Source: Spirochaetota bacterium (lineage in GTDB: Bacteria > Spirochaetota > UBA4802 > UBA5550). From it: a DNA stretch of 64,000 nt. The stretch's first letter is position 1; each line of letters begins with the position of its first letter. Below are positions 1 to 64,000 of the stretch, one piece after another. The notes beneath the pieces are model-generated. The model made no database searches, was not told the origin of the DNA, and saw only the letters and a program-made list of their open reading frames with translations. The stretch spans positions 1,792,001 to 1,856,000 of the forward strand of contig CAXXHB010000003.1 in the NCBI GenBank assembly GCA_963664815.2. Reading direction: 5' to 3'. A program made the translations under genes and the position numbers.

Positions 1-131
1 TGAAAAACAACACAAAAATATTTAAAATATCCGTCATGAGCGGATTTGTTTTAAAGATTTGACATGGGGGATACATAGAAGACCTTTGTACTGTTTATAC
101 TGCCGCATCAGTTCTGTCTCAGGAGAATAAT

Positions 132-1280
132 ATGACATTATCGATTCCCGGCTTATCCGCGGAATTATGCCGTGCGGCTGAGGAGCTGGGCTACAGGGAA
201 TTTTTTCCCGTTCAGATGGAGGCTATTCCTTTAATACTTGCAGGAAAAGATGTAGCTGTATCAGCACAGACCGGTTCCGGAAAAACAGCAGCTTTTCTTT
301 TGCCGGTTCTTCAGAAGTTGTCTGAAAGGGGGACTGTAAAAAATTCAAAGGCCGCTGTTCTGGTACTGGTACCTTCGAGGGAACTTGCAGGGCAGGTTGC
401 AGACGCGGTAAAAGCCTTCAGCCGGTACCTTCCGGGGAGAATAGAGGTTGAGGCTGTATACGGTGGTGTTGCAATAAACCCGCAGATGAAAAGCGTAAGC
501 TCAGGCACGGATATTATTATTGCAACCCCGGGGAGACTTATTGATCTTATAGAAAGAAACAGTGTAAGGCTCTCCGGTATAAAGACACTGGTTCTTGATG
601 AAGCGGACAAAATGCTTGATCAGGGCTTCAGGGATGAGATAGGCGATCTCCTCAGGCTCCTGCCGGCAAAAAGGCAGAATCTGTTGTTTTCCGCGACATT
701 AAAAAGTACTATAGATATACCGGGTATGAACTTTCTGAAAGATGCGGTAAAGATCGGAATGGAGAAAGATGAAAAACCGGCAGATATTATTGATCAGTAT
801 GTGTATGAAGTTGACAGGGAGAGCAAAGGAATACTGCTGAGGAGCCTGATAAATAAAAACGGATGGGAACGGGTGCTTGTCTTTGTTTCATCAAAGAGAA
901 GGGCTGAAAATGTAACCCGCAAACTGAATGCAAACAATATAAGCGCGGAGTCACTGCATGGAGATAAAAGCCAGAGTGCGCGTACAGGGGCCCTGTCAAG
1001 GTTTAAAAGCGGGAAGATAAGGGTACTTGTTGCAACAGACCTTGCATCAAGGGGGCTTGATATAGAACAGCTCCCCTGTGTTGTGAATTATGAGCTTCCA
1101 AGATCGGCTGCGGATTATATACACCGCACAGGAAGGACCGGAAGAGCCGGAATGAAGGGTATTGCTGTGACTCTTCTGTCGGAAGATGAGTGCCAGCATA
1201 TGAAAATGATTGAAAAACGGATGAAGATCAGGCCTGTATATATTGATTCGGAGAGTATAACAAAACTGATGCAGAATTAA
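132..1280 (+). CDS. DEAD-box RNA helicase (RhlE-like)
   Basis: AQTGSGKT, PSRELA, TPGRL, VLDEAD, SAT and HRTGRTGRAG motifs. Confidence 0.93.
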   Translation: MTLSIPGLSAELCRAAEELGYREFFPVQMEAIPLILAGKDVAVSAQTGSGKTAAFLLPVLQKLSERGTVKNSKAAVLVLVPSRELAGQVADAVKAFSRYLPGRIEVEAVYGGVAINPQMKSVSSGTDIIIATPGRLIDLIERNSVRLSGIKTLVLDEADKMLDQGFRDEIGDLLRLLPAKRQNLLFSATLKSTIDIPGMNFLKDAVKIGMEKDEKPADIIDQYVYEVDRESKGILLRSLINKNGWERVLVFVSSKRRAENVTRKLNANNISAESLHGDKSQSARTGALSRFKSGKIRVLVATDLASRGLDIEQLPCVVNYELPRSAADYIHRTGRTGRAGMKGIAVTLLSEDECQHMKMIEKRMKIRPVYIDSESITKLMQN

Positions 1281-1379
1281 TTACTGGGAAAGTGGTTCAT
1301 TTCTGGAAGCCCCTTAAAAGATTTATTCCGGGCTGGACGCAGTTTTTTAAAAGCAAGTATAATAAACAGAGGATAATTA

Positions 1380-2381
1380 ATGGAAATTAAAAAAGTTTTT
1401 ATCGGGAACCTGGATTTCAATGTTACAGGGGATGAAGTAAAAAGCCTTTTGTCTGAATATGGCACCGTGGTGAATATTAAAATGCATCAGGCAAAGGGAT
1501 ATGCCTTTGTTGAGATGAGTTCGGCAGCTGAAGCGGAAACAGTAGTCAGGAAACTTGATGGTAAAAAATACAGGGAACGTGAAATGCGTATAAGCCTTGA
1601 GATGAAGGCGGGGAAGGCCAGAGCTTTATCTGTAAAAAGATATAAAGAGCGGGGGGAGAACAGATCCGGCGGGAAGCCAGCTGTATCCGGTAACAGTAAA
1701 TCTGTCAGATCAGGGGGGGAAAGAGCTGCAATGCCGCGGCCTGAGAGAGAAAGAAGGACTGCCGGAAAACCGGAAGAAAGCGCAGGAGCTGAAAGAACCG
1801 AGAGGTACGGCAGTAAATCTCCCCGGATGCGCGTCAACTCACGGTACAATGAAAAACCGGACTACAACAGGGGTGAAAAACCTGAATCAGGCCGCAGAAG
1901 CGGAGAAAGACCAAAGGCGCCGGGGAACAGGCCGCTGAGAGATTACTCAGGGGAAAGGAACAGGGGAGATGGTAAAACAGCTGAAAGAAACGGTAATAAT
2001 ATAAGAGAACGGCCAAAGAATAAGTCTGAATATCCGGAGAGAACCTTTCAGGAGAGATCTCCGCGTGAAGGTAAAAGAGCGGATTTCGCCAGGCCGGTAA
2101 AACCGGATCACGATTTCAGGCCTGGAGGAAAAAAACCCCGTACATCGTCAAAAATAAGCGACAGCTGGAGAGAAAAACCTGAGATGAAGGAGTTCCAGGA
2201 GGAGAGGCCGGGGGATTATTCGAAACCCCGTTCCCTCAGCGGTTCGCAGAACAGGTTTTCCCGATCATCAGGGGCTAAAACCGGTGACGGAAACAGAAAA
2301 AGGTCTTCAGGCGCACAGGGGCCTAAATCACGGAATACTGCCGGCGTAAAAAATACCGGAGCGCGAAGAAAGAGAGACTAA
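1380..2381 (+). CDS. RRM RNA-binding protein with long R/G/S/E/K-rich disordered tail
   Basis: RNP2 VFIGNL and RNP1 KGYAFVEM in first ~75 aa; remainder low complexity. Confidence 0.85.
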   Translation: MEIKKVFIGNLDFNVTGDEVKSLLSEYGTVVNIKMHQAKGYAFVEMSSAAEAETVVRKLDGKKYREREMRISLEMKAGKARALSVKRYKERGENRSGGKPAVSGNSKSVRSGGERAAMPRPERERRTAGKPEESAGAERTERYGSKSPRMRVNSRYNEKPDYNRGEKPESGRRSGERPKAPGNRPLRDYSGERNRGDGKTAERNGNNIRERPKNKSEYPERTFQERSPREGKRADFARPVKPDHDFRPGGKKPRTSSKISDSWREKPEMKEFQEERPGDYSKPRSLSGSQNRFSRSSGAKTGDGNRKRSSGAQGPKSRNTAGVKNTGARRKRD

Positions 2382-2394
2382 GGGATAGTGCAAT

Positions 2395-2865
2395 ATGAAC
2401 AAAAATGATATACTCCGGAGATTAAGATACGCCCTCAATATCAGTAATGCGGAGATGACAGAAATATTTAAACTTGCCGGGCATGATATCCCGGAATCGG
2501 CGATACTCAACATTATTAAAAAAGAGGAAGAAGATGGGTATATTGAATGCAGCGACAGGGAAATTGAACTCTTTCTTGATGGCCTGATTATAAAGAGACG
2601 GGGAAAAAGGGAAACGGCTGGTTCTGAACCTGTAGTCAGGGCAGAGTCGCGGATTTCTAACAATATTGTCTTAAAAAAACTGAGGATTGCCCTTGATTTT
2701 AAGGAGAATGATATGCTTGAGATGTTCAGGCTGTCTGGATTTGAAATTACCAGGCCTGAACTTTCGGCGCTGTTCAGAAAAAAGGGGAGCAAAAACTACA
2801 AGGTATGCGGAGACCAGATTGTGAAGAATTTTCTGAAAGGCATTACGGTTTATTACAGAAAGTAA
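2395..2865 (+). CDS. DUF1456 (YehS-like) protein
   Basis: NDILRRLRYAL ... FLDGLI and second repeat NNIVLKKLRIAL ... CGDQ..NFLKG. Confidence 0.85.
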   Translation: MNKNDILRRLRYALNISNAEMTEIFKLAGHDIPESAILNIIKKEEEDGYIECSDREIELFLDGLIIKRRGKRETAGSEPVVRAESRISNNIVLKKLRIALDFKENDMLEMFRLSGFEITRPELSALFRKKGSKNYKVCGDQIVKNFLKGITVYYRK

Positions 2866-2918
2866 TGCCTTTAAATTCTGACAGGCTTAAGGGGAAAATA
2901 AACCCCGCCCTGATCAGA

Positions 2919-4007
2919 TTATTTAAACAGTTTCAGATATTTCCCGTAGCCGTTTTTCTCCATCTCCTCTTTCGGAATAAATTTCAACGATGCGGAGTTC
3001 ATGCAGTATCTCAAACCTGTCGGAGCGGGTCCGTCGGTAAAGAGATGCCCCAGATGAGAATCACCTGTTCTGCTTCGTACCTCCGTACGTTTCATGAAGA
3101 GCGAATTATCAGACTTTGTAACAATATTACCCGGTTCAAGAGTCCCGGAAAAGCTTGGCCAACCTGTGCCTGAATCGTATTTATCCCTGGAGCTGAAAAG
3201 CGGCTCGCCGGATATTATATCGACATAGATACCATCCTTTTTATTATCCCAGAATTCATTATCAAAAGGTGGTTCTGTTCCTTTATTTCTTGTAACATGG
3301 TACTGAAGTTCCGTCAGTTTCTTCTTCAGAACAGAGTCGTCAGGTTTACTGTATATCTTCAGATCTCCGGGGGTAATCTTTAAAAACTCATCCCCCCATA
3401 CTTTTTTTAAAAACCGATCCCTCCCTGAACCGGACCTGTAATTTTTATAGCCGGCAGGATTGGTGGCACAGTAGTTCTGGTGATATTCCTCCGCTTCGCT
3501 GAAGTTTTTAAACTTTGTGATTTCTGTAACAACAGGCTTGTCGAATCGTTTTGATTCTTCAAGCTGCAGCCTGGATCGCTCCGCAATCTTCTTCTGTTCT
3601 TCATTATGATAATAGATTTTACTGCTGTAGTGAACGCCCCTGTCTGCAAACTGCCCCCCGGCATCTGTAGGGTCTATATGTTTCCAGAAATAGTCGAGAA
3701 GCGATTCGTAGGTGATAATATCCGGATCATACAAAACCTGAACGGCTTCAATGTAACCAAGATCATGATAGTTTTCGTATGTGGGATTCTCACCTGTGCC
3801 TCCGGAGTAGCCTGATGTTGCCTTTATTACACCGGGGAGTTTTTTAAAGTCTGCCTCCACGCACCAGAAACAACCACCTGCAAAGGTTGCAGTTTTCAAA
3901 CGGGTGTTTTTAGCAGTTCCCGTATTCCCCTTGCTGCGGTCGGTATTACCTGTAACACCGCAGCCCAGGATAAGTGAACACAATATATGCAGAAATGGAT
4001 TTTTCAT
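2919..4007 (-). CDS. msrAB: Bifunctional methionine sulfoxide reductase MsrA/MsrB, probable lipoprotein
   Basis: GGCFWC (MsrA), GTGWPSF and RYCMNS (MsrB); N-terminal LILGC lipobox-like; ATG at 4007 preferred over 4013. Confidence 0.92.
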
Positions 4008-4098
4008 ATTCAACCTCTGTCGGAAATATATTAAAACAGGGGATGAAACGTGTTAAAATGGCTATAGGTCTGCAGTAACATCCCCTGCATGTTAAATC

Positions 4099-4124
4099 AG
4101 ATGTAAAAAAAGTTTTAATGTTAC
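4099..4124 (-). promoter_or_regulatory. Possible ECF-sigma-type promoter upstream of msrAB
   Basis: GTAAC-N16-CATCT on minus strand; consensus resemblance only. Confidence 0.3.
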
Positions 4125-4311
4125 CGGTAAAAGCGCTGCAGCTGTATTAAAAGCAATTAAAATAAAACGGAGAGAACCATGAACCATGCAGGCATCAAGC
4201 CGTATTTTAATATCTTGACAAAAGAGAATTTATAGCAGAAAAATAGCAATAGCCGAAACCGGCAATATTGAATATATTATTGAATATATTATTGATATTA
4301 AAAGGTGATAA

Positions 4312-5544
4312 ATGAAAAAGTTCCCCGACAGTTTTTATTTTGGAGCATCAACATCGTCACACCAGGTTGAGGGAAACTGCCGGAATGACTGGAGTGAATG
4401 GGAAAGGATAAATGCCGGGAGACTGGCCGGAGAGTCCTCAAAGTACAGCAGCCTCTCCTCATGGGAAAGAATTAAACCTGAAGCGGAATCGAGGGAAAAC
4501 TACATATCGGGAGTGGCGGCTGATCACTATAACCGTTACGAAGAGGATTTTGATATCGCCAAAAAAATCGGTATTAATGCCTGCAGGTTTTCCGTTGAGT
4601 GGTCGCGCGTAGAACCCTTCAGCGGGATATGGGACAGGGATGAACTGAACCATTACAGAAAGATGATACGCGCCATGCACAAAAGGGGGATTGAACCCTT
4701 TGTTACAATATGGCACTGGACCCTCCCGCTGTGGCTTTCGGAGGCCGGGGGAGTTTCACATCCGGAATTCCCGGAACTCTTTGCGGAATACGCAGGGAAG
4801 CTTGCAGAGGAATTTGCAGGTGATGTAAAATTCTTTATTACGGTAAACGAGCCGGAGATATATTCCCTTAACAGCTACCTGCGCGGTATATGGCCGCCGG
4901 AGAAAAAGGGTATTTTTTCCTATATCCGTTCAATGAAATCGCTTATAAAATCGCATAAACTGGCATATGAAGAGATAAAAAAAAGGATACCGGATTCAGC
5001 AGTGGGACCTGCATGCAACATGTCGTATTTTGAACCGGGGAGGGGCTTTATCAACAGAGGCATCGCATCCCTGTCAGGGCATTACTGGAACCGTTATTTT
5101 ACAGACCATGTGAAATCAAAGATCGATTATATAGGGGTGAACTACTACTTTCATAACCGTATAAATTACGGATTCAACAGAAATGACTGTGAGTTTGCCT
5201 CCGATCTCGGGTGGGAGCTCTATCCGGCCGGTATGGAACATCTTCTGAACGCACTTTCATGCTACAATCTGCCGGTTTACATTACGGAAAACGGCCTTGC
5301 GGATGCAGGGGATGAAAGGCGCCCGTGGTTTATCGAAGAGACACTTCGAAGCGTAATGAAGGCGATGGATAACGGAGTTGATGTAAGGGGATACTTCCAC
5401 TGGTCGCTGATAGATAACTTTGAGTGGGATAAAGGTTTCTGGCCCCGCTTTGGGCTTATTTCTGTTGACCGCAAAAACCTCACCCGGAAGATGAGAACTG
5501 ACAGCTGCAGAAAATACAAAGAAATAATTAAAAAAGGAATTTAA
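4312..5544 (+). CDS. Glycoside hydrolase family 1 (beta-glucosidase/galactosidase)
   Basis: STSSHQVEG, RFSVEWSR, TVNEP (acid/base), YITENG (nucleophile), WSLIDNFEW. Confidence 0.92.
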   Translation: MKKFPDSFYFGASTSSHQVEGNCRNDWSEWERINAGRLAGESSKYSSLSSWERIKPEAESRENYISGVAADHYNRYEEDFDIAKKIGINACRFSVEWSRVEPFSGIWDRDELNHYRKMIRAMHKRGIEPFVTIWHWTLPLWLSEAGGVSHPEFPELFAEYAGKLAEEFAGDVKFFITVNEPEIYSLNSYLRGIWPPEKKGIFSYIRSMKSLIKSHKLAYEEIKKRIPDSAVGPACNMSYFEPGRGFINRGIASLSGHYWNRYFTDHVKSKIDYIGVNYYFHNRINYGFNRNDCEFASDLGWELYPAGMEHLLNALSCYNLPVYITENGLADAGDERRPWFIEETLRSVMKAMDNGVDVRGYFHWSLIDNFEWDKGFWPRFGLISVDRKNLTRKMRTDSCRKYKEIIKKGI

Positions 5545-5546
5545 AA

Positions 5547-7373
5547 ATGACAGGTGTTTCAGCGGCATTTATTGCCCAGGTGTTTTTCGGCGTTTCATTG
5601 ATTATAGATAAAATATTCTTCGGCGAGCATGGGGAGATAAAGGTTGTTCCGTACGTTTTCTGGATTACCATTATGGGAAGCTTTGGTATGGTCTTCTTTT
5701 TGTTCGGGTTCAGGCTCCCGAATATACAGACTATAGGTATAGTATTCCTTGCAGCCCTTTCATTTATACTTATGCTTATATGCTACTACCAGGTGCTCTC
5801 CCGCGGAGAGGCATCTGAAGCCGTACCTGTTGTCGGGGGCTTCGCGCCACTTGCCACATTCCTTATAGGTTCGGCTGTTGAACTGAGTTCCCTGAACACA
5901 TCGGAGGCGATAGGTTTTGTTCTTCTTCTTATGGGGGGATTTGCCCTTTTCTTCTCGGAGAGGTCGCATTTAAAAGAACTTCTCCCCTGGACGCTTATGG
6001 CCTCCCTTCTGACAGGTACAACCAATATTCTTGAAAAGCTGGTATTTGAGCATACTGCAAACTTTTCAACAGCATTTGCGCTTATGAAAACGGCAACGCT
6101 GATTCTGGGGGTCTCAATGCTGGCGGTGCCCTATCTGCGAAAAAGCATTTTCTCAACTTCACGCGGAACAACAACCGGTAACAGGATATTATACCTTACA
6201 AGCAGGGTACTTGCAGGTTCAGGGTCTGTAATGCTGTTTTATGCAATAAAACTGCAGGATCACCCTGCAGTAATTGAATCCATAAACGGCTTCAGGTATG
6301 TCCTGGTTTTCATACTTGCATTCATCATAACAAAGGCACGGCCCGACCTGCTGAAGGAATCGACAAGGGCGGGGAGGGTTATTGTAAAGGCACTTGCCAC
6401 AATACTGATTGTCGGGGGGCTTTCAATTCTGGGGGTACAGAGCTTTTATGAAAATATACCACGTCCGAGGACAACGGATGTAACATGGGGCGTTACATTC
6501 TCCGATATGATGGCTGAAGACCTGAAGCTTGACCCTGGAGAGACGCTTTATGCCATTCTTAAGGATTTAAGACCCCAGGGGGTAAGGCTGGTTGCATACT
6601 GGGACAGAATAGAGAAAAGAAAGGGTGAGTGTGATTTCAGCAGCCTTGACGAGCAGATGAGGATAGCTGCGGAATTCAAAACGCCTGTGATACTGGCGCT
6701 TGGTCAGAGGGTGCCGAGATGGCCGGAATGTCATATCCCGAAGTGGGCAAATCCGAAGAAAGACCTTCTCCCATATATGAAGAAGGTTGTTAAACGATAC
6801 AGAGGATACAGGAATATTCTCTACTGGCAGGTTGAAAATGAACCCTTCCTCCATTTCGGCGAATGCCCGAAGGCGGACAAGAAGCTGATTGTTTCAGAGA
6901 TCGATGCAGTAAGAAATCTTGATCCCGGGAGGAAGATACTTCTTACCGATGGCGGTGAGTTCGGGGACTGGTACAGGGCTGCAAAGAGAGGCAACATATT
7001 CGGCACCACTCTCTACCGCAAAGTGCACAGCCGCTTCTTCGGGGAATTTACATATCCCATTACTCCTGAGATTTACCCCCTTAAGCGTGATATAATACAG
7101 TTTCTCACAGGGAAACCGGACCAGAACTTTATAATAATTGAGCTTGGAACAGAACCGTGGGGTGATAAACAGATATTTGAAATGACCCTTGATGAGCAGA
7201 TTCAGAATTTCAGGATGAAGGATTTCAGGGATAACATCAATTACGCCCTTGACTGCAGGTATGACACCTACTACCTCTGGGGCGCAGAGTGGTGGTATTA
7301 TTTAAAGAAGAAGTATAACAAAGACGGCTACTGGCGTATAGCCGCAGATACATTCAAAAGGGAGAGAATTTAA
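5547..7373 (+). CDS. EamA/DMT-like multi-TM domain fused to clan GH-A glycoside hydrolase-like domain
   Basis: About 10 hydrophobic segments in first ~300 aa; then VRLVAYWDRIE, PRWPECHIP, WQVENEP, IELGTEPW, LWGAEWW. Confidence 0.65.
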   Translation: MTGVSAAFIAQVFFGVSLIIDKIFFGEHGEIKVVPYVFWITIMGSFGMVFFLFGFRLPNIQTIGIVFLAALSFILMLICYYQVLSRGEASEAVPVVGGFAPLATFLIGSAVELSSLNTSEAIGFVLLLMGGFALFFSERSHLKELLPWTLMASLLTGTTNILEKLVFEHTANFSTAFALMKTATLILGVSMLAVPYLRKSIFSTSRGTTTGNRILYLTSRVLAGSGSVMLFYAIKLQDHPAVIESINGFRYVLVFILAFIITKARPDLLKESTRAGRVIVKALATILIVGGLSILGVQSFYENIPRPRTTDVTWGVTFSDMMAEDLKLDPGETLYAILKDLRPQGVRLVAYWDRIEKRKGECDFSSLDEQMRIAAEFKTPVILALGQRVPRWPECHIPKWANPKKDLLPYMKKVVKRYRGYRNILYWQVENEPFLHFGECPKADKKLIVSEIDAVRNLDPGRKILLTDGGEFGDWYRAAKRGNIFGTTLYRKVHSRFFGEFTYPITPEIYPLKRDIIQFLTGKPDQNFIIIELGTEPWGDKQIFEMTLDEQIQNFRMKDFRDNINYALDCRYDTYYLWGAEWWYYLKKKYNKDGYWRIAADTFKRERI

Positions 7374-7384
7374 AGTATAATTTA

Positions 7385-8014
7385 TTATTTTAATCTCTCC
7401 TTAATGTAATCAAGAATAAATCCGGAAGCTTTTTCAACACCGGTTTTCCCTGTATTGACAGAGAGGTCATATTTTCTGGCGTCTGTCCAGTCCTTACCGG
7501 TAAAGGTTTTACAGTAAACACCCCTGTCTTTGTCGCTCTGTCCGATCATTTTGCCGGCTTCATCTTTTGATATTCTGTAGAGTTTCTGAACACGTGCGCT
7601 CCGGAATGGGATGTCTGCATGAAGAAATATGCTTATATGCTCCGGGTATTCGCGGAAAATATGTGATCCGCACCTTCCTATAATGACTGCGGATTGTTTT
7701 TTAACAATGTTTGCAATTACCTCTGTTTCAGCCTCATATAACTCACGATCTGTAACGGGGAGCGCCTGCGGGGGGATATATATGTCGGAGCAGACCGGGC
7801 TGAACTGCATAAAAGATTCCCAGAAGGATTGTACTTTTTCATCGCGCAATTCAAGGTTTTCTTCAAATCCTGAAAGCTGCTTAGCAGCCCCGCGGATAAT
7901 CTCGCGGTCAGCATAAAAGATATTCAGTTTATTTGCAAGCTGCCGTCCGATATAAGCTCCCCCTGACCCCAGCTGGCGGCTGATTGTAACAACAAAGGGC
8001 ATATCCTGTTTCAT
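7385..8014 (-). CDS. Cytidylate kinase-like family protein
   Basis: VVTISRQLGSGG, VIIGRCG, YDLSVNT. Confidence 0.85.
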   Translation of the reverse strand: MKQDMPFVVTISRQLGSGGAYIGRQLANKLNIFYADREIIRGAAKQLSGFEENLELRDEKVQSFWESFMQFSPVCSDIYIPPQALPVTDRELYEAETEVIANIVKKQSAVIIGRCGSHIFREYPEHISIFLHADIPFRSARVQKLYRISKDEAGKMIGQSDKDRGVYCKTFTGKDWTDARKYDLSVNTGKTGVEKASGFILDYIKERLK

Positions 8015-8201
8015 TTCAAGATCTCCTGTATTTATTGCTTTTATGTTTTTATGCTATAATATCATAATGAATGTAATAAACAATAAAAGATGTGAGATGT
8101 AAAGGAAATAATTGATTGAACCTTTAAATATCACGGTTTGACGGATACACTTTTAGTAAAGTGGGTATTTAAAGATTCATTGACCGGAAAACAAAAAATG
8201 C

Positions 8202-8231
8202 TTGACATATAATTTGATGTCAAACTATATT
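8202..8231 (+). promoter_or_regulatory. Sigma70 promoter of marR overlapped by palindromic operator
   Basis: TTGACA 8202-8207, TATATT 8226-8231; TAATTTGATGTCAAACTA at 8210-8227. Confidence 0.65.
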
Positions 8232-8237
8232 CGCTCT

Positions 8238-8663
8238 ATGAAGATTGACAATACATTTTTTCTTATTGGAAGAATAAAGGAACACTATACGGCTTTTCTT
8301 GAAAAGGAGCTGAAAAACAGGGGGTTGAACAGGCTGGTCACCTCTCATGCCGATATTATTGTTGCGCTGAGAAAAAGCGGCGAACTGACGCTTTCGGAGG
8401 TTGCCGACAGCATCAACAGGGATCGTTCGACGGTAACTTCACTGGTTTCAAAGCTGGAGAGTCTCGGGTATGTTCAGCAGAGAAAAAACGAGGATGATAA
8501 CCGTTCAAGCTTTCTCTCCCTGACTGAAAAGGGTATGGATCTTATTCCTGAGTTTCAGTCCATTTCAAATATTCTGTTTAAAAAAGCGGTTAAGGGCATA
8601 TCTGAAGAGGAGTGGAACGATTTCAGAAAAGTTCTTGAAAAGATGTATGTCAACTTCCGGTAA
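8238..8663 (+). CDS. MarR family transcriptional regulator
   Basis: wHTH LTLSEVADSINRDRSTVTSLVSKLESLGYV and DNRSSFLSLTEKG; ATG 8238 preferred because the TTG at 8202 is the -35 box. Confidence 0.9.
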   Translation: MKIDNTFFLIGRIKEHYTAFLEKELKNRGLNRLVTSHADIIVALRKSGELTLSEVADSINRDRSTVTSLVSKLESLGYVQQRKNEDDNRSSFLSLTEKGMDLIPEFQSISNILFKKAVKGISEEEWNDFRKVLEKMYVNFR

Positions 8664-8672
8664 TTTTTTATG

Positions 8673-8696
8673 GTGTAGTTTGATGTCAAACTACAC
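8673..8696. promoter_or_regulatory. Second copy of the putative MarR operator palindrome
   Basis: GTGTAGTTTGA-TG-TCAAACTACAC, perfect 11-bp arms, same core as 8210-8227. Confidence 0.65.
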
Positions 8697-8755
8697 ATTG
8701 ATTTAATGCTGAAAATGCCAGTCTGGGAACAACTATAATATTAAGGAGGAGCTTT

Positions 8756-9145
8756 ATGCAGACAAAAACGTACCTTAGAATCGGCGGTTCTATAGTGTTG
8801 TTTTTTGCTGTCTTTCACATTTTAAGTCCACAAATTGTTTCTGCGATTTACTCGGAACCTCTTGTAAATGGCAGGGGTAAATCGGTAATGCACATTTATA
8901 CTTATTTGACGGCTTTGATATGTCTGGGCATGTCGCTTATTACATTTATATCCGGTAGTGAACTTGTTTTAACCAGGCCGGGGCGTTTTGTATTAATATA
9001 CTTCGCCTCAATAGGGCTATTCAGGGCGCTCCTAGGAGTAATATTTACAGGGATAACCAGCTCGTTATCAGTTTTCGTTATAGTTACTACATCTACCGCA
9101 GGCCTGTGCTATATACTGGCTGTAAAAAAAGCAATATCCGGTTAA
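8756..9145 (+). CDS. Hypothetical membrane protein (about 4 TM)
   Basis: AGGAGG RBS; four hydrophobic stretches. Confidence 0.75.
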   Translation: MQTKTYLRIGGSIVLFFAVFHILSPQIVSAIYSEPLVNGRGKSVMHIYTYLTALICLGMSLITFISGSELVLTRPGRFVLIYFASIGLFRALLGVIFTGITSSLSVFVIVTTSTAGLCYILAVKKAISG

Positions 9146-9210
9146 GTCTGGGTATATAGTTTTTAAGAGCAGATTAATATGAAAAAAAATTTTACTGAAA
9201 GAGGATATAT

Positions 9211-9393
9211 ATGAAAAAAGAACCGCGCTGTGCAACATGCCCTATGCGGGCTAAATATGATGCAAAACCACGTTCATTTACAGGAAGATTCTGGCGTTTT
9301 CACATCAGCTTCTGCCCGGGATGGAAATCATACATGAAATCACTCCCGGATGCTGAAAAGAAAGAGGTAAAGGCTAAATACAATCTCCGGTAA
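9211..9393 (+). CDS. Small hypothetical Cys-containing protein
   Basis: GAGGA RBS; CATC and HISFCPGW. Confidence 0.65.
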   Translation: MKKEPRCATCPMRAKYDAKPRSFTGRFWRFHISFCPGWKSYMKSLPDAEKKEVKAKYNLR

Positions 9394-9491
9394 TTTTTTT
9401 AAAAATTCTGCTTGCGCCATGTCATTTATTTTTCAGCACTCGTTATAAGAGACATAAGTTACAATATAACGATAAAAAGAGGAGTAGATAT

Positions 9492-10031
9492 ATGGCAAAA
9501 GCAAAACTTCATCCGTTTTTAAGGACTATGCATGGCGGTTTTGACGGTCTTGTACTTTACCGCCGCTATGGCAAAACCTACATTAAAATACGAACAATCC
9601 CCTTTAATCCACGAACAGAACCTCAGGTGAAATGCAGGGGTAATTTCGGCGGCAGCGTAAAGGCATGGCAGAACCTTTCTGAAGAGGAGAAGTCACTCTA
9701 CAGAAACAGGGCAAAGAGAAAAAAAAGGTCGGGGTACAACCTGTTTATGTCGGAATACCTTCGCGGGATTGTTCCCGGTTCACCGGTATCGCCGTCGGGT
9801 AGCGGCGTAACAGGGGAAGCAGTTGTTGTTTCAACTCCCTGTGAAGTAGCGGATTGTACCTGCTGTTATTCTGAAAACAGCAGATCAGGGTCTGTTCAGA
9901 ATAAAATGAATACTGTAAAAGACGGGGTTACATCACTCCGGACGGGACTTAAACAGTATGATGACCCTGTTGAAAAACGTTTCAATACCGTTTCAACTCC
10001 GTTACCGACAGAGAAAAACGCGCGTTTATAG
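9492..10031 (+). CDS. Basic hypothetical protein, possible nucleic-acid binder
   Basis: GAGGAG RBS; NPRT..Q..R..F, WQNLSEEEKSLY, SGYNLFMSEY. Confidence 0.65.
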   Translation: MAKAKLHPFLRTMHGGFDGLVLYRRYGKTYIKIRTIPFNPRTEPQVKCRGNFGGSVKAWQNLSEEEKSLYRNRAKRKKRSGYNLFMSEYLRGIVPGSPVSPSGSGVTGEAVVVSTPCEVADCTCCYSENSRSGSVQNKMNTVKDGVTSLRTGLKQYDDPVEKRFNTVSTPLPTEKNARL

Positions 10032-10158
10032 CTGTATGCAGCGTGTTTGAGTCGAAATTGAAGCGTAATTGACTTTTCTGTAAAGAGAGTCGGAACTTTG
10101 TCATAAATCTGACATGGTATTGCCAAAGATGCTGTTGATGCACAGCGACAGGTACGTT

Positions 10159-10700
10159 CGCCCCTATCCGCCCGATGGGCACCTTTCCCCATGGATGGGG
10201 AAAGGAGTGTAGGGAATGTTTACTGTAACCTCTCCCCCCATTTGTGGGGGGAGATGGCCGGCGGCCAGAGGGGGAGTGGCGGTTAATTGTGGCTGCTCTC
10301 CTGTACGGGAGTTTTCACGTGGTGTTATCCAGGTATTAACAAACAGGTGAAATCATCAATATAGCAGGTTACGCCCCTTCCCGCCCGATGGGCACCTTTC
10401 CCCAGGATGGGGCAAGGTGTGTAAGAAATGTTTACTGTTATTTCTCCACCCATTTATGGGGGGAGATGGCCGGCGGCCAGAGGGGGCGGTACGGTTCATT
10501 GTGGCTGCTCTCCTGTACGGGAGTTTTCACATGGTGTTATCCAGGTATGAACAAACAGGTGAAATCATCAATATAGCAGGTTACGCCCCTATCCGCCCGA
10601 TGGGCACCTTTCCCCATGGATGGGGCAAGGTGTGTAGGGAATGTTTACTGTTATTTCTCCACCCATTTAGGGGGGAGATGGCCGGCGGCCAGAAGGGGCG
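10159..10700. repeat. About 2.6 tandem copies of a 212-213 bp unit built on REP-like palindromes
   Basis: Units start 10159, 10372, 10584 with CGCCCCTWYCCGCCCGATGGGCACCTTTCCCC and contain GGGGGAGATGGCCGGCGGCCAGA. Confidence 0.9.
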
Positions 10701-10762
10701 GGCGCGATTTTTCGCAGTTGGTTTTGTAAAAAGAGATTAAATAAAGAGAGCGGCAGGAATAT

Positions 10763-11248
10763 ATGATACGTGAATTTAAACAGTCAGACATGGAGCAAGT
10801 GCTTACGATTTGGCTTGAAGCATCGATACTGGCTCATGATTTTATAGATAAAGAGTTCTGGGAATCGAAGGTCAATGACATGCGGGATATTTATATCCCT
10901 TCATCAGAGACATATGTATTCTGTACAGATGAAGCAGAGAGGGTATTGCAGTACGAAAACCCTCTCCCTGGGGAGAGGGTGCGCAGCCGCGCGGGTGAGG
11001 TCGTTAATGGTTTCATTTCGCTTGTTGACTATACAGTTGCGGCGCTCTTTGTTTCACCGGAATTACAGGGTAAAGGCATAGGGACTCAGCTGATAGATAA
11101 GGCAAAGTCAATCCGGGGCATCCTGGAACTTTGTGTTTATGAAAAGAACATGAAGAGTTTTGAGTTTTACAAAAAGTGCGATTTTTTCCCTGCCGGAGTG
11201 CAGGTTGATGAGAGGACGGGGGAAGCGGAGATTCTGATGAGGTTTTGA
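10763..11248 (+). CDS. GNAT N-acetyltransferase (YjaB/YiaC-like) with in-frame REP-derived insert
   Basis: LFVSPELQGKGIGTQLI acetyl-CoA motif, N..SFEFYKK. Confidence 0.85.
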   Translation: MIREFKQSDMEQVLTIWLEASILAHDFIDKEFWESKVNDMRDIYIPSSETYVFCTDEAERVLQYENPLPGERVRSRAGEVVNGFISLVDYTVAALFVSPELQGKGIGTQLIDKAKSIRGILELCVYEKNMKSFEFYKKCDFFPAGVQVDERTGEAEILMRF

Positions 11249-11436
11249 GGTTTATCAACAGATAGTTATACAGCAGATTATCCATGTTTCATTGAAAAAT
11301 AGATAATTATTAATGAATCTGGCAAAATAACGCTTTTCCCTTGACTTTATTGATTTTGTTATTAGAATATTGATACTTTTGAATATAAAATAAAAAGTCA
11401 TACAGGATGAGATAAGGATTGTGCATGGGCGTGAAT

Positions 11437-11601
11437 GCCCTCATCCCCCTGGCCCCCTTCTCCCATTTTGACGAATTGAAGAGGGCGAAGTGGTGAATAA
11501 TACGAAACCTGATGTTTAGCAGTAATAGTTCAGGATAAAGAACCCTCTCCCTCTTCTGAGCTTCAAATGGGAGAGGGTGGCCAGTAGGCCGGGTGAGGGC
11601 A
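11437..11601. repeat. REP/REPIN-like palindromic pair
   Basis: GCCCTCATCCCCCTGGCCCCCTTCTCCC ... ACCCTCTCCC...GGGAGAGGGTGGCCAGTAGGCCGGGTGAGGGC. Confidence 0.75.
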
Positions 11602-11657
11602 TGTTGATTACAGGCTTGAATACATTTATAAGAAATCATCAATAAACAGGTCAGTAT

Positions 11658-11999
11658 ATGAGTTATATTAAAAGAGCTATAAGTATACGCCAGCCATTTG
11701 TTGAAGCGATTCTTGATGGTAAAAAGACCATTGAGTACAGGTCAAGAAAAACCAATATCAGGGAACGTGTTTATATCTATGCCAGCCTTGGTAAAAGGGA
11801 CAAAGACGATTTTGATGAATATGGTTATGATCCGGATAAATGTCCGCGCGGTGCAATTGTAGGTTCAGTTGAGATTATTGATTGTACAGGCAGGGATGGT
11901 GATTACCAGATTCATTTAGCTAATCCGCAGAGGCTGGATACTTTTTTAAAGCCGGTTAATCAACCGCAGCCTATGTTCTGGATACCGCAGTTTGAGTGA
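11658..11999 (+). CDS. ASCH domain protein
   Basis: AISIRQPF..AILDGKKTIEYR, RGAIVGSVEI. Confidence 0.88.
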   Translation: MSYIKRAISIRQPFVEAILDGKKTIEYRSRKTNIRERVYIYASLGKRDKDDFDEYGYDPDKCPRGAIVGSVEIIDCTGRDGDYQIHLANPQRLDTFLKPVNQPQPMFWIPQFE

Positions 12000-12039
12000 T
12001 GGGTGTGGTGGCGCAGGAGTTATAACATAGACATTGAGC

Positions 12040-12234
12040 CGGGCATCTCGGTACACCGCCTTGTTGCAATTCATGAAACTAGGTGTGGTTCAAGCGGCAC
12101 TCGATGACCGGACTTGTAGTGAGAAGTACAGGTGTTGCATTTACTGGTTTTGATTAAGGCGGTCATCGAGTGACAGCGCGATTAAGTGAGGGCTATTGCT
12201 GTGAGTTTATTGCGCTGTTGTATCGAGATGCCCG
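12040..12234. repeat. Nested inverted repeat, MITE/REPIN-like
   Basis: CGGGCATCTCGGTACA / TGTATCGAGATGCCCG outer arms; CACTCGATGACCG / CGGTCATCGAGTG inner arms. Confidence 0.75.
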
Positions 12235-12287
12235 TATGTAGATGATGATATTGTTGTAAAGTGATGTTGTTGATTATAGGTAATTTT

Positions 12288-12508
12288 ACTGCGCAAAACG
12301 TTCAGATCCAGGTTCATATGTGAAATGCGCGTAAGAAGACGATAGGCAAAATGTCGCAAGCTCCATTTTGCCTATCGGAGGCGCGGGTTTCCCCGCGATA
12401 GTCTTCGGTGGCTTGCGCCACCTTCGCCTATCTGCGGGTAAACGAAATGCTTCCGTGCTTTGCACGTCGCACGATCGTTTAACCAGCGCCTTCGTTATGT
12501 GTAATGCC
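12288..12508 (+). other. attC-like site 1 (multi-hairpin, degenerate R'')
   Basis: Starts ACTGCGCAAAAC, several GC-rich hairpins, ends GTTATGTGTAATGCC. Confidence 0.55.
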
Positions 12509-13706
12509 CGTTTGAATGCCGGAGACATCGGTAACACAAAATTATTAACTATAAGAGGTATTATGAAACAAGTTGAAGAAATAAAAAATAGAATTGAGAC
12601 AGGCAATTCACTGTTGTTTTGTGGTGCAGGATTTTCAACAGGATGTAAAAACTTACTTAATTCATACCCTCTTGAAGCTAAAGAGTTATCCAAAAAAATA
12701 TGTGAATTAGGGCAATTCGATCAAGACGAAGATTTAATGTATTCATCAGATTACTTAATAAATAAAATTCCAAATAAAATCAATGATCTAATACAAATGT
12801 TAAAAAATCATTATACAATCAAAGAGGTTTCTGAAGGAGTTAAGGTAATATGTAGCTATAATTGGAGAAGGATATATACAACAAATTATGACAATTCAAT
12901 ATGTTTTTCTTTTAATCAACAAAACAAATATATAGATTGCTTAACTTTAGAAGATAATCCTCAAGAATTTTATAAGAATCATAATAATGTAATTCAAATA
13001 AATGGAAATATAACAAAATTAAATAAAGAAACTTTAAATAATAGCTTTAAGCTTACTCGATCATCATATGTTTCAACAAGCAGTTTTGAAAACTCAAATT
13101 GGTATTATCCATTTAAAAAAGATTTAGAAATTTGTAACGCTATTATCTTCATTGGTTATTCATTATATGACATAGAAATCGAAAAAATATTGTTTAATGG
13201 AAATTATAAAGAAAAAACATTTTTTATAACACATCCGGATATTTCGAGTAAAGCTAAGTATACATTAGAAAAATATGGAATAGTATTAACATCAGGCTTA
13301 GAGTTATTTGCAAATGAACTTAATTATTTCGATCCCTCATGTATTAATACTAATTTCCATTCTTTGCTTTGTCTAGATTTATATAAATCGCAAAACATTA
13401 ATAAGCCAATTGATGATTTGCAGATAAATAATTTTTTTCTGCATGGCGATTTAGAAACAAGCTATATTGATCATTTCATAACTGGTAATCCTGAAGCTCC
13501 CTATTTAATTATGAGAGATAAAGTAAATGAAATTTGTTCATCCTTAAAAAATAATCAAAGTATTGTTATATATTCTGATTTTGGAAATGGTAAAAGTCTT
13601 ATCCAGGATTTGATAAAATCAATTTTAACAATAGAAGGTCTTGATCTTCCCCTGATATAGTGGACATTAAGTTAAGCCGAAAATATAATAAATTTGGAGG
13701 CTTACA

Positions 13707-13997
13707 ATGTCAGAGAGAAGTAAATACAGCCCGGAATTTAAGAAAGAGGCTGTAGAATTATTAAGAACCAGCGGAAAGACATCACTTGAAATAGCGAATG
13801 ATCTTGGGATTAAAAGAGATAATCTATTGCGCTGGAATAGGGAAATTGAAACAGAGGAAAGGAATTCCGGGACAATAACAATAAATCCTCAGGATAGTGA
13901 AGAAATTAAACGACTCAAGAAGGAAATGTTGATTCTTAAGCAGGAGCGTGACATTCTAAAAAAGGCTCTGGGCATATTCTCGAAACCACAAGAATGA
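13707..13997 (+). CDS. IS3 transposase OrfA
   Basis: KYSPEFKKEAV HTH, ERDILKKA; A6G slippery run near 13958 with open -1 frame into OrfB. Confidence 0.92.
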   Translation: MSERSKYSPEFKKEAVELLRTSGKTSLEIANDLGIKRDNLLRWNREIETEERNSGTITINPQDSEEIKRLKKEMLILKQERDILKKALGIFSKPQE

Positions 13998-14863
13998 AAT
14001 ATGAATTCATCAAGGAACAGAGTACTGAATTTCCAGTATCGAGGATATGCCAGATTATGGATGTGAGTAAAAGCGGTTATTATGCCTGGCTGAAAGCTCC
14101 AAAGAGTATAAGAGGGCTTGAAAATGAAATACTATTGGAGAGGATAAAATCATCACATGAATCAAGCGGAGAGAGCTATGGCAGCCCCAGAATTCATCAG
14201 GATTTACTTGAAGAAGGTATTTTCTGCGGAATACATAGGGTTGAGAGGCTGATGAATGTGAATGGGATTCATGCAAAGACAAAGAAAAAATTTAAGGCAA
14301 CCACTGATTCGGGTCATTCTTTGCCAGTGTCTGAGAATATACTAGACAGGAATTTTACTGTTGAAGAGAAAGATAAAGTATATGTGTCAGATATAACCTA
14401 TATCTGGACATTAGAAGGCTGGCTGTATTTATGTATAGTAATGGATTTATTTTCCAGAATGATAGTCGGATGGTCAATGGCAAATCATATGAGAGCTGAA
14501 CTTGTTGAAGATGCTTTTAACATGGCCTGTATGAGAAGAAATCCGGGCCCTGGCCTGATATTCCATTCTGATAGAGGTAAACAATATGCCAGCAAATCCT
14601 TCAGGGAATTACTTGAATCAAAGAAATGTATTCAGAGTATGAGCAGGAATGGCAATTGCTGGGATAATGCCTGTGCTGAATCTTTATTTCATTCGATGAA
14701 AACAGAAGAATTTTATTTTAATATTTACAAAACAAGGAATGAGGCTAAGAGAAGTATCTTTAGATATATTGAAATATTTTATAACCGTAAAAGAAGGCAT
14801 TCACATCTGGGTTATAAAAGTCCGGAGATTTTTGAAAGATTAAATCTTAAAATAATGGCTTAA
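13994..14863 (+). CDS. IS3 transposase OrfB (DDE)
   Basis: YGSPRI, SDITY, FHSDRGKQY, CWDNACAES, YNRKRRHS; ATGA overlap with orfA. Confidence 0.94.
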   Translation: MKYEFIKEQSTEFPVSRICQIMDVSKSGYYAWLKAPKSIRGLENEILLERIKSSHESSGESYGSPRIHQDLLEEGIFCGIHRVERLMNVNGIHAKTKKKFKATTDSGHSLPVSENILDRNFTVEEKDKVYVSDITYIWTLEGWLYLCIVMDLFSRMIVGWSMANHMRAELVEDAFNMACMRRNPGPGLIFHSDRGKQYASKSFRELLESKKCIQSMSRNGNCWDNACAESLFHSMKTEEFYFNIYKTRNEAKRSIFRYIEIFYNRKRRHSHLGYKSPEIFERLNLKIMA

Positions 14864-16260
14864 CAAAGTGTCCATTTTTTCGGGGGAACATCATCTAAAT
14901 GTTTATTCAGTTAACTTGGATGATATAAAATGTTTTGAAAAAGATTTTGAAAGTATATTAGATAATACAAAACAATCTATTATTTGTATTGATGGATATT
15001 CAAAATATTTAGATATATTAGATTATATTTCGAAAGTTAAATCAGATAAAATTACTTTGTGTTTGACTGAAAGAACAAATAATCATCAACATTTCAGAAA
15101 TGAACTATCAGAAAAAATTGAATTTTATGAATATAATACTGATATATTAGTTAAAGATTCTGAAATCAGAAGATTAATTGAAATTATTGACAATTTGGGT
15201 TATTGGAAAGAAAAGATAAATTGGGGTATTGAAAGAAAGAAAAATTATATTCTTAATGATTGCAAAGGACAAATTTCAAATGTATTGCTTGACGTTTTTA
15301 ACTCGCCACAAATGCTCAACAAAACAAGAGAAATTTTAGAAGAGTTATTAAATCAAGATAGTTTTAAAAAAACAGTATTTGCTATTTGCTTGGTTGAAAT
15401 ACTTGGCTATCAATGTACAGATAGTTTAATATCTTCTATTGCAGGTAATAGCGAAATTTATAATCCGAATCTTACAAATTCACAAGCTTTTCGTGAAATA
15501 TTCCACTCGCATAAAGGTAAGTTATATACAAAGTCATCTCTATTCTCTTTGTTTCTTCTAAATAATATTTTTTCATCATCATATATCGTTGAGCAGCTTC
15601 TTGAAGTAGTTAGTCGGTATAACGTACAACGTTCAGATAGTTCAGAATCGAAGTTTATTTTTAAAGAACTTATTAGATTTTCATTTGTTCAAAGAATACT
15701 ACCGGAAAAAAATAAGAAGTCGGGTTTAGTTTCTTTTTATCAAAATTTAAAAGTAAAAGTAGAATGGTTAGCAAGAGATCCTCATTTTTGGCTGCAATAC
15801 GGAATGTCTGAATTAATGTTTAATAATTTTAAAAAAGCTCAAGAATATTTGGATAATGCATATGAGCTAATTAGAAACAGAAATGACAATTATACATATG
15901 ATTCTTCATATATAGATACTCAGCAGGCAAAGCTATATTTACTAAAAAGTCTTGAAGATCAAAATGGTGAAATAATTTTTGAATATTTCCAGAAAGCTCA
16001 TTCGCTTCTTGCACATTTGCAAAATGATCAATATAAATTTCGACAACTGCTTAATTATGTTGAAGTATATAAAACCAAATTCAACTTGTTATCAAAAACA
16101 CGAAAGAAAGATTTTATTCTTGCATGTAAGTATATTGTAGATCAAATTGAAAATCAAAATCCACATTCTATAGTGACTAATGACTATATTAAGATAAAAT
16201 GTTTATCTGAAATTAAAAAAATTATCATTCAGTCAGGAATATAATACGATTAAATCAATG

Positions 16261-16381
16261 GGCACTACACATAATAACAAAGCTCATGCGCTTCACTTCC
16301 TGGCGGTCGTTCGAGCTACGCGAAATCGTGGCGAAAAGACTACCGTGATTTCGCATCAATAAGACATTGTGCAAATGTGCC
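16261..16381 (+). other. attC-like site 2
   Basis: GGCACTACACATAATAAC-AAAGCTCATGCG...GCGAAATC/GATTTCGC stem...ACATTGTGC; shares a 22-nt motif with site 3. Confidence 0.65.
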
Positions 16382-16462
16382 GAGCATATTTTTTTCATGG
16401 GCGCTCGTCCTGTCTGCCCATTTGTGACGTAATATAATAGATTTCAAATTAGATAAATAACT

Positions 16463-18487
16463 ATGAAAAATTTAGAAAATAATAATCCAAACAAGCACAT
16501 AGAAGATTATCTCAATTTTTATTTCAAACTTTCTAAGCCTGACTTTGCTGTACTATTAACTGGTGAGTGGGGAAGTGGAAAAACTTGGTTTATAAACGAG
16601 GTAACAAAAAATTATTCAGCCACCCAAGGAAAAGAAAAAAATGATCTATTTCTTTTTATTAGTCTTTATGGGATGACTGATATATCTGAAATAGATCAAC
16701 AAATATTTGAAAAACTTCACCCTGTTATTAGTTCAAAACCTGTAAAATATTTAGGAAACATTATTAATGGTGCCCTTAAAATGGGTTTTAAATTAAATTT
16801 AGATTTAAACAAAGATGATAACGAAGAAAGTGAAATAGGCATAAATTCTGAGAGTTTAAGTTCAGTATTTAATTTATTTACAATAAAAACAGATAAGATA
16901 ATAATAATTGATGACATTGAACGATGCTTTATAAAACCTCAAAGACTTTTTGGATATATTAATACTTTCGTTGAACACCAAAGAGCTAATGTTGTTTTAA
17001 TATCTCATGAAGAAGAATTATTTGAAAAGAAAGATGAGAAAAATAATAAATTAGAAAACTCAAAACGATTTAAGGAAAAAACTATTGGTGCCACATTTAA
17101 AGTTGAATCTTGTGTAAATGAAGCTTTTAATTCATTTATTGACTTAATTGAAAGCAAAGAAAAAGATGTTCTAAATATACATAGTGACTTAATTCTTAAT
17201 GTCTATAACAGGCTTGACTATCATAATCTTCGTAATTTAAAACAAGCAATTCAAAACTTCCCATTCTTTTATAAACAATTTCCTGAAGGACTTCTTGATT
17301 ATAAATTGGAAAATTCATTGAGATATTTTATGAATGAAGAAAATAAGCATTATAGCTATATGGAAAGTACAATAGAAATGTATTTTTATCTTAAATTAGA
17401 AGGAAGCCAAGGATTAATAAATAATGAGAATTGGATAGAAGCAAAACAAATATTCAACAAGACTTATAATAATTACACAAAGCATCAACAAATTAAATCT
17501 AAAAATACAAACGATGACAATGATATACTGTTCCGTTCTATAATCAAACATGATCTTTTGGGGCTATACTGGTATAATGCAGTTATAGAAAATAAGAACT
17601 ACAGAGAAATTTTGGATGAAAAATTTTCAGAAATTAAAAAAGTTGATTCCGAAAAAGAACGCCCACTTTGGAAAATGCTTAATAATATTATAACTATGTC
17701 TGAAGAGGAAGTGAAAAGCAATTATGAAAATTTAAAACGTGATTTTGAAGAATTAAAATATACTCATCCAGGCGAAATCCTTCATATAGCAGGTTTATTT
17801 ATATTGATGTCAAATCATGGTATCATACCTTTGAAAAGTGACGAAATAAAATCTCTGGTTCTTGAAATAATACATTTATTAACACAGAAAAGTATTATTA
17901 AACATTATCAAAATTTTTATGGTCTTCGTGATTCATATGGCAGTTATATATTTTCAGCTAAAGATGATCCTGTTTTTAAAGAAATTTATGAATTAAATGA
18001 AGCAAACAATAAAATAGTAAGTGAGAATAGTAAAATTTTAAGTTTAAAAAAAGACTTAGAGCAGTTACCTAAGAATTTTACAGAGTTTTGCAATGAATTA
18101 AGATATATAAATTATAATGGTAAGTATTCTGATTTTTCAGCACTTACTTATATAGAGAATACTGACGATTTTTTTACTTTTTTAACTGATGTTCAATCTT
18201 TTAACCTATCGACTTTTCTAAGTTTTCTTATGGAACGCTACGAAATCAAATATGGAAATGGTATAATCCGCCCAATTTTCAAAGATGAATATATATTTCT
18301 TGTGAAGCTTAAGGAATTCATTGAGTCAAAAATATTATTAAAAAACCGGCTATATAATATTTCATCATTTAAGTTTGCTCAAGATATAGAAAATTTAAAT
18401 TTAATCATTACACGATTTCAAGAAACATTTATAGAATTAACAGATAATTATGAAGAAAAAGAAAAAGAATATTTTAATAAACGGTAA
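16463..18487 (+). CDS. KAP-family P-loop NTPase
   Basis: LTGEWGSGKT, FISLYG, IIIDDIERC, FKEKTIG, NLRNL; strongly AT-rich. Confidence 0.85.
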   Translation: MKNLENNNPNKHIEDYLNFYFKLSKPDFAVLLTGEWGSGKTWFINEVTKNYSATQGKEKNDLFLFISLYGMTDISEIDQQIFEKLHPVISSKPVKYLGNIINGALKMGFKLNLDLNKDDNEESEIGINSESLSSVFNLFTIKTDKIIIIDDIERCFIKPQRLFGYINTFVEHQRANVVLISHEEELFEKKDEKNNKLENSKRFKEKTIGATFKVESCVNEAFNSFIDLIESKEKDVLNIHSDLILNVYNRLDYHNLRNLKQAIQNFPFFYKQFPEGLLDYKLENSLRYFMNEENKHYSYMESTIEMYFYLKLEGSQGLINNENWIEAKQIFNKTYNNYTKHQQIKSKNTNDDNDILFRSIIKHDLLGLYWYNAVIENKNYREILDEKFSEIKKVDSEKERPLWKMLNNIITMSEEEVKSNYENLKRDFEELKYTHPGEILHIAGLFILMSNHGIIPLKSDEIKSLVLEIIHLLTQKSIIKHYQNFYGLRDSYGSYIFSAKDDPVFKEIYELNEANNKIVSENSKILSLKKDLEQLPKNFTEFCNELRYINYNGKYSDFSALTYIENTDDFFTFLTDVQSFNLSTFLSFLMERYEIKYGNGIIRPIFKDEYIFLVKLKEFIESKILLKNRLYNISSFKFAQDIENLNLIITRFQETFIELTDNYEEKEKEYFNKR

Positions 18488-18526
18488 AAAAAATTCATGT
18501 ATTTTACCGAATTAATGTGATATGGC

Positions 18527-18640
18527 GCACTACAATCGTACAACAAAGCTTATGCGCTTCACTCGCTTTGCTTGTACGGGCTAAGTCGTTTTCGATTTTG
18601 CGACCAAACGATACATAAGCAAAACATTAAAAAAATGGCA
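18527..18640 (+). other. attC-like site 3
   Basis: GTACAAC-AAA-GCTTATG ... CATAAGC-AAAAC-ATT; complementary L-box-like pair. Confidence 0.65.
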
Positions 18641-18686
18641 ATAATACCTAGACTGAACATCTGCCGAATAGAAGGATAAAAAAATA

Positions 18687-19211
18687 ATGCAGGGAATAGT
18701 ATTCAATGTAATAACAATTATTGTAGCAATTGCTGCGTTGATTATAAGCTTCATTTCTTTATATTATAGCATAAAAGTAGCCAGAGATGAAAGAGATTTC
18801 GAAACAAAGCTCGGCATAGTCAAAGAACTACAAAAAGCAAAGCTTGCTATCATGCAAATATATTCAAGTGATGGGGAACAAACTATCAATTTAAATCGAA
18901 AATATAAGGTACCTGAGTCGCTTGATATTACAACAACTTGGTGGGATGAAAAATCTAATAACCTTTTAGAATGGAATATGTTTACAATCTATGAACTTAA
19001 TGCTGCATATGAATCAATAAGGATGATAAAAAATAAAAAAGGGCAAAGTATAACTGGAACTGATCTGAAAAAAATAAACGATAATCTGGATTTAGTTTTT
19101 AAATATAATAGTAATTGGCTTATGTTTGGAGATGACCCCCAAAGCTATGACATATTCGTGAAGAATATTCAAAAAGGTCTCAAAGCATCAATGATAAAAA
19201 AACATATCTGA
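18687..19211 (+). CDS. Hypothetical protein with N-terminal TM helix (possible third cassette)
   Basis: AGGA RBS; hydrophobic N-terminus; follows attC-like site 3. Confidence 0.7.
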   Translation: MQGIVFNVITIIVAIAALIISFISLYYSIKVARDERDFETKLGIVKELQKAKLAIMQIYSSDGEQTINLNRKYKVPESLDITTTWWDEKSNNLLEWNMFTIYELNAAYESIRMIKNKKGQSITGTDLKKINDNLDLVFKYNSNWLMFGDDPQSYDIFVKNIQKGLKASMIKKHI

Positions 19212-19270
19212 ATATGAGATAATCTAAGAGGGATTATATAATAAATGACAATTATATATAGAGACCCCCA

Positions 19271-20745
19271 ATGTCCCTAATCCAATGCCCTGAATGCAAC
19301 AGCAGAATATCCGACAAAGCCGAGGCATGTCCTCATTGCGGTTTGCCTTCTACTTATTTCAAATCTATGCAGTCAAACGCCAGTTATGTTGCAGATTCAA
19401 ATATCTTCCCTGCTGTTAACATTTCAGATATAAAAGAAATCCTTCCCGGATTTATAAAAGATTATAAAAAAGTTTTCATTAAAGATAAATATATCACATC
19501 TCAGGAACAGAAGTTTCTCCTGGCCAGGTATGGCCAATGTTCAGATATTATTCCTGAAGCTGATCTATTTAAACTTATAGAAGATTTAACCACCGATCTT
19601 AAAATTGATATTGAAGATGTTAACAAATACCTCGATTGTCTGCTTAACCTAAAAGATTCAATCAGCAACCATAATGACAGATTCCTTGATTCAAAGCTTG
19701 TGGAACACAAAGATTATTTTGATACTATCCTTGCCCCCATTGATAAAACAATAACGCTTGATGACGAGCAGAGACGGGCGATCCTTATTGATGAATCTCA
19801 TTGTCTTATCATTGCCGGTGCTGGTGCCGGTAAAACCACCACAATGGCTGCAAAGGTTAAATACCTTATTGATAAGCAGAGGATCGATCCAAAGGATATA
19901 TTTGTCATATCATATACCAATAAAGCAATAGATGAACTGAAATACAGGATCAACAGACGTCTTAATCTTCCTGTTAAAATATCTACTTTTCACGCTTTCG
20001 GTTTTGAGATAATACGGGATGTAAAGCCTGTAATCCCGCAGGTCTCTTTCCAGGCATATGATATTATATATGATTATATTTATAAAAAGGTCTTTGATAA
20101 TAAAAGACTGCTTAAAAACCTGCTGCTTTTTTTAGGCTATTATTTTGATATCCCCCATGAAATGATGCAGTTCTCATCCCTGAAAGAGTATGCTATATAC
20201 AAGGGAAACCTTGATTATGAAACAATAAAAAGCAGGCTTGGCGAATATGTCTATGAAACAGCAAGTTCAAGGTCAGGGAAGAAGCGTACTATAACTGGAG
20301 AGTTTTTGAGATCAATCCAGGAAGTTCAAATAGCGAACTTCCTATACATGCACAGCATCGATTATGAATACGAGAAACCTTATCCCCATTCAATACCTGG
20401 CGCTAAAAAGAGTTATACCCCTGACTTTTACATCTGGCAGGATGATAAACAGGTATACCTTGAGCATTACGGCATATCAGAAAACTACCAGAGCGATATT
20501 TACGATAAACATCAGATAGATAAATATACAAGGGCTATTGTTGACAAAAGGAAACTGCATAGAGAAAACAATACGGTGCTGGTTGAAACATGGAGCAGGT
20601 ACAATGACGAACGTAAGTTACTTGGTCATCTACAGGAGATACTGGAAAATCACGGTTTTATTCTCAAAGAGAGGAACCACGAAGAGGTATACCGTAAACT
20701 GACCGAAACAGCACATGATAAATATGTGTATAGACTGGTAATGTT
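19271..20745 (+). pseudogene. UvrD/HelD-like helicase-nuclease, 5' part, interrupted by prophage
   Basis: CPEC..CPHCG zinc ribbon; AGAGAGKTT; TFHAFG; embedded PD-(D/E)xK-like domain (RSIQEVQIANFL, YTPDFYI, YLEHYG). Confidence 0.88.
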
Positions 20746-20928
20746 TATTTGCGTGCAAAATTAAAAAGCTTCATGTGCAGTTAAGTATAAAATAAAACAA
20801 AAACTTTGTCAATCCTTGATTTAATTTTCTAAAAATCCAATGCAAAACTGAAAATTCATAAAAAAATATTTACTTTTCAGAATGCTCTATATACAAATAA
20901 ACCATATTAAAAAAACGAGGATAAAATA

Positions 20929-21936
20929 ATGAAGCGGTTAACGATCATTACAGGAAATAATGCGTTCGTTAAATTTCTAGTTTTTATTGGCATGTTTTTT
21001 TGTCTTTTATTGTATGGATGTGACAATAGCTCAAGTGATAATACCTTAAGTTCTGGATATTATATTCACGGAGTTGCGGCAAAAGGAGCAGTTCTTCCAA
21101 AGGGAAGTCGGGTTGAATTAAGGTCAGCAGCAGTAGATGGTATACCTTCGGAAATTAAGAAAACTACAGTCAGTGATGACAATGGTAGTTATTCTATTGA
21201 TGTCACTGGTTTAACAAAGCCTTTTCTAATAAGAGTTCTTGATGAAAGTACAGGTACATGGTATTACAGTTATACAGAGAGTAGCCAATCAATTGCTAAT
21301 GTTAATCCCTTAACAGATGCTATAATTAAAAGTTTTTACATAAATTCATCTACAATATCAAACAGCATAGAATCTACATGGAGCACTGGCTATTATAATA
21401 ATACTGTCGATATGAATGGTAACCCCGTCCCTGCTAACACTCCAATTGTGATGCCAGACGTTAATAGTATTTTAAAAATTAAGAACATTTTGATTAATTG
21501 CGTTTCATTATGGTATGGAATAACTGTTACAGATGATTTATTTACTACCAATTGGGTAGTTGGAGAAGGTTATGATGCAATTCTTGATTCAATGGGCATA
21601 AATTCTACTTATGCCACAACAATTACCAACAATGCATCAACTTATCCAAATTATGTTTCTTCTTATTATGTGTATACAACAATTGAAAATTCTAAAATTT
21701 ATCTGAATTGCAAAATTTTAACAACTGGTTCAATTGTTAGAACTATGATCGCGAACAACGAAAGTTTGACATTAATTTCTACAGATAGTAATGGTGTTCA
21801 TACATTCACTGGTAAAATTGATATAACATCTTGGTTAAATGATTCCGGGTTGGCTGTATCGGATTATAATACTACATTTTTCGAAATTGATGGGGTTGCC
21901 ACAACTCCTTACGCATTTGTATTGTTACATAAGTAA
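20929..21936 (+). CDS. Prophage moron: putative surface lipoprotein, S/T/N-rich beta-sandwich-like
   Basis: LLLYGC lipobox followed by DNSSS; opposite strand to late genes; own terminator. Confidence 0.7.
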   Translation: MKRLTIITGNNAFVKFLVFIGMFFCLLLYGCDNSSSDNTLSSGYYIHGVAAKGAVLPKGSRVELRSAAVDGIPSEIKKTTVSDDNGSYSIDVTGLTKPFLIRVLDESTGTWYYSYTESSQSIANVNPLTDAIIKSFYINSSTISNSIESTWSTGYYNNTVDMNGNPVPANTPIVMPDVNSILKIKNILINCVSLWYGITVTDDLFTTNWVVGEGYDAILDSMGINSTYATTITNNASTYPNYVSSYYVYTTIENSKIYLNCKILTTGSIVRTMIANNESLTLISTDSNGVHTFTGKIDITSWLNDSGLAVSDYNTTFFEIDGVATTPYAFVLLHK

Positions 21937-21937
21937 T

Positions 21938-21980
21938 TTAGATTTAAAAGTCCTTCATAACGAAGGACTTTTAAATCTAA
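21938..21980. terminator. Bidirectional terminator-like hairpin
   Basis: Perfect 19-bp arms TTAGATTTAAAAGTCCTTC / GAAGGACTTTTAAATCTAA between convergent genes. Confidence 0.8.
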
Positions 21981-22030
21981 TGGGTTATAACCGCATACTA
22001 TAGCAAACTATAACTAACGAAAAGTATTGT

Positions 22031-22789
22031 TCAAGAGGCTTTCCTAATAATTAATTCAGAACCAGTAGTCTTTTCTGTACCGACTGAATAATTCAGTTTA
22101 ACAGGCTTAAGCTCGAAATCCTTAAATACTTCTCTCATTTTAGGATGATCATTAAGACTTAGAATGAACGAACCTTTTATAGTTTTCAATACTTCTCCTA
22201 ATTTCACAAAATCCTCATATTCAAAATTGTGTTTATAGCATGGAGCTTCAAAATAAGGAGGATCAAGATAAAAAAACGTTTCAACACGATCATATCTTTT
22301 AATGAAATCCTCCCAAGAGAGATTTTCAATCATTACATCAATCAACCGTAAATGTACTTCTGAAAGTTCTTCTTCAAGGCGTAATAAATTTATCCTTCGT
22401 GGTCGATCAGGACTTACTCCAAAATTTCTTGATGAAACTTTTCCGCCGAAACATAGCCGTTGAAGATAATAATATCTGGCAGCTCGTTGTATATCTGTTA
22501 ATCCGGGGCCTTCCAATTGTTTTTTCCAATCGTTAAATTGTTCGCGAGATTGCAATAACCATTTGAATTGCCTTAAAAACTCTTCTAAATGATTCTGAAG
22601 TACGCGATAAAATGATATCAGGTCACTGTCTAAATCATTGATTATCTCACTTTTTGATGGATCTTTTCTAAAAAACACCCATCCGGCCCCTGCAAAAACT
22701 TCACAATAAATCTTGTGGTCAGGAATCATCCCAATAATCTGTTTTGAAAGGATACTCTTGCCACCTACATAAACAAGCGGACTTTTCAT
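22031..22789 (-). CDS. D12-class N6-adenine DNA methyltransferase (Dam-like), in the Mu mom position
   Basis: YVGGKS, EVFAGAG, INDLD, FYLDPPY. Confidence 0.92.
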   Translation of the reverse strand: MKSPLVYVGGKSILSKQIIGMIPDHKIYCEVFAGAGWVFFRKDPSKSEIINDLDSDLISFYRVLQNHLEEFLRQFKWLLQSREQFNDWKKQLEGPGLTDIQRAARYYYLQRLCFGGKVSSRNFGVSPDRPRRINLLRLEEELSEVHLRLIDVMIENLSWEDFIKRYDRVETFFYLDPPYFEAPCYKHNFEYEDFVKLGEVLKTIKGSFILSLNDHPKMREVFKDFELKPVKLNYSVGTEKTTGSELIIRKAS

Positions 22790-22796
22790 ATATTTT

Positions 22797-22909
22797 TACT
22801 CTCCTCTTTAAGTGTAATGTGCCGATTAATACGGAGAGTAGCAGCTTGCTGTGATCCGTGCGTCTACACGGGTCGCCGGGGATCTTCGAAATCCCCGGCT
22901 GCTCACTCT
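22797..22909 (-). promoter_or_regulatory. Structured leader of the methyltransferase: three-way junction plus anti-SD
   Basis: Stems AGAGTAGCAG/CTGCTCACTCT, GATCCGTG/CACGGGTC, CCGGGGAT/ATCCCCGG; GGAGAGTA (22833-40) complementary to TACTCTCC (22797-804, RBS). Confidence 0.6.
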
Positions 22910-22918
22910 ATTATTTTG

Positions 22919-23209
22919 TTACATCACTTGCTGATGTGCTTCCTTTGACATCTGTTCTTTTATTAAATAATGTCTATCCTTGCTGAATTTAAAAATCATA
23001 TTCTCTGTCGGTATTTCAACTCTCGATTCATCAAATAGAATGAACCAACGCCCAGAGTTTTGAGTTCTTGGTGTAAACATTGGCAAATTTGAACCAGGAA
23101 CTGTGCTCATAAATCCTGATGATTCATCGATCATTCCGTCACCTTTAACTTGTTTAAGTTTTCTCCAAAAAATACCATTCGTTTTCTTGTAGTAGACTGT
23201 ATATGTCAT
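22919..23209 (-). CDS. Phage hypothetical protein
   Basis: GGAGG RBS before ATG 23209; in late operon. Confidence 0.65.
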   Translation of the reverse strand: MTYTVYYKKTNGIFWRKLKQVKGDGMIDESSGFMSTVPGSNLPMFTPRTQNSGRWFILFDESRVEIPTENMIFKFSKDRHYLIKEQMSKEAHQQVM

Positions 23210-23210
23210 T

Positions 23211-23501
23211 TTACACCTCCGATGTATTTGCAAATTCTGGACGCTGCATTATTTGCTGATAGCAGATTGCAAGTATATTAACATCTGTTTTAAGTGCAGG
23301 TTCAAATATTGTATCATAGTCACTTATTTTATTCATTGAATCATTCTTTACAGTAAATCTGATATCTCGTGCAAGTATCTCTGATTTATCTGAATCTTTA
23401 TAAACGGTTAAATAATAATCGACTGTTTTTGTATCCTTCATAACATCTACCCTCTCAATACGGGTGTAGGAATCAGCAGTAATATATCCCTTAATTGCCA
23501 T
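23211..23501 (-). CDS. Phage hypothetical protein, possible tail fibre assembly factor
   Basis: AGGAG RBS; immediately downstream of fibre gene. Confidence 0.65.
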   Translation of the reverse strand: MAIKGYITADSYTRIERVDVMKDTKTVDYYLTVYKDSDKSEILARDIRFTVKNDSMNKISDYDTIFEPALKTDVNILAICYQQIMQRPEFANTSEV

Positions 23502-23513
23502 AGATTATCTCCT

Positions 23514-24950
23514 TTATTTAATTCTCATTATATATGCAGCTGTTAGGTATTTTGGAAGAATAGAAAAAGCATTTCCAGTTCCTGATGTGATGGTAGTTCC
23601 ACTAAAACTATGTGTATGTCTGGCAGACGCACCGCCAGTAGAATACATATCTGAATATCCCTGAGTTCGGTATGGATAGCCGCTGCCCGCAGTTCCATCT
23701 GTCTCATTTGTTCCAAAACTATGTGCATGGTCTGGGCTATCTGCACCAGTAGTTCCACTAAAACTGTGTGTGTGAGCTGGTAATTCTGCAATTGTCAAAG
23801 TAACAGTATTACTTCCGCCTATAACACCGATGCCAGCGAGAGGACTTCCCATTATAAATCTTGAATCTGTTAAATTGGGAAGATATCTGCCTGAGCCATT
23901 GAAAAGTGGACTTTCAATATCATAACACAATGAGCCATTACACACTTTCCAATTATTTGGAATGGATAATGATATTGCAGTAAAACCTGCATTTGATCCA
24001 TTGGTGAAATATCCTGGTATGTAAGCAGCTATTGTGGCAATGGGAGTAATATCTGAGGAACAGTAACCATTCAGTTTTTTAGCATCATCAGATATTGTAT
24101 CCTCTACCGCATACTTCCCTCTGTTACCATAAACTTTATAAATTGAAACAACAGAAGAAGCTGATGGAATTTCAATGCTTACTGTTAGTTCTGTAGGATT
24201 ACTATTCAATAATGCAGATAATTCGATAGTTTCTACTGCACCAGTTCCAGTGAGTGTTTTTGAAGTAACATTTACTCCATCAGTCAATTTCAGAATAACT
24301 CCTGCAGGGCCTTTTACCAGAAATTTTAAAGTAAAATCAGATCCAGAAAGATATTTAGCCCAGTTAAAAAATCCGCTCAGTGTCTGTTTGAAAATACGGT
24401 TTGATGTACCATCTGAACTGCTTTGTATTTTGCAGCACAAATTGGTTGTATCATATCCGATTTTGCCGTCCGAGCCTCCATCTGTATATGCCCATTCATC
24501 AGGTATACCATAATCATACCAATTAGTAATTCCTGTTTTACTGCTGTAATATTTGAATTCACCATTTGAAACTAGATTCCTTTGTGATGCAGCATATATC
24601 CTGTTAAGTAAATTAGTTGATAGCGCAGCATCATCTCCCAAGGCGGTTGCTATTTCATTTAATGTATTTAATGCTGATGGAGCTCCTCCTATCAATGCAG
24701 ATATAACATTATCGATATATGTTTTAGCTGCTTTTTGACTGGCAATCTTCAAATCTGAATTTGATGATAAAGCTCCATCAGTATCAATAGAGGCGCCACC
24801 AAGTTTATCTATTTCAGTTTTAAGATAATTATCATTACTGTAAAGTCTGACAAACTCGCTATTAAAAGTTGATCCCCTGGCCAAGGTACCTGTTGAGGTA
24901 TCTCTGCCATCCTTATATTCTGTAATTTGATTCCCGTTAAATTCTCCCAT
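23514..24950 (-). CDS. Tail fibre protein with collar domain and HxH needle repeats
   Basis: LIGGAPSALNTLNEIATALG; IPNNWKVCNGS..YLPNLTDSRFIMG collar; HTH/HAH/HTH motifs. Confidence 0.85.
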   Translation of the reverse strand: MGEFNGNQITEYKDGRDTSTGTLARGSTFNSEFVRLYSNDNYLKTEIDKLGGASIDTDGALSSNSDLKIASQKAAKTYIDNVISALIGGAPSALNTLNEIATALGDDAALSTNLLNRIYAASQRNLVSNGEFKYYSSKTGITNWYDYGIPDEWAYTDGGSDGKIGYDTTNLCCKIQSSSDGTSNRIFKQTLSGFFNWAKYLSGSDFTLKFLVKGPAGVILKLTDGVNVTSKTLTGTGAVETIELSALLNSNPTELTVSIEIPSASSVVSIYKVYGNRGKYAVEDTISDDAKKLNGYCSSDITPIATIAAYIPGYFTNGSNAGFTAISLSIPNNWKVCNGSLCYDIESPLFNGSGRYLPNLTDSRFIMGSPLAGIGVIGGSNTVTLTIAELPAHTHSFSGTTGADSPDHAHSFGTNETDGTAGSGYPYRTQGYSDMYSTGGASARHTHSFSGTTITSGTGNAFSILPKYLTAAYIMRIK

Positions 24951-24956
24951 ATATTT

Positions 24957-25583
24957 TTATTCCTCCGTTCTGATCCTGAATTTTATTCCTCCTCCTTTGC
25001 AGGAGTTTATGATCTCTGAAATGAAAGTTAAAGTTGTGTTTGAAAGTGTATTTGAAAATACTACTTCAAAAAAACGCGGCTGGCATATATCTCCGGCAAG
25101 ATAAAAACTGCCATTCAGATATTCCTCACCGTTTAAATAAACTGAATCCGGATTGTTGATATCACCGGAAATGTATCCTGATCCATCAAGATATACACTC
25201 CCATCCAGCCAAAATGCATCTTCAAGTTCTGGCTCATTCATGTCTCGAGTATATTGGAATTCATCCTCAGCGAGTAGCCGGCATATCTCATTCAGATCAG
25301 GTATTGATCCGCTGCATTGATATTTACGTATTGCGACAAACAGATACAGTATATATTTGTCATCACCCCATCCCTGACGTTTCTGTCTGAGTATCTTGCC
25401 GATCATATCAAGAACAGCACCTGAGTTGCTTTTTATATCACTCATAAGTTTGAGCTTTGCAAAAACTTCATCAAGTTCATCCATGAAATATGAAAACAGT
25501 TTCCAGAATTTATAGTTATTTGAACTTGAACCAATTGCGAATATCGAATCTGGTAATTTTTCTATGAGGTCAATATTACTCAT
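24957..25583 (-). CDS. Baseplate wedge protein (DUF2612 / gpI-like)
   Basis: GAVLDMIGKILRQKR; LDGS repeats; follows baseplate J; ATG 25583 preferred. Confidence 0.7.
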   Translation of the reverse strand: MSNIDLIEKLPDSIFAIGSSSNNYKFWKLFSYFMDELDEVFAKLKLMSDIKSNSGAVLDMIGKILRQKRQGWGDDKYILYLFVAIRKYQCSGSIPDLNEICRLLAEDEFQYTRDMNEPELEDAFWLDGSVYLDGSGYISGDINNPDSVYLNGEEYLNGSFYLAGDICQPRFFEVVFSNTLSNTTLTFISEIINSCKGGGIKFRIRTEE

Positions 25584-26733
25584 ATACAATAACCACCTTG
25601 TCAGATGTAGTTTTAAGTATCTGCCTGACACCTGGTGCAATTTTATCTGAGGAAGCTGTTGAAGCAGAAAGCCCTAAATATGCCTTAACGTTTTCAAGTC
25701 CTTCTATATCTTGAAGTAAACTGCAGAGTTTCCATCCGTAAGCTGTACCGGCAATTATAAGATTATTGATATATTTAACCGCATCAGATTTGATATTGCT
25801 TTCATAGGTATTGTCAAATTTAGAATTTACTGAAAGCACATACTTGATATAAACCTGGGCTTCTTCCGGGCGTGAAAACTTTATAGTATGATTTTTGCCC
25901 TGGGAATCAGCTACTGTTTTTGAAACATTTCCATATGTATTAATCCCTGCAGATTTCTGTGTCATTATTGTTTCTGCAATTGTATCTTCATCTCCTCCGG
26001 ATACTATTAACTCTATAGCACCTGCAGGGAGCCCGTTTGCATCGGTATAATTTTCAACATTTTCATAACCAATGGCTTCAGAGACTTCAGATATATTAAG
26101 TATTTCAGCCCGGATAGCTTCGAGCGCAGATCCCGAAGCAAGTTGTGTGGAGTCATATCTGTCTTTAAGTTCATAGTCAGTTTCTACAACCCGGCCGCCT
26201 GTGAATGCCGATGGATTTGTTACAGAACTTATTCCTGATACTGGTGTTTTAATTTTTATAATGCTGCCGGCAGGAACATTTCCGGATGTTCCTTCTACAG
26301 TACATACTGCAGCAATAGTTACATTTCCCTCACTGTCTGTAGTCCCGATAACTGTAGTCTGAAAGATAATACCTTGTTCTGTCTCGGCCTGGGTTCCTAT
26401 GGAGACCGGTGAATATGGATCTCCTGTAAATTTTAGATATCCACCAGCTGCCTGTTCATCTTTTCTTGTGACCAAGCCAAGCTTTGTCAGTCTGTTTAAT
26501 GGAACGCCCTCTGCAACATCGATGTCAAATGAATAATAAACATCCTCAGCAAGCTGCCACTGATTACTCAATGCCCAGGCCATGAGTTTTACCTCTGCAC
26601 CTATAGGACTTTCATCTGAAAGATCAATCGACTCTCCAAAATATTCTGCAGACTGTGCCTTTGCCTGCACTTCAGACAGAAGTGTATCATATGTTTTGCG
26701 GACAAATCCCGCTGCTGTTACTCCATAGCTCAT
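25576..26733 (-). CDS. Baseplate J/gp47 family protein
   Basis: AEGVPLNRL, GNVPAGSI, VTNPSAFTGGRVVETDYELKDR. Confidence 0.9.
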   Translation of the reverse strand: MSYGVTAAGFVRKTYDTLLSEVQAKAQSAEYFGESIDLSDESPIGAEVKLMAWALSNQWQLAEDVYYSFDIDVAEGVPLNRLTKLGLVTRKDEQAAGGYLKFTGDPYSPVSIGTQAETEQGIIFQTTVIGTTDSEGNVTIAAVCTVEGTSGNVPAGSIIKIKTPVSGISSVTNPSAFTGGRVVETDYELKDRYDSTQLASGSALEAIRAEILNISEVSEAIGYENVENYTDANGLPAGAIELIVSGGDEDTIAETIMTQKSAGINTYGNVSKTVADSQGKNHTIKFSRPEEAQVYIKYVLSVNSKFDNTYESNIKSDAVKYINNLIIAGTAYGWKLCSLLQDIEGLENVKAYLGLSASTASSDKIAPGVRQILKTTSDKVVIVYE

Positions 26734-27077
26734 ACCGTTCCAGATACCTCCCCATAAATTGAATCAACCTTAAAATCAACTGTCATGGTTCTTTCCGATC
26801 GATCTGCAGTTATTTTTATACTCTCAACTGCTTTCACTTCTGAATCACTCTGAAGAATGTTCAAAATTCTGGAATATATTGCTCTTTTCGAAACTGACTT
26901 ATATTGTAATATCTCCATCCATTCTATACCTTTGTCAGTATCAAGAAACCATGAACCTTTATCCAGACGAATCGCATTCTGAAGCCTCTGTGCAAGACAA
27001 TTCCCATCAGACACCATTACAGCACTGCCCGAGGTTATTATCCTGTCACCATTTGCATCGAGTTTAAAAGTCATCAT
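26730..27077 (-). CDS. Baseplate gp25/W-like (sheath initiator) protein
   Basis: KGSWFLDTDKGIEW; position before J. Confidence 0.75.
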   Translation of the reverse strand: MMTFKLDANGDRIITSGSAVMVSDGNCLAQRLQNAIRLDKGSWFLDTDKGIEWMEILQYKSVSKRAIYSRILNILQSDSEVKAVESIKITADRSERTMTVDFKVDSIYGEVSGTV

Positions 27078-27778
27078 GATATTTTGACCTTCTCAGCTTT
27101 GATGGATGAGAGCTGTGTCTGGAGATTTGCAGCAGCAGTTTTAATTGCTGTCAGAGCTGTAGCATTTTCATCAACTGCACCAGGTATGATAGATGATAAT
27201 GCTGCGCAAAAGGTGTTTAGTATAGTCACAAGAGTATTTCCGAGCACTGCAGGCTCAGTTGCATTTAATATTTCAAACATACCATCCCAGGATATCTTTG
27301 TCCCTTTACCAATTATATCAGCTTCAGTGATCTGGAGAGTTAAACCACTATCTTTGTGACCTATAAGTAGCCCTGCATCATTGAATGAATCAGGTGCAGT
27401 CCAGTTTTCTGATGCAATACCATGTGATACACTTGCGTTTTCCCGTGAAAAAATACTGCTCGATGTATTGTCATAACCTTTACTTAATGCATTTTCTATA
27501 CTGAAAGTTGAATATGAAATCCACACCAAATCACCTTTAACATAATTTGGTCTGATGTAAAATCCTCCGGAAAAAAGAAATTGAACCGGGATATCTCCTA
27601 CAACTGCAAATTTTGTGGATGTAGATGCACCAGTAACAGTATATTCAAGTAGAGGTTGTATATCGGCTCTCATCTTTACTTTATCAAATGATTCAATCTT
27701 ACCGATGCATCCGACAATTATATCACGGCTTCTTTTATCCCAAAAACGGTTAAAGAGGTCTATTATTCTCCTGCTCAT
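27074..27778 (-). CDS. Baseplate central spike (Gp138/gpV-like)
   Basis: GKIESFD..RADIQP, DIPVQF..GGF..P..KGDLV OB-fold pattern. Confidence 0.75.
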   Translation of the reverse strand: MSRRIIDLFNRFWDKRSRDIIVGCIGKIESFDKVKMRADIQPLLEYTVTGASTSTKFAVVGDIPVQFLFSGGFYIRPNYVKGDLVWISYSTFSIENALSKGYDNTSSSIFSRENASVSHGIASENWTAPDSFNDAGLLIGHKDSGLTLQITEADIIGKGTKISWDGMFEILNATEPAVLGNTLVTILNTFCAALSSIIPGAVDENATALTAIKTAAANLQTQLSSIKAEKVKIS

Positions 27779-28569
27779 ATTTTAACCGCCTCAAACTCTG
27801 TACCTGCTTGATTTTTTGATGAAAATTTATGCTTTCCTGAAACTGCCTTGAAAAGCCCCTGAACTTCGTCTCCGTCAACTTCCACAAGACTCCCGGCTCC
27901 AATCTTATACATGAACAATGTTTGAATGCTGTAACCTTTGTCTGTTTTCCTGGCTGATAAAAGACCAGTTCCGGGAGATAAATAAAACGCAGATACAGTG
28001 GAAGAGGATTTTTCTTTAAGAAAATATGCCTGACCATTTTTGAAAAAGAAATCAGACTTAGTGTCATGTTCAAGCTTCTTCATTGCTGTCCGCAGCGGGA
28101 CTCCGGAAAATGAAATACCCCTGCTGTATATTTTTTCTACTTCGAGATCAATTTTAGCTGCTGTTATCCCTACCAGACTTAAACACTGTTTAATTACATC
28201 CCGGGAAGATACTGAACCTTTCCATGACTTATTGATCATAGCTGATGTCCATAAAGATGTTTTATCGGAGATTGTCAGTGAAAGGGTTTTATCAATTCCT
28301 TTGGCAACTTCAAATTTAATTACCTCTCCGGTTACACATGTACCAAAATCCGATTCATAACCTGCATCAATGACTATAGGTGGATAAACGCCTTTTTTCT
28401 TTTCGCAGGCTGCAATAGTTTCGCCTGATGGATTGTATATCACAGCTTTTGTCTGGTTTGAAGATTTTACTGAAAAATCCGTTTCAAATTCCAGTGTAAA
28501 GGGAGGCCCAGTGAGCACCCTCCCGTTAATATCAAATTCGCAATATCTTTTATATAAAGCGTCAGTCAT
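27775..28569 (-). CDS. Baseplate hub protein
   Basis: AVIYNPS, IDAGY, LSPGTGLL; position between distal tail and spike. Confidence 0.7.
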   Translation of the reverse strand: MTDALYKRYCEFDINGRVLTGPPFTLEFETDFSVKSSNQTKAVIYNPSGETIAACEKKKGVYPPIVIDAGYESDFGTCVTGEVIKFEVAKGIDKTLSLTISDKTSLWTSAMINKSWKGSVSSRDVIKQCLSLVGITAAKIDLEVEKIYSRGISFSGVPLRTAMKKLEHDTKSDFFFKNGQAYFLKEKSSSTVSAFYLSPGTGLLSARKTDKGYSIQTLFMYKIGAGSLVEVDGDEVQGLFKAVSGKHKFSSKNQAGTEFEAVKI

Positions 28570-28895
28570 ATTATACAGATCCTCATTGTATCGAAGTTTT
28601 CAATACTGATCCTCTCAATTGCCGGGATCTCACGCAATGCATCGGAAAGGTTTAATGTTATTATCTTCTTCCTGAGGCTTAAACCAGGGACTACTTCCTG
28701 CAGGGAATTACCAAGATATGCGAGTTTTGAAGAATAAAGAGGAGTTTCATTTTCGTCGAGAATTACAAAGGTATAAAAATCACCAATGCTGTTATAATCG
28801 AAGTTAAATATATAGTTCTCCCCATCAATTTCAAACACCTTCTGAACCGGGAGTTCATCATGTTTTAGCTGGATATATTCAAGATCAATTTGCAT
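28566..28895 (-). CDS. Baseplate small protein
   Basis: FEIDGENYIFNFDYN; synteny. Confidence 0.6.
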   Translation of the reverse strand: MQIDLEYIQLKHDELPVQKVFEIDGENYIFNFDYNSIGDFYTFVILDENETPLYSSKLAYLGNSLQEVVPGLSLRKKIITLNLSDALREIPAIERISIENFDTMRICII

Positions 28896-28897
28896 AA

Positions 28898-29521
28898 TTA
28901 AAATCCAATATTTTCGATTCTATATAAAGTTGATGACTCTTTAACTTCAACTTTTTCAGTTTTTGTTGAAGCCTGGCCTTTTTTTGTCCGGCTTTTTGCT
29001 GCTGTAGGAAGTTTTGCGTTTTTCATCATTGCTTCAGCAATGACTATTTGACGGAGTCCTATACTTACATCAACTCCGCTTCCCGTATCACTTCCCCTGG
29101 TGACATCAACCTTGGTTATTACCATGCTTTTAGCCATGATATCGTAACCGACAGTGATTATTCCTGAAAATACAGGGCCACTGTATGTCACAATCTCACC
29201 GTCATCCCGCCAGTTTTTAAGTCGTTTGATTTTATCCTTAACAGTCATGGTATCTACGGTTAATCCCGAAACAGATTTAGCCGCATTTGCAGCCGTCGCC
29301 ATGAGGTCATTCGCATCGGATAAAAATGTTTTCACTTCCACAGATTCGGGATCTTTGCTTATATGATCGCTGATGATAGTACCATCTTCAACTGCATTGT
29401 CAGTGATCTTAATTGATCCGGATTCAGATTCCGAGGTTACTGGCCCGAGAATCACCGTTTTACCTGATTCTTCTGAAAAGATGCATGGTTTCTCGTTTTT
29501 AAAAAAATCTGCGAGTGACAT
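28898..29521 (-). CDS. Tail tube initiator / distal tail-like protein
   Basis: ITDNAVEDGTIISDHI motif; directly after tape measure. Confidence 0.7.
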   Translation of the reverse strand: MSLADFFKNEKPCIFSEESGKTVILGPVTSESESGSIKITDNAVEDGTIISDHISKDPESVEVKTFLSDANDLMATAANAAKSVSGLTVDTMTVKDKIKRLKNWRDDGEIVTYSGPVFSGIITVGYDIMAKSMVITKVDVTRGSDTGSGVDVSIGLRQIVIAEAMMKNAKLPTAAKSRTKKGQASTKTEKVEVKESSTLYRIENIGF

Positions 29522-31461
29522 TATCCCACCTCAAGACCAAGTTCAGCTTCAATAACAGGTATAAGCTCTTCAATTTTTCTCATAACCAAAGACGCGATTG
29601 TTTCAGGATCGGAAGCTCCGGAAATATTAAAAACGGGGGCAATTGTTATACTGGCGCTTCGTTTTCCTCCTGACAGGGCATGGTTAGGTACAATTTTACC
29701 AGATCGATCAGATTTAAACAGTTCAGGGCCTCTCTCCCCAACTAAATATTCATCTCCGGCATTAATGTCGCCGCCGCCGGCGCGTGCTTCAACGGGGCTC
29801 GAGTCACTGCTGACATTTATCTTTCCCAGGAGGTTTACAACTGCATCTGGTAGTAAATCTTTAAGAATGTCTTTCAATCCGGATAATAATGCCTTGATTC
29901 TGTCAGGTATGGATTTAAAAAAGGAAACGACTCTGTCTGGAATAGATTTGAGGAATGCAGCTATCTGATCCCAATAAAAGTATATTGCACTTATTGGAAA
30001 TATTGCCATTACAAAATACTTCCCATACTGTTTAAAGAACTCGTAAATTGTTGAAAAGAATCCTTTTATTTTCCCAAAGACTCCTGCAATGATAGAGGGG
30101 CCTCCGTTGAAAGCATTCCATATATCCTTAACAACCCAGACCAGAAGCCGCATTGGTGCGGTAAGTACTTTAATAGTATTTCCCAGGACTCCGCCTTTGT
30201 TTATCCAATTACCAAGTAATGATTCCCCGCCATTCATCCAGACCCACAAATCTTCAAAGACAAGCACAAGAGCTGTGATTATTGCAATCACTGCATAAAC
30301 AGGTAAAAAGGCTAAAACCATTGAAGCAGCAAATTTCAATGTTTCAATTTTTAATAATCCCATTGTTTTGATTGCATTAACAAGTACACTACCAAAAAAT
30401 ATGATTGCAACTGGTGTTAATGCAAGTACTGCTCCTTTGACAACATTCATTGCCCAGGGTGTTTTTATTAACCAACCTAATACTGAATTCCCGACATTTG
30501 CAAGTGGTCGTAGAGCTTCGTTAATCATATTTCCAATAGATATTTTAACAGTATCAACATTTCCGCTGAAAGTTGAAAGCACACCTGATGTGGTCATTGA
30601 GCGTTTATCCATTGTTCCAAAAAACAATCCACCGGCTGATGTTAAATTCTCAAATCCCTGTTTCAGTATATCGAATGAAATTTCACCTTTTGATGCCATA
30701 TCAAAAACCTGTTTTTCACTCTTGCCGATTGATCTTCCAATTGCCCCATATAAAACAGGAACCTGCTGCAGCATCTCATTATCAGCTTTCTTAAGTGCAA
30801 ATGCTTTGCCATATAATTTTGACATTTCAGCAAAATCTTTATCTGTTCCTGCAGATACATCACCCACCATCTTCATATGTTTCATCACATCTTTGGCAGC
30901 AATACCATATTGAAGCATTGCTTTTCCTGCCTCATTAACCGGGCCCGGTTCAAAGGGAGATATATCAGCGAATTCTTTAAATCCCATAAGAGTTTGTTTG
31001 GCAAGGTTTGCATCTTTCAGCATTATTTCAAGAGACACAGACAAATCTTCAGTTTTCATGGCCAGCTTTGACATCTCACCCGCTTCACCCATAAGTTTGG
31101 AACCGATTCCTGCAGCAGCAAGTGCTGTCATTGCATCAGAGAGCCCGCCAACCGCTTCTTTTGTCTCTTTTGTTTTCTGCTGAACCTCACTCATTGAGAG
31201 ACCATACTTCTTCGCAAAATCGCCCATATCACGGTTCTTTTTTGAAGTTTCCTGAAGCTCTCTCAATTGTTCTTTTGTAAGACCGATTCTTTTAGCATAA
31301 TCGCGCATTTCACGGGCCATGTCATCAACGCCGTCAACATAATCATCAGCCAGTCCCAGGGCTTGTCGTACCTCCCTGTTCCAGTCGGCAAGATCGTCCT
31401 TGGCCTTTTTTCCGGAAAGGTCTATTTCAATCCCCAGCATTCTTAATGGTTTACCGCTCAT
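29521..31461 (-). CDS. Tape measure protein
   Basis: FADISPFE, MASKGEISF, GGLFFG, helical and TM repeats, RAGGG..YLVGERGPELF C-terminus. Confidence 0.9.
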   Translation of the reverse strand: MSGKPLRMLGIEIDLSGKKAKDDLADWNREVRQALGLADDYVDGVDDMAREMRDYAKRIGLTKEQLRELQETSKKNRDMGDFAKKYGLSMSEVQQKTKETKEAVGGLSDAMTALAAAGIGSKLMGEAGEMSKLAMKTEDLSVSLEIMLKDANLAKQTLMGFKEFADISPFEPGPVNEAGKAMLQYGIAAKDVMKHMKMVGDVSAGTDKDFAEMSKLYGKAFALKKADNEMLQQVPVLYGAIGRSIGKSEKQVFDMASKGEISFDILKQGFENLTSAGGLFFGTMDKRSMTTSGVLSTFSGNVDTVKISIGNMINEALRPLANVGNSVLGWLIKTPWAMNVVKGAVLALTPVAIIFFGSVLVNAIKTMGLLKIETLKFAASMVLAFLPVYAVIAIITALVLVFEDLWVWMNGGESLLGNWINKGGVLGNTIKVLTAPMRLLVWVVKDIWNAFNGGPSIIAGVFGKIKGFFSTIYEFFKQYGKYFVMAIFPISAIYFYWDQIAAFLKSIPDRVVSFFKSIPDRIKALLSGLKDILKDLLPDAVVNLLGKINVSSDSSPVEARAGGGDINAGDEYLVGERGPELFKSDRSGKIVPNHALSGGKRSASITIAPVFNISGASDPETIASLVMRKIEELIPVIEAELGLEVG

Positions 31462-31680
31462 TCTCCTGGCCTTCTTTTTCTCTCTTTATAGCTTCCCTTC
31501 CAAGCTGTGATCTGTAATTCATTGCCGCATTGAGTTTCATTAAAAATAAAGGCCCTTCGCGGTCATAATCGGACTTATCAATCTTAACAAGTCCGGACGC
31601 AATGGGCCTCCAGTATTGCCAGTTTTTCTCTACCTGCCTACTTATCTTTTGAAGATACTCTTTGGGTTTCTGTTTTTTCC
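31451..31680 (-). CDS. Probable frameshifted extension (GT-like) of tail assembly chaperone
   Basis: Open frame overlaps the chaperone 3' end and runs into the TMP start; no convincing own start; A6 run at 31673-78. Confidence 0.5.
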
Positions 31681-31994
31681 GTTCCTGTGGGAATAGCAAT
31701 ATCCCCGCGCAGAAACCGGCGCAGGAGTTTCTGCCATACCTCCAGTTCTGCAGGTTTAACATTATCTATAGTAGGTTTAAAATCATGATTTTCAGGGATA
31801 ACACAGTGTTCGAAGGCATTATCCATAAAACTTACAGTATCAAGACCCTTCTCAAAATCGAATGATTCCTGGTTCCACTCCATATACGTCCTGTTTCCCG
31901 GATGCTGGAGCTTGTAATTACGGCCATCAATGAACTTAATAATTACGATCTGGCCGTCTTTTTCAGATGAAATGATAACTGGATTCTTTTTCAT
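31638..31994 (-). CDS. Tail assembly chaperone (G-like)
   Basis: Between tube and TMP; YKLQHPG; GAGG RBS. Confidence 0.72.
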   Translation of the reverse strand: MKKNPVIISSEKDGQIVIIKFIDGRNYKLQHPGNRTYMEWNQESFDFEKGLDTVSFMDNAFEHCVIPENHDFKPTIDNVKPAELEVWQKLLRRFLRGDIAIPTGTEKTETQRVSSKDK

Positions 31995-32016
31995 ACCTCT
32001 CTCCTGGTATTATTTT

Positions 32017-32430
32017 TTAATCTTCAGGTAAAGATGATCCTGAATATTTCGGCACAAGAATTTTCCATTCTCGTTTTGGTGCATCGGCTCCAAATGTAAG
32101 CCCTGGTTTTTCAACAATCCTTGCATTTATTCCTCCACCTATGTACTTTCCTGCGGATGTATTTTTAACCATTACAGTAAAACTTGATGGAAGTAATCTG
32201 AGTGCATCAAAAGCTTTATTGCTCGGAGATTCCTCTTTCAGCGTAATCGTTATTGTATATCTATCATCATTTACTTTTGAAAAACTCACATCACCATCAA
32301 TTCCGACAACGGTTTTATATTCTTCCTTTGTCATTGGATCAATTTTGATTTTGTCTCCTTCAGAAAAACCGGTAACAGTAAACCCATTAACAATAAGCTG
32401 AACTTTTTTAGGATCGTATAAATCACTCAT
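32017..32430 (-). CDS. Tail tube protein (DUF3277-like)
   Basis: YDPKKV..VNG..VTGF, VGIDG, ITITLKEESPSN. Confidence 0.8.
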   Translation of the reverse strand: MSDLYDPKKVQLIVNGFTVTGFSEGDKIKIDPMTKEEYKTVVGIDGDVSFSKVNDDRYTITITLKEESPSNKAFDALRLLPSSFTVMVKNTSAGKYIGGGINARIVEKPGLTFGADAPKREWKILVPKYSGSSLPED

Positions 32431-32431
32431 G

Positions 32432-33469
32432 TTATACCTCTATTGTTCCATTAACTGTCATATTATGAACGGCCCCGGCAACCGTTAATGAAAATTTAAT
32501 ACCGGGAATATTCCTTGCAGCCCTGTCTGTAGCAGAAATGTCAGACCTTTCAGGAATTGTAATCTTGTACATATATACACCTTCATCTGACAGCTCGGCA
32601 TCATCCTCCGTAACAACTTTTGCAATTATACCGTTCTCGCCACAGTCTTTAAAAACCTCCCGCATGGTCGATTCAATCATTGCAAAGCCGGTGTTATCAA
32701 ATGGAATTTTATCATTCTTAATCTGAAGGTTGAAAAGAGCCTCTCCAAGACGGGCTTTAACATAGTCCCTTGACATCATGTTATCTATGTATTCACCGCC
32801 GGTAGTAATCCCCTCATTTGAATAAACAACTCCTGATCTCTTGGAAAAAGTCTGTCCGTGACCGGTTCGGATCTGATTCAGTTCTGTAGTTGTAAAGCTC
32901 GAAGCGGATACTCCTGTGGGACATTTCCACTTCCATGTAATTGAACCAATGTCTTTAGGCAGGCACATCCCGACCCAGGCCGCCTCCGGATAGTCTGCAG
33001 CCTTATCATGTATAAGGTACGCTTCCCTGTTGTTGTTTCTACCTGTCAGAGCTGTTATTGCCGAACTGCAACCTATAAATATTTTTTCATTTGATAGCGC
33101 CCATGTTCCCGCAAGTGCGAGGCTGGTCGCATCTCTTTCAGTTATTAGCAGGGCATACCAGTCATTATGATTTACAATCAGTGCAGCAAGGGCTGTATCA
33201 ATAGCAACTTCACTGTCACGGCAATATACCGCTATTGTTTCAGGGCATGGTGACTGAGCAAACATCATCGCTGCCATTTTATATTCTGAATCCGTTGTCA
33301 GAAATCCTGCTTCTGTCATTTCAGACAACTCTGCATATTCTGCATATACTCCCTGCAGCACATTTCCATCAACTTTTGATCCAAGAATAAGCGGCAGGGC
33401 AAATCCCTGGACGCTCAATGCTTTTGTAAGCATGCTTATATTTATTACTATGTCATTTAAGTCTGCCAC
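32432..33469 (-). CDS. Contractile tail sheath (DUF3383-like)
   Basis: FAQSPCP, GSITWKWK, GEYID, KIPFDNTG, AGAVH. Confidence 0.85.
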   Translation of the reverse strand: MADLNDIVINISMLTKALSVQGFALPLILGSKVDGNVLQGVYAEYAELSEMTEAGFLTTDSEYKMAAMMFAQSPCPETIAVYCRDSEVAIDTALAALIVNHNDWYALLITERDATSLALAGTWALSNEKIFIGCSSAITALTGRNNNREAYLIHDKAADYPEAAWVGMCLPKDIGSITWKWKCPTGVSASSFTTTELNQIRTGHGQTFSKRSGVVYSNEGITTGGEYIDNMMSRDYVKARLGEALFNLQIKNDKIPFDNTGFAMIESTMREVFKDCGENGIIAKVVTEDDAELSDEGVYMYKITIPERSDISATDRAARNIPGIKFSLTVAGAVHNMTVNGTIEV

Positions 33470-33470
33470 T

Positions 33471-33995
33471 TCAACCCTCCACTTTATACGTTATTTCATC
33501 TATGGTTGCTGATAAATCCACCGTATCCATAGTCTCAGTTTTAACTGATTTATCTTTAACGTTAAAATCGAAACCAATCCTGTGTTCATACGCGGTTTCA
33601 AAAAAAACGGTTCTGTCCTGTACCGGACTTTTTACTGATATACCCAGACCAGTTTCATCAGCGGCTTCTGATCCGGAAAGGGAATCCATCCAATCATGCG
33701 CTTCCTCAGCAAATGCCCAGAGATTTGAATAATCTTTCTCCCCGCCGATAAAACTTAACGAAATAACAAGGTCTGATTCTCTGGTTGATGTTTTCAGTAT
33801 CTTTGAATCATCGCCGGCAACCGGTTCGTATTCAGCGATAACGCATTGTGCCGGTTCACCTTCACTTGACAGTATTTTATAGGACATGAATGGATAACCA
33901 GGCCTCTCTCCAGACTGCTCATTCCGCACAAAATTTATATTCAGATGTGCAGAAAGGACTTTAAGATACGCCTGTATCTTCTTAAGCCTGGTCAT
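33471..33995 (-). CDS. Neck / tail terminator protein
   Basis: RPGYPFMSY; synteny before sheath. Confidence 0.65.
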   Translation of the reverse strand: MTRLKKIQAYLKVLSAHLNINFVRNEQSGERPGYPFMSYKILSSEGEPAQCVIAEYEPVAGDDSKILKTSTRESDLVISLSFIGGEKDYSNLWAFAEEAHDWMDSLSGSEAADETGLGISVKSPVQDRTVFFETAYEHRIGFDFNVKDKSVKTETMDTVDLSATIDEITYKVEG

Positions 33996-34323
33996 AAATT
34001 CTTTTACCCATGTAATAGTTAAATCCGCCTTCCGAACGGATGCCTATATCTCCAATCCGGTACTTTATCTCTTCATACTCGATTAAATCCCCGCTTTTAT
34101 ATAAAACCGGTCCCGATTTATAAAACTTCATGTCGCCGGCTTTATACTTCCCTTCAGGGAGGTGTTTTTCCTGTGATAGTGTAACAGGGCGGGGAACCAT
34201 AGTCGTATCAACCGGATCATTAAATGATTCAACTGCTCTTTCCCCATCCACGTACTCACCATCAGCAGGTTTAACGAGTACATGGATTTTTACCGCCCTG
34301 TATTCTCCGGCGAAGGCTCTCAT
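33982..34323 (-). CDS. Head-closure / head-tail joining protein
   Basis: GEYVDGE, LPEG, GDLIEY..KYRI; synteny. Confidence 0.6.
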   Translation of the reverse strand: MRAFAGEYRAVKIHVLVKPADGEYVDGERAVESFNDPVDTTMVPRPVTLSQEKHLPEGKYKAGDMKFYKSGPVLYKSGDLIEYEEIKYRIGDIGIRSEGGFNYYMGKRIYDQA

Positions 34324-34928
34324 CCCTCAACCTCATAACCTATGGATTTAAGCAAATCACCAGAATCAATAAGGGTCTTATCCTCGTTTTTAATACGTCT
34401 TGTAAGAAGAGAGTTCGATGGAGCAATATTTGATGAGATGTTGATCTTTATGCTTGAAACTATGGATTGCCCGATGGCGTTACAGAGATCCTCAGCTCTC
34501 CCTCCGCCTCCAAGAATTCTTTCAAGGGCAGCTCTTGCCATGTTATATGCCTTTTCCTGTGTTTCACTTTTATCCAGTGCAGTCCTGATAAATGCTCTTT
34601 CCGGAATAACAACTTTTTGAACGAGTAAAAAACAGGTCACATTTCCCATAACAAGCCTTGCAGTTTTCCAGTCTTTACCAGGTACAAAATCAAACATCCC
34701 TTCAGGAAAATCTTTAGGACTTTTACCTTTAAATTCGGGCTGAAGCGGAATAGCCAGGTATTTACCTGATTTTGGTTTTATCTCTGCTCCGAATTCATTT
34801 GCTGCCGCATATTTTGCCAACAGAGAGCCTTCATCAGCAACAACACCGACTATTATTTTCTTGTTTTCGAGTTTTCCGAGCTCTGTTTCAAGGCTGGAAA
34901 CCTCCACATACTTTACTTTCCCAGCCAT
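34320..34928 (-). CDS. Neck / virion morphogenesis protein
   Basis: AAANEFGA, IPERAFIR, KTLIDSGDLLKSI; GGAGG RBS before ATG 34928; alternative start 34988. Confidence 0.75.
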   Translation of the reverse strand: MAGKVKYVEVSSLETELGKLENKKIIVGVVADEGSLLAKYAAANEFGAEIKPKSGKYLAIPLQPEFKGKSPKDFPEGMFDFVPGKDWKTARLVMGNVTCFLLVQKVVIPERAFIRTALDKSETQEKAYNMARAALERILGGGGRAEDLCNAIGQSIVSSIKINISSNIAPSNSLLTRRIKNEDKTLIDSGDLLKSIGYEVEG

Positions 34929-34984
34929 GAATACCTCCAGGCACAGACATACAATAAGCAGTAATGATATAATTGATAATTTCT

Positions 34985-35311
34985 TCATACGATGAATCCT
35001 CTTCTTCCTGTGATAGTCCGGAGTTCCCGGATATATAAATTAAGCCAGCCTCCACCCGTGCTGTCTGAGTAAGTTTCACTAACATCTGCAATACTCTTTG
35101 ACGTTACCGAGCCTTTTATTTCTCCCGTGCTCTCCAGTATACTTGCTGCACAATATTCCTGGAGATCGGCAAATGCTTCATGAGAATCACTTACTCCATC
35201 AGCTTTAACCTTTCGAGCTGATGATACAAGAACCTTCTGAAGCCGGGTATCCGATAACTCGGGTACCCCGCCCAGAAGTTCACGAAGAGAGGCTGTCGTT
35301 GAAACCGGCAT
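34985..35311 (-). CDS. Head-tail adaptor (DUF4054-like)
   Basis: VTSKSIADVSETY; follows capsid. Confidence 0.65.
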   Translation of the reverse strand: MPVSTTASLRELLGGVPELSDTRLQKVLVSSARKVKADGVSDSHEAFADLQEYCAASILESTGEIKGSVTSKSIADVSETYSDSTGGGWLNLYIRELRTITGRRGFIV

Positions 35312-35312
35312 T

Positions 35313-36263
35313 TTAAACTCCTTTACCTACATAGATGCCCTTGGGATGTCTGATAATACAACCGGCTGTACGCTCTTCAACTACCTGTTCCGATGTTTCA
35401 AGAATGTCATAAACCGGGTTGCCAAGCGCCATGTCCTGGATAACCGCAAGTTCGATGATTTCCGGATTATTATCAAGAATGGCGAAAGCATTTACTGATC
35501 CGCTGAGACCGTTGTAGGTGCTGGACATCTGGCCTGTTACAATAATTTTTTCAAAGAACGCCCCCTCTGTCTGGAGCCATTTCAGTACTGTCATCGGGCT
35601 GTTGTCAGAATAGGGCTGAAGGAGTAGATTATAATGATCAGAATCAAGGATCAGAACTCTGGCTTTGAAAATGTTTCCTTTTTCAACTGCAGATTTACCA
35701 GCAAGCAGGTCTTTAAGGATTTCCTTCGGAGTTTTGTTTAGCCATAGACGTTTGGCTGCTGTGTCTGTTCCAGAAGCTCCTGCTAATACTGATTCAGATG
35801 TAATCCCTGAATGATTAAGAATGCCAATAATTTTATGATTACTGTCACCTGTGAATACCAGCCTGTTTTCGGTTTCTGCAATAAACCTTCGGGCTGTTGA
35901 CACTCGTACTGTATCAAGACTCATAGAAGGCCCTTTACCAAGAGCTGCTTTTGCCTGTACAGCCTGCCTTTCAGCCTTTGTATATCTGATACCTGTGGTT
36001 ATAGAATAGACCTGCATGGTCTCTCTGCCCCCTTTTTCACCAACAAAAGGCACATCCTTTGCGGAAGCTCCTGCTGCGAGAATTTTTGCAGATCCTGCCA
36101 TGTCGTACCAGTCGTAACCGATCTCCTGGGCATAAATGGGGAAGCTGTTATTTACTTTGAGAAACTGTCTCGCGACAAGTTCCTCTTTCTTTACTTCATA
36201 GAGGACATTTTCAATAGCGAGTAAGTCCTCTTTTCTTATAAGTGCATCCTGTCTTATTGACAT
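35313..36263 (-). CDS. Major capsid protein (DUF2184 / HK97-fold, encapsulin-like)
   Basis: GSAKI, ENRLVFTGD..IIGILNH, RTAGCIIRHP; 316 aa after decoration gene. Confidence 0.85.
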   Translation of the reverse strand: MSIRQDALIRKEDLLAIENVLYEVKKEELVARQFLKVNNSFPIYAQEIGYDWYDMAGSAKILAAGASAKDVPFVGEKGGRETMQVYSITTGIRYTKAERQAVQAKAALGKGPSMSLDTVRVSTARRFIAETENRLVFTGDSNHKIIGILNHSGITSESVLAGASGTDTAAKRLWLNKTPKEILKDLLAGKSAVEKGNIFKARVLILDSDHYNLLLQPYSDNSPMTVLKWLQTEGAFFEKIIVTGQMSSTYNGLSGSVNAFAILDNNPEIIELAVIQDMALGNPVYDILETSEQVVEERTAGCIIRHPKGIYVGKGV

Positions 36264-36287
36264 AATTTACCCTCTTATTCCTTATTA

Positions 36288-36782
36288 TTAAACATCTGCT
36301 GTGAGCTTAAACGGCCCGCTTACCCATAAGGCAACATAACCGGCACCAGTTATTGTCCCACGGTATTCTGCATTCGAAATAACTGCCGTTTTTCCGGCTT
36401 CTGCTGTTGTACAAAATGCACCAGCTGCCTTTCCGGTAACTGCGGTATGCCTTACACGTACCGGATCACCCGGATCAACAGCTTCCTCAGCATAAACTAC
36501 AACAATCCCTTTTCTTATTACCCCCACAGGGTCGCCAATGCTGTAAAGCTCATCGTCAAACTGGGAAGCCTCAAAAGACTTTGCAGCCACACCAAGAAAT
36601 TCATCAGTAGCAGCTGATATTGTCTTAACACCTGCATCTTCTGATCCACGCACAACCGCTGAACCGAATAGAATCTCACCTTCAGCCGCAAAACTCTGAA
36701 CATATTCATCAGGAAGATGCTCAGCGATTTCTCCGCCATCCCTGACTTCGTTATTATATAATCCGCCTTCCGGAATACTCAT
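36288..36782 (-). CDS. Head decoration / cement protein
   Basis: ILFGSAVVRG, FLGVA, GVIRKGIVVV, VDPGDPV; GGAGG RBS before ATG 36782. Confidence 0.72.
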   Translation of the reverse strand: MSIPEGGLYNNEVRDGGEIAEHLPDEYVQSFAAEGEILFGSAVVRGSEDAGVKTISAATDEFLGVAAKSFEASQFDDELYSIGDPVGVIRKGIVVVYAEEAVDPGDPVRVRHTAVTGKAAGAFCTTAEAGKTAVISNAEYRGTITGAGYVALWVSGPFKLTADV

Positions 36783-36783
36783 G

Positions 36784-37980
36784 TTACACCTCCAACATGT
36801 TGAGCCGTGCGCTCTTTTTCTTTTCAATAACCGCTTCATCAATACGATTATCTGATACCGTATCCCCGGTGATATTTGCTTTTTCTCTGGCGAATGTTAA
36901 AGCTGCATCAAACCTTGCATCTATAAAGAGATCATCGAGTGTATCAACTTTAACCTCTTTATCATACGGTAAAGTCTTCTCAATAACAGCTAACTTTATA
37001 GCCCTGTCGGTAAGACCATCATACTTGACATCAGGAATGACTGATTTTGCTGTATCAATTAGTGTAAGCCTGTTTTTAACGGCTTCATCAATTCTCAGTG
37101 CTTCATCAGATCGCTTTTTATCGGCATCCTGTTTCTTTGTTACTGCTTCGAGCGCATCGATTTTAGCCTGCTGTACCATTACCTTTTTTCTGAGATCTAA
37201 AAGTTCCTTTGCTGAATCCGTTTTAGAATCTACAACGGTTCCTGTATCGCCACCATTACCGTCAGCCGGTTTATCTCCGGACGATCCCTCACCATCTGCC
37301 GGCTCTTCATTAGATATCCCCAGGAGTGCCAGGAATTTCTTGATTGCTTCAAGTAATTTAGATTCCATTTTTGAATCTCTCCTTGTTGTATTTTTAGTTT
37401 CTGTCTGAACTGCATATTTAACATCCGCCGAATCGAGATATGCCCTTACGCTCTCACCGGCACGGCCCTTATCTACATGAGCAACATGATTTATAAGAAT
37501 GTTCGTCTGTCTGGCGTCATAGCGCTGACCTTCAAATTCTCCCGGGGTATAATCGATGTCAGTTTTAAATCCTATACTCACTTCTACCTTTCTGTTTTCT
37601 TCTAAATCAGCAATGAGAGCGGCATCAAAGACAGTTTCAGTAAAATCAATCCTGTTATCTTTAATTATTGCGGTGTCTCCGAGGGAACCTTTGACATATT
37701 TTTGCCAATTCGTTGTTGATACCATCCCTCTATTATCTTCAATAGGCGGATGTCCGTCAGTTACAGGGGCACCTTTTGCCGAGTTTATTGTAATATCAGA
37801 AAAAAGGTCACCCGGAAGCTTGGCCTCCATGCGAATATCACCGGATGGAGTAAAATATGGGAAAACCCCGGGCCGTGCGATAGAGACTCTCGCACGGAGA
37901 AAACCATCTCCGCGCATAAGGGTCTCTATCTGACCACGATCAAATCTAAACTCGCTATCGAATTTTTTTTCAGGTTTCAT
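36784..37980 (-). CDS. DUF2213 prohead protease-scaffold; probable nested scaffold start at 37368
   Basis: DGFLR..IARPGV, GAPVTDGHP, EVSIGF, YDARQTNILINHVAHVDKGRAG; C-terminal coiled coil. Confidence 0.85.
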   Translation of the reverse strand: MKPEKKFDSEFRFDRGQIETLMRGDGFLRARVSIARPGVFPYFTPSGDIRMEAKLPGDLFSDITINSAKGAPVTDGHPPIEDNRGMVSTTNWQKYVKGSLGDTAIIKDNRIDFTETVFDAALIADLEENRKVEVSIGFKTDIDYTPGEFEGQRYDARQTNILINHVAHVDKGRAGESVRAYLDSADVKYAVQTETKNTTRRDSKMESKLLEAIKKFLALLGISNEEPADGEGSSGDKPADGNGGDTGTVVDSKTDSAKELLDLRKKVMVQQAKIDALEAVTKKQDADKKRSDEALRIDEAVKNRLTLIDTAKSVIPDVKYDGLTDRAIKLAVIEKTLPYDKEVKVDTLDDLFIDARFDAALTFAREKANITGDTVSDNRIDEAVIEKKKSARLNMLEV

Positions 37981-37987
37981 TGAAGGA

Positions 37988-38066
37988 AAGTTATGATAAA
38001 ATAAAAAAAGCAGCAAGAGGCATGTGACAGAAAGAGAATGCAACTGGTGTATATGATAGAAACTGG
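37988..38066 (-). promoter_or_regulatory. Putative late promoter A
   Basis: TTGCTG-N17-TAACTT with upstream CAGTT boxes; related to sites at 44048-44117 and 44826-44888. Confidence 0.55.
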
Positions 38067-38080
38067 TTCTATTTATAATA

Positions 38081-38107
38081 AAAAAAGCGGAGATTTATTC
38101 CGCTTTT
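38081..38107 (-). terminator. Intrinsic terminator after terminase-portal-MuF-HNH block
   Basis: AAAAGCGGA-ATAAATC-TCCGCTTTTTT on minus strand. Confidence 0.7.
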
Positions 38108-38141
38108 CATTACTGATTTTCCATTATTCAATGCGATTTTC

Positions 38142-38588
38142 TTATTTCTTTTCATCATTACCTTTTCGCCGATTTGTCAGCCTCGAAACAATCCTCAAAT
38201 TTCTCTTATGGTTACTGCCGCCGGTGGACAGTGGTTTCTTATGGTCGACTTCTCTTGGATCTCCGACCTTAAGCCCCATGATTTTTCTTGCTTTATTCCG
38301 GGCAGCCCGGTTTTTTTTCTGCTCAGGCTTGGCATGATAATTCTGATATTCTTTTTTGTAATCACGATCAAATGCGTCTTGTATTAAACTATCTTCAGCA
38401 TTATTTTTCGACATTCTGGAATTGCTTATATCATTATGAATAAGAAGAACAGTTCTCCTGGCACTTTCAATGTCAGAGGAATAACCATTATCAACCAACA
38501 TCTTAGCTGCGATCTCATCAGTAACACTCTCATGAAGGAGAGCTCCAAGGACGTCCAGAAATATGCGTGTTTTTGAGTTCACTTCCAT
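38142..38588 (-). CDS. Protein with C-terminal HNH endonuclease-like domain
   Basis: EVDHKKPLSTGGSN..NLRIVSRLTNRRKG; start overlaps MuF stop. Confidence 0.75.
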   Translation of the reverse strand: MEVNSKTRIFLDVLGALLHESVTDEIAAKMLVDNGYSSDIESARRTVLLIHNDISNSRMSKNNAEDSLIQDAFDRDYKKEYQNYHAKPEQKKNRAARNKARKIMGLKVGDPREVDHKKPLSTGGSNHKRNLRIVSRLTNRRKGNDEKK

Positions 38589-40108
38589 TTCAACTCCTTA
38601 AACATCTTCTCTATACAATTATAGACGTTTTTAAAATCACTGTCAATCCAATAATACTTTTCGTAATCAATTCTTTTTGAAGAAAACTGTGCTGTTATAT
38701 CTGCATCAATTCCTGATTCAGCAACATACTGTTCCATCGATCTGGCAAAAAGTTCAGTCGGAGTCAACATATATTCAAGGTGGGCTCTTGTCGCACTGTC
38801 TTTTGTAAAGTTTTTAAGTGATTTCAGTTCTTTACATAAATCAGTCTTTTCGATATTTTTAATTATATCCGTGTATAGTTTCCCTGCTGACTCTGGAAGC
38901 ACCTTCATATCTACCCAGTGGAAAAACTCATGGATAAATGTAGATTTCTCATAATTGATTCCAGGTTTAATAGCTAAATGACCACTTTTAAAATGATATG
39001 CCTGGGTATTTATAAAATATGGATCTGATGTATTCATTTGAACCACTGTTAACGGTCTGACCTTAGCTGTGTCGATTGTCATCAACCTGCCTATTGAAGA
39101 AAGAGCCTCATTGACATTTTTTTTAAGCGCGGGGTTATCAATGTTGATTATTGTTCTTCCTGTCAGGTAATTATTACTTCCCGAATTGAAATTTGCAGTT
39201 TCATTACCTGGCCTGATTGTTTCAAAGTAGTTATCATCAACCGAACCTGTATATGCTTTCTCAGAAGCTTCTGGACCCAGTGCAGGTTCCGCCCAGCATC
39301 TGCAATTATAGTCCTCTCCCGGATGAAGTGCTTTTACAGTATTACCTGATTGAACCATTGGTGGATTATTCCAGTTATGATAGGTTCCCTCAAGCGCGAG
39401 ATGGCTGTCTCTTGTTCGACGTCCTCCTACACATCTCCATATATATCCTGGAATTCCGGCTTCTTTCTGTCTTAACCTCGTTGTTTCACCAAAGAACTTA
39501 GAGGCTTGGTCTCTTGCCCAGAACCTGGCTTTAGATTCATTTACTCCTGTAAATCTTCTGAGTTTGTTGCCGATTTCAAAATTACCTTCGCCATTAAGAA
39601 TGCCGTTTTTAACGATGTCATTCATCTCTGTAAAGTGTTCTTTGTATGCATCATTTATCAAACCAACATTCTGTTTAACAACATCATCGATGAGACCTTC
39701 ATTCAGATTTTTCCTGAGATTAATGGATGCCATCCAGAGTTCTCCAGGCATATTCTTCGGGGTAACTCTCCCGGTAACTGAAGGTTGTTGTGGAGTATTC
39801 AGCCTGGTATAAAGTTTTGTTATCGCATCGTTGGTTTTATCCCTGCTCCAGGCATCAATAAGAGCGAAGTTTTTCCTGATCTTTCCTTCAATTTCGGAGG
39901 AGTTTATCTTATCACCATACTCTGCCCTTAAATCTGCCATGAAAACCATCATCTGGGTTATTGAATCAGCTCTTACGGTGTTATCACTGTCAGATTTTAT
40001 TTCATGTTTAAGTTTTTTAATGATTTCATTGGTGTATGGTATAGCAAGCTGCCTGAACTCCTGCAGAAAGTATTTCTGATACTGTTTTTCCAGCGCAACA
40101 GGATACAT
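38579..40108 (-). CDS. MuF / SPP1 gp7-like minor head protein with C-terminal zincin-like extension
   Basis: ARDQASK, YIWRCVGGRRTRDSH, HPGEDYNCRC; then IHEFFH and PTELFARSMEQY. Confidence 0.85.
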   Translation of the reverse strand: MYPVALEKQYQKYFLQEFRQLAIPYTNEIIKKLKHEIKSDSDNTVRADSITQMMVFMADLRAEYGDKINSSEIEGKIRKNFALIDAWSRDKTNDAITKLYTRLNTPQQPSVTGRVTPKNMPGELWMASINLRKNLNEGLIDDVVKQNVGLINDAYKEHFTEMNDIVKNGILNGEGNFEIGNKLRRFTGVNESKARFWARDQASKFFGETTRLRQKEAGIPGYIWRCVGGRRTRDSHLALEGTYHNWNNPPMVQSGNTVKALHPGEDYNCRCWAEPALGPEASEKAYTGSVDDNYFETIRPGNETANFNSGSNNYLTGRTIINIDNPALKKNVNEALSSIGRLMTIDTAKVRPLTVVQMNTSDPYFINTQAYHFKSGHLAIKPGINYEKSTFIHEFFHWVDMKVLPESAGKLYTDIIKNIEKTDLCKELKSLKNFTKDSATRAHLEYMLTPTELFARSMEQYVAESGIDADITAQFSSKRIDYEKYYWIDSDFKNVYNCIEKMFKELKWK

Positions 40109-40236
40109 TTACAGGTTCCGTAACTGTTTTATGTCGCATTGGCTGTGAATGTTTTTATATACCCTGTTATTAACGTTAAAAGGGCTTCCAAATACTTCCA
40201 AACCTGAAAACAGGGCATATATATGATGCGACATAA

Positions 40237-41625
40237 TCATTCCTGAAAACCCCCATTATTTTGAGAGCTGTCCGGATTGGCATTTTCACCGGTTTTTTCT
40301 CCCTCCGGTAGAGGTTTTGTTTCGAAACTGACAGGCTGTCCTTCCCATTCTTCAAACTCTTCCAGTTCATGAAAACGCATCTGTTTTACTTCTGAAGGTG
40401 AGATTACCCCCTTATCAATATAAATGCCGTCTCGCTGGCCTTCTTTGAGCTCGCGATCGGCCTTTTCTTTAGGATCTTCGGTCCATAAAGGATTGAATTC
40501 AGCTTCCCAGTCAAGTGATGATGTATTGCCATCCAGAGCATCATATATCGCGCCATTTCGTTCGGCGATTACAAGACCGATAAGCCAGTTAATTACACCC
40601 CTTACATCAGTCTCCTGAAACTTAGCAATACCATCATAATACCCGCGCAGATCAAACTGACCGGATGTGATTACACCCTGGCTCTGTCCCATAAGCCTGC
40701 TCTTTGGCATCCTGGACATGCCTGCCAGATTCTCCATGATAAAATCAAATGCCTCTTTGAGAAATCCTTTACCGGCTTCTGTGCCGATGATCCGCGTCAG
40801 CTCCTCGTCCTCAGCAATTCCCATGCAGCTCTGTGTTGACATAACTGCTTTCATGTTCAGGAGCGTTTCAGCTACCTTTGCAGGCGGCATTCCTTTAAAG
40901 TCCGGGGATTTGAATACCCATATTGCCATTTCATAAACAATAGTTGCCACTGACCATAAAGCCGAATCCTGTGCAATCACAGGATCAAGAATTGTGGCTA
41001 TCACGGAGATCCCTTTACGTTCCTCCGGCATATAGTTTCTTACCATATGCCAGAGCCTGGACTCATGTACATCGTTACCTGCAATGTAATATTTACGCTT
41101 GTGGTAATATTTTGAAAGCGGGTTCACCGCTGAGTCAGTAATCGAAACATAGTCCGGGCCGAAAACATTTATATAATCGATCTGATCAATTTCAGGCATA
41201 GGGTTGGCAAGTTCAGAATAAATCTGTGGTTTAGCAGATTTAATTCCAACATACATGAATCCGCCTTCCTGGTACATTCGTGAAAACCTTATCAGATCCT
41301 TTATCTTTCCCCTGGCTTTCAGATCATCAAGTCTGTTCATTATGAGCCTGGATATACCCAGACCTTCAAGTCCCTTTTCAATATCATCAGTATCACGGTT
41401 TGTTTTGATGGTAATCCATTCTCTGACAGCATCTTCCGCAGGAGCGTCAACGACTGTTTCAATAAAACCATTGGACATATAATACTGACGCATTGTGGGC
41501 GCAGAGAAACCTTTAGCATGAGGCTGTAGCCGTTCCAGTTTGTCTCTTGATGTACCGCGTCCGGTTTGAAATTCCGTCATGGAATCATATCTATTTTCTA
41601 GCGGTGTTGCTGATTTTTTTGTCAT
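40237..41625 (-). CDS. Portal protein (DUF1073 family)
   Basis: VVDAPAEDAVREW, VHESRL, MPKSRLMGQS, DLRGYYD, EFNPLW. Confidence 0.87.
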   Translation of the reverse strand: MTKKSATPLENRYDSMTEFQTGRGTSRDKLERLQPHAKGFSAPTMRQYYMSNGFIETVVDAPAEDAVREWITIKTNRDTDDIEKGLEGLGISRLIMNRLDDLKARGKIKDLIRFSRMYQEGGFMYVGIKSAKPQIYSELANPMPEIDQIDYINVFGPDYVSITDSAVNPLSKYYHKRKYYIAGNDVHESRLWHMVRNYMPEERKGISVIATILDPVIAQDSALWSVATIVYEMAIWVFKSPDFKGMPPAKVAETLLNMKAVMSTQSCMGIAEDEELTRIIGTEAGKGFLKEAFDFIMENLAGMSRMPKSRLMGQSQGVITSGQFDLRGYYDGIAKFQETDVRGVINWLIGLVIAERNGAIYDALDGNTSSLDWEAEFNPLWTEDPKEKADRELKEGQRDGIYIDKGVISPSEVKQMRFHELEEFEEWEGQPVSFETKPLPEGEKTGENANPDSSQNNGGFQE

Positions 41626-43071
41626 TTAAAATCTCCTGAAGAAGTTGGCGAGGCCGCTGTAACGATCTGCAATTCTGGGCTTACCGAGTCCCAGCTGCTG
41701 GATAAGCCCGGCAAGGGAGTCAGCCGCATCTTTCTCTTTTGATAATTCTGTATATTTTAAAACCTTTTTCAAATACTCAGGTGTTACATTCTTCGAAAAA
41801 TAAATATTATGCCAGTTTTGTTTGACATAATTGATGATCCGGAAATGTTTATTCTTTATACTTTCAATTAGACCGATGTTCAATCCCCGTTTTTCAAGCT
41901 CATACTTCATAATTCGCTGAGCTTGGTTTGATTCAATCCAGAGTTTATTAAGTTTCTCCTGATCATAAATCCGCTCAAGAGTGTTATATGTTTTATCAAT
42001 CTCTCCTTTCCAGACATACCCGCCAGTGATAAAAGCTTTGGCTTCAGTTTCACTGATTATTTCAATTCCGCCGGTGGATAAAGCAACATCACAGTCTCCA
42101 CCAAAGGCTGGATCGGTATAGCCAATACGCGGCATTCGATCAGATGCTTCTCTAAAAACCGGATCATTAAAAATCCTATCTATAAGATCAACAGGTGTCT
42201 GCTGATAAAGAGCCTGAAATATTTTTTCACCAACTGATTCCCTTATATCCTGAACTTCCTCCAGAATATAAGCTTCAGGCCAGAGTGGTATCCCATTACT
42301 GTCAAGCATCGGTAATGAAAGAACATCCCATTTACCACCTTCTGATATAATCCCTTCCTGATCAATAAGCCTGCCGGCGAGGTCATTAGTAACCCATCTG
42401 GTCATTGGAATAATAATAGCAGCTCCGGGATAAAGTCTGGTACGTAAAACTGCCCTGTACCAGTCCCATATTTTGTTTTGTATAACTTCGGAGACAGCTT
42501 CAGAATAATCTTTAACTGGATCATCAATTACTGCAATATGGGCTCCATAACCTGTGATCCCTCCACGTGTTCCTGCCGCAATACATTTACCTCCTGCAGT
42601 TGTATGCCATTCACCAGCAGCTCGTTTATCTGATTTGATAACTGTTCCAGGAAATATCGCATGATACATTTCAGTTTCAAGGATATCTCTCACCCAACCA
42701 GTATACTCCTTTGCTTTATCATCGTTATAACTGGCTAATATAACCTCTCTTCGGGGATTTTTCCCAAACAGCCATGATATAAACATTTGAGATGTAGTAT
42801 AACTCTTGCTAAAACGGGGAGGCATATTGATTATAAGACGCTTTATTTCACCCCTTTCTACGGCTTCAAGTTTTGCTGCAATTTTCTGAATGTGCTCTGG
42901 TGAGACATATAATGGATCAATATATTTGGCATAGGCAAGGAGTTCATTTCTCCCAAAATTTTTTCCATAGAGTCTTCTATCAGATGGAAGAATCTTAGAG
43001 AACTTTTTTGTCCCTTCCTCAAGAATCGCTTCGAGTACAAATTGCATATTATCATGCATCAACATTTGCAT
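41626..43071 (-). CDS. Terminase large subunit
   Basis: INMPPRFSKS, ITGYGAHIAVIDDPVKD, MTRW..DLAG, ALYQQTP, DPA, DAADSL. Confidence 0.92.
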   Translation of the reverse strand: MQMLMHDNMQFVLEAILEEGTKKFSKILPSDRRLYGKNFGRNELLAYAKYIDPLYVSPEHIQKIAAKLEAVERGEIKRLIINMPPRFSKSYTTSQMFISWLFGKNPRREVILASYNDDKAKEYTGWVRDILETEMYHAIFPGTVIKSDKRAAGEWHTTAGGKCIAAGTRGGITGYGAHIAVIDDPVKDYSEAVSEVIQNKIWDWYRAVLRTRLYPGAAIIIPMTRWVTNDLAGRLIDQEGIISEGGKWDVLSLPMLDSNGIPLWPEAYILEEVQDIRESVGEKIFQALYQQTPVDLIDRIFNDPVFREASDRMPRIGYTDPAFGGDCDVALSTGGIEIISETEAKAFITGGYVWKGEIDKTYNTLERIYDQEKLNKLWIESNQAQRIMKYELEKRGLNIGLIESIKNKHFRIINYVKQNWHNIYFSKNVTPEYLKKVLKYTELSKEKDAADSLAGLIQQLGLGKPRIADRYSGLANFFRRF

Positions 43072-43624
43072 TTATACTCTTTCTGTTTTCTAATTTTTCC
43101 GGATCTTCATGGAGTATTCTGATACGGATTTCTTTTTCAATATGCGACCAATGTTTTTTTATTATATTGCGTACTTCGGGTACCTCTGCGAAGATTTCGA
43201 GCATGATCTGTATTACAACTATAATACTTACATCCTCTTGTGACTTTTTATCCAGCTTAATCAGAAATTCAGATACGGCTTTCCATGCATATAAACCGCC
43301 CTCTGCTGAACCAACCTTCGGAGCATTTTCACCAGTGAGCTGTTCATATAACTTCTCCTGAAGGGTATCAGCTTTATCCCTTATTTTTACTACCCGAGCC
43401 TGTTCAGCAACCTCCACAGTCTGCTTTGCAACAGTTCTTGTTTCATTACGGTAATCAATCCAGGTTCCGCCACGGCTGTCTGTTTTTTCTGCCCAATTCT
43501 TTATTGTATTAGGAGTTATTGTTATGCCAAAATCTTTTGCCAGCATACGGGCTGTTTCTTCGTAAGTCGTTCCCTGGATAAATAAAGCATATGCTCTGAT
43601 TTTTATAAAGTCCTGGTAAGCCAT
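43052..43624 (-). CDS. Probable terminase small subunit
   Basis: N-terminal HTH (TIKNWAEK..W); directly upstream of and overlapping terL. Confidence 0.65.
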   Translation of the reverse strand: MAYQDFIKIRAYALFIQGTTYEETARMLAKDFGITITPNTIKNWAEKTDSRGGTWIDYRNETRTVAKQTVEVAEQARVVKIRDKADTLQEKLYEQLTGENAPKVGSAEGGLYAWKAVSEFLIKLDKKSQEDVSIIVVIQIMLEIFAEVPEVRNIIKKHWSHIEKEIRIRILHEDPEKLENRKSINANVDA

Positions 43625-44019
43625 TATTTCAATGACCTCCATATATTGAAGGCAAACTGTGAAATGGAAAAAGCCGCTGCAGCGATTGATGTGTAAATAG
43701 CGAGTTTTAAAGCAAGAAGCTTCTTGTCCATCCTCTGGTTTATATTGGCCTGCAGGGAATGAATTTTATCAGAGCATGATATCTCTACTCTTTTGGTTTC
43801 AGTGTCAACCTTGGTGTTTGAGCGATCAACTTCTTTATTGAGGTTTTTATATGACTCTTCCAGTCTTATAATTCGCTCCGAATTTTTGCTGGCTTCGTGT
43901 CTCAGACACCGAATTTCATCTTCAATAACATCAACTTTCTTTTCAATGCCGTCAAATCTTGCATTAAGGTTGCTTAAACCTATAAGCACCTGGTCTATTT
44001 TATCAATTATTTCACTCAT
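43624..44019 (-). CDS. Coiled-coil protein with C-terminal TM helix
   Basis: Heptad-rich; hydrophobic C-terminus; GGAG RBS before ATG 44019; TAATG coupling to terS. Confidence 0.65.
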   Translation of the reverse strand: MSEIIDKIDQVLIGLSNLNARFDGIEKKVDVIEDEIRCLRHEASKNSERIIRLEESYKNLNKEVDRSNTKVDTETKRVEISCSDKIHSLQANINQRMDKKLLALKLAIYTSIAAAAFSISQFAFNIWRSLK

Positions 44020-44047
44020 TCCCGGCTCCGCAATTGATTCTATGCGG

Positions 44048-44117
44048 AATGTATTGGAATAAACTGATGTGCGCAAGAGGCAAGTGACTGCAACTGAGTT
44101 AAATCACTATTAACTGG
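44048..44117 (-). promoter_or_regulatory. Putative late promoter B
   Basis: TTGCGC-N17-TACATT; GTCACWTGCCTCTTGC shared with promoter A; two CAGTT boxes 20 bp apart. Confidence 0.55.
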
Positions 44118-44131
44118 CGTTAAAAAATATT

Positions 44132-44347
44132 TTATTCGAGGTAATTACAGGCTGGAGTATATGACTTATCCCGGAAATCACGAAGATCTTTAACACGGTA
44201 AAGTACTTTACGGCGAGAATATTTGAAAAAAGGAATTTTACCATCCTCCCTGTATCTTACAATTGTACTGTCAGACACATTGAGGATTGCCGCCGCTTCG
44301 CGGAGTGTGACCAACTCATCATCGCGGTATTTTGTGGTATCAATCAT
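44132..44347 (-). CDS. Small excisionase/MerR-like HTH protein
   Basis: LVTLREAAAILNVSDSTIVRY..GKIPF..VLYR..DL. Confidence 0.82.
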   Translation of the reverse strand: MIDTTKYRDDELVTLREAAAILNVSDSTIVRYREDGKIPFFKYSRRKVLYRVKDLRDFRDKSYTPACNYLE

Positions 44348-44387
44348 ACCCCGATAATAAATGGTACATAATACGGTGTCAAGTAAT

Positions 44388-44819
44388 TTACCAGCAAACG
44401 CCGGCAGAGGCTTTAATTCCTATAAAATCAGTTGAGGCATCAGCTCCTCCACCGATTGAAAATCTGCCAAACCTGTATAAATACATAACACCAATGTATG
44501 GATCGATACCAGAAGAATCAAATTTATATCCATATGACAGGGTGATAGAATGAACCCTATTAATCCAGTCGTTTGCTTCAGGAATGAGAGTTTTCGGGAT
44601 CTCCGTCGCAGCTTCACCTTTACCCTCAGCTATAGTTTTGAATTTTAAACTCTTCCCTGAAAAATCAAATGAATTATGAGTAATCTTCTCTCCGCTGATC
44701 TGTGTTGTTTTGACTTCGTCTGTTGATGTTCCTGGCTGTTGAAGAAAAAAGTATGCAATTACTGAACCTGTGAAGGCTCCTGTTAAAAATGCAGCTATAA
44801 ATAATCTGATTGTTTTCAT
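44388..44819 (-). CDS. Phage membrane protein: N-terminal TM, C-terminal amphipathic beta strands
   Basis: Hydrophobic N-terminus; ends IGIKASAGVCW. Confidence 0.65.
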   Translation of the reverse strand: MKTIRLFIAAFLTGAFTGSVIAYFFLQQPGTSTDEVKTTQISGEKITHNSFDFSGKSLKFKTIAEGKGEAATEIPKTLIPEANDWINRVHSITLSYGYKFDSSGIDPYIGVMYLYRFGRFSIGGGADASTDFIGIKASAGVCW

Positions 44820-44825
44820 GAGTTT

Positions 44826-44888
44826 ATTAAATGATGTTTTTTGAAAGAGGGCAAGGGCTATCTGGGATAAAGAGAATTAAACTGAAGT
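44826..44888 (-). promoter_or_regulatory. Putative late promoter C
   Basis: TTGCCC-N17-TTTAAT; ungapped 38-nt alignment with promoter A (CAGTT..ATTCTCTTT). Confidence 0.5.
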
Positions 44889-44907
44889 TTATTAGTAATA
44901 AAAAATT

Positions 44908-46062
44908 TTAAAAATTATCCTTTTTTCTCCTGATTTCCATTATATCATAAATTTCTTTTTTATGCAGCATGTTTTCCGGAAGGCATGCTATCTCCTGAAT
45001 ATCAATAGGAAAATAGCATAATTGATGCAGTAGTTCATCAACGGAAAGGACTTCATTTAAAATTAATTTGAAGGCTTTATATAAAAAAAGAGGTTTTTCT
45101 GTTTCAATTATATCATCTAAAGGTTCTTCCATTCTCCAATGTCTTTTGCTAATGTTTATAAACAGATTTGTCTTTTGATGTTCGGTAATAATTCCAAGCT
45201 GTTCACATCGCATTATCATTGCCTGAATTGAAACCTTCCATCTCTTTTTCAAATCAACAAAATTATCAAGTGTCGGCCATTTGACTTCTATTGGAAAAGT
45301 CGATTCCGGTAATAAAAATGAAGATGCAAATCTGTTTACCTGATTTTCTTGTATTTTAAATTTTGTTGAATTAGTCAGATCATTTTTATCGACATTACTA
45401 TGAAAAAGGAGATGCCCTAGCTCATGCGCCGCATTGAAACGCATTCTGACTGCTTTGATATCCGATTTATCAAAATTGAGAATAATAAATGGTCTACCGG
45501 TTATGTCATCCCACTCGGAAAAGGCATTCAATCCTTCAGCGTCCATCTGGAAACCTGTCATAATCACACCTTTGTTTTCAAGAAGCTGTGTAATGTTGCT
45601 TATCGGTCCATAATTAAGGTTCCAGAGTTTACGTACCTGGTTGGCGAATGAATCAATATCATTTTCTGTCAATTTATAGGGATCTTTTATCTCAAAGTCC
45701 GGAAAAGAGAGATAAACGGGATCTATATATTGTTCTAAAAATGCAAAAATTTCTTTTAATACAATATATCTTCCTCGAGCTGAGGTTCGCTGAATTTTTG
45801 TTGTATAACTCATCGACCTATAAAAAACAGGGCTGCTGTTTTCAGCTATACTATTTCTTAAAAAGAACTCTTTAGGAAAATTTAATTTATCTGCTATCTT
45901 ATTGAAAGTTTCGGGAGCTGGAGTTTTTTCTCCACTCATATACAATGATATCATCTGCCTTGAGATTTCTATCATACCCTGAAGACCGGCAATATTAACT
46001 CCTCGGATGTCACATGCCAGCTTTAATCTCTCCCCGTTAAAGCCGGGTGTACCTTGCTTCAC
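44908..46062 (-). CDS. XRE HTH + ImmA/IrrE (M78) metallopeptidase, RmrA-like
   Basis: FNGERLKLA..ISRQMISLYMSG; RMRFNAAHELGH; ENQVNRFASSFLLP; WKVSIQAM. Confidence 0.88.
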   Translation of the reverse strand: MKQGTPGFNGERLKLACDIRGVNIAGLQGMIEISRQMISLYMSGEKTPAPETFNKIADKLNFPKEFFLRNSIAENSSPVFYRSMSYTTKIQRTSARGRYIVLKEIFAFLEQYIDPVYLSFPDFEIKDPYKLTENDIDSFANQVRKLWNLNYGPISNITQLLENKGVIMTGFQMDAEGLNAFSEWDDITGRPFIILNFDKSDIKAVRMRFNAAHELGHLLFHSNVDKNDLTNSTKFKIQENQVNRFASSFLLPESTFPIEVKWPTLDNFVDLKKRWKVSIQAMIMRCEQLGIITEHQKTNLFINISKRHWRMEEPLDDIIETEKPLFLYKAFKLILNEVLSVDELLHQLCYFPIDIQEIACLPENMLHKKEIYDIMEIRRKKDNF

Positions 46063-46721
46063 TTCGCTTCCTCCTTCATCGCAATTTTCAGCATCGGCAT
46101 CGCTTCATCCCGAATCTCGGTAACAACAGGTTCGACAGGTTTTATTATGTTGATTGAATTACAATAAACATCCAGATTTATATTCTCTATATAAACATTG
46201 AAAGAAGGATCAGGAAATGCTATATTGGAAAATGACCTTTCTTCTTTTGAAAAAACAGAAGCTCTGTTGTGAGTAAGTATACCATATATCTTATCCTTTG
46301 TGCCATCTGATTTCATAGCATCAGCAGGGAAGAGATAGGGGGTTGAATCGTCATAATATATAGAATTTCCACGTGCAAGAGAGCACCTGAATTTCGATAG
46401 TTCAACCATACTCCCTGGTGATGCGATGGCTTTCTGAGTCAATATAATACTATCGGTTCGAAGGATCGTAAAGTTATACCCCTGTTCAGTGCGAGCATCC
46501 TCAATAATAAAACAGGAATATCTTCTGGCAATCTGTTTCAGGTTCTGGTCTGCATATGCATTGTATTCATAGGACAAAACATTCTTTGCCTGTGGATACT
46601 CAAAATTTCCATTTGCAATATTAGTTACGGCAAGGTTATATGCATGCTGCAGGCTGTTTTTCCACTCAATAAGAAATTCAACGGGTATTTCCAGATTTAT
46701 TATATCTTGTATCTTTCTCAT
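46059..46721 (-). CDS. Hypothetical protein coupled to the XRE-ImmA gene, candidate toxin (RmrT-like)
   Basis: GTGA overlap with peptidase gene; AAGGA RBS before ATG 46721. Confidence 0.6.
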   Translation of the reverse strand: MRKIQDIINLEIPVEFLIEWKNSLQHAYNLAVTNIANGNFEYPQAKNVLSYEYNAYADQNLKQIARRYSCFIIEDARTEQGYNFTILRTDSIILTQKAIASPGSMVELSKFRCSLARGNSIYYDDSTPYLFPADAMKSDGTKDKIYGILTHNRASVFSKEERSFSNIAFPDPSFNVYIENINLDVYCNSINIIKPVEPVVTEIRDEAMPMLKIAMKEEAK

Positions 46722-46978
46722 AAGCCATCCTTTTACATTAAAAGTCAATGTCAAACAATGGCAATATTATCATGAAAATGTCAATCAAAAATATTATGTC
46801 TCAAAAAAATGTGTTTCTTTATTACTTCCTACAAAGGGAGCTCCCGCTCCCCATTCTTATAACCAGTTTAAAATACACACTCATTCATCAAAGGAAGAAT
46901 GTTTTGCCCATTACATACACCTGTTATTGTAATATCTTTTCCCGCTTTTAACTCTGAAGCTTTTTAAACATCTTAAAA

Positions 46979-47530
46979 TTAAATCTTTTCTTCCTGAACT
47001 TTACTCTCCCACTTATTTTTTTCATAATAATCAAGTGTACTAAAACCATTTGGTTTTCTGTAGGTATAAAATGCTCGAATATGTTTCATTTTTCCTTCTT
47101 CTAATCCATACCCTGCTCCAAAAGGATTTTGTGGAAATGCAGCATTTATTTCATTATCAAAAATAACCAAATAATACGTACCATTTGAAGAGAAGTTATC
47201 TTTTTTATATTTACAAAATTCCTTTAGTTTATTTAAATCAATTTGCTCGGAATAATAATATAAATCCATTGTATCATTCCACGCTCCAGTTTGCTGATCC
47301 TGGGTTTTAACAAACTTATAAGGGTATTTGTTATCATCAACTTTTGAGGGTGAACCGGAATCGAATGCGGCTATAAGAAAAAATGATATTATTGCAGATG
47401 TTCCAAAATATTTAAAGACTTCCTTCCTATCTTTTTTTTCTCCCCACCTAATAATCAATTCTGGCTTAATAAGACCTGTAATTAATAATGCAATAGAAAT
47501 GAAAAGTAATAATCCAAAGAAATCAGCCAT
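46979..47530 (-). CDS. Hypothetical membrane-anchored protein in immunity region
   Basis: AAGGAG RBS; two N-terminal TM helices, soluble C-terminal domain. Confidence 0.7.
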   Translation of the reverse strand: MADFFGLLLFISIALLITGLIKPELIIRWGEKKDRKEVFKYFGTSAIISFFLIAAFDSGSPSKVDDNKYPYKFVKTQDQQTGAWNDTMDLYYYSEQIDLNKLKEFCKYKKDNFSSNGTYYLVIFDNEINAAFPQNPFGAGYGLEEGKMKHIRAFYTYRKPNGFSTLDYYEKNKWESKVQEEKI

Positions 47531-47770
47531 GGTTATTCTCCTTAAATTCAGATATTTATAATCATATTCAGGGTTTCTTTTAATAAAAGTTGTTAATGAC
47601 TTTTGTATATATTTACGTTAAAAATCACATCGCCGGCATTGTTGTTTCTTATCTTAATTTCTAAATCTTTTATGGAATCAATACCCGATTCCTCTTTACC
47701 GGATTTTACAGATTCAATGATCTGGTTCATATCTTTTATGATACTGAATTTTTCTCTTTCCATAAATTCC

Positions 47771-48214
47771 CTATGAAAAATTTTTTAGCAGGACAACGTC
47801 CTCTTGGATCTCTCTGTCTATTGTACCTCCTTCAATATCTTCATGATTATGTTTTTTATATAAATACAATATAAGCTTTGCCAGTTTATCCGGAGGCATC
47901 TCCAGTCTTTCAGCATGGAGCATACGGACAACGATGGTTATAATAGATTCCATAAGTTCAGCATCGAAATCTTCTTCATATTTGAAGTTATCAGGTTTAT
48001 TGCTAATAAACATTTCTCCTTTGCCATAGAGTAGCCAGTCTGAAGATATTCCATGCACAGCTTGAATTGCCAATGCCACCTGTTTATCAATTTTGTGTAT
48101 ACCCTTGAGTTGCCTACTTAAGGTTGCTTGAGTTGTTCCAATACTTTCAGAAAACTCATTCTGCTTAAGTTTCAGCGTCTTAAGTATTATTGATAATCTT
48201 TCATTAGATTCCAT
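47771..48214 (-). CDS. Prophage repressor, XRE/CI-like HTH
   Basis: LKQNEFSESIGTTQATLSRQ..ISSDWLLYGKGEM; divergent from early operon. Confidence 0.82.
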   Translation of the reverse strand: MESNERLSIILKTLKLKQNEFSESIGTTQATLSRQLKGIHKIDKQVALAIQAVHGISSDWLLYGKGEMFISNKPDNFKYEEDFDAELMESIITIVVRMLHAERLEMPPDKLAKLILYLYKKHNHEDIEGGTIDREIQEDVVLLKNFS

Positions 48215-48229
48215 GAAACCTCAAAAAAA

Positions 48230-48338
48230 TTGCGTAACGTATAAATATTATTTGACAAATATACGTTTCGTATTATGTTGTTATTGTTGCTGTTCTTTGA
48301 GGGTCAGATTTGACCCTCGTATTAAAATAGCAACAATA
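48230..48338 (+). promoter_or_regulatory. Early promoter with operators and leader hairpin
   Basis: TTGACA 48252-57, TATGTT 48274-79; ATACG-TTT-CGTAT 48261-73 and TTGCG-TAA-CGTAT 48230-42; hairpin 48282-48338. Confidence 0.6.
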
Positions 48339-48425
48339 CAATATTATGTCTCTAATTGTCGTTAGTGCGACAGTTACAACACTAAATTAATATATGTTAG
48401 GATAATTTGCAACATAAAAATTAAT

Positions 48426-48695
48426 ATGGAGGTAGATATGAAGTGGTTAAAAAACATGAAGAAATTGAACTTCCGGTTCAACGGCTTTTCCAGGCATAAC
48501 TTTTACCTGGCGGAGTTTTCCCGCAGCATCTATTCAAGTTTTTCAATAAGCATCATCAATCCAGTAAGATGCATAGGCATTCTTGCATTTACCCGTCATC
48601 CAGGCGAGGACGCTGCATTTATCATTCTCAATATTGAATTCTACCGGGATATGGAGAACACATTCTTTTCAAAATTCACACACAGAGAGAAATGA
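48426..48695 (+). CDS. Phage early hypothetical protein
   Basis: GGAGG RBS suggests start at ATG 48438; first ORF of early arm. Confidence 0.5.
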   Translation: MEVDMKWLKNMKKLNFRFNGFSRHNFYLAEFSRSIYSSFSISIINPVRCIGILAFTRHPGEDAAFIILNIEFYRDMENTFFSKFTHREK

Positions 48696-48870
48696 TGGAT
48701 AAGCAAGAACTGGAAAAACTCAAAAAGAGGCTGGATGACATAAAGAAGATTAAGCCGGCAACCATTGATGAAGCTGCTTATCTTTTCGCGGAAGTAAATG
48801 GCATTCATCAAAAGTTGAAAGCCGAGCAAAGAACATATTAAAAGTCAATAAATTTTAAAGGAGGCATAAA

Positions 48871-49179
48871 TTGAACCAAACATTAGCAAAAGCGGAAGGG
48901 TTTCTAAATGAAGCCCACAAAATCACATGGAGAGATATCCATGTAACAGACAGGGAGATGCTTCGAGTTGCCCTGATTAAAAAGCATGGCTCCCTCACAG
49001 TGGCTGCAGAAGCACTGGAGCTGCCTTATCCCAGGTTGAGTGCTGCAATTTGCGGAAGAGAATCTCTTCTTTATGTAGTTGCTACATTACAATCTGATCT
49101 TGGTTTGTCAGATGACCAGGTATTAAATCTCTGGCCGCTGCTGAAAAAGTGGCCCAGAAAATCCAGAGTTGCAAGTTAG
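48871..49179 (+). CDS. Ner/Cro-like HTH protein
   Basis: AGGAGG RBS with TTG start; KKHGSLTVAAEALELPYPRLSAAICGR. Confidence 0.6.
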   Translation: MNQTLAKAEGFLNEAHKITWRDIHVTDREMLRVALIKKHGSLTVAAEALELPYPRLSAAICGRESLLYVVATLQSDLGLSDDQVLNLWPLLKKWPRKSRVAS

Positions 49180-49190
49180 CAGGTGCTTCA

Positions 49191-49391
49191 ATGAAAACCA
49201 TAAGTATGGATTTAATCAACCAGGTTAAAGAGATCAAGGAAAAGACAGGTATCTCAACAAGGTCGGCAATGGAGATTCTTTCTGATACAGGCGTATGTAA
49301 AGAATCAGAACTGCCAGATGTAGAAACAATGGATGCCATACTACGTGGCATTGAAGAAAAACAAACAATGAAGGAGAGAGTCCATGTTTAA
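49191..49391 (+). CDS. Phage hypothetical protein
   Basis: Operon context; overlaps next ORF. Confidence 0.5.
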   Translation: MKTISMDLINQVKEIKEKTGISTRSAMEILSDTGVCKESELPDVETMDAILRGIEEKQTMKERVHV

Positions 49392-49632
49392 AAAAATCAT
49401 CAGGCCAAGGAAAAGAGAAGAAGAGATTATCACTTTTATCGAAAAAGAAGCGGGATGTAAAATAACAGGCAATGCCCGGGAAGCTATTCTTAACGAGCTG
49501 GAAGTATCATACAAACTTAACGGTCAGGTGTCCCAGGGGTATATAAACAACCTTGTTAAGGCTTACAGTTATGTAGCTCAGAAAAACGAAACGGCAATCC
49601 ATGCCGGGAATGCCGCCTCGCTCGCATCTTAA
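49384..49632 (+). CDS. Phage hypothetical protein
   Basis: AAGGAG RBS. Confidence 0.55.
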   Translation: MFKKIIRPRKREEEIITFIEKEAGCKITGNAREAILNELEVSYKLNGQVSQGYINNLVKAYSYVAQKNETAIHAGNAASLAS

Positions 49633-49673
49633 GTTGAAACAATTAAGTTAATCAATCATGAGGAGTGTATTGA

Positions 49674-50024
49674 ATGGGAGAAAAAAGTCAATCAATAAAA
49701 AGAACCCGAAGTCAGCTGGTAATAGATGTAACACGCTTGGTTATATCAAAGTATCCCACCCGATGGAATGCAAAAGAGATAGCTTTGATGACCGGCGCGA
49801 ACATCCGGACAGTAAACAGGGTGCTGGCAGAGATGACAGATGCCGGGCTGCTGGAAAGGAAGTACCAGACATATAGCCTCCCGATTGATGTAGTTAACCA
49901 GTTTTATGGTGCCAAGTGGTATGTAAAGCAGGAGATTGATAAGGAGATAATGATTAACAAAAAAGGAGATAGAAATGGGAAAGAAAAAACAGGAAAACGC
50001 AATAATCCCGGCAGAGATAGTTAA
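49674..50024 (+). CDS. Winged-HTH DNA-binding protein
   Basis: GAGGAG RBS; NAKEIALMTGANIRTVNRVLAEMTDAGLL. Confidence 0.7.
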   Translation: MGEKSQSIKRTRSQLVIDVTRLVISKYPTRWNAKEIALMTGANIRTVNRVLAEMTDAGLLERKYQTYSLPIDVVNQFYGAKWYVKQEIDKEIMINKKGDRNGKEKTGKRNNPGRDS

Positions 50025-50814
50025 TGACGAAATTCTTGATGTGGCAACCGGTGAAATAATAAACACTGACAATGCTGAATCAAGGCTTGTATTCTTTGAA
50101 CAGCAAATTGCTTCAGGTTGTATACAGATAGCATTGGCTCTTAAAGCTATACGAGACGAGCAACTGTATATTTTAAGATGCAGATCAATGTCAGAATATA
50201 TAGAAGAGTATCTACCTATGCCTTTGAGAAATGCAAAGCGCCATCTCCAGATTGCTGATGCATTCAGCGGTAAAGCTCTCGAAAAATTCAAGAAAACACC
50301 AATGACTCTACTTCTCGAAATCTCGCGCAATGATGAACTTCTTGAAGAGGCTAATGATCCTGAATCAGACGCTGATGATGTTGTTAAGAAAGCGAGGGAG
50401 CAGGAAAAACGGAAATATCAGAAGAAACTTGAAAAGAGCGATGAAGTAATTAAGGGTCAGGATGCTCTTCTGAAAAATCTCCGTGACAGGCTGAATGAAA
50501 AAGATGATGAAATTGGTAAACTGAAAGGGAGCATCCAGGGCCTCATTTCAAAGAAAGACATTGATCCTGCCAAAATAGTTTTCATAACTCAGAAAAAAGA
50601 AGCCTTCGGTGTTATTGATGAATCTATGATTCAGATTCTTAACTGCCTGGGTACACTCAATAACATACCTTATGATCTGCTTGATGCCGAACTATCCGGT
50701 AAACTTTCACAATGTATGGCGGCAATAGAGGCCGGTATACGCAGGCTTCATGATTTTTATTCTTCATATGTTGTTACGCCTGCAGATAATGCTGATCTGG
50801 TACCGGGGCTATAA
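49975..50814 (+). CDS. DUF3102-like coiled-coil phage protein
   Basis: IALALKAIRDEQLY..SEYIEE..RNAKRHLQIA; precedes transposase as in other transposable phages. Confidence 0.6.
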   Translation: MGKKKQENAIIPAEIVNDEILDVATGEIINTDNAESRLVFFEQQIASGCIQIALALKAIRDEQLYILRCRSMSEYIEEYLPMPLRNAKRHLQIADAFSGKALEKFKKTPMTLLLEISRNDELLEEANDPESDADDVVKKAREQEKRKYQKKLEKSDEVIKGQDALLKNLRDRLNEKDDEIGKLKGSIQGLISKKDIDPAKIVFITQKKEAFGVIDESMIQILNCLGTLNNIPYDLLDAELSGKLSQCMAAIEAGIRRLHDFYSSYVVTPADNADLVPGL

Positions 50815-50815
50815 A

Positions 50816-52564
50816 ATGGCAAAGGGAAAGACATTCGACGAATATCTCCTTATCGAATATTCAAACAGAATCAATGCTGCTGAAAGCCGCACTGAAAAAA
50901 GAGATGCTGTTGAATGGTTTATGGAAGTGTCCGGATGCTCAAAAGGTACTGCATACAAAGTGAAGGATAAAATCTCAAAGGGTATACCATATATAGAAAT
51001 TGCATCAGCCAATCAGAAAAGAAAACCAAGAAAAAACGATGTTGAACTTCAGATTGAAAAGCGCGATGCATTACGCGTCTCCGCAATAAAAAGAAGACCT
51101 GGTGAAGATAAAAAGTGGATACCTACCGAGCGGGCTATAGAAATCTGTGAGGATATGGGACTCATCGAGAAGGAAAAATATAACCGTTACAAGATGGATC
51201 GCATACTCGCACGGGAAGGTTTAAATTTCCGCTCAGCTCAACATAGTAAAATAGCATGGGAGATAACAGCAGATTATCCCATGCATGTACTCGTGGTTGA
51301 TGCCACACCAATAGATCACTATTACATGAGTCTCGATCGTAAAGTTGTACGTTATGATGGATTGGCGAGCGGGGACAAACATGTTGATGATTATCTTGAA
51401 AGGGATAAGCTTTCAAAGGTGTGGGTCTACTATGCTGTAGATATGAAGACTAAGGCATTTCTTGTGCTGCCATTTGCTTCAGTTCCAAAAGGAGCAGCAT
51501 CAAAAAACCCGGGTGAGAATGCTGAAGACTGGATGGCCTTTCTTAAATGGGTTATGCTCCCCAAACAAAATACTCCATCACCTCTTGAGGGTAGAAAAGC
51601 TCCGTTCTCTGATTGCCCTATTGAGGGGATACCTACCTTTCTATACAGTGACCGTGGTTCAGGAATCGGTAAATCATCTCTTGTCGGCAGGATGTGTTTA
51701 CGGCTTGGTATTCAAATTGTAACTCACTTACCCGGAAATCCATCGGCTAAGGGGTCAGTCGAAAGCCGTATTGGGGCCTTTAAACGAAGCTTTGAATGCC
51801 AGATAAACCCTGGCGTAATTAAAGACATTAACCAGCTCATTTACTTCTATATGTCCTGGGCAGAGTACTACAACAAAAAGCATGGTCTGTATGACAAATG
51901 GCTCAAAGAGTCGCTTGAACATCCAGTTACCAGGGTAACTCCGCAGAATCTTCAGGATGTAACAGTATCACATATCATCAGGGTAATTGACGGCTATGGG
52001 TGCGTTTCAATTGATGGAGAGAAATGGTTTGTAACATGTGATGGAAAGTATAAAGGAACAAAAGCAACCATATACAGGGTTCCTTCAAAAGACGGTTTTG
52101 TTTATAAAGCGGAGCTGCGTGACCGGGTAATAGTGGACTGTTATAATGGCAGAAAGCAGCACAGGTTTGAAGAGATTAAAAGCTTCCCGAAAACTGAAGG
52201 TGAAAGAAATCGGGAAGAAGCCCAGGGACTGTCAAAGGTAATCGGAGGTATGCAGGATTTTGACGATATACTTCCCAAAAACGGAGACAGCAAGATTGTT
52301 CGTATGCCTTCAATAACCAGACCATCAATAGATACTCACTCACCAGTTGTACCATCAGAATTTAAAAGCCCTGAAAAAGCCTGGAAATGGGTACTCAACC
52401 AGACCGGACTTTTTCTGGAAGAGATTCCGGAGGATAGTCGCGATTCAATCAACAACCTCTTTATCATGTTCATCCGGGAGGAGGGATTTATCTCAGGTGA
52501 ATTTGCAGTAAAGATGGCAAATCTAATAAACAGTAAAAAGAAGGAGGGAATATCTCATGGGTGA
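50816..52564 (+). CDS. Mu-like DDE transposase (MuA analogue)
   Basis: VLVVDATP (D), LYSDRGSG (D), PGNPSAKGSVES (E); C-terminal GCVSIDGEKW. Confidence 0.85.
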   Translation: MAKGKTFDEYLLIEYSNRINAAESRTEKRDAVEWFMEVSGCSKGTAYKVKDKISKGIPYIEIASANQKRKPRKNDVELQIEKRDALRVSAIKRRPGEDKKWIPTERAIEICEDMGLIEKEKYNRYKMDRILAREGLNFRSAQHSKIAWEITADYPMHVLVVDATPIDHYYMSLDRKVVRYDGLASGDKHVDDYLERDKLSKVWVYYAVDMKTKAFLVLPFASVPKGAASKNPGENAEDWMAFLKWVMLPKQNTPSPLEGRKAPFSDCPIEGIPTFLYSDRGSGIGKSSLVGRMCLRLGIQIVTHLPGNPSAKGSVESRIGAFKRSFECQINPGVIKDINQLIYFYMSWAEYYNKKHGLYDKWLKESLEHPVTRVTPQNLQDVTVSHIIRVIDGYGCVSIDGEKWFVTCDGKYKGTKATIYRVPSKDGFVYKAELRDRVIVDCYNGRKQHRFEEIKSFPKTEGERNREEAQGLSKVIGGMQDFDDILPKNGDSKIVRMPSITRPSIDTHSPVVPSEFKSPEKAWKWVLNQTGLFLEEIPEDSRDSINNLFIMFIREEGFISGEFAVKMANLINSKKKEGISHG

Positions 52565-53543
52565 AAATACAATTGTACCTGTTGAAACACAAAATGTCCG
52601 TGCTGTTAAGAATGCAGTTCGTTCAACTGTTAATAATAATGGAATGATGGCTGTAGTGGCAGATGTAGGTTCAGGTAAAACAACTATGTTTAATTATCTG
52701 GCAGACTACTGGAGCAGTAATCCTCAGAAGTTCAGGGTTATAACCGTTAAAGCCTTTGAGTCGCCACTCACAAAAATTGGGGTTATAATGCGTCTTATGA
52801 TGGAAACAATAAATTCGGATATTCATATTCCTCGCGGGATTGAGAGACAGTATAAAGGACTTACAGATGAACTTTTCAGGTTCACCAGAAACAGAAGTAA
52901 CAGGGTTATCCTTATGATAGATGAAGCACAGGATTTGAATTACCAGACATTCATGGATATAAAGAAGATCCATGAAATTGCCGGCAATGGTATGAAGAAT
53001 ATGTTTTCAGTCATCCTCTTCGGTAAACCTCACCGCAAATGGGACAAACTTTATGCCGGCCCTGAAATAGGTTACCGCATGAATATGGTACTTCTTGAAG
53101 AACTTACCCAGGATGAAATGATAAAAATCGCTGAACAAAGATTCACTCTCAACTTTGAAAACGATGCAGTACGTAAAAGATTCACTGCATCTGTTAAGTA
53201 CAAAACACCGCTCGGCATTGAGTTTTTTGCAAAAGCGTTAAAGAAAGAACTTGGACTCGATGAAAGTGAATCAGCTCATGTAAATTCTGAGTTGGTTACA
53301 AAGATACCAATGTTGTCACTAAAGATCAGAGCAAAACAGGCTGGTATAAAACAGCATGATATAGCGGAAGCTGGCCGCCAGGTGATTAAACATAAAAAAG
53401 TCAATGAACAGAGAGTCAGTGAGTTCATGAATAACAAGCTTGATGATGAACAACTGGCAACTGAGCTCACAGTAATTACAGAGCAGCTTATAAATTCAAG
53501 CCTTACTCGCAAGCGCAATATAATATCAGGTAAAGCAAATTAA
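52557..53543 (+). CDS. AAA+ transposition ATPase (MuB/ExeA-like)
   Basis: ADVGSGKTT, ILMIDEAQDL, VILFGKP; overlaps transposase end. Confidence 0.88.
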   Translation: MGENTIVPVETQNVRAVKNAVRSTVNNNGMMAVVADVGSGKTTMFNYLADYWSSNPQKFRVITVKAFESPLTKIGVIMRLMMETINSDIHIPRGIERQYKGLTDELFRFTRNRSNRVILMIDEAQDLNYQTFMDIKKIHEIAGNGMKNMFSVILFGKPHRKWDKLYAGPEIGYRMNMVLLEELTQDEMIKIAEQRFTLNFENDAVRKRFTASVKYKTPLGIEFFAKALKKELGLDESESAHVNSELVTKIPMLSLKIRAKQAGIKQHDIAEAGRQVIKHKKVNEQRVSEFMNNKLDDEQLATELTVITEQLINSSLTRKRNIISGKAN

Positions 53544-53559
53544 AAAACTGGAGGGATAA

Positions 53560-54204
53560 ATGAAACCAACAAGTAAAAAAAGCAGCAAATCAAAGCTTAA
53601 AGATGAAGGTTACATGCAGGATGCACAGGGACGCCTCATTCCGCTCTCTAAAATAAAACCAATGGATTTAGAGAGAGACAAGCTTGTGAAGCAAATTGCA
53701 GCAGATGCAAAAATTGAATCGGATATTCTGTTTAACTTTAAAAAAAAGACAATGAAGGCTATAAATTCCTTTTCTGACAAATCTGCAAAGGAATACAAAG
53801 TCGGGCTTGGAGGTGAAAAAGGAAACATCACATTGTTAAGCTATGATGGCAAACTAAAAATAGTACGCTCGGTCAGTGAATATATTGTTTTCAATGAACG
53901 ACTTCAAGTTGCTAAAGCATTAATCAATGAATGTATACAGGAATGGTCAGATGGCAGCCGGGATGAGATAAAAGTATTAATCAATGATGCTTTCTCGGTA
54001 AATAAGCAGGGTAAAATTGATAAAAACAGAATACTCGGATTAAGAAGAGTACAGATAAAACACCCAAAGTGGAAAAAGGCTATGGACGCAATAACAGAAA
54101 GTATTCAGGTAGCCAATTCTAAAGAATATATCCGCGTTTATGAACAAACGGAGGATGGACGTTATTTACCTATTAACCTCGATATCGCTGCAATCGAGAT
54201 TTAA
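53560..54204 (+). CDS. DUF3164 family Mu-like phage protein
   Basis: GYMQDAQGRLIP, GGEKGNITLLSYDG, FNERLQVAKALINEC, SKEYIRVYE. Confidence 0.88.
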   Translation: MKPTSKKSSKSKLKDEGYMQDAQGRLIPLSKIKPMDLERDKLVKQIAADAKIESDILFNFKKKTMKAINSFSDKSAKEYKVGLGGEKGNITLLSYDGKLKIVRSVSEYIVFNERLQVAKALINECIQEWSDGSRDEIKVLINDAFSVNKQGKIDKNRILGLRRVQIKHPKWKKAMDAITESIQVANSKEYIRVYEQTEDGRYLPINLDIAAIEI

Positions 54205-54205
54205 C

Positions 54206-54691
54206 ATGAATAGTTCTCAAAAAAATATACCAAAATCCGGCGGCACCGCGCGTAATAAAAAAATTTCACGCATCTGGTGCCTCGCCAGGGATCTCGGTAT
54301 GAACGGAAAAAACGAAGAGAACCTTTACCTTGTCGTTGAATCAATTACAGGAAAAGATTCAATTTCAGCTCTCAATTTAATGGAGCTTGATACTGTATGC
54401 CGTACCCTTAAATCTCTTCTGTTCAAACAAAATAGGCAGAAATACCTTGAGAACGCAAAGAACAGTAAAAATGGCACGGTTTATCTCCCCACCAAGTCAC
54501 AGAAAAGCCTTGTATCCGATTACATGATAAAGCTTACAGAGCAGTTAAAACTAAATGTACCGGAGTTTTATCTTGAATCAATTTCACGTAGAACTTTCAG
54601 AAAGGATTATAAACGGCTGAACCGGGGAGAAATGCAGAGACTCATCGAAGTGCTTAAATCAATTTATAAAAGAAACCAGGAGGAAAAATGA
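54206..54691 (+). CDS. GemA / Mu gp16-like (DUF1018) protein
   Basis: KISRIWCLARDLGM, TGKDSISAL, RLIEVLK. Confidence 0.72.
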   Translation: MNSSQKNIPKSGGTARNKKISRIWCLARDLGMNGKNEENLYLVVESITGKDSISALNLMELDTVCRTLKSLLFKQNRQKYLENAKNSKNGTVYLPTKSQKSLVSDYMIKLTEQLKLNVPEFYLESISRRTFRKDYKRLNRGEMQRLIEVLKSIYKRNQEEK

Positions 54692-55335
54692 AAATTATTG
54701 AAGGATTTATTCCATCCGGACATCCAAACCGTCCGGGTAAAAAACTCGAAGCATTAAAAGCAGTGGTTATTCATTATACACAGAATGAACACCCTGAGGC
54801 TACGGATACAATGAATGTAAGGTATATCGGGCGCAAATATATACGTAATGAAACCGGAACATTCGAATCTGATGGTAAAACACCATTCCGTTTCGGGTCG
54901 GCACATGTATTCTGCGATATGGATTCAATCACACTCGCTATTCCAGTTGACGAAGTAGCATGGGGATGTGGAGACAAAAACTTCCATGGAGGATACCAGC
55001 CAGTTGCTGAATCAACATTCAAACGCCGACAGAATTTTCAGACCGTTTCTGTCGAAATTTGCAATAATGATGCTGTCAAAAATTCAGATGAAGACTGGGA
55101 TGGTGCTGTTTCCAATGCCAGACAGTGGGTAATAGATTTCCTTAAAGATCAAAAACTGACTGTTGATGTTGATGGATCACTTAATCCCCAGAAGCTAAAG
55201 GCAACTCCGGAGGCAGGGAAAATACTCATTCTCCGTCACTATGATCTTACAGGTAAAAATTGCCCGGCCAGGTTCGTTAAAGATACAGAAGCATGGGAAT
55301 CTTTTATCAGGGATATTTCAAATTCAGTAGCATAA
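54688..55335 (+). CDS. N-acetylmuramoyl-L-alanine amidase endolysin
   Basis: VVIHYT, SAHVF, EVAWGCG, SVEIC, LRHYDLTGKNCP. Confidence 0.88.
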   Translation: MKIIEGFIPSGHPNRPGKKLEALKAVVIHYTQNEHPEATDTMNVRYIGRKYIRNETGTFESDGKTPFRFGSAHVFCDMDSITLAIPVDEVAWGCGDKNFHGGYQPVAESTFKRRQNFQTVSVEICNNDAVKNSDEDWDGAVSNARQWVIDFLKDQKLTVDVDGSLNPQKLKATPEAGKILILRHYDLTGKNCPARFVKDTEAWESFIRDISNSVA

Positions 55336-55356
55336 TATTATACCAAGGAGTGTACA

Positions 55357-55698
55357 ATGATAAAAAAAAGAAATACCGGCATGGCAAATAAATCCCGTCC
55401 TGCCGCAGAGCCGGACGGAGATCCGGCTGAAACCGTGATTAAAGCTGTTCAGCCTCTGGGAGATGACAGTATAGAAAAAATTGACAATCAGTACGAAGCA
55501 GCAGGTTTCGCCATCAAAGAAATTTTTAAAAACTGGAAAAAGTTCCTGATTCTAATCTCCGTGATACTTCTTATCATCGGGATTATATTGCTTCTGCTTC
55601 TGCCGGGGTATAAATGCCAGACAAAATCAAACTCATTTGAAAAGAGTCCAGTTAATCTGCCAGGTAAAGAACACTCCACATCTGGAGGAGTAGAATAA
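55357..55698 (+). CDS. Single-TM protein, candidate holin or spanin component
   Basis: Follows endolysin; one long hydrophobic helix. Confidence 0.55.
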   Translation: MIKKRNTGMANKSRPAAEPDGDPAETVIKAVQPLGDDSIEKIDNQYEAAGFAIKEIFKNWKKFLILISVILLIIGIILLLLLPGYKCQTKSNSFEKSPVNLPGKEHSTSGGVE

Positions 55699-55895
55699 AT
55701 CATGTTTTAAAAATAAATTGAAGGGAGACTGCCAATGAATGCCGGTTTAGTATCAGTTAATAAAGTCCCAGTAATAAAATGCCAGAAATCAATTGATAAG
55801 GAGATGCTTGAAGCCATAGAAAATATAAAGGCCACACTTCTTATAGAAAAAAAGAAAGGTAATCCAGACGCAGATTTCATTTTAAGGAGGATGAG

Positions 55896-56444
55896 ATGAG
55901 CAAGTTTAATGATATAATGATAGATATAGAAACGCTCGGAGCAGTTCCCTACAGCGTTATATTATCAATTGCAGCAGTGGAGTTTGACATGAGAACCGGA
56001 AAAACCGGACGGGAGTTTTATTGTATCGTTGACCCGGAATCATGCCAGAAACATGGTCTTAAAATTGAAGCGAATACAGTCCTCTGGTGGTTGACACAAT
56101 CGATTGAAGCGCGCGCTGAGTTTACTGGAAGTAAATCAAAACTTGATATTACAAAAGCACTCAATCAATTCAATAACTTTATTTCGAAGTGTGAAATTAA
56201 TGTAAATCTGTGGGCAAATTCTCCATCATTCGATTGTGCCAGAATCCGTGAGGCATGTGAGATAACAGGTCTTAAAGTTCCCTGGACTTATAAACAGGAA
56301 AGAGACTGTCGGACTATTATGGCAAGGTATCCACATGCAATCCCGAAAAATAAGAAATTAGTTTCACACAATGCCCTTAATGATTGTTATAACCAGATCG
56401 AGCGTCTTGTCTTTGTTGATGATTTTATCCGGAGGATGAAATGA
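55896..56444 (+). CDS. DEDD 3'-5' exonuclease (Rv2179c-like)
   Basis: IMIDIETLG, WANSPSFD, RDCRT, HNALND. Confidence 0.88.
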   Translation: MSKFNDIMIDIETLGAVPYSVILSIAAVEFDMRTGKTGREFYCIVDPESCQKHGLKIEANTVLWWLTQSIEARAEFTGSKSKLDITKALNQFNNFISKCEINVNLWANSPSFDCARIREACEITGLKVPWTYKQERDCRTIMARYPHAIPKNKKLVSHNALNDCYNQIERLVFVDDFIRRMK

Positions 56445-56647
56445 TTAAGCCAGATGATCTTTATAAACTTGATATGGGATTTACATTGGCGGTAATAGCA
56501 TTGATAACCGCGATGGGTATGCAAGCAGAGAATCAGAAAAGGCTTTCAGACGGTTTATCAATAGCATATGGAGAAGATCAGTTTAACCAAATTATTAAAA
56601 ACAATGATCTTCATTATAACGTTGTAGTTGAAAGATGGAGGTCTTAA
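56441..56647 (+). CDS. Phage hypothetical protein
   Basis: ATGA overlap; AMGMQAENQ.R..G.SIAY. Confidence 0.6.
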   Translation: MIKPDDLYKLDMGFTLAVIALITAMGMQAENQKRLSDGLSIAYGEDQFNQIIKNNDLHYNVVVERWRS

Positions 56648-56650
56648 TCA

Positions 56651-56851
56651 ATGGCACTTCGAGGAAGAGATCGTACAAAATTATTAACGGCTGGTTTTCA
56701 GATATTTCGAAGGGAGGAATCCAGGTTGTTAATCAAAATTTGCAATGAGAGAAACGAATGGTCGTTTTATAAAAAATGCAGCACAAAAAAAGAACTCAAG
56801 GAAGAAATGGACAAACTCATGGATATGCAGTTCTGCATCGAGGACATATGA
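56651..56851 (+). CDS. Phage hypothetical protein
   Basis: GGAGG RBS. Confidence 0.55.
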   Translation: MALRGRDRTKLLTAGFQIFRREESRLLIKICNERNEWSFYKKCSTKKELKEEMDKLMDMQFCIEDI

Positions 56852-56872
56852 AAACAATTAGGAGAAGTAATT

Positions 56873-57067
56873 ATGCTAATTATATTCAAAAGAATTAAAG
56901 CAGATTTAAAAGAAATATTTGAACTCGTGCAAAAACATCCAGAATTGAAACAAATGACAAAAAAAGAAATGTTGGTTGCTCAGCAACTCATAACCGATTC
57001 TTTAAAAAAACTGAAACGCAGCATCTCATATTCAGAATCTGTAAACCAAGGAGACTTATTCAAATGA
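56873..57067 (+). CDS. Phage hypothetical protein
   Basis: AGGAG RBS; ends QGDLF. Confidence 0.55.
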   Translation: MLIIFKRIKADLKEIFELVQKHPELKQMTKKEMLVAQQLITDSLKKLKRSISYSESVNQGDLFK

Positions 57068-57366
57068 ATATTATTATGAGACCTCGTAACGCCGGAAAAA
57101 CAACTGAACTTATTAAACTCAGTGCTCAGAATGGTGGATATATCGTATGTAATTCCCATAATGAGGCTTGGCAAATTCATGAGCTTTCAAGACAAATGGG
57201 ATTAGAAATTCCATTTCCTCTTACTTATTCAGAATTTCTTCATGGATATTATCATCCCCAAGGTGTTAAAAATTTATTAATTGATAATGCTGACTATCTA
57301 ATTAATAGTCTAAGTAAATCACCAATAGAAGCAATTACGCTAACAACTGATACACGGGAGGGATAA
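57064..57366 (+). CDS. Small P-loop-like phage protein
   Basis: PRNAGKTT and LLIDNA. Confidence 0.6.
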   Translation: MNIIMRPRNAGKTTELIKLSAQNGGYIVCNSHNEAWQIHELSRQMGLEIPFPLTYSEFLHGYYHPQGVKNLLIDNADYLINSLSKSPIEAITLTTDTREG

Positions 57367-57370
57367 AAGC

Positions 57371-57586
57371 ATGTATCCTGAATATAAAAAAGAAGAGGTT
57401 TTGCGTGAAAAACGATATTTGGGTGATGGTCTCCATTATTTTATTATACGCCCTGACAAATGGAGCGGAGAGCCTTTAGCAGAATTATTTGATTCACAAG
57501 GTAAATCTATGATGATGGTAACTATCGGGAATAGAAGCATCCATAATATTATTGATCTTTTCGAAATAAGGGTTATGCATCAATAA
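57371..57586 (+). CDS. Phage hypothetical protein
   Basis: GGAGG RBS. Confidence 0.5.
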   Translation: MYPEYKKEEVLREKRYLGDGLHYFIIRPDKWSGEPLAELFDSQGKSMMMVTIGNRSIHNIIDLFEIRVMHQ

Positions 57587-57684
57587 TAAGTGATGCTTTT
57601 CATGGGGAACTGACAGTTTTAGTTAGACCACGACCAGTAAGTCGAAGCTGCAGAAGCTTGTAAAAATCACACCAGAGGGTAAAG

Positions 57685-57894
57685 ATGTCAGAGTGGATAA
57701 GCGTTAAAGACGGATTGCCGGAATATAATACCAACTATGATGATAAATATTTTATTTATAGAGATATTTGTAATTGTTTTGATGCTGCATTTTTTGATGG
57801 CAAAAATTTTATCGCAGATGATGGAGAAATTTATAGAGAAGTATCGCATTGGATGAAACCGGAGGCTCCAAAACGAAAAAGTATAAAGAATTAG
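57685..57894 (+). CDS. DUF551-like phage protein
   Basis: SEWISVKDGLPE ... VSHWMKPEAP. Confidence 0.75.
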   Translation: MSEWISVKDGLPEYNTNYDDKYFIYRDICNCFDAAFFDGKNFIADDGEIYREVSHWMKPEAPKRKSIKN

Positions 57895-58086
57895 TTGTAA
57901 AAAGTCGCGGAAAATTTTTCATGGGTAGGTGTATTATCCTTTATTCCGAAATTTACCAAATTCTGGTAATCTCTCTGACAGTTTTATTTAATAATTCATT
58001 TAAAAATACTATTTTTCCTCAGTTTTCCTAACTTTTCAGTTTACATTTAATTACACATCGTTTATGGGGGGAGTATCACTTAAACA

Positions 58087-59464
58087 AATGTTCCTTATTG
58101 ATTTTATTAATAATTTTAAAACAATGGGTTATGATAAAGATTATTTTCCAGTTCTAAGAAGCAAAACAAAGAATGTCAGGACATTGCTGTTTCTCGATAT
58201 TGCTGAGGAGGTATTTTCATACTACCAGGATGCGCTTGCATCTCGAAATCAGCTTGATTTTGCTGATATGATTAATGAAGCAGATAAGATACTGACTGAA
58301 ATTGAGAAGTATAAAGATAAGCCAAAATATAAATACATTATCATAGATGAGTTCCAGGACATTGCAAAGCAGAGGTTCAACCTGACAAAGCGTCTTGCAG
58401 ATGTTACAGGTGCGCATGTTGTTGCTGTAGGTGATGACTGGCAGTCCATATTCGCCTTTGCAGGTTCAGACATAACACTCTTTCAGAAGTTCCTTGAACT
58501 GATGGGTGACGGCATACCGCTTTATATTACTCATACATACAGAAATTCGCAGGAACTTATTGACATTGCCGGTAGTTTTATTCAGAAGAACTCCTCACAA
58601 ATAAAAAAGCAATTAAAATCACCAAAGAAGATAAAGAATCCTGTTGTTATTGAATGCTATGATGATGCGAAAGATATCCGTAAAAACTGGATAAGTACAA
58701 TCGAGGAGACAATCGGTAAGATTGTTAATGAATTCGGTCCTGAGTCATCTATCCTTTTGATAGGCAGGTATAACTTTGACAGGGATTTACTTATAAAATC
58801 TGACAAGTTTGAAGAAATATCTAATGAGAAGGTAAGGTGTAAAAAATACCCGAGAGCCCTGATTATCTTTCTGACAGCGCATACTTCAAAGGGACTTGGC
58901 TTTGACAATGTCATTGTTCTGAATATGCTGGAGGGGAGGTACGGCTTCCCTTCACAGATTGAAGATGATCCAGTTATGAAGCTGGTTACCCACAGTGATG
59001 ATACAATACAATTCGCGGAAGAGAGAAGGCTGCTCTATGTTGCCATGACACGAACAAAGAACAAAGTATACTTGATTACTCCTCTGACACGCCCTTCACG
59101 TTTTGTCATTGAACTTGCGGATGATTATAAAATACCGCATCATGAAGATATGAGTAAGGATATACAACTTAAAAGATATATGCCCTGCCCGGTCTGTGGC
59201 CTGCCTCTAAAGTATGAAAACAACAAGAATTATGGACTGACTTTATATATGTGTACCAACGAACCTGAACTATGCGATTTTATGACAAACGATAAGGTTT
59301 TACCCGGGGATATATACAAGTGTCCTAAATGTACTGATGGTTACATGATTGTTAAGAAGAGAAAAAATGATGATAACAGATTTTACGGTTGTACCAACTT
59401 TAATTCGAATCCGAAATGTACAAATAGTTGTACAATAAACATTCAGCCTGTGAAAAATAAATGA
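58087..59464 (+). pseudogene. UvrD/HelD-like helicase, 3' part, with topoisomerase-type zinc fingers
   Basis: IIIDEFQD, VGDDWQSIFAFAG, TYRNS, TAHTSKGL, EERRLLYVAMTR; CPVCG / CPKC..FYGCTN. Confidence 0.9.
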
Positions 59465-59541
59465 ACAAGAAAGAATTGATTTGTTATTTGTATGAATAAA
59501 ACAAAAAGGTTATTAAACCTGAATAAAGACCGGGGGCATTA

Positions 59542-60582
59542 ATGAATACTCTGAAAAAAATCACAGGTTCACCATTGTTCATACCATCAGTGACGGCAAT
59601 ATACCTTACGGGCCTTGGCGAATCGCGCGGAAGACAGGAGTTGTATACAAGGCAGTCTCCGCAGAAGCTTAAAACCCTCAGGGAGCATGCCCTCATTGAA
59701 AGCGCGGTATCTTCAAACCGCATTGAGGGGGTTACAATAGACCGGTCACGGGTTGCTACGGTTGTATTCGGCAAATCAGTACTGCGTGACCGCGAAGAGG
59801 AGGAGGTGCGCGGGTATAAAGAAGCCCTGAAGCTTATTCATGAAAAAGGCACCTCTCTGCCGGTCAATGAAGAGACAATTAAAAAACTGCATTACCTGTC
59901 CAGGGGAGGTACCGGTGACGCAGGAGAATACAAAACAAAAAACAGTGATATTATTGAAAAATACACAGACGGCAGGGAGCGAATCAGGTTTAAAACAGTA
60001 AGTGCAGCAGAGACTCCCGGTGCAATGGAGCAGCTTGTTGCTTTATGGTATGACTGCCTTGTGGATAATCGTGTACCAGAACTGGTGCTGCTTGCCGCAT
60101 GGAACCTTGACTTCCTTTGTATTCATCCATTTCGTGACGGCAATGGCCGTGTTTCACGGCTCCTGCTGCTCCAGCAGCTCTATCACCTCGGTTATGAAGT
60201 AGGACGGTACATAAGTCTTGAAAGGATAATCGAAGATACAAAGGACCGTTATTATGAAACTCTGGAGTTGAGTTCAGAAGGATGGCATATGGGTAAAAAT
60301 GATCCATGGCCTTACATTAATTACATACTTTACACTCTTAAAACAGCCTGTGCTGAATTTGAATCACGTTTTTCAGGGACTTCGGCGCCGCGCGGTTCCA
60401 AGCGGCAGATGGTGGAGGAGGCCATTCTTTCCATGAAAGTCAGCTTTACCGTAAATGATATCATGGATAAATGTCCCGGTGTAAGTATTGATACAGTGAG
60501 AAAAATATTTAAAGAGAAGCAGAAAGATGGACTTATTGAATGTTTAGTTCAGGGGCGTGACGCGAAGTGGCGTGTAAAATAG
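59542..60582 (+). CDS. Fic family protein with C-terminal HTH
   Basis: SSNRIEG; HPFRDGNGRVSR. Confidence 0.92.
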   Translation: MNTLKKITGSPLFIPSVTAIYLTGLGESRGRQELYTRQSPQKLKTLREHALIESAVSSNRIEGVTIDRSRVATVVFGKSVLRDREEEEVRGYKEALKLIHEKGTSLPVNEETIKKLHYLSRGGTGDAGEYKTKNSDIIEKYTDGRERIRFKTVSAAETPGAMEQLVALWYDCLVDNRVPELVLLAAWNLDFLCIHPFRDGNGRVSRLLLLQQLYHLGYEVGRYISLERIIEDTKDRYYETLELSSEGWHMGKNDPWPYINYILYTLKTACAEFESRFSGTSAPRGSKRQMVEEAILSMKVSFTVNDIMDKCPGVSIDTVRKIFKEKQKDGLIECLVQGRDAKWRVK

Positions 60583-60698
60583 TATATGGGTAATACCCGG
60601 TTAATTAGGTATTAAATCAGGTAATTTGGAACTAAAGTATAAGTGTAAAAATATGCCTGTCAGTATACGCCATCATACAATTCGTGAATATAGTGTAA

Positions 60699-61079
60699 TT
60701 GCTTCTTCAAATGCAGAGAAGAAGTATAAAGAAAAACATTGTTCAGAGGGAGAGGTTCTATATAGAGTACGATGACTTTATCCGCGACAGACCTGAAAAC
60801 AGGCTGATCAAATCAACACTGTGTCTGCTGCTTAAGGCGTCGTTAAATGATGACAACATAAAGAAGCTGAGCCCCTTAGTTAACGGAAACGGAAGGGTAG
60901 TCCGTCTTATTATGAACCTTGTGCTCATGCAGAGCGGTTTCAACATTGCTCTTATACCGCCAGTTATTCGAGTTGAGTATATATCCTCGATAGAGCAGGC
61001 TCATAAGAATGATGAGGCATTTATTAATCTTATATGCAGATCGGTTTATGAAACACAGAAGGAGTGCTTAAGGATGCTT
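60699..61079 (+). pseudogene. Chimeric remnant: McrC-like fragment joined to Fic C-terminal fragment
   Basis: ERFYIEYDDFIRDRPENRLIKSTL (McrC-like), then PLVNGNGRVVRLIMN (Fic motif lacking His); last codons NI* lie beyond IS66. Confidence 0.6.
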
Positions 61080-61146
61080 GTAAGCGTCAAATTAACCCCA
61101 TCTTGAAAAAAGATCAATGATATATTACAATACCCTTCATTAAAAA

Positions 61147-61473
61147 ATGGAGGAAGAGATGAGTAAAAGAATTGAATATCAGAAACGCGATATGTCAAGC
61201 ATGGAGAAACATATAGCCGCCTGGGAACAAAGCGGGATATCACAAGTTGAGTATTGCAGAGAAAATAAAATACCTCTGTCAACCTTCGGCAACTGGAAAT
61301 CAAAAGTAAGTAAAAAATCTCAGAAAGAAATACCATTTATTGAACTGCAGGGGAATTTTTCATATCAGGATGAATATTTTGAATTACTGCTCGATGATGG
61401 CATGACTTTGAGAATCCGTGAAACCATCCCTGTATCGCAATTACGAAATATCATTCTTGCCATACGGAGGTAG
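61147..61473 (+). CDS. tnpA: IS66 TnpA
   Basis: WEQSGISQVEYCRENKI..STF..W. Confidence 0.85.
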   Translation: MEEEMSKRIEYQKRDMSSMEKHIAAWEQSGISQVEYCRENKIPLSTFGNWKSKVSKKSQKEIPFIELQGNFSYQDEYFELLLDDGMTLRIRETIPVSQLRNIILAIRR

Positions 61474-61823
61474 TGATGCTCAATTTGCAGAGAGAAACGA
61501 GGATATTTCTTCATCCCGGCAAAACAGATTTTCGAAAGTCAATCAATGGTTTATCCGTCTTTGTTCAGGAGCATATGAAGGAAGACCCTTTCAGCGGGAA
61601 TTACTATGTGTTCTGCAACCGGACAAAAAATATGCTGAAGATATTATACTGGGACAGGAATGGTTTCTGCCTGTGGCATAAAAGACTGGAGGAGGATAAA
61701 TTCCGCTGGCCCCGTATAGCCGAAGATGTCCATGAGATTACCCGCGAGGAATTCCGGTGGCTGTTACAGGGGCTTGACTTCTATAATGCTCATAAAATCC
61801 GCCGTTATGCAAGCGTGATATAA
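61473..61823 (+). CDS. tnpB: IS66 accessory protein TnpB
   Basis: TDFRKSINGL, KILYWDRNGF.LW.KRLE..F.WP. Confidence 0.93.
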   Translation: MMLNLQRETRIFLHPGKTDFRKSINGLSVFVQEHMKEDPFSGNYYVFCNRTKNMLKILYWDRNGFCLWHKRLEEDKFRWPRIAEDVHEITREEFRWLLQGLDFYNAHKIRRYASVI

Positions 61824-61846
61824 AAATTAATTGCAATCATGAGGGC

Positions 61847-63442
61847 ATGTTATATGATGTACTCATGATTGCAATGCCCGACAACCTTCCTGATGATGTA
61901 AACGAGCTCAAGAAAATTATTTCAAACCTGGCAAATGAATACGAAAAAGAAATTCAATATCTTAAAGAGAAAAATAAATTTTTACTTCAAAAGTTATTCG
62001 GCCGTAAAAGCGAGAAGCTAACTCCCGATGATATTCTACAGGGCCGCCTGTTTGATGAATCAGAATTCTACTCTGATGAGAATGAAAACGCAGAAGATGA
62101 TTCACCTGAAAAGCTAACCGTTGTTTCATCTCATACACGCCGGAAGACAGGAAAGAAACCTCTTCCTGAATCACTCCCTCGTGTTGATGTTGTACATGAT
62201 ATCTCCGAAGAAGAAAAACAGTGTGCCTGCGGGTGCGAGATGAAACGCATTGGGGAAGAAGTTTCTGAAAAGCTTGATATGATTCCTGCGAAAATCCAGG
62301 TGCTTCGTCATATCCGATATAAATATGCCTGTAAAAACTGTGAAGGGAGCGAAAGTGATGAAGCTCCGGTAAAGATTGCGCCATTGCCTCCGCAGATTAT
62401 ACCGCAGGGGATTGCAACACCAGGACTTGCGGCATGGGTGCTGGTGAGTAAATTCTGCGATGCGCTTCCTTTTTACCGGCAGGAAAAGCTTTTTTCCCGG
62501 ATTGGTGTTGATATTTCACGAGCGACTTTTTGTAACTGGTCCATTATTACACATAGAGGCAGTGAACGGCTGCTCGAACTGATGTGGAGAGATATTCTTG
62601 CGTCTCGGCTTGTTGGCATGGATGAGACGCCGGTGCAGGTTATGAAAGAGCCAGGCCGCAAAAATACAACAAAGTCATACATGTGGCTGTTCCGGGGTGG
62701 AGAAGAAACCCGACCAATTGTGATATTCCGGTATGCTCCGACCCGGGGATCAGAATTCATAAACAGTGAATTTGCGGATTACGAAGGTGTCATCCAGACC
62801 GACGGCTATCAGGGATACAAAACTCTGGGTAAAAAAGAAAAAGTAACACATGCTGTATGCTGGGCACATGTCCGGAGAAAATTCATGGAAGCGATGAATG
62901 GCACCAGTCAGTCTTTTTCACATTCTATAGTATCGATGATAAAAACGCTTTATGATGTAGAAAAAGAAATACGTGAGAATAAATATAACCATGAAGAGAT
63001 CAGACAGGTGCGCAATGATAAATCACGTCCAGTAGTAGAAAAGATAGAACAGCAATTGAAAAAGCATGTTCACAGTATTGCACCGGGAAGTCTTGCCGGT
63101 AAGGCAATCTCATACTCATTAAAGCTGTGGCCCCAGTTGTGTGTATATCTTGACAACCCTATTATTCCCATCGACAATAATCATGTTGAAAATGCAATCC
63201 GTCCTTTTGTGGTGGGACGAAAAAACTGGCTTTTTTCCGGTAGCCCGCGCGGTGCCCATGCCAGTGCCGGATTATATAGCATAATAGAGACGGCAAAGGC
63301 AAATGGTCTTGAGCCATACTGGTATCTTAGATACCTGTTTGAAAAATTACCTGCCTGTACAAGTGATAATGAAATCCGGTCAATTATGCCGAATAGAATT
63401 GATCCTGAAGTTATCAGTAAACTCAGAGGTGGGGTTAATTAA
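61847..63442 (+). CDS. tnpC: IS66 DDE transposase TnpC
   Basis: LFGRKSEK, LPFYRQE, MDETP, QTDGY, CWAHVRRKF, DNNHVENAIRP, GRKNWLF. Confidence 0.95.
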   Translation: MLYDVLMIAMPDNLPDDVNELKKIISNLANEYEKEIQYLKEKNKFLLQKLFGRKSEKLTPDDILQGRLFDESEFYSDENENAEDDSPEKLTVVSSHTRRKTGKKPLPESLPRVDVVHDISEEEKQCACGCEMKRIGEEVSEKLDMIPAKIQVLRHIRYKYACKNCEGSESDEAPVKIAPLPPQIIPQGIATPGLAAWVLVSKFCDALPFYRQEKLFSRIGVDISRATFCNWSIITHRGSERLLELMWRDILASRLVGMDETPVQVMKEPGRKNTTKSYMWLFRGGEETRPIVIFRYAPTRGSEFINSEFADYEGVIQTDGYQGYKTLGKKEKVTHAVCWAHVRRKFMEAMNGTSQSFSHSIVSMIKTLYDVEKEIRENKYNHEEIRQVRNDKSRPVVEKIEQQLKKHVHSIAPGSLAGKAISYSLKLWPQLCVYLDNPIIPIDNNHVENAIRPFVVGRKNWLFSGSPRGAHASAGLYSIIETAKANGLEPYWYLRYLFEKLPACTSDNEIRSIMPNRIDPEVISKLRGGVN

Positions 63443-63511
63443 GCACATACGGATGCTTAATATTTAAGGCTAGTATTTGTGAACCACGGACAACACGAAA
63501 TACATGAACAT

Positions 63512-63645
63512 AAGATTTTATATCAGGAAGTAGTATATAAAATTCAGGTGCAGTATTTTAAGTTTATAGAGAATCTGGATGCGGATTTCTTGAATCTGTT
63601 TACCTGGAATGTCTTGAAAGAGAGATGTTGATCAGTGAAATTCCC
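63512..63645 (+). pseudogene. GxxExxY protein remnant
   Basis: KILYQEVVYKIQ / frameshift / GAVF*VYRESGCGFLESVYLECLEREM; preceded by AACCACGGACAACACGAAATACA. Confidence 0.65.
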
Positions 63646-63939
63646 GGGTTGTACCTGTTACGGACAGGGTTAACCTTGATGACCAGATATGGGATACATT
63701 CAGGTTCCGTTGAAATAAGCGGTTGCATCCCTGCAAAAGCCGGACATACAATAATGAAATATATTACACAGATTAAAACTCTGCAAATAAATTAAAAAGT
63801 GAATTACAGTTCCGGATATTGTAAAAATTTCTGTAATCAGATAATCTGCAGTAAAAAAATAGTTTTCTGTATTATAAAAAAACCGATAAAGATAATATAA
63901 GAGTGTAAATAGAGTCTATTTGTAAATATGGAGCACTAT

Positions 63940-64000
63940 ATGAAAAGAAATTCACTTTTAATTATCCCTTTTATAACATTTTTTATTGTTTTTCTGACCG
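63940..64000 (+). CDS. 5' end of an exported or membrane protein, truncated by the window edge
   Basis: GGAG RBS; MKRNSLLIIPFITFFIVFLT. Confidence 0.5.
   Translation, partial: MKRNSLLIIPFITFFIVFLT

Follow-up and report, generated by a model that had tools for sequence, protein, structure and literature searches.

An element of 37,341 bp that interrupts a helicase gene in an uncultured Spirochaetota bacterium is very probably a temperate, transposable prophage with the lifestyle of phage Mu and a myovirus virion of the type of Listeria phage B054; replicative transposition and headful packaging are its predicted modes of multiplication and head filling. The combination of Mu-style transposition with a non-Mu virion is already known, having been described in 2021 for Leptospira prophages (PMC8705779). 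All positions given below are those of the window, the whole stretch of 64,000 nucleotides that was analyzed.

Insertion site and termini

The element proper occupies positions 20746–58086 as a single inserted unit and is bracketed by copies of the 6-bp target-site duplication AATGTT at 20740–20745 (left) and, with the same six nucleotides, at 58087–58092 (right). The outer edges of this direct repeat are exactly the limits, 20740–58092, that a preliminary description of the window had given for a hybrid transposable phage. The left copy occurs once at the uninterrupted gene position in two genomes of the same genus (G003 and G005). The gene split by the element encodes a UvrD-like helicase, which is intact (951 aa) in G003. 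The N-terminal fragment (19271–20745, + strand) covers positions 1–94 of the UvrD-helicase profile and corresponds to residues 1–490 of the 951-aa open frame in G003, and the C-terminal fragment (58088–59464, + strand) covers positions 166–267 of the profile plus UvrD_C. The two parts are contiguous in both congeners; in G003:C31 they adjoin within a single 951-aa frame, and in G005:C152, where the junction is uninterrupted, their overlap is one codon. These observations support an insertion mechanism that duplicates target DNA. Together, the fragments make up 949 of the 951 residues without further damage, and all 55 ORFs of at least 60 aa in the element are open, which suggests that the insertion is recent. 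The element had been called apparently intact, and we likewise saw no ORF-level sign of decay. No helicase homolog was found flanking the relatives of the element in the four regions, five viral records, and 25 loci searched.

The two arms of the element have their relatives in different phage groups, the early arm in phage B3 and the late arm in B054, as would fit a transposon-like early arm that lies beside something unrelated, either a defective myovirus prophage or a tailocin cluster. However, a single 6-bp duplication encloses the full 37.3 kb, which also corresponds to a single empty site, and both arms travel together, in collinear order, in G045, G046, G047, G048, and G049, with conserved termini at the outer ends (located in G046 and G048). 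Two neighbouring elements are contradicted by these observations, and we regard them as extremely improbable; a tailocin is ruled out because head and packaging genes are present.

The tail-side terminus (20746–20790, + strand) has 5'-TA as its first nucleotides and then the conserved blocks TGCGYGC-A-rich and ATGYGCAGTTAAGT (20773–20786); it lines up, in register, with those ends of G048 and G046 that immediately follow the 6-bp duplications of these two prophages. The early-side terminus (58040–58086, - strand) ends with CA-3' (5'-TGT on the other strand), contains the site ATGTGTAATTAAAT at 58045–58058, and matches the early ends of G046 and G048 in register. The same spacing of early terminus and site was seen in G047 and L008, and the early-side TGT with the site at +27 recurs in five prophages. 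An inverted 14-bp site, common to the related prophages, lies 27–28 nt inside each end. Both ends were located in three prophages (the window, G048, and G046), and the termini are in register in all three. As the termini and the 14-bp site are conserved in register despite different 6-bp duplications (AATGTT, TTCATC, and AATAAA in this set) and different flanks, transposition is supported. Window-wide, the 14-bp site did not exceed its chance frequency (2 observed and 2.1 expected with at most two mismatches, and 17 and 23.5 with at most three); thus, its significance lies solely in its position and conservation.

The tail-side terminal dinucleotide is TA in the window, whereas G048 and G046 have TG in the same aligned column. 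The terminal dinucleotide matters in Mu, and the window copy could therefore be impaired. If so, a once-transposable prophage may now be fixed, its TnpA being unable to cleave or join the end that changed from TG to TA, and it would be a stable lysogenic island, with all genes open, that supplies a RosmerTA defence and a lipoprotein. The differing dinucleotide fits this explanation, as do the single copy of the element in the 5.2-Mb genome and the right junction, which is bridged identically in the contigs of two studies (runs X1, X3, and X5). The entries listed, all from contigs, which drop rare variants, include neither another junction nor a loose end at 58086. The open ORFs and the undamaged helicase fragments, which suggest a recent insertion, argue against fixation. 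Moreover, natural Leptospira prophages with TA-TA ends are known, one of them with a newly gained copy, so TA is tolerated by some TnpA proteins of this assemblage (PMC8705779). We consider a fixed prophage unlikely.

Transposition genes, regulators, and cargo

The transposition genes lie on the early arm, on the + strand. TnpA (50750–52564) matched phrog_310 ('transposase', 3e-22) and phrog_2610 (1.7e-125), and in Pfam gave a weak match to rve_3 only (E 1.2e-3). Its proposed catalytic triad (D184, D301, and E338) is invariant in 22 sequences, and its AlphaFold model (pLDDT 77) gave Foldseek matches to TnsB (2.4e-14), IstA (2.5e-9), and the Mu transpososome 4fcy (2.6e-7). These results mark TnpA as a DDE transposase, with a MuA/TnsB fold as judged from the model. 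The AAA+ transposition ATPase TnpB (52557–53543) was recognized by AAA_22 (E 1.2e-11) and phrog_296 ('DNA transposition protein', 3.6e-13), with no match by sequence to solved structures. Next come DUF3164 (53560–54204; Pfam 5e-79), which no relative of the window clade was found to carry, and GemA (54140–54691; PF06252, E 1.3e-10, with 42.7 bits where the cut-off is 27). The region 48426–50814 holds early regulators and small genes that are conserved in relatives, including HTH proteins and a 279-aa phrog_6963 protein directly upstream of TnpA. At 54688–57894, Pfam and PHROG searches pointed to an Amidase_2 endolysin candidate, a membrane protein (55357–55698), and an Rv2179c-like 3'-5' exonuclease (55896–56444), besides small ORFs.

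The Pfam scan covered 48 of the 55 ORFs, the remaining seven being 64–103 aa in length. Within these 48 ORFs there was no match to a tyrosine or serine integrase or to replisome genes (origin-binding, primase, helicase, and polymerase), in agreement with the preliminary description, and in this scope TnpA was shown to be the only recombinase of the element. No DUF935 portal, Mu I or T protein, or Mor/C was matched either, and tblastn gave no match to mor/C of Mu and B3. Gam was represented by no family in the 48 ORFs and by no match to Mu gam.

A diverged Mor/C analogue may be present, with candidates among the two small genes that lie upstream of TerS (44132–44819, - strand). They encode a 71-aa HTH_17 protein (E 1e-12) and a 143-aa protein, both kept in relatives (38–74%), and by their position they are candidate late-gene regulators. 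The central repressor that had been proposed corresponds to an HTH_3 candidate (47771–48214, - strand; PF01381, E 1.4e-5, and PHROG repressor families), which has 31–50% identity in relatives and is divergent from the early operon. The single copy and the contigs, neither of which gave a sign of activity, the TA at the tail-side terminus, the chance-level frequency of the 14-bp site, and the failure to find Mor/C and Gam in the 48 ORFs scanned are points against our main reading.

The cargo of the element is a defence pair, a methylase, and a lipoprotein. The RosmerTA-type defence pair (44908–46754, - strand) consists of RmrA (44908–46062; HTH and M78 peptidase, PADLOC 3.8e-113) and RmrT (46059–46754; PADLOC 2.3e-10); the pair has a low GC content (0.33–0.35), and is absent from relatives. 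Another cargo gene (20929–21936, + strand) encodes a predicted lipoprotein whose 335-aa translation shows a signal peptide and a Cys lipobox; it belongs to no Pfam, PHROG, or PADLOC family and has a homolog in no relative. A Dam-type N6-adenine DNA methyltransferase (22031–22789, - strand; PF02086, E 1.3e-31) is 64–70% identical in G048 and G046.

Virion module and packaging

The virion genes lie on the - strand. The packaging and head genes (33982–43642), assigned with Pfam and PHROGs, encode TerS, TerL (Terminase_6N), a portal (PF06381, 40237–41625), a Mu F-like protein (PF04233, 38579–40108), an HNH/EndoVII-like insert (38142–38588), DUF2213 (36784–38043), which stands where Mu-type phages have gpI, a cement protein, a capsid protein (PF09950, 35313–36263), and connectors. 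The contractile tail and baseplate genes (22919–33995; Pfam) encode a terminator, a sheath (DUF3383, 32432–33469), a tube (PF11681, 32017–32430; 23.1 bits, below the Pfam cut-off of 25), a chaperone pair, a tape measure, a Dit-like hub, a plug, a spike (N-domain PF18352, 27074–27778), a sheath initiator, Baseplate_J, and a fibre. All the genes named in the preliminary description were present, with small corrections. Its statement that the Mu-type DUF935 portal, gpI, gpT, and Mor/C are lacking was borne out in the 48 ORFs scanned, but a Mu F-type protein is present in the head module; this family is widespread outside Mu-like phages.

Ten proteins are collinear with those of B054, at 25–34% identity (TerL, portal, Mu F-like, DUF2213, capsid, neck, sheath, tube, Dit-like, and baseplate J), and the head module is collinear with B054 genes 2–11; no such collinearity exists with Mu or B3. 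From these families, the virion is predicted to have a B054-like head and a short-sheath contractile tail, not a Mu or B3 head; a non-Mu virion module had indeed been claimed. In contrast to the element, B054 has an integrase, attP, and replication genes (an initiator and a DnaC-like loader), lacks a transposase, and infects a Firmicute host. For LP041, a close relative of B054, circular permutation and terminal redundancy have been predicted (PMC8303350).

The transposase and TnpB might serve integration only (conservative, by cut-and-paste or as a one-off event), with another mode of replication by host enzymes and packaging of concatemers by the B054-type terminase. The packaging and head module does belong to a family known from an integrase phage whose packaged DNA is permuted (PMC8303350), Gam and Mor were not found in the 48 ORFs scanned or in the comparison with Mu and B3, and an HNH-like gene stands beside the head genes. 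Yet origin-binding, primase, helicase, and polymerase genes are absent from the 48 of 55 ORFs scanned, the set of TnpB, GemA, and DUF3164 is typical of transposable phages (B3 annotation), and both the B3-like arrangement and the size of 37.3 kb are as in transposable phages (PMC8705779; B3). We therefore hold integration-only use to be very unlikely.

According to the transposable-prophage reading that we prefer, TnpA would bind the end sites and cut at the termini, TnpB would choose the targets, and the ends would be joined to 6-bp staggered target cuts. After induction, with the HTH_3 repressor relieved, the genome would multiply by rounds of replicative transposition. The B054-type TerS and TerL would then fill heads by the headful mechanism from integrated copies, and host DNA of variable sequence is therefore expected at the ends of virion DNA. 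In some phages, cos-type packaging makes use of HNH enzymes, and the HNH/EndoVII-like gene within the head module is a further point against this reading.

Relatives and novelty

When all 55 ORFs were compared by tblastn, one matched Mu (baseplate J, 26% over 108 aa) and four matched B3 (TnpA, TnpB, DUF3164, and Dam). The Pseudomonas phage B3 (Beetrevirus) shares with the element the early-arm gene order, the GemA family, and the divergent layout, which our ORF map and family calls bear out as the preliminary description had it. The identities to B3 are 23% for TnpA (23–24% to B3-like TnpA proteins), 24% for TnpB (ORF11), 47% for DUF3164 (ORF6), and 45% for Dam (ORF48 region). In contrast, the Mor, the Mu-type TerL, portal, protease, and capsid, and the non-contractile tail annotated in B3 had no match in the window. 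Escherichia phage Mu is similar in its DDE transposase with a MuA-like fold, AAA+ partner, GemA, contractile tail, and DNA-modification gene at the tail-side end, but it is unidirectional and is annotated with Mor/C, a DUF935-type portal, and I/T head proteins. The target duplication is 5 bp in Mu and 6 bp in the window. As for the traits of the classical transposable phages ('Saltoviridae', with Mu, B3, BcepMu, and their relatives), the DDE transposase, TnpB beside TnpA, GemA, and insertion without site specificity with a short duplication are present, and Mor/C, the DUF935 portal, and the Mu I/T head proteins were not found in the 48 ORFs that the scan covered. Of their 5'-TG...CA-3' termini, the window shows the CA on the early side and TA in place of TG on the tail side.

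Olo Ndela, Enault and Toussaint (2021) reported 236 transposable prophages of this design in Leptospiraceae, with B3-like divergent arms around one to three regulators, a tail module at one extremity, and gemA close to the opposite one (PMC8705779). These prophages have TnpA, TnpB, and GemA without Mor/C, head, portal, and sheath families of their own, a contractile tail, and, in 97 prophages, a 6-bp direct repeat. The element agrees with them in all of these features, its structural families being shared with Leptospira prophages (G041 and G042, below), and in a length of about 37 kb. It differs in that it has DUF3164, in that Gam, which lies beside TnpA/TnpB in almost all of them, was not found in its 48 scanned ORFs, and in that its lysis candidate is Amidase_2 on the early arm instead of an M23 peptidase or cysteine protease (PMC8705779). 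Its termini are TA...CA, compared with TG-CA or TA-TA (PMC8705779), and its host is an uncultured Spirochaetota bacterium, not a named Leptospira.

Two Leptospira prophage records, G041 and G042, share 20 and 21 of the 55 ORFs, including TerS, TerL, portal, Mu F-like, DUF2213, cement, capsid, sheath, tape measure, and baseplate proteins, at 24–45% identity; in G041, 18 of the 20 matching ORFs are packaging or virion genes. Their TnpA proteins share 94% and 99.5% identity with proteins listed under Leptospira at NCBI. However, their TnpA and TnpB are only 28–31% identical to those of the window, and in both records TnpA/TnpB stands between the tail and a head block of opposite orientation.

TnpA was found in none of seven other same-genus genomes and in one of 24 same-family genomes, a sporadic distribution. 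No close relative of it was found in 50,697 GenBank phage records, and its identity to Leptospira TnpA is about 30%. A transposase tree had been proposed in the preliminary description; in our quick tree of 31 rows, the window clade comprises 14 rows (SH-aLRT 99), the deeper forks among this clade, G049, the Leptospira rows, and B3 are open, and the branches of Mu and B3 are very long. The suggestion of a distinct, possibly undescribed lineage is supported only in part: it holds for the clade, with TnpA at most 58% identical to that of any representative genome searched, but not for the design, which is published for the Leptospiraceae prophages. What is new is the clade of such prophages in uncultured spirochaetes, the asymmetric TA...CA terminus, the RosmerTA cargo, and the different virion module in a sister TnpA clade.

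Insertion site and ends of the prophage

The ORFs directly outside the prophage are the two halves of a single UvrD-like helicase gene, which has zinc-ribbon ends. In G003, a genome of the same genus, a 951-aa frame runs through both halves without interruption, and in G005, also of this genus, they overlap by one codon. In the DNA alignment, the host sequence picks up again after the 6-nt repeat AATGTT, found at 20740-20745 and 58087-58092; thus, the element occupies 20746-58086 (37,341 bp). Both the boundaries and the insertion chemistry are well supported. The element is present in one copy in the 5.2-Mb genome, and a search with its TnpA as query found the protein in none of seven other genomes of the genus and in one of 24 genomes of the family. 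Contigs covering 48000-64000 bridged the right junction in three sequencing runs (X1, X3, and X5), and one contig from run X4 ended at 58079. No alternative junction was found among the contigs listed; as contigs cannot show rare transposition products, these junctions are uninformative about the activity of the prophage.

Two flanking regions were also recorded. Just upstream of the disrupted helicase gene, the GC content at 12000-19300 is 0.27-0.34 (0.40-0.46 elsewhere), and this stretch, which may be a genomic island, holds large ORFs such as that at 16463-18487 (674 aa). At 61080-63450, around a 531-aa ORF (61847-63442), contigs are 2-4 times as deep as in the flanks; in all four runs, many contigs break here and fixed differences separate them from the window, so that the region resembles repeated or mobile DNA.

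A candidate end pair in the related prophage G048 resembled the left end of the window, and a block search gave the same structure in G046, another related prophage. In alignments A3 and A4, the three prophages are in register, each end lying right after the prophage's own 6-bp duplication (AATGTT, TTCATC, and AATAAA). The tail-side end consists of T(A/G)T-N, TGCGYGC, an A-rich block, six bases, and ATGYGCAGTTAAGT. The early-side end, read inward, starts with TGT and continues with the related site ATGYGYAWTTAAGT and then AAAYTGAAAA. In the window, the putative 14-bp site lies at 20773-20786, 27 nt inside the left terminus, and, inverted relative to this copy, at 58045-58058, 28 nt inside the right terminus. 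The early-side terminus and site were found in five prophages (the window, G046, G047, G048, and locus L008). With up to two mismatches, the site occurs twice across the window against 2.1 expected occurrences, which is no excess over chance; the case for it comes from its symmetric placement at the two ends and from its being conserved among phages that share only about 40-60% protein identity.

The tail-side terminus is TA in the window, whereas it is TG in both relatives. No helicase homolog was found in the flanks of the relatives, and thus their insertion sites differ. The available text of a study of Leptospiraceae prophages (PMC8705779) describes a 6-bp direct repeat in 97 prophages and ends of TG-CA or TA-TA type; the Leptospira prophage record G041 has candidate TA...TA ends with a 6-bp repeat (12/14 matches). 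The TA...CA ends of the window might be intermediate between the two reported types. Exact-match scans gave no match for the 20-nt right end in metagenome_contigs or for the 24-nt left end in viral_contigs. Three other ways of finding ends were rejected: the motif TGCAAAAYTRAAAA, guessed from the left end alone, gave nine matches (8.1 expected), none of them at the right end; a blind scan for a duplication with an inverted repeat returned pairs mostly attributable to chance and overlooked the true pair of the window; and a terminal regular expression was likewise unsuccessful.

Gene content and cargo

The ORFs were mapped and scanned with Pfam, PHROGs, and PADLOC; Pfam was applied to 48 of the 55 ORFs, the remaining seven being 64-103 aa long. 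The scans bore out the gene inventory of the preliminary description. The early arm (48426-57894, + strand) encodes small HTH proteins, a 279-aa phrog_6963 protein, TnpA (50750-52564), the AAA+ protein TnpB (52557-53543), DUF3164, and GemA, followed up to 57894 by an Amidase_2 endolysin candidate, a membrane protein, an Rv2179c-like exonuclease, and small ORFs. The late arm (- strand) begins with an HTH_3 repressor candidate (47771-48214), a low-GC cargo stretch, and two small conserved genes, and then TerS and TerL. The head genes after TerL are those for the portal (PF06381), a Mu F-like protein, an HNH/EndoVII-like protein, DUF2213, a cement protein, the capsid (PF09950), and connectors. 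The tail genes encode a tail terminator, sheath (DUF3383), tube, chaperone pair, and tape measure, and then a Dit-like hub, plug, spike, sheath initiator, Baseplate_J, and fibre; a Dam methylase gene is the last of the arm. A lipoprotein gene lies on the + strand at the far left of the element. Among the 48 ORFs scanned, Pfam gave no match to an integrase or replication protein, nor to Mor/C, a DUF935 portal, or Mu I/T. From its sequence, the element is a real and complete-looking transposable myovirus prophage, in line with its initial description as apparently intact.

Several features of the two arms deserve mention. Candidate operator-like inverted repeats lie at 48224-48338; the counts of promoter-like and terminator-like sequences in 43500-49000 were at or below chance. 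At 31451-31994 (-), between tube and tape measure, two ORFs overlap in different frames, in the usual position of a frameshifted tail-assembly chaperone pair. The HNH/endonuclease VII-like gene at 38142-38588 (-), which separates the head genes for the Mu F-like protein and DUF2213, may encode a free-standing homing endonuclease because no relative was found to have it. DUF3164 (53560-54204, +) is 47% identical to ORF6 of Pseudomonas phage B3, yet no prophage in the clade of the window was found to carry it, which suggests a separate acquisition.

A RosmerTA-type pair (44908-46754, -) occupies the low-GC slot that separates the repressor from the late genes; in this pair, PADLOC identified RmrA (HTH and M78 peptidase; E 3.8e-113) and RmrT (E 2.3e-10). 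None of the relatives examined has the pair. Its position suggests that anti-phage defence systems can be among the cargo of transposable prophages. In G046, the region 15001-21000 (loci L065-L066) has a GC content of 0.32-0.39 in the same position, and this slot for cargo may be conserved. At the outermost tail-side end, a 335-aa predicted lipoprotein (20929-21936, +) has a signal peptide ending in a Cys lipobox; it gave no family match and no homolog in the relatives, and is possibly lysogenic-conversion or exclusion cargo.

Transposase and virion module among related phages

In Pfam, TnpA gave a weak rve_3 match alone, and PHROGs grouped it with phage transposases; by tblastn, it is about 24% identical to the transposases of B3-like and D3112-like Pseudomonas phages. 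In an alignment of 22 homologs, D184, D301, and E338 are invariant, and they occupy the strands and helix where such residues are expected. The AlphaFold model (mean pLDDT 77, pTM 0.48) matched the folds of TnsB (E 2.4e-14), IstA (2.5e-9), and a Mu transpososome chain (4fcy_B, 2.6e-7). A profile search against solved structures found only TnsB (E 1.9e-4) and the retroviral integrase core; the likeness to MuA surfaced by fold alone. A sequence search of solved structures with TnpB gave no match. Among 1.84 billion representatives, the TnpA profile found 78 clusters at E <=1e-30 and 895 at E <=1e-3, and the family is therefore modest in size. All named homologs come from Spirochaetota MAGs or Leptospira; a host membrane protein likewise has Spirochaetota relatives.

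Collinear relatives share both arms with the window at identities of 30-74%: G045, a 30-kb viral fragment, has 34 of the 55 window ORFs, G046 has 35, and G047, G048, and G049 are also collinear. Of the 55 ORFs, 20 and 21 also occur in two Leptospira records, mainly in the virion module (24-45% identity); the TnpA proteins of these records are 94% and 99.5% identical to NCBI-named Leptospira proteins, which backs their identity, and, unlike in the window, their head block has the opposite orientation to the tail. The prophage region of G049 (G049:C11:223930-309413, loci L059-L064) is IS-ridden or rearranged: four or more copies of a 1.2-kb repeat lie around it, and a 3.2-kb duplicate of its TerL-portal region is found about 62 kb away. 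The two portals of G049, considered as a sign of a second prophage copy, are instead due to this duplication, and thus we did not count them as evidence of transposition.

The virion was correctly described as non-Mu. Mu matches 1 of the 55 ORFs (baseplate J), and B3 matches four, namely TnpA, TnpB, DUF3164 (47%), and Dam (45%), none of which is structural. In contrast, 10 virion proteins of Listeria phage B054 match the window in the same order (25-34% identity), although the B054 annotation, unlike the window, includes an integrase, attP, and replication genes. The available text of PMC8303350 predicts that LP041, a close relative of B054, is circularly permuted and terminally redundant, a prediction consistent with headful packaging by such a terminase; by analogy, the window prophage may be packaged in the same way.

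Two further relatives, G043 and G044, have the early arm in common with the window (TnpA 42-43%), though not its virion; that of G043 has a GpA-type TerL, Phage_capsid_4, and a DUF2586 sheath (loci L050-L052; TnpA 43%). No relative of the portal was found in the whole genome G050. A quick TnpA tree was built from 31 rows: the window, 21 hand-chosen spirochaete homologs (11 from P0001-P0046), four Leptospira-type proteins, three further viral loci, B3, and Mu. The window fell in a 14-row clade with B054-type prophages (SH-aLRT 99), the group with the other virion was the sister of this clade with weak support (87), and G049 and Leptospira, both B054-type, fell outside. This placement suggests at least one replacement of the virion module.

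Proposed module exchange in transposable phages

The preliminary description proposed a possibly undescribed lineage with a Mu-type transposition arm driving a non-Mu virion. The concept is in print: the available text of PMC8705779 reports 236 Leptospiraceae transposable prophages with a B3-like two-arm layout, which have only TnpA, TnpB, and GemA in common with reference phages, and in which Mor/C is absent from all, and the head, portal, sheath, and baseplate families are group-specific, a sheath being present in all. As its authors concluded that the core of transposable phages has shrunk to the transposition genes, the idea of such a hybrid is already published. The clade and several details are new; we found no literature on such prophages in non-Leptospiraceae or uncultured spirochaetes, in a search outside which most subscription journals lay.

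We tentatively propose, with somewhat less than even confidence, that the TnpA/TnpB/end-site cassette is a portable replicon that, inside a single spirochaete TnpA family, has come to be combined with two or more unrelated virion chassis. The cassette would comprise TnpA, TnpB, and end sites of fixed architecture, with a TGT terminus and a 14-bp site 27-28 nt inside. One chassis would be the B054 type (window clade, G049, and Leptospira), and the other the GpA-terminase/Phage_capsid_4/DUF2586-sheath type (G043 and its sister group). Because the B054-type chassis also occurs in an integrase phage, transposable phages would represent a lifestyle that virion modules enter and leave, rather than a lineage. 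If so, the clade would supply naturally matched pairs with which to ask what a terminase requires for packaging DNA that is integrated and transposing.

None of these findings overturns current understanding. They extend Leptospira-type transposable prophages to uncultured spirochaetes and define the ends of this clade at the base level, with a 6-bp duplication, conserved termini, and a symmetric internal site; with the ends so defined, it becomes possible to test in vitro whether TnpA binds them and tolerates a TA terminus. One family of transposition modules rides on different virion modules, one of them common to an integrase phage, and this mixing bears on the classification of transposable phages and on the requirements of packaging from the chromosome.

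Follow-up and report, generated by a model that had tools for sequence, protein, structure and literature searches.

A conserved structured RNA element opposite to a D12-class methylase gene of Mu-like prophages, a candidate antisense RNA in the slot of Com

The prophage end and its methylase gene

The window, that is, the whole stretch of 64,000 nucleotides analysed here, contains a transposable prophage of the BcepMu/Mu-like type. Homologues of transposases A and B are encoded at 50750–53543 on the plus strand (PHROG 2610/310 and 2630/296). The genes for baseplate and tail-fibre proteins are located on the minus strand and reach down to 23514. They are followed by two ORFs of 96 aa each (23211–23501 and 22919–23209), both without an assigned function and without a match in family searches (Pfam, PHROG, TIGR). 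The next gene on this strand encodes a D12-class (Dam-family) DNA adenine methyltransferase, hereafter the methylase. It scored 100.4 bits against TIGR00571, which is under the cut-off of that model (114.85), and its best relative of solved structure is DpnM (2dpm; E 2.6e-16). The methylase gene looks like the last phage gene on its side, after the tail-fibre genes.

Close phage DNA matches to the locus were limited to the methylase coding region of Acinetobacter phages. M.EcoGII was considered as a comparison enzyme and set aside as beta-class, a classification taken from the search listing alone. Just beyond the methylase end of the prophage, at 16463–20764, two proteins are encoded: a P-loop NTPase of the KAP family, 674 aa in length, and a protein of 497 aa that has an N-terminal zinc ribbon and the first half only of a UvrD-type helicase domain. 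This region may represent a defence-type island or a truncated gene.

The methylase gene and the nearer of the two 96-aa ORFs are separated by a gap of 129 nt. As stated in the original prediction, this gap contains a GC-rich island, with a GC content of 0.53–0.55 at 22800–22919 compared to approximately 0.3 in the surroundings. The features of the locus, in window coordinates, are the following:

22031–22789, minus strand: D12-class (Dam-family) DNA adenine methyltransferase gene, 252 aa (Pfam PF02086, E 1.3e-31; PHROG 56, E 1.8e-85)
22797–22804, minus strand: Shine-Dalgarno zone GGAGAGUA of the methylase (from the sequence; in a hairpin in the MFE structures of both strands)
22822–22830, plus strand: AT-rich box CCGATTAAT just before the candidate RNA, weakly similar to a -10 box, the counterpart of the CGATAAT-type box in AT-rich relatives
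22831–22910, plus strand: core of the candidate structured small RNA, opposite to the methylase gene (match to model R2, 54 bits, E 1.6e-12)
22835–22845, plus strand: 5' strand of stem P1, predicted to pair with 22898–22909 (11 pairs, C22904 bulged; MFE)
22846–22850, plus strand: remnant of the P4 arm (R2 model alignment and MFE)
22851–22876, plus strand: predicted hairpin P3, 22851–22860 with 22867–22876 (10 pairs including two G.U), loop 22861–22866 (MFE)
22877–22897, plus strand: predicted hairpin P2, 22877–22883 with 22891–22897 (7 pairs, CGGGGAU/AUCCCCG), loop 22884–22890 (MFE)
22898–22909, plus strand: 3' strand of P1 (MFE)
22909–22921, plus strand: U-rich tail after P1 (the 12 nt at 22908–22919 read CUAUUAUUUUGU, with 8 U)
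22919–23209, minus strand: ORF of 96 aa without cysteines and without a family match, not a Com homologue; its stop codon is 9 nt from the element

The element occurs as a single copy in its own genome, which rules out its reading as a repeat or mobile element. Of 63 further genomes of the family searched by BLAST, 62 lacked it; the sole match, in genome G031, covered 28 nt (E 0.008). The original prediction had looked to Rfam for a known family, the D12-methyl motif among others. No match at E values up to 10 was obtained for either strand of 22000–24000 in a cmscan against Rfam 15, and the same search of 17 related loci, at E up to 1, revealed nothing but one tRNA. ARAGORN detected no tRNA or tmRNA genes in the whole window.

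The D12-methyl motif is reportedly a structured RNA candidate upstream of D12-class methyltransferase genes, and this position is its common point with the element described here. No Rfam model matched the window or its 17 relatives, which sets the two apart, though the element might still be some variant of the motif. The motif was not found in the main text of PMC5737381 (Weinberg et al., 2017). Published reports of an RNA motif, or of an antisense RNA, beside methylase genes of phages were likewise not found in our literature search. As far as our searches go, an RNA element in this methylase slot is not in print and is absent from Rfam 15.

Predicted fold of the element in the window

Folding of an 82-nt segment agreed with the earlier proposal of a three-way junction at 22835–22909, which was predicted on either strand and was better than in shuffled sequences. 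The minus strand, which has the sense of the methylase mRNA, gave an MFE of –37.6 kcal/mol (z –4.89), and the plus strand one of –41.6 kcal/mol (z –5.06); none of 200 shuffles was as good in either case. The MFE structure makes up 56% of the plus-strand ensemble, as against 7% for the MFE fold of the mRNA strand. Since the two z values are so close, the window alone does not decide between the strands. The number of pairs that are G-U on the plus strand only had been given as one and has to be corrected to two, namely T22852.G22875 and T22855.G22872, both A.C on the mRNA strand. On the plus strand, stem P3 thereby has 10 pairs instead of 6.

The overlap of two alternative pairings in the methylase leader was borne out as well. 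On the minus strand, UACUCUCC (22840–22833) is the exact complement of GGAGAGUA (22804–22797), which covers the ribosome-binding site (RBS) of the methylase. On the plus strand, GGAGAGUA reads TACTCTCC, which is the left arm of an inverted repeat of 8 bp whose other arm is 22833–22840. Such a perfect 8-nt complement to the element is unusual: none of 300 shuffles of the 20 nt before the start codon reached this length. The junction and the RBS-hiding hairpin are mutually exclusive in the window, and the MFE structure of the full leader takes the hairpin and sacrifices the full closing stem.

The P4 zone of the window reads GCAGC-UU-GCUGU, as compared to GCAGC-UUCG-GCUGU in relatives (R2 model alignment). 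This loss of 2 nt from the loop prevents P4 from closing; the 5' half of the arm becomes part of a longer P1, and a three-way junction results. The copy in the window is thus a somewhat eroded member of its group, with the P4 arm lost and a weak promoter box. The RNA may end in the U-rich tail at 22909–22921. Past this tail, at 22921–22937 (+) and within the 3' end of the upstream ORF, lies another small hairpin (ACATCA-CTTGC-TGATGT), which might also belong to the RNA's 3' end.

The element in relatives of the methylase

The set of related methylase loci comprised 36 from viral contigs, 32 from species genomes, and 43 from metagenomes. These 111 loci are partly non-independent (7 identical pairs among the first 68) and include 87 distinct leaders of at least 150 nt. 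Hosts of the relatives include Desulfosarcina, Desulfobacula, Desulfatitalea, Comamonas, and Achromobacter. A GC-rich multi-stem element was present at the same place, within the 200 nt upstream of the methylase gene, in nearly all 111 loci. By eye, three structural variants could be distinguished, one of which occurred in approximately 95 of the 111 loci: class A, similar to the window (26 loci), class B (35 loci), and class C (34 loci), the last two being assigned by eye and tested by RNAalifold only. Five loci have a Com-like ORF in place of the RNA element, and the other 11 have neither the element nor such an ORF, contain a partial gene, or lack the upstream sequence (also by eye). Attempts to cover all variants with one model failed: class C was marginal (locus L061, E 0.1 with model R1 and 0.005 with model R2) and class B was not reached.

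Homologous methylases are encoded in 97 cultured-phage records, of which five were inspected. All five, that is, Shewanella phage MuM16-1, Burkholderia phages phiE125 and KS9, Halomonas phage phiHAP-1, and Escherichia phage PhiKM (L126, L127, L130, L129, and L128, respectively), possess a class-C-like element. It lies in the unannotated sequence of about 140 nt that precedes the methylase gene (100 nt to the annotated start in PhiKM), at about 760–900. The opposite strand was the better folded one in three of these five phages. One Desulfosarcina genome harbours three separate methylase copies with class-B elements (L048, L050, and L051) and thus has several related prophages. At locus L111 (171–215), an extra hairpin of about 20 nt, GCAGGCCTGCCTGC, is inserted at the outer end of P1.

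Covariation among the leaders of homologous methylases had been named as a mark of an RNA switch. It was indeed found; the selected fold, however, lies on the strand opposite to that of the mRNA, and no single masking helix is conserved. Model R1, a covariance model built on the mRNA strand, gathered 22 distinct class-A elements including the window. Covariation was present in its alignment, yet the mRNA strand showed 42 A.C cells against 5 G.U cells, as is characteristic of a fold that belongs to the opposite strand. When both strands were folded, the one opposite to the methylase was the more stable in all 22 class-A cores, by 11 kcal/mol on average. Most class-A cores form a perfect four-way junction on this strand, with zero unpaired junction nucleotides; the window has one arm fewer.

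Model R2 was built for the opposite strand from eight relatives, with the window left out. It matched the plus strand of the window (54 bits, E 1.6e-12) and 12 further unseen class-A elements. At E values up to 1e-4, it recovered 21 of the 22 class-A sources and missed only L058, which had been found by R1. Standard pairs made up 93.9% of the cells in the R2 alignment of 21 sequences, compared to 73.7% in shuffles, and 26 of the 32 pairs had changed on both sides. The covariation score was 0.642 as against 0.255 in shuffles, and none of 500 shuffles reached it. If the partners were slid by 1–3 columns, 41–51% of the cells were paired. Double changes among the relatives were spread over the helices, with 7 of 8 pairs in P1, 9 of 10 in P3, and 6 of 9 model pairs in P2. 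G.U cells outnumbered A.C cells on the opposite strand by 105 to 14, a count from alignments that were fitted by models and hence favour structure, unlike the energy asymmetry in 22 of 22 cores, which is independent of any alignment. Several G.U positions were fixed: columns 12–42 in 18 of the 21 sequences, columns 75–101 in 15, and columns 45–70 in 11.

The other two classes showed the same asymmetry in RNAalifold runs on structure-blind MAFFT alignments. The values were –47.0 for the opposite strand versus –25.8 for the mRNA strand in class B (n = 19), and –12.2 versus –1.6 in class C (n = 28). In class B, G.U and A.C cells numbered 57 and 10 on the opposite strand, and 9 and 18 on the mRNA strand. 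Taken on these sequence comparisons, the structure is most likely selected on the plus strand, opposite to the methylase gene. A conserved secondary structure opposite to the target gene is also a feature of cis-encoded antisense RNAs.

The linkage of the element to the methylase was examined by a scan of 122 whole genomes of the order with model R2. Eight genomes, the window's own included, had one match each. All seven new matches were located 30–45 nt upstream of a methylase gene with 65–70% identity, on the opposite strand. A scan of whole genomes is not biased by proximity to methylase genes, so the pairing in seven of seven cases identifies the RNA element and the gene as a fixed pair. 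The element and the D12 methylase gene are a conserved two-part module.

These data bear on the cis-acting switch in the methylase mRNA that was the main claim of the original prediction. There, the junction in the minus-strand leader would compete with the pairing of the 3' strand of the closing stem to the Shine-Dalgarno zone, and the winner, perhaps aided by a factor, would set translation. In the window such a switch is physically possible, the two folds being exclusive, the leader MFE hiding the RBS, and the 8-nt complement having no equal in the shuffles. We folded 28 class-A leaders on the mRNA strand, each including the element and extending 18 nt beyond the start codon. The RBS was paired, wholly or partly, with the 3' strand of the closing stem in five of them (the window, L118, L053, L120, and L123) and fully paired with the C-rich 3' strand of P2 in the MFE structures of another five; in the rest it paired elsewhere or was mostly free. 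In 13 of the 28 leaders, the RBS zone had a perfect complement of at least 6 nt somewhere in the element, but only three had one in the closing-stem zone. In nine of the 13, the complement to the element was one that few shuffles reached (fraction 0.05 or less). According to the predicted folds, the RBS can thus be masked in some leaders, the window being a clear example, but no single masking helix is conserved. The same applies to a Mu-type mRNA stem that hides the translation start, which was predicted in the window and is not one conserved helix in the 28 relatives.

Against a cis switch also stand the weaker fold of the mRNA strand in 22 of 22 elements, with its 42 A.C and 5 G.U cells, and the RBS partner, which varies among relatives. 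Features of riboswitches were sought in the class-A members: the better strand has no unpaired junction nucleotides in most of them, and thus no conserved unpaired core typical of ligand-binding switches, and the RBS partner on the mRNA strand is not conserved. We consider a cis switch unlikely. The unusual 8-nt RBS complement of the window and the complements of at least 6 nt in 13 of 28 leaders do suggest that some masking at the mRNA level may coexist with an RNA from the other strand, and a two-layer control by mRNA masking and antisense RNA is possible.

The element could also act as DNA, for example as a cruciform or by binding a transposition protein or late activator, or it could, in the window, be a decaying remnant without function. 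These readings would agree with the lost P4 arm and weak transcription signals of the window copy and with the GATC found at the base of P3 in several members. However, the window's three remaining helices are intact, and compensatory changes keep four helices in the relatives despite sequence drift. Together with the strand-specific G.U bias, these changes point to a single-stranded nucleic acid rather than to recognition of duplex DNA, and a DNA site or remnant is very improbable. The GATC is not invariant among members, and its role as a Dam-sensing site was rejected for this reason.

A candidate antisense RNA in the place of Com

Transcription signals were searched for on both sides of the element. 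On the RNA strand, GC-rich class-A members contain TTTACA, a spacer of 17–18 nt, and an AT-rich (TGn)TAtAAT-like hexamer, often with the TGn. This promoter-like motif precedes the junction by 15–22 nt, an interval that holds a small hairpin. In 10 of 21 elements the motif scored better than shuffles (fraction 0.05 or less), and in the other 11 it did not. The conservation of TGTAAAGG beside the RBS of the methylase is explained if it serves as the -35 box of this opposite promoter. A conserved second copy of the P1 5' strand further downstream was considered as a switch element and discarded, being mostly the TGn of the extended -10 box on the other strand. Class C has a TGnTAGGCT-type box at the corresponding place.

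AT-rich relatives have a CGATAAT-type box 2–6 nt before P1. An AT-rich box is kept in all seven new relatives from the genome scan as well as in L019 and L042; its counterpart in the window, CCGATTAAT, is a poor match to a -10 box. A scan of the window's plus strand for consensus promoters gave none beside the element, the only match being TCGAAA-17-TATTAT inside it. The CGATAAT-type box of the AT-rich relatives reads as a -10 box on both strands. It could thus serve the methylase as a promoter of its own in these relatives, in which case the complement of the RNA would be missing from the methylase mRNA.

A terminator scan of the window detected none at the element. Among 21 elements, the 12-nt tails after P1 had a U fraction of 0.41 compared to a background of 0.28 (8 of 12 in the window). 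These U-tails are not uniform, and at a few loci a separate terminator hairpin takes their place. At six loci (L030, L031, L034, L064, L101, and L108), the mRNA strand has a strong hairpin 10–25 nt upstream of the element, flanked by T-runs on one side or on both. These hairpins are predicted terminators, bidirectional in some of the loci; their position raises the question of where the methylase mRNA starts. At L033, L060, L109 (tRNA about 90 nt upstream of the element), and L030, the element and the methylase directly follow a tRNA gene. The module thus lies at a prophage attachment site there, and transcripts of phage genes could run on into the methylase only once the prophage has excised.

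The original prediction had also mentioned an antisense RNA, as an alternative to the cis switch. Covariation, the asymmetry of G.U and A.C cells, the folding of both strands, and RNAalifold all support this alternative better than the switch. Our favoured reading, held with moderate confidence, is that an undescribed antisense small RNA from the plus strand restrains or times the methylase. The GC-rich island would be the gene of a structured RNA of approximately 80–110 nt. Transcription would start some 30–45 nt from the start codon of the methylase and run away from it. The RNA would adopt a perfectly stacked four-way junction (P1, P4, P3, and P2) in most relatives and a three-way junction in the window. 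It could pair with late-gene read-through transcripts that enter the methylase leader, in the manner of a cis-antisense RNA. Alternatively, the promoter of the RNA could compete or collide with transcription towards the methylase. In either mode, the methylase would probably be kept off until late, in a slot where other phages use Com. The sequence comparisons show the fold, its strand, its conservation and its linkage to the gene, from which we infer that the RNA is transcribed, where it ends, and that it affects the methylase.

Cis-encoded antisense RNAs are known from phages and plasmids, for example sar of P22 against ant, OOP of lambda against cII, and plasmid countertranscripts (CopA, ctRNA). 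The element resembles them as a small, highly structured, unannotated candidate RNA gene opposite to the 5' region of the gene it may control. It further has promoter-like boxes (better than shuffles in 10 of 21 elements, with no consensus promoter in the window) and a U-rich end. The known examples have one or two stem-loops, in contrast to the four-way junction found here. The present RNA also differs in that it belongs to no Rfam family and in that its predicted start leaves the RBS uncovered in most members. With its unusual perfect four-way junction, the RNA would constitute a new family.

A rigid stacked junction with G.U pairs at fixed positions is more than plain antisense action needs. 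The plus strand could therefore encode a structured RNA that binds a protein or acts in trans, for example as an inhibitor or partner of the enzyme or as a decoy for host defence. The strict linkage to one enzyme family would fit such a role, and so would the terminators upstream on the mRNA strand (L030, L031, L034, L064, and L101), which perhaps leave no read-through mRNA to pair with. However, a high degree of structure is also found in the cis-encoded antisense RNAs that plasmids and phages possess. A function of this kind, other than antisense, is rather unlikely. A more specific version, in which the four-way-junction RNA binds the methylase as a dedicated partner (its inhibitor, its chaperone, or a subunit that targets it) or acts as a decoy for a host defence sensing the enzyme or its product, is distinctly improbable. 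If true, a methylase-partner RNA would explain the rigid fold, the fixed G.U pairs, and the one-to-one linkage across phyla.

The closest known systems include that of Mu, whose terminal modification gene mom is classically controlled by Com at the level of translation. In both cases, a transposable phage ends, past its tail genes, with a modification gene that is harmful or useless in the lysogen, and a dedicated control device, a proposed one in the present case, lies just upstream. The description of the locus as a Com-less analogue of mom control gains support from the position of a D12 methylase after tail-fibre genes in a transposable prophage, with no Cys-rich ORF before it. The absence of a Com gene here also held up on inspection of the upstream ORFs, which are without a family match and the nearer of which is without a cysteine. 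Unlike Mu, the locus has in place of Com a structured RNA element whose fold is selected on the opposite strand. The enzyme differs too, being a D12-class adenine methyltransferase and not a Mom-type enzyme of acetamido-adenine modification.

The five loci in which a Com-like ORF replaces the RNA element were identified by eye, from a Cys4 zinc finger with two CxxC pairs. They are located at L039:2790–3000, L096 and L097:1340–1500, L106:170–357, and L116:610–794. Homologues of the present methylase therefore carry a Com-like ORF in the same slot. These loci fit the arrangement of com plus methylase known from B3 and FluMu; PMC3299994 describes com followed by an adenine methylase in place of mom for the Mu-like phages B3, FluMu, and Pnm1. 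For M.EcoMIV, a homologue encoded in prophage Phi2 of E. coli ST131, PMC4659465 reports low transcription and no methylation signal in the lysogen.

In most of the retrieved relatives of the methylase, the place of Com is taken by a conserved, unannotated candidate RNA gene. In temperate phages, orphan Dam-like methylases rank with the most frequent genes for anti-restriction and epigenetic functions; several of these methylases are known to be silent in lysogens. To our knowledge, the way in which this silence is maintained is known only for methylases controlled by Com. An antisense RNA at these loci is directly testable with existing phages and simple reporters. If true, it would represent a second, RNA-based solution to a problem that is otherwise solved by Com.
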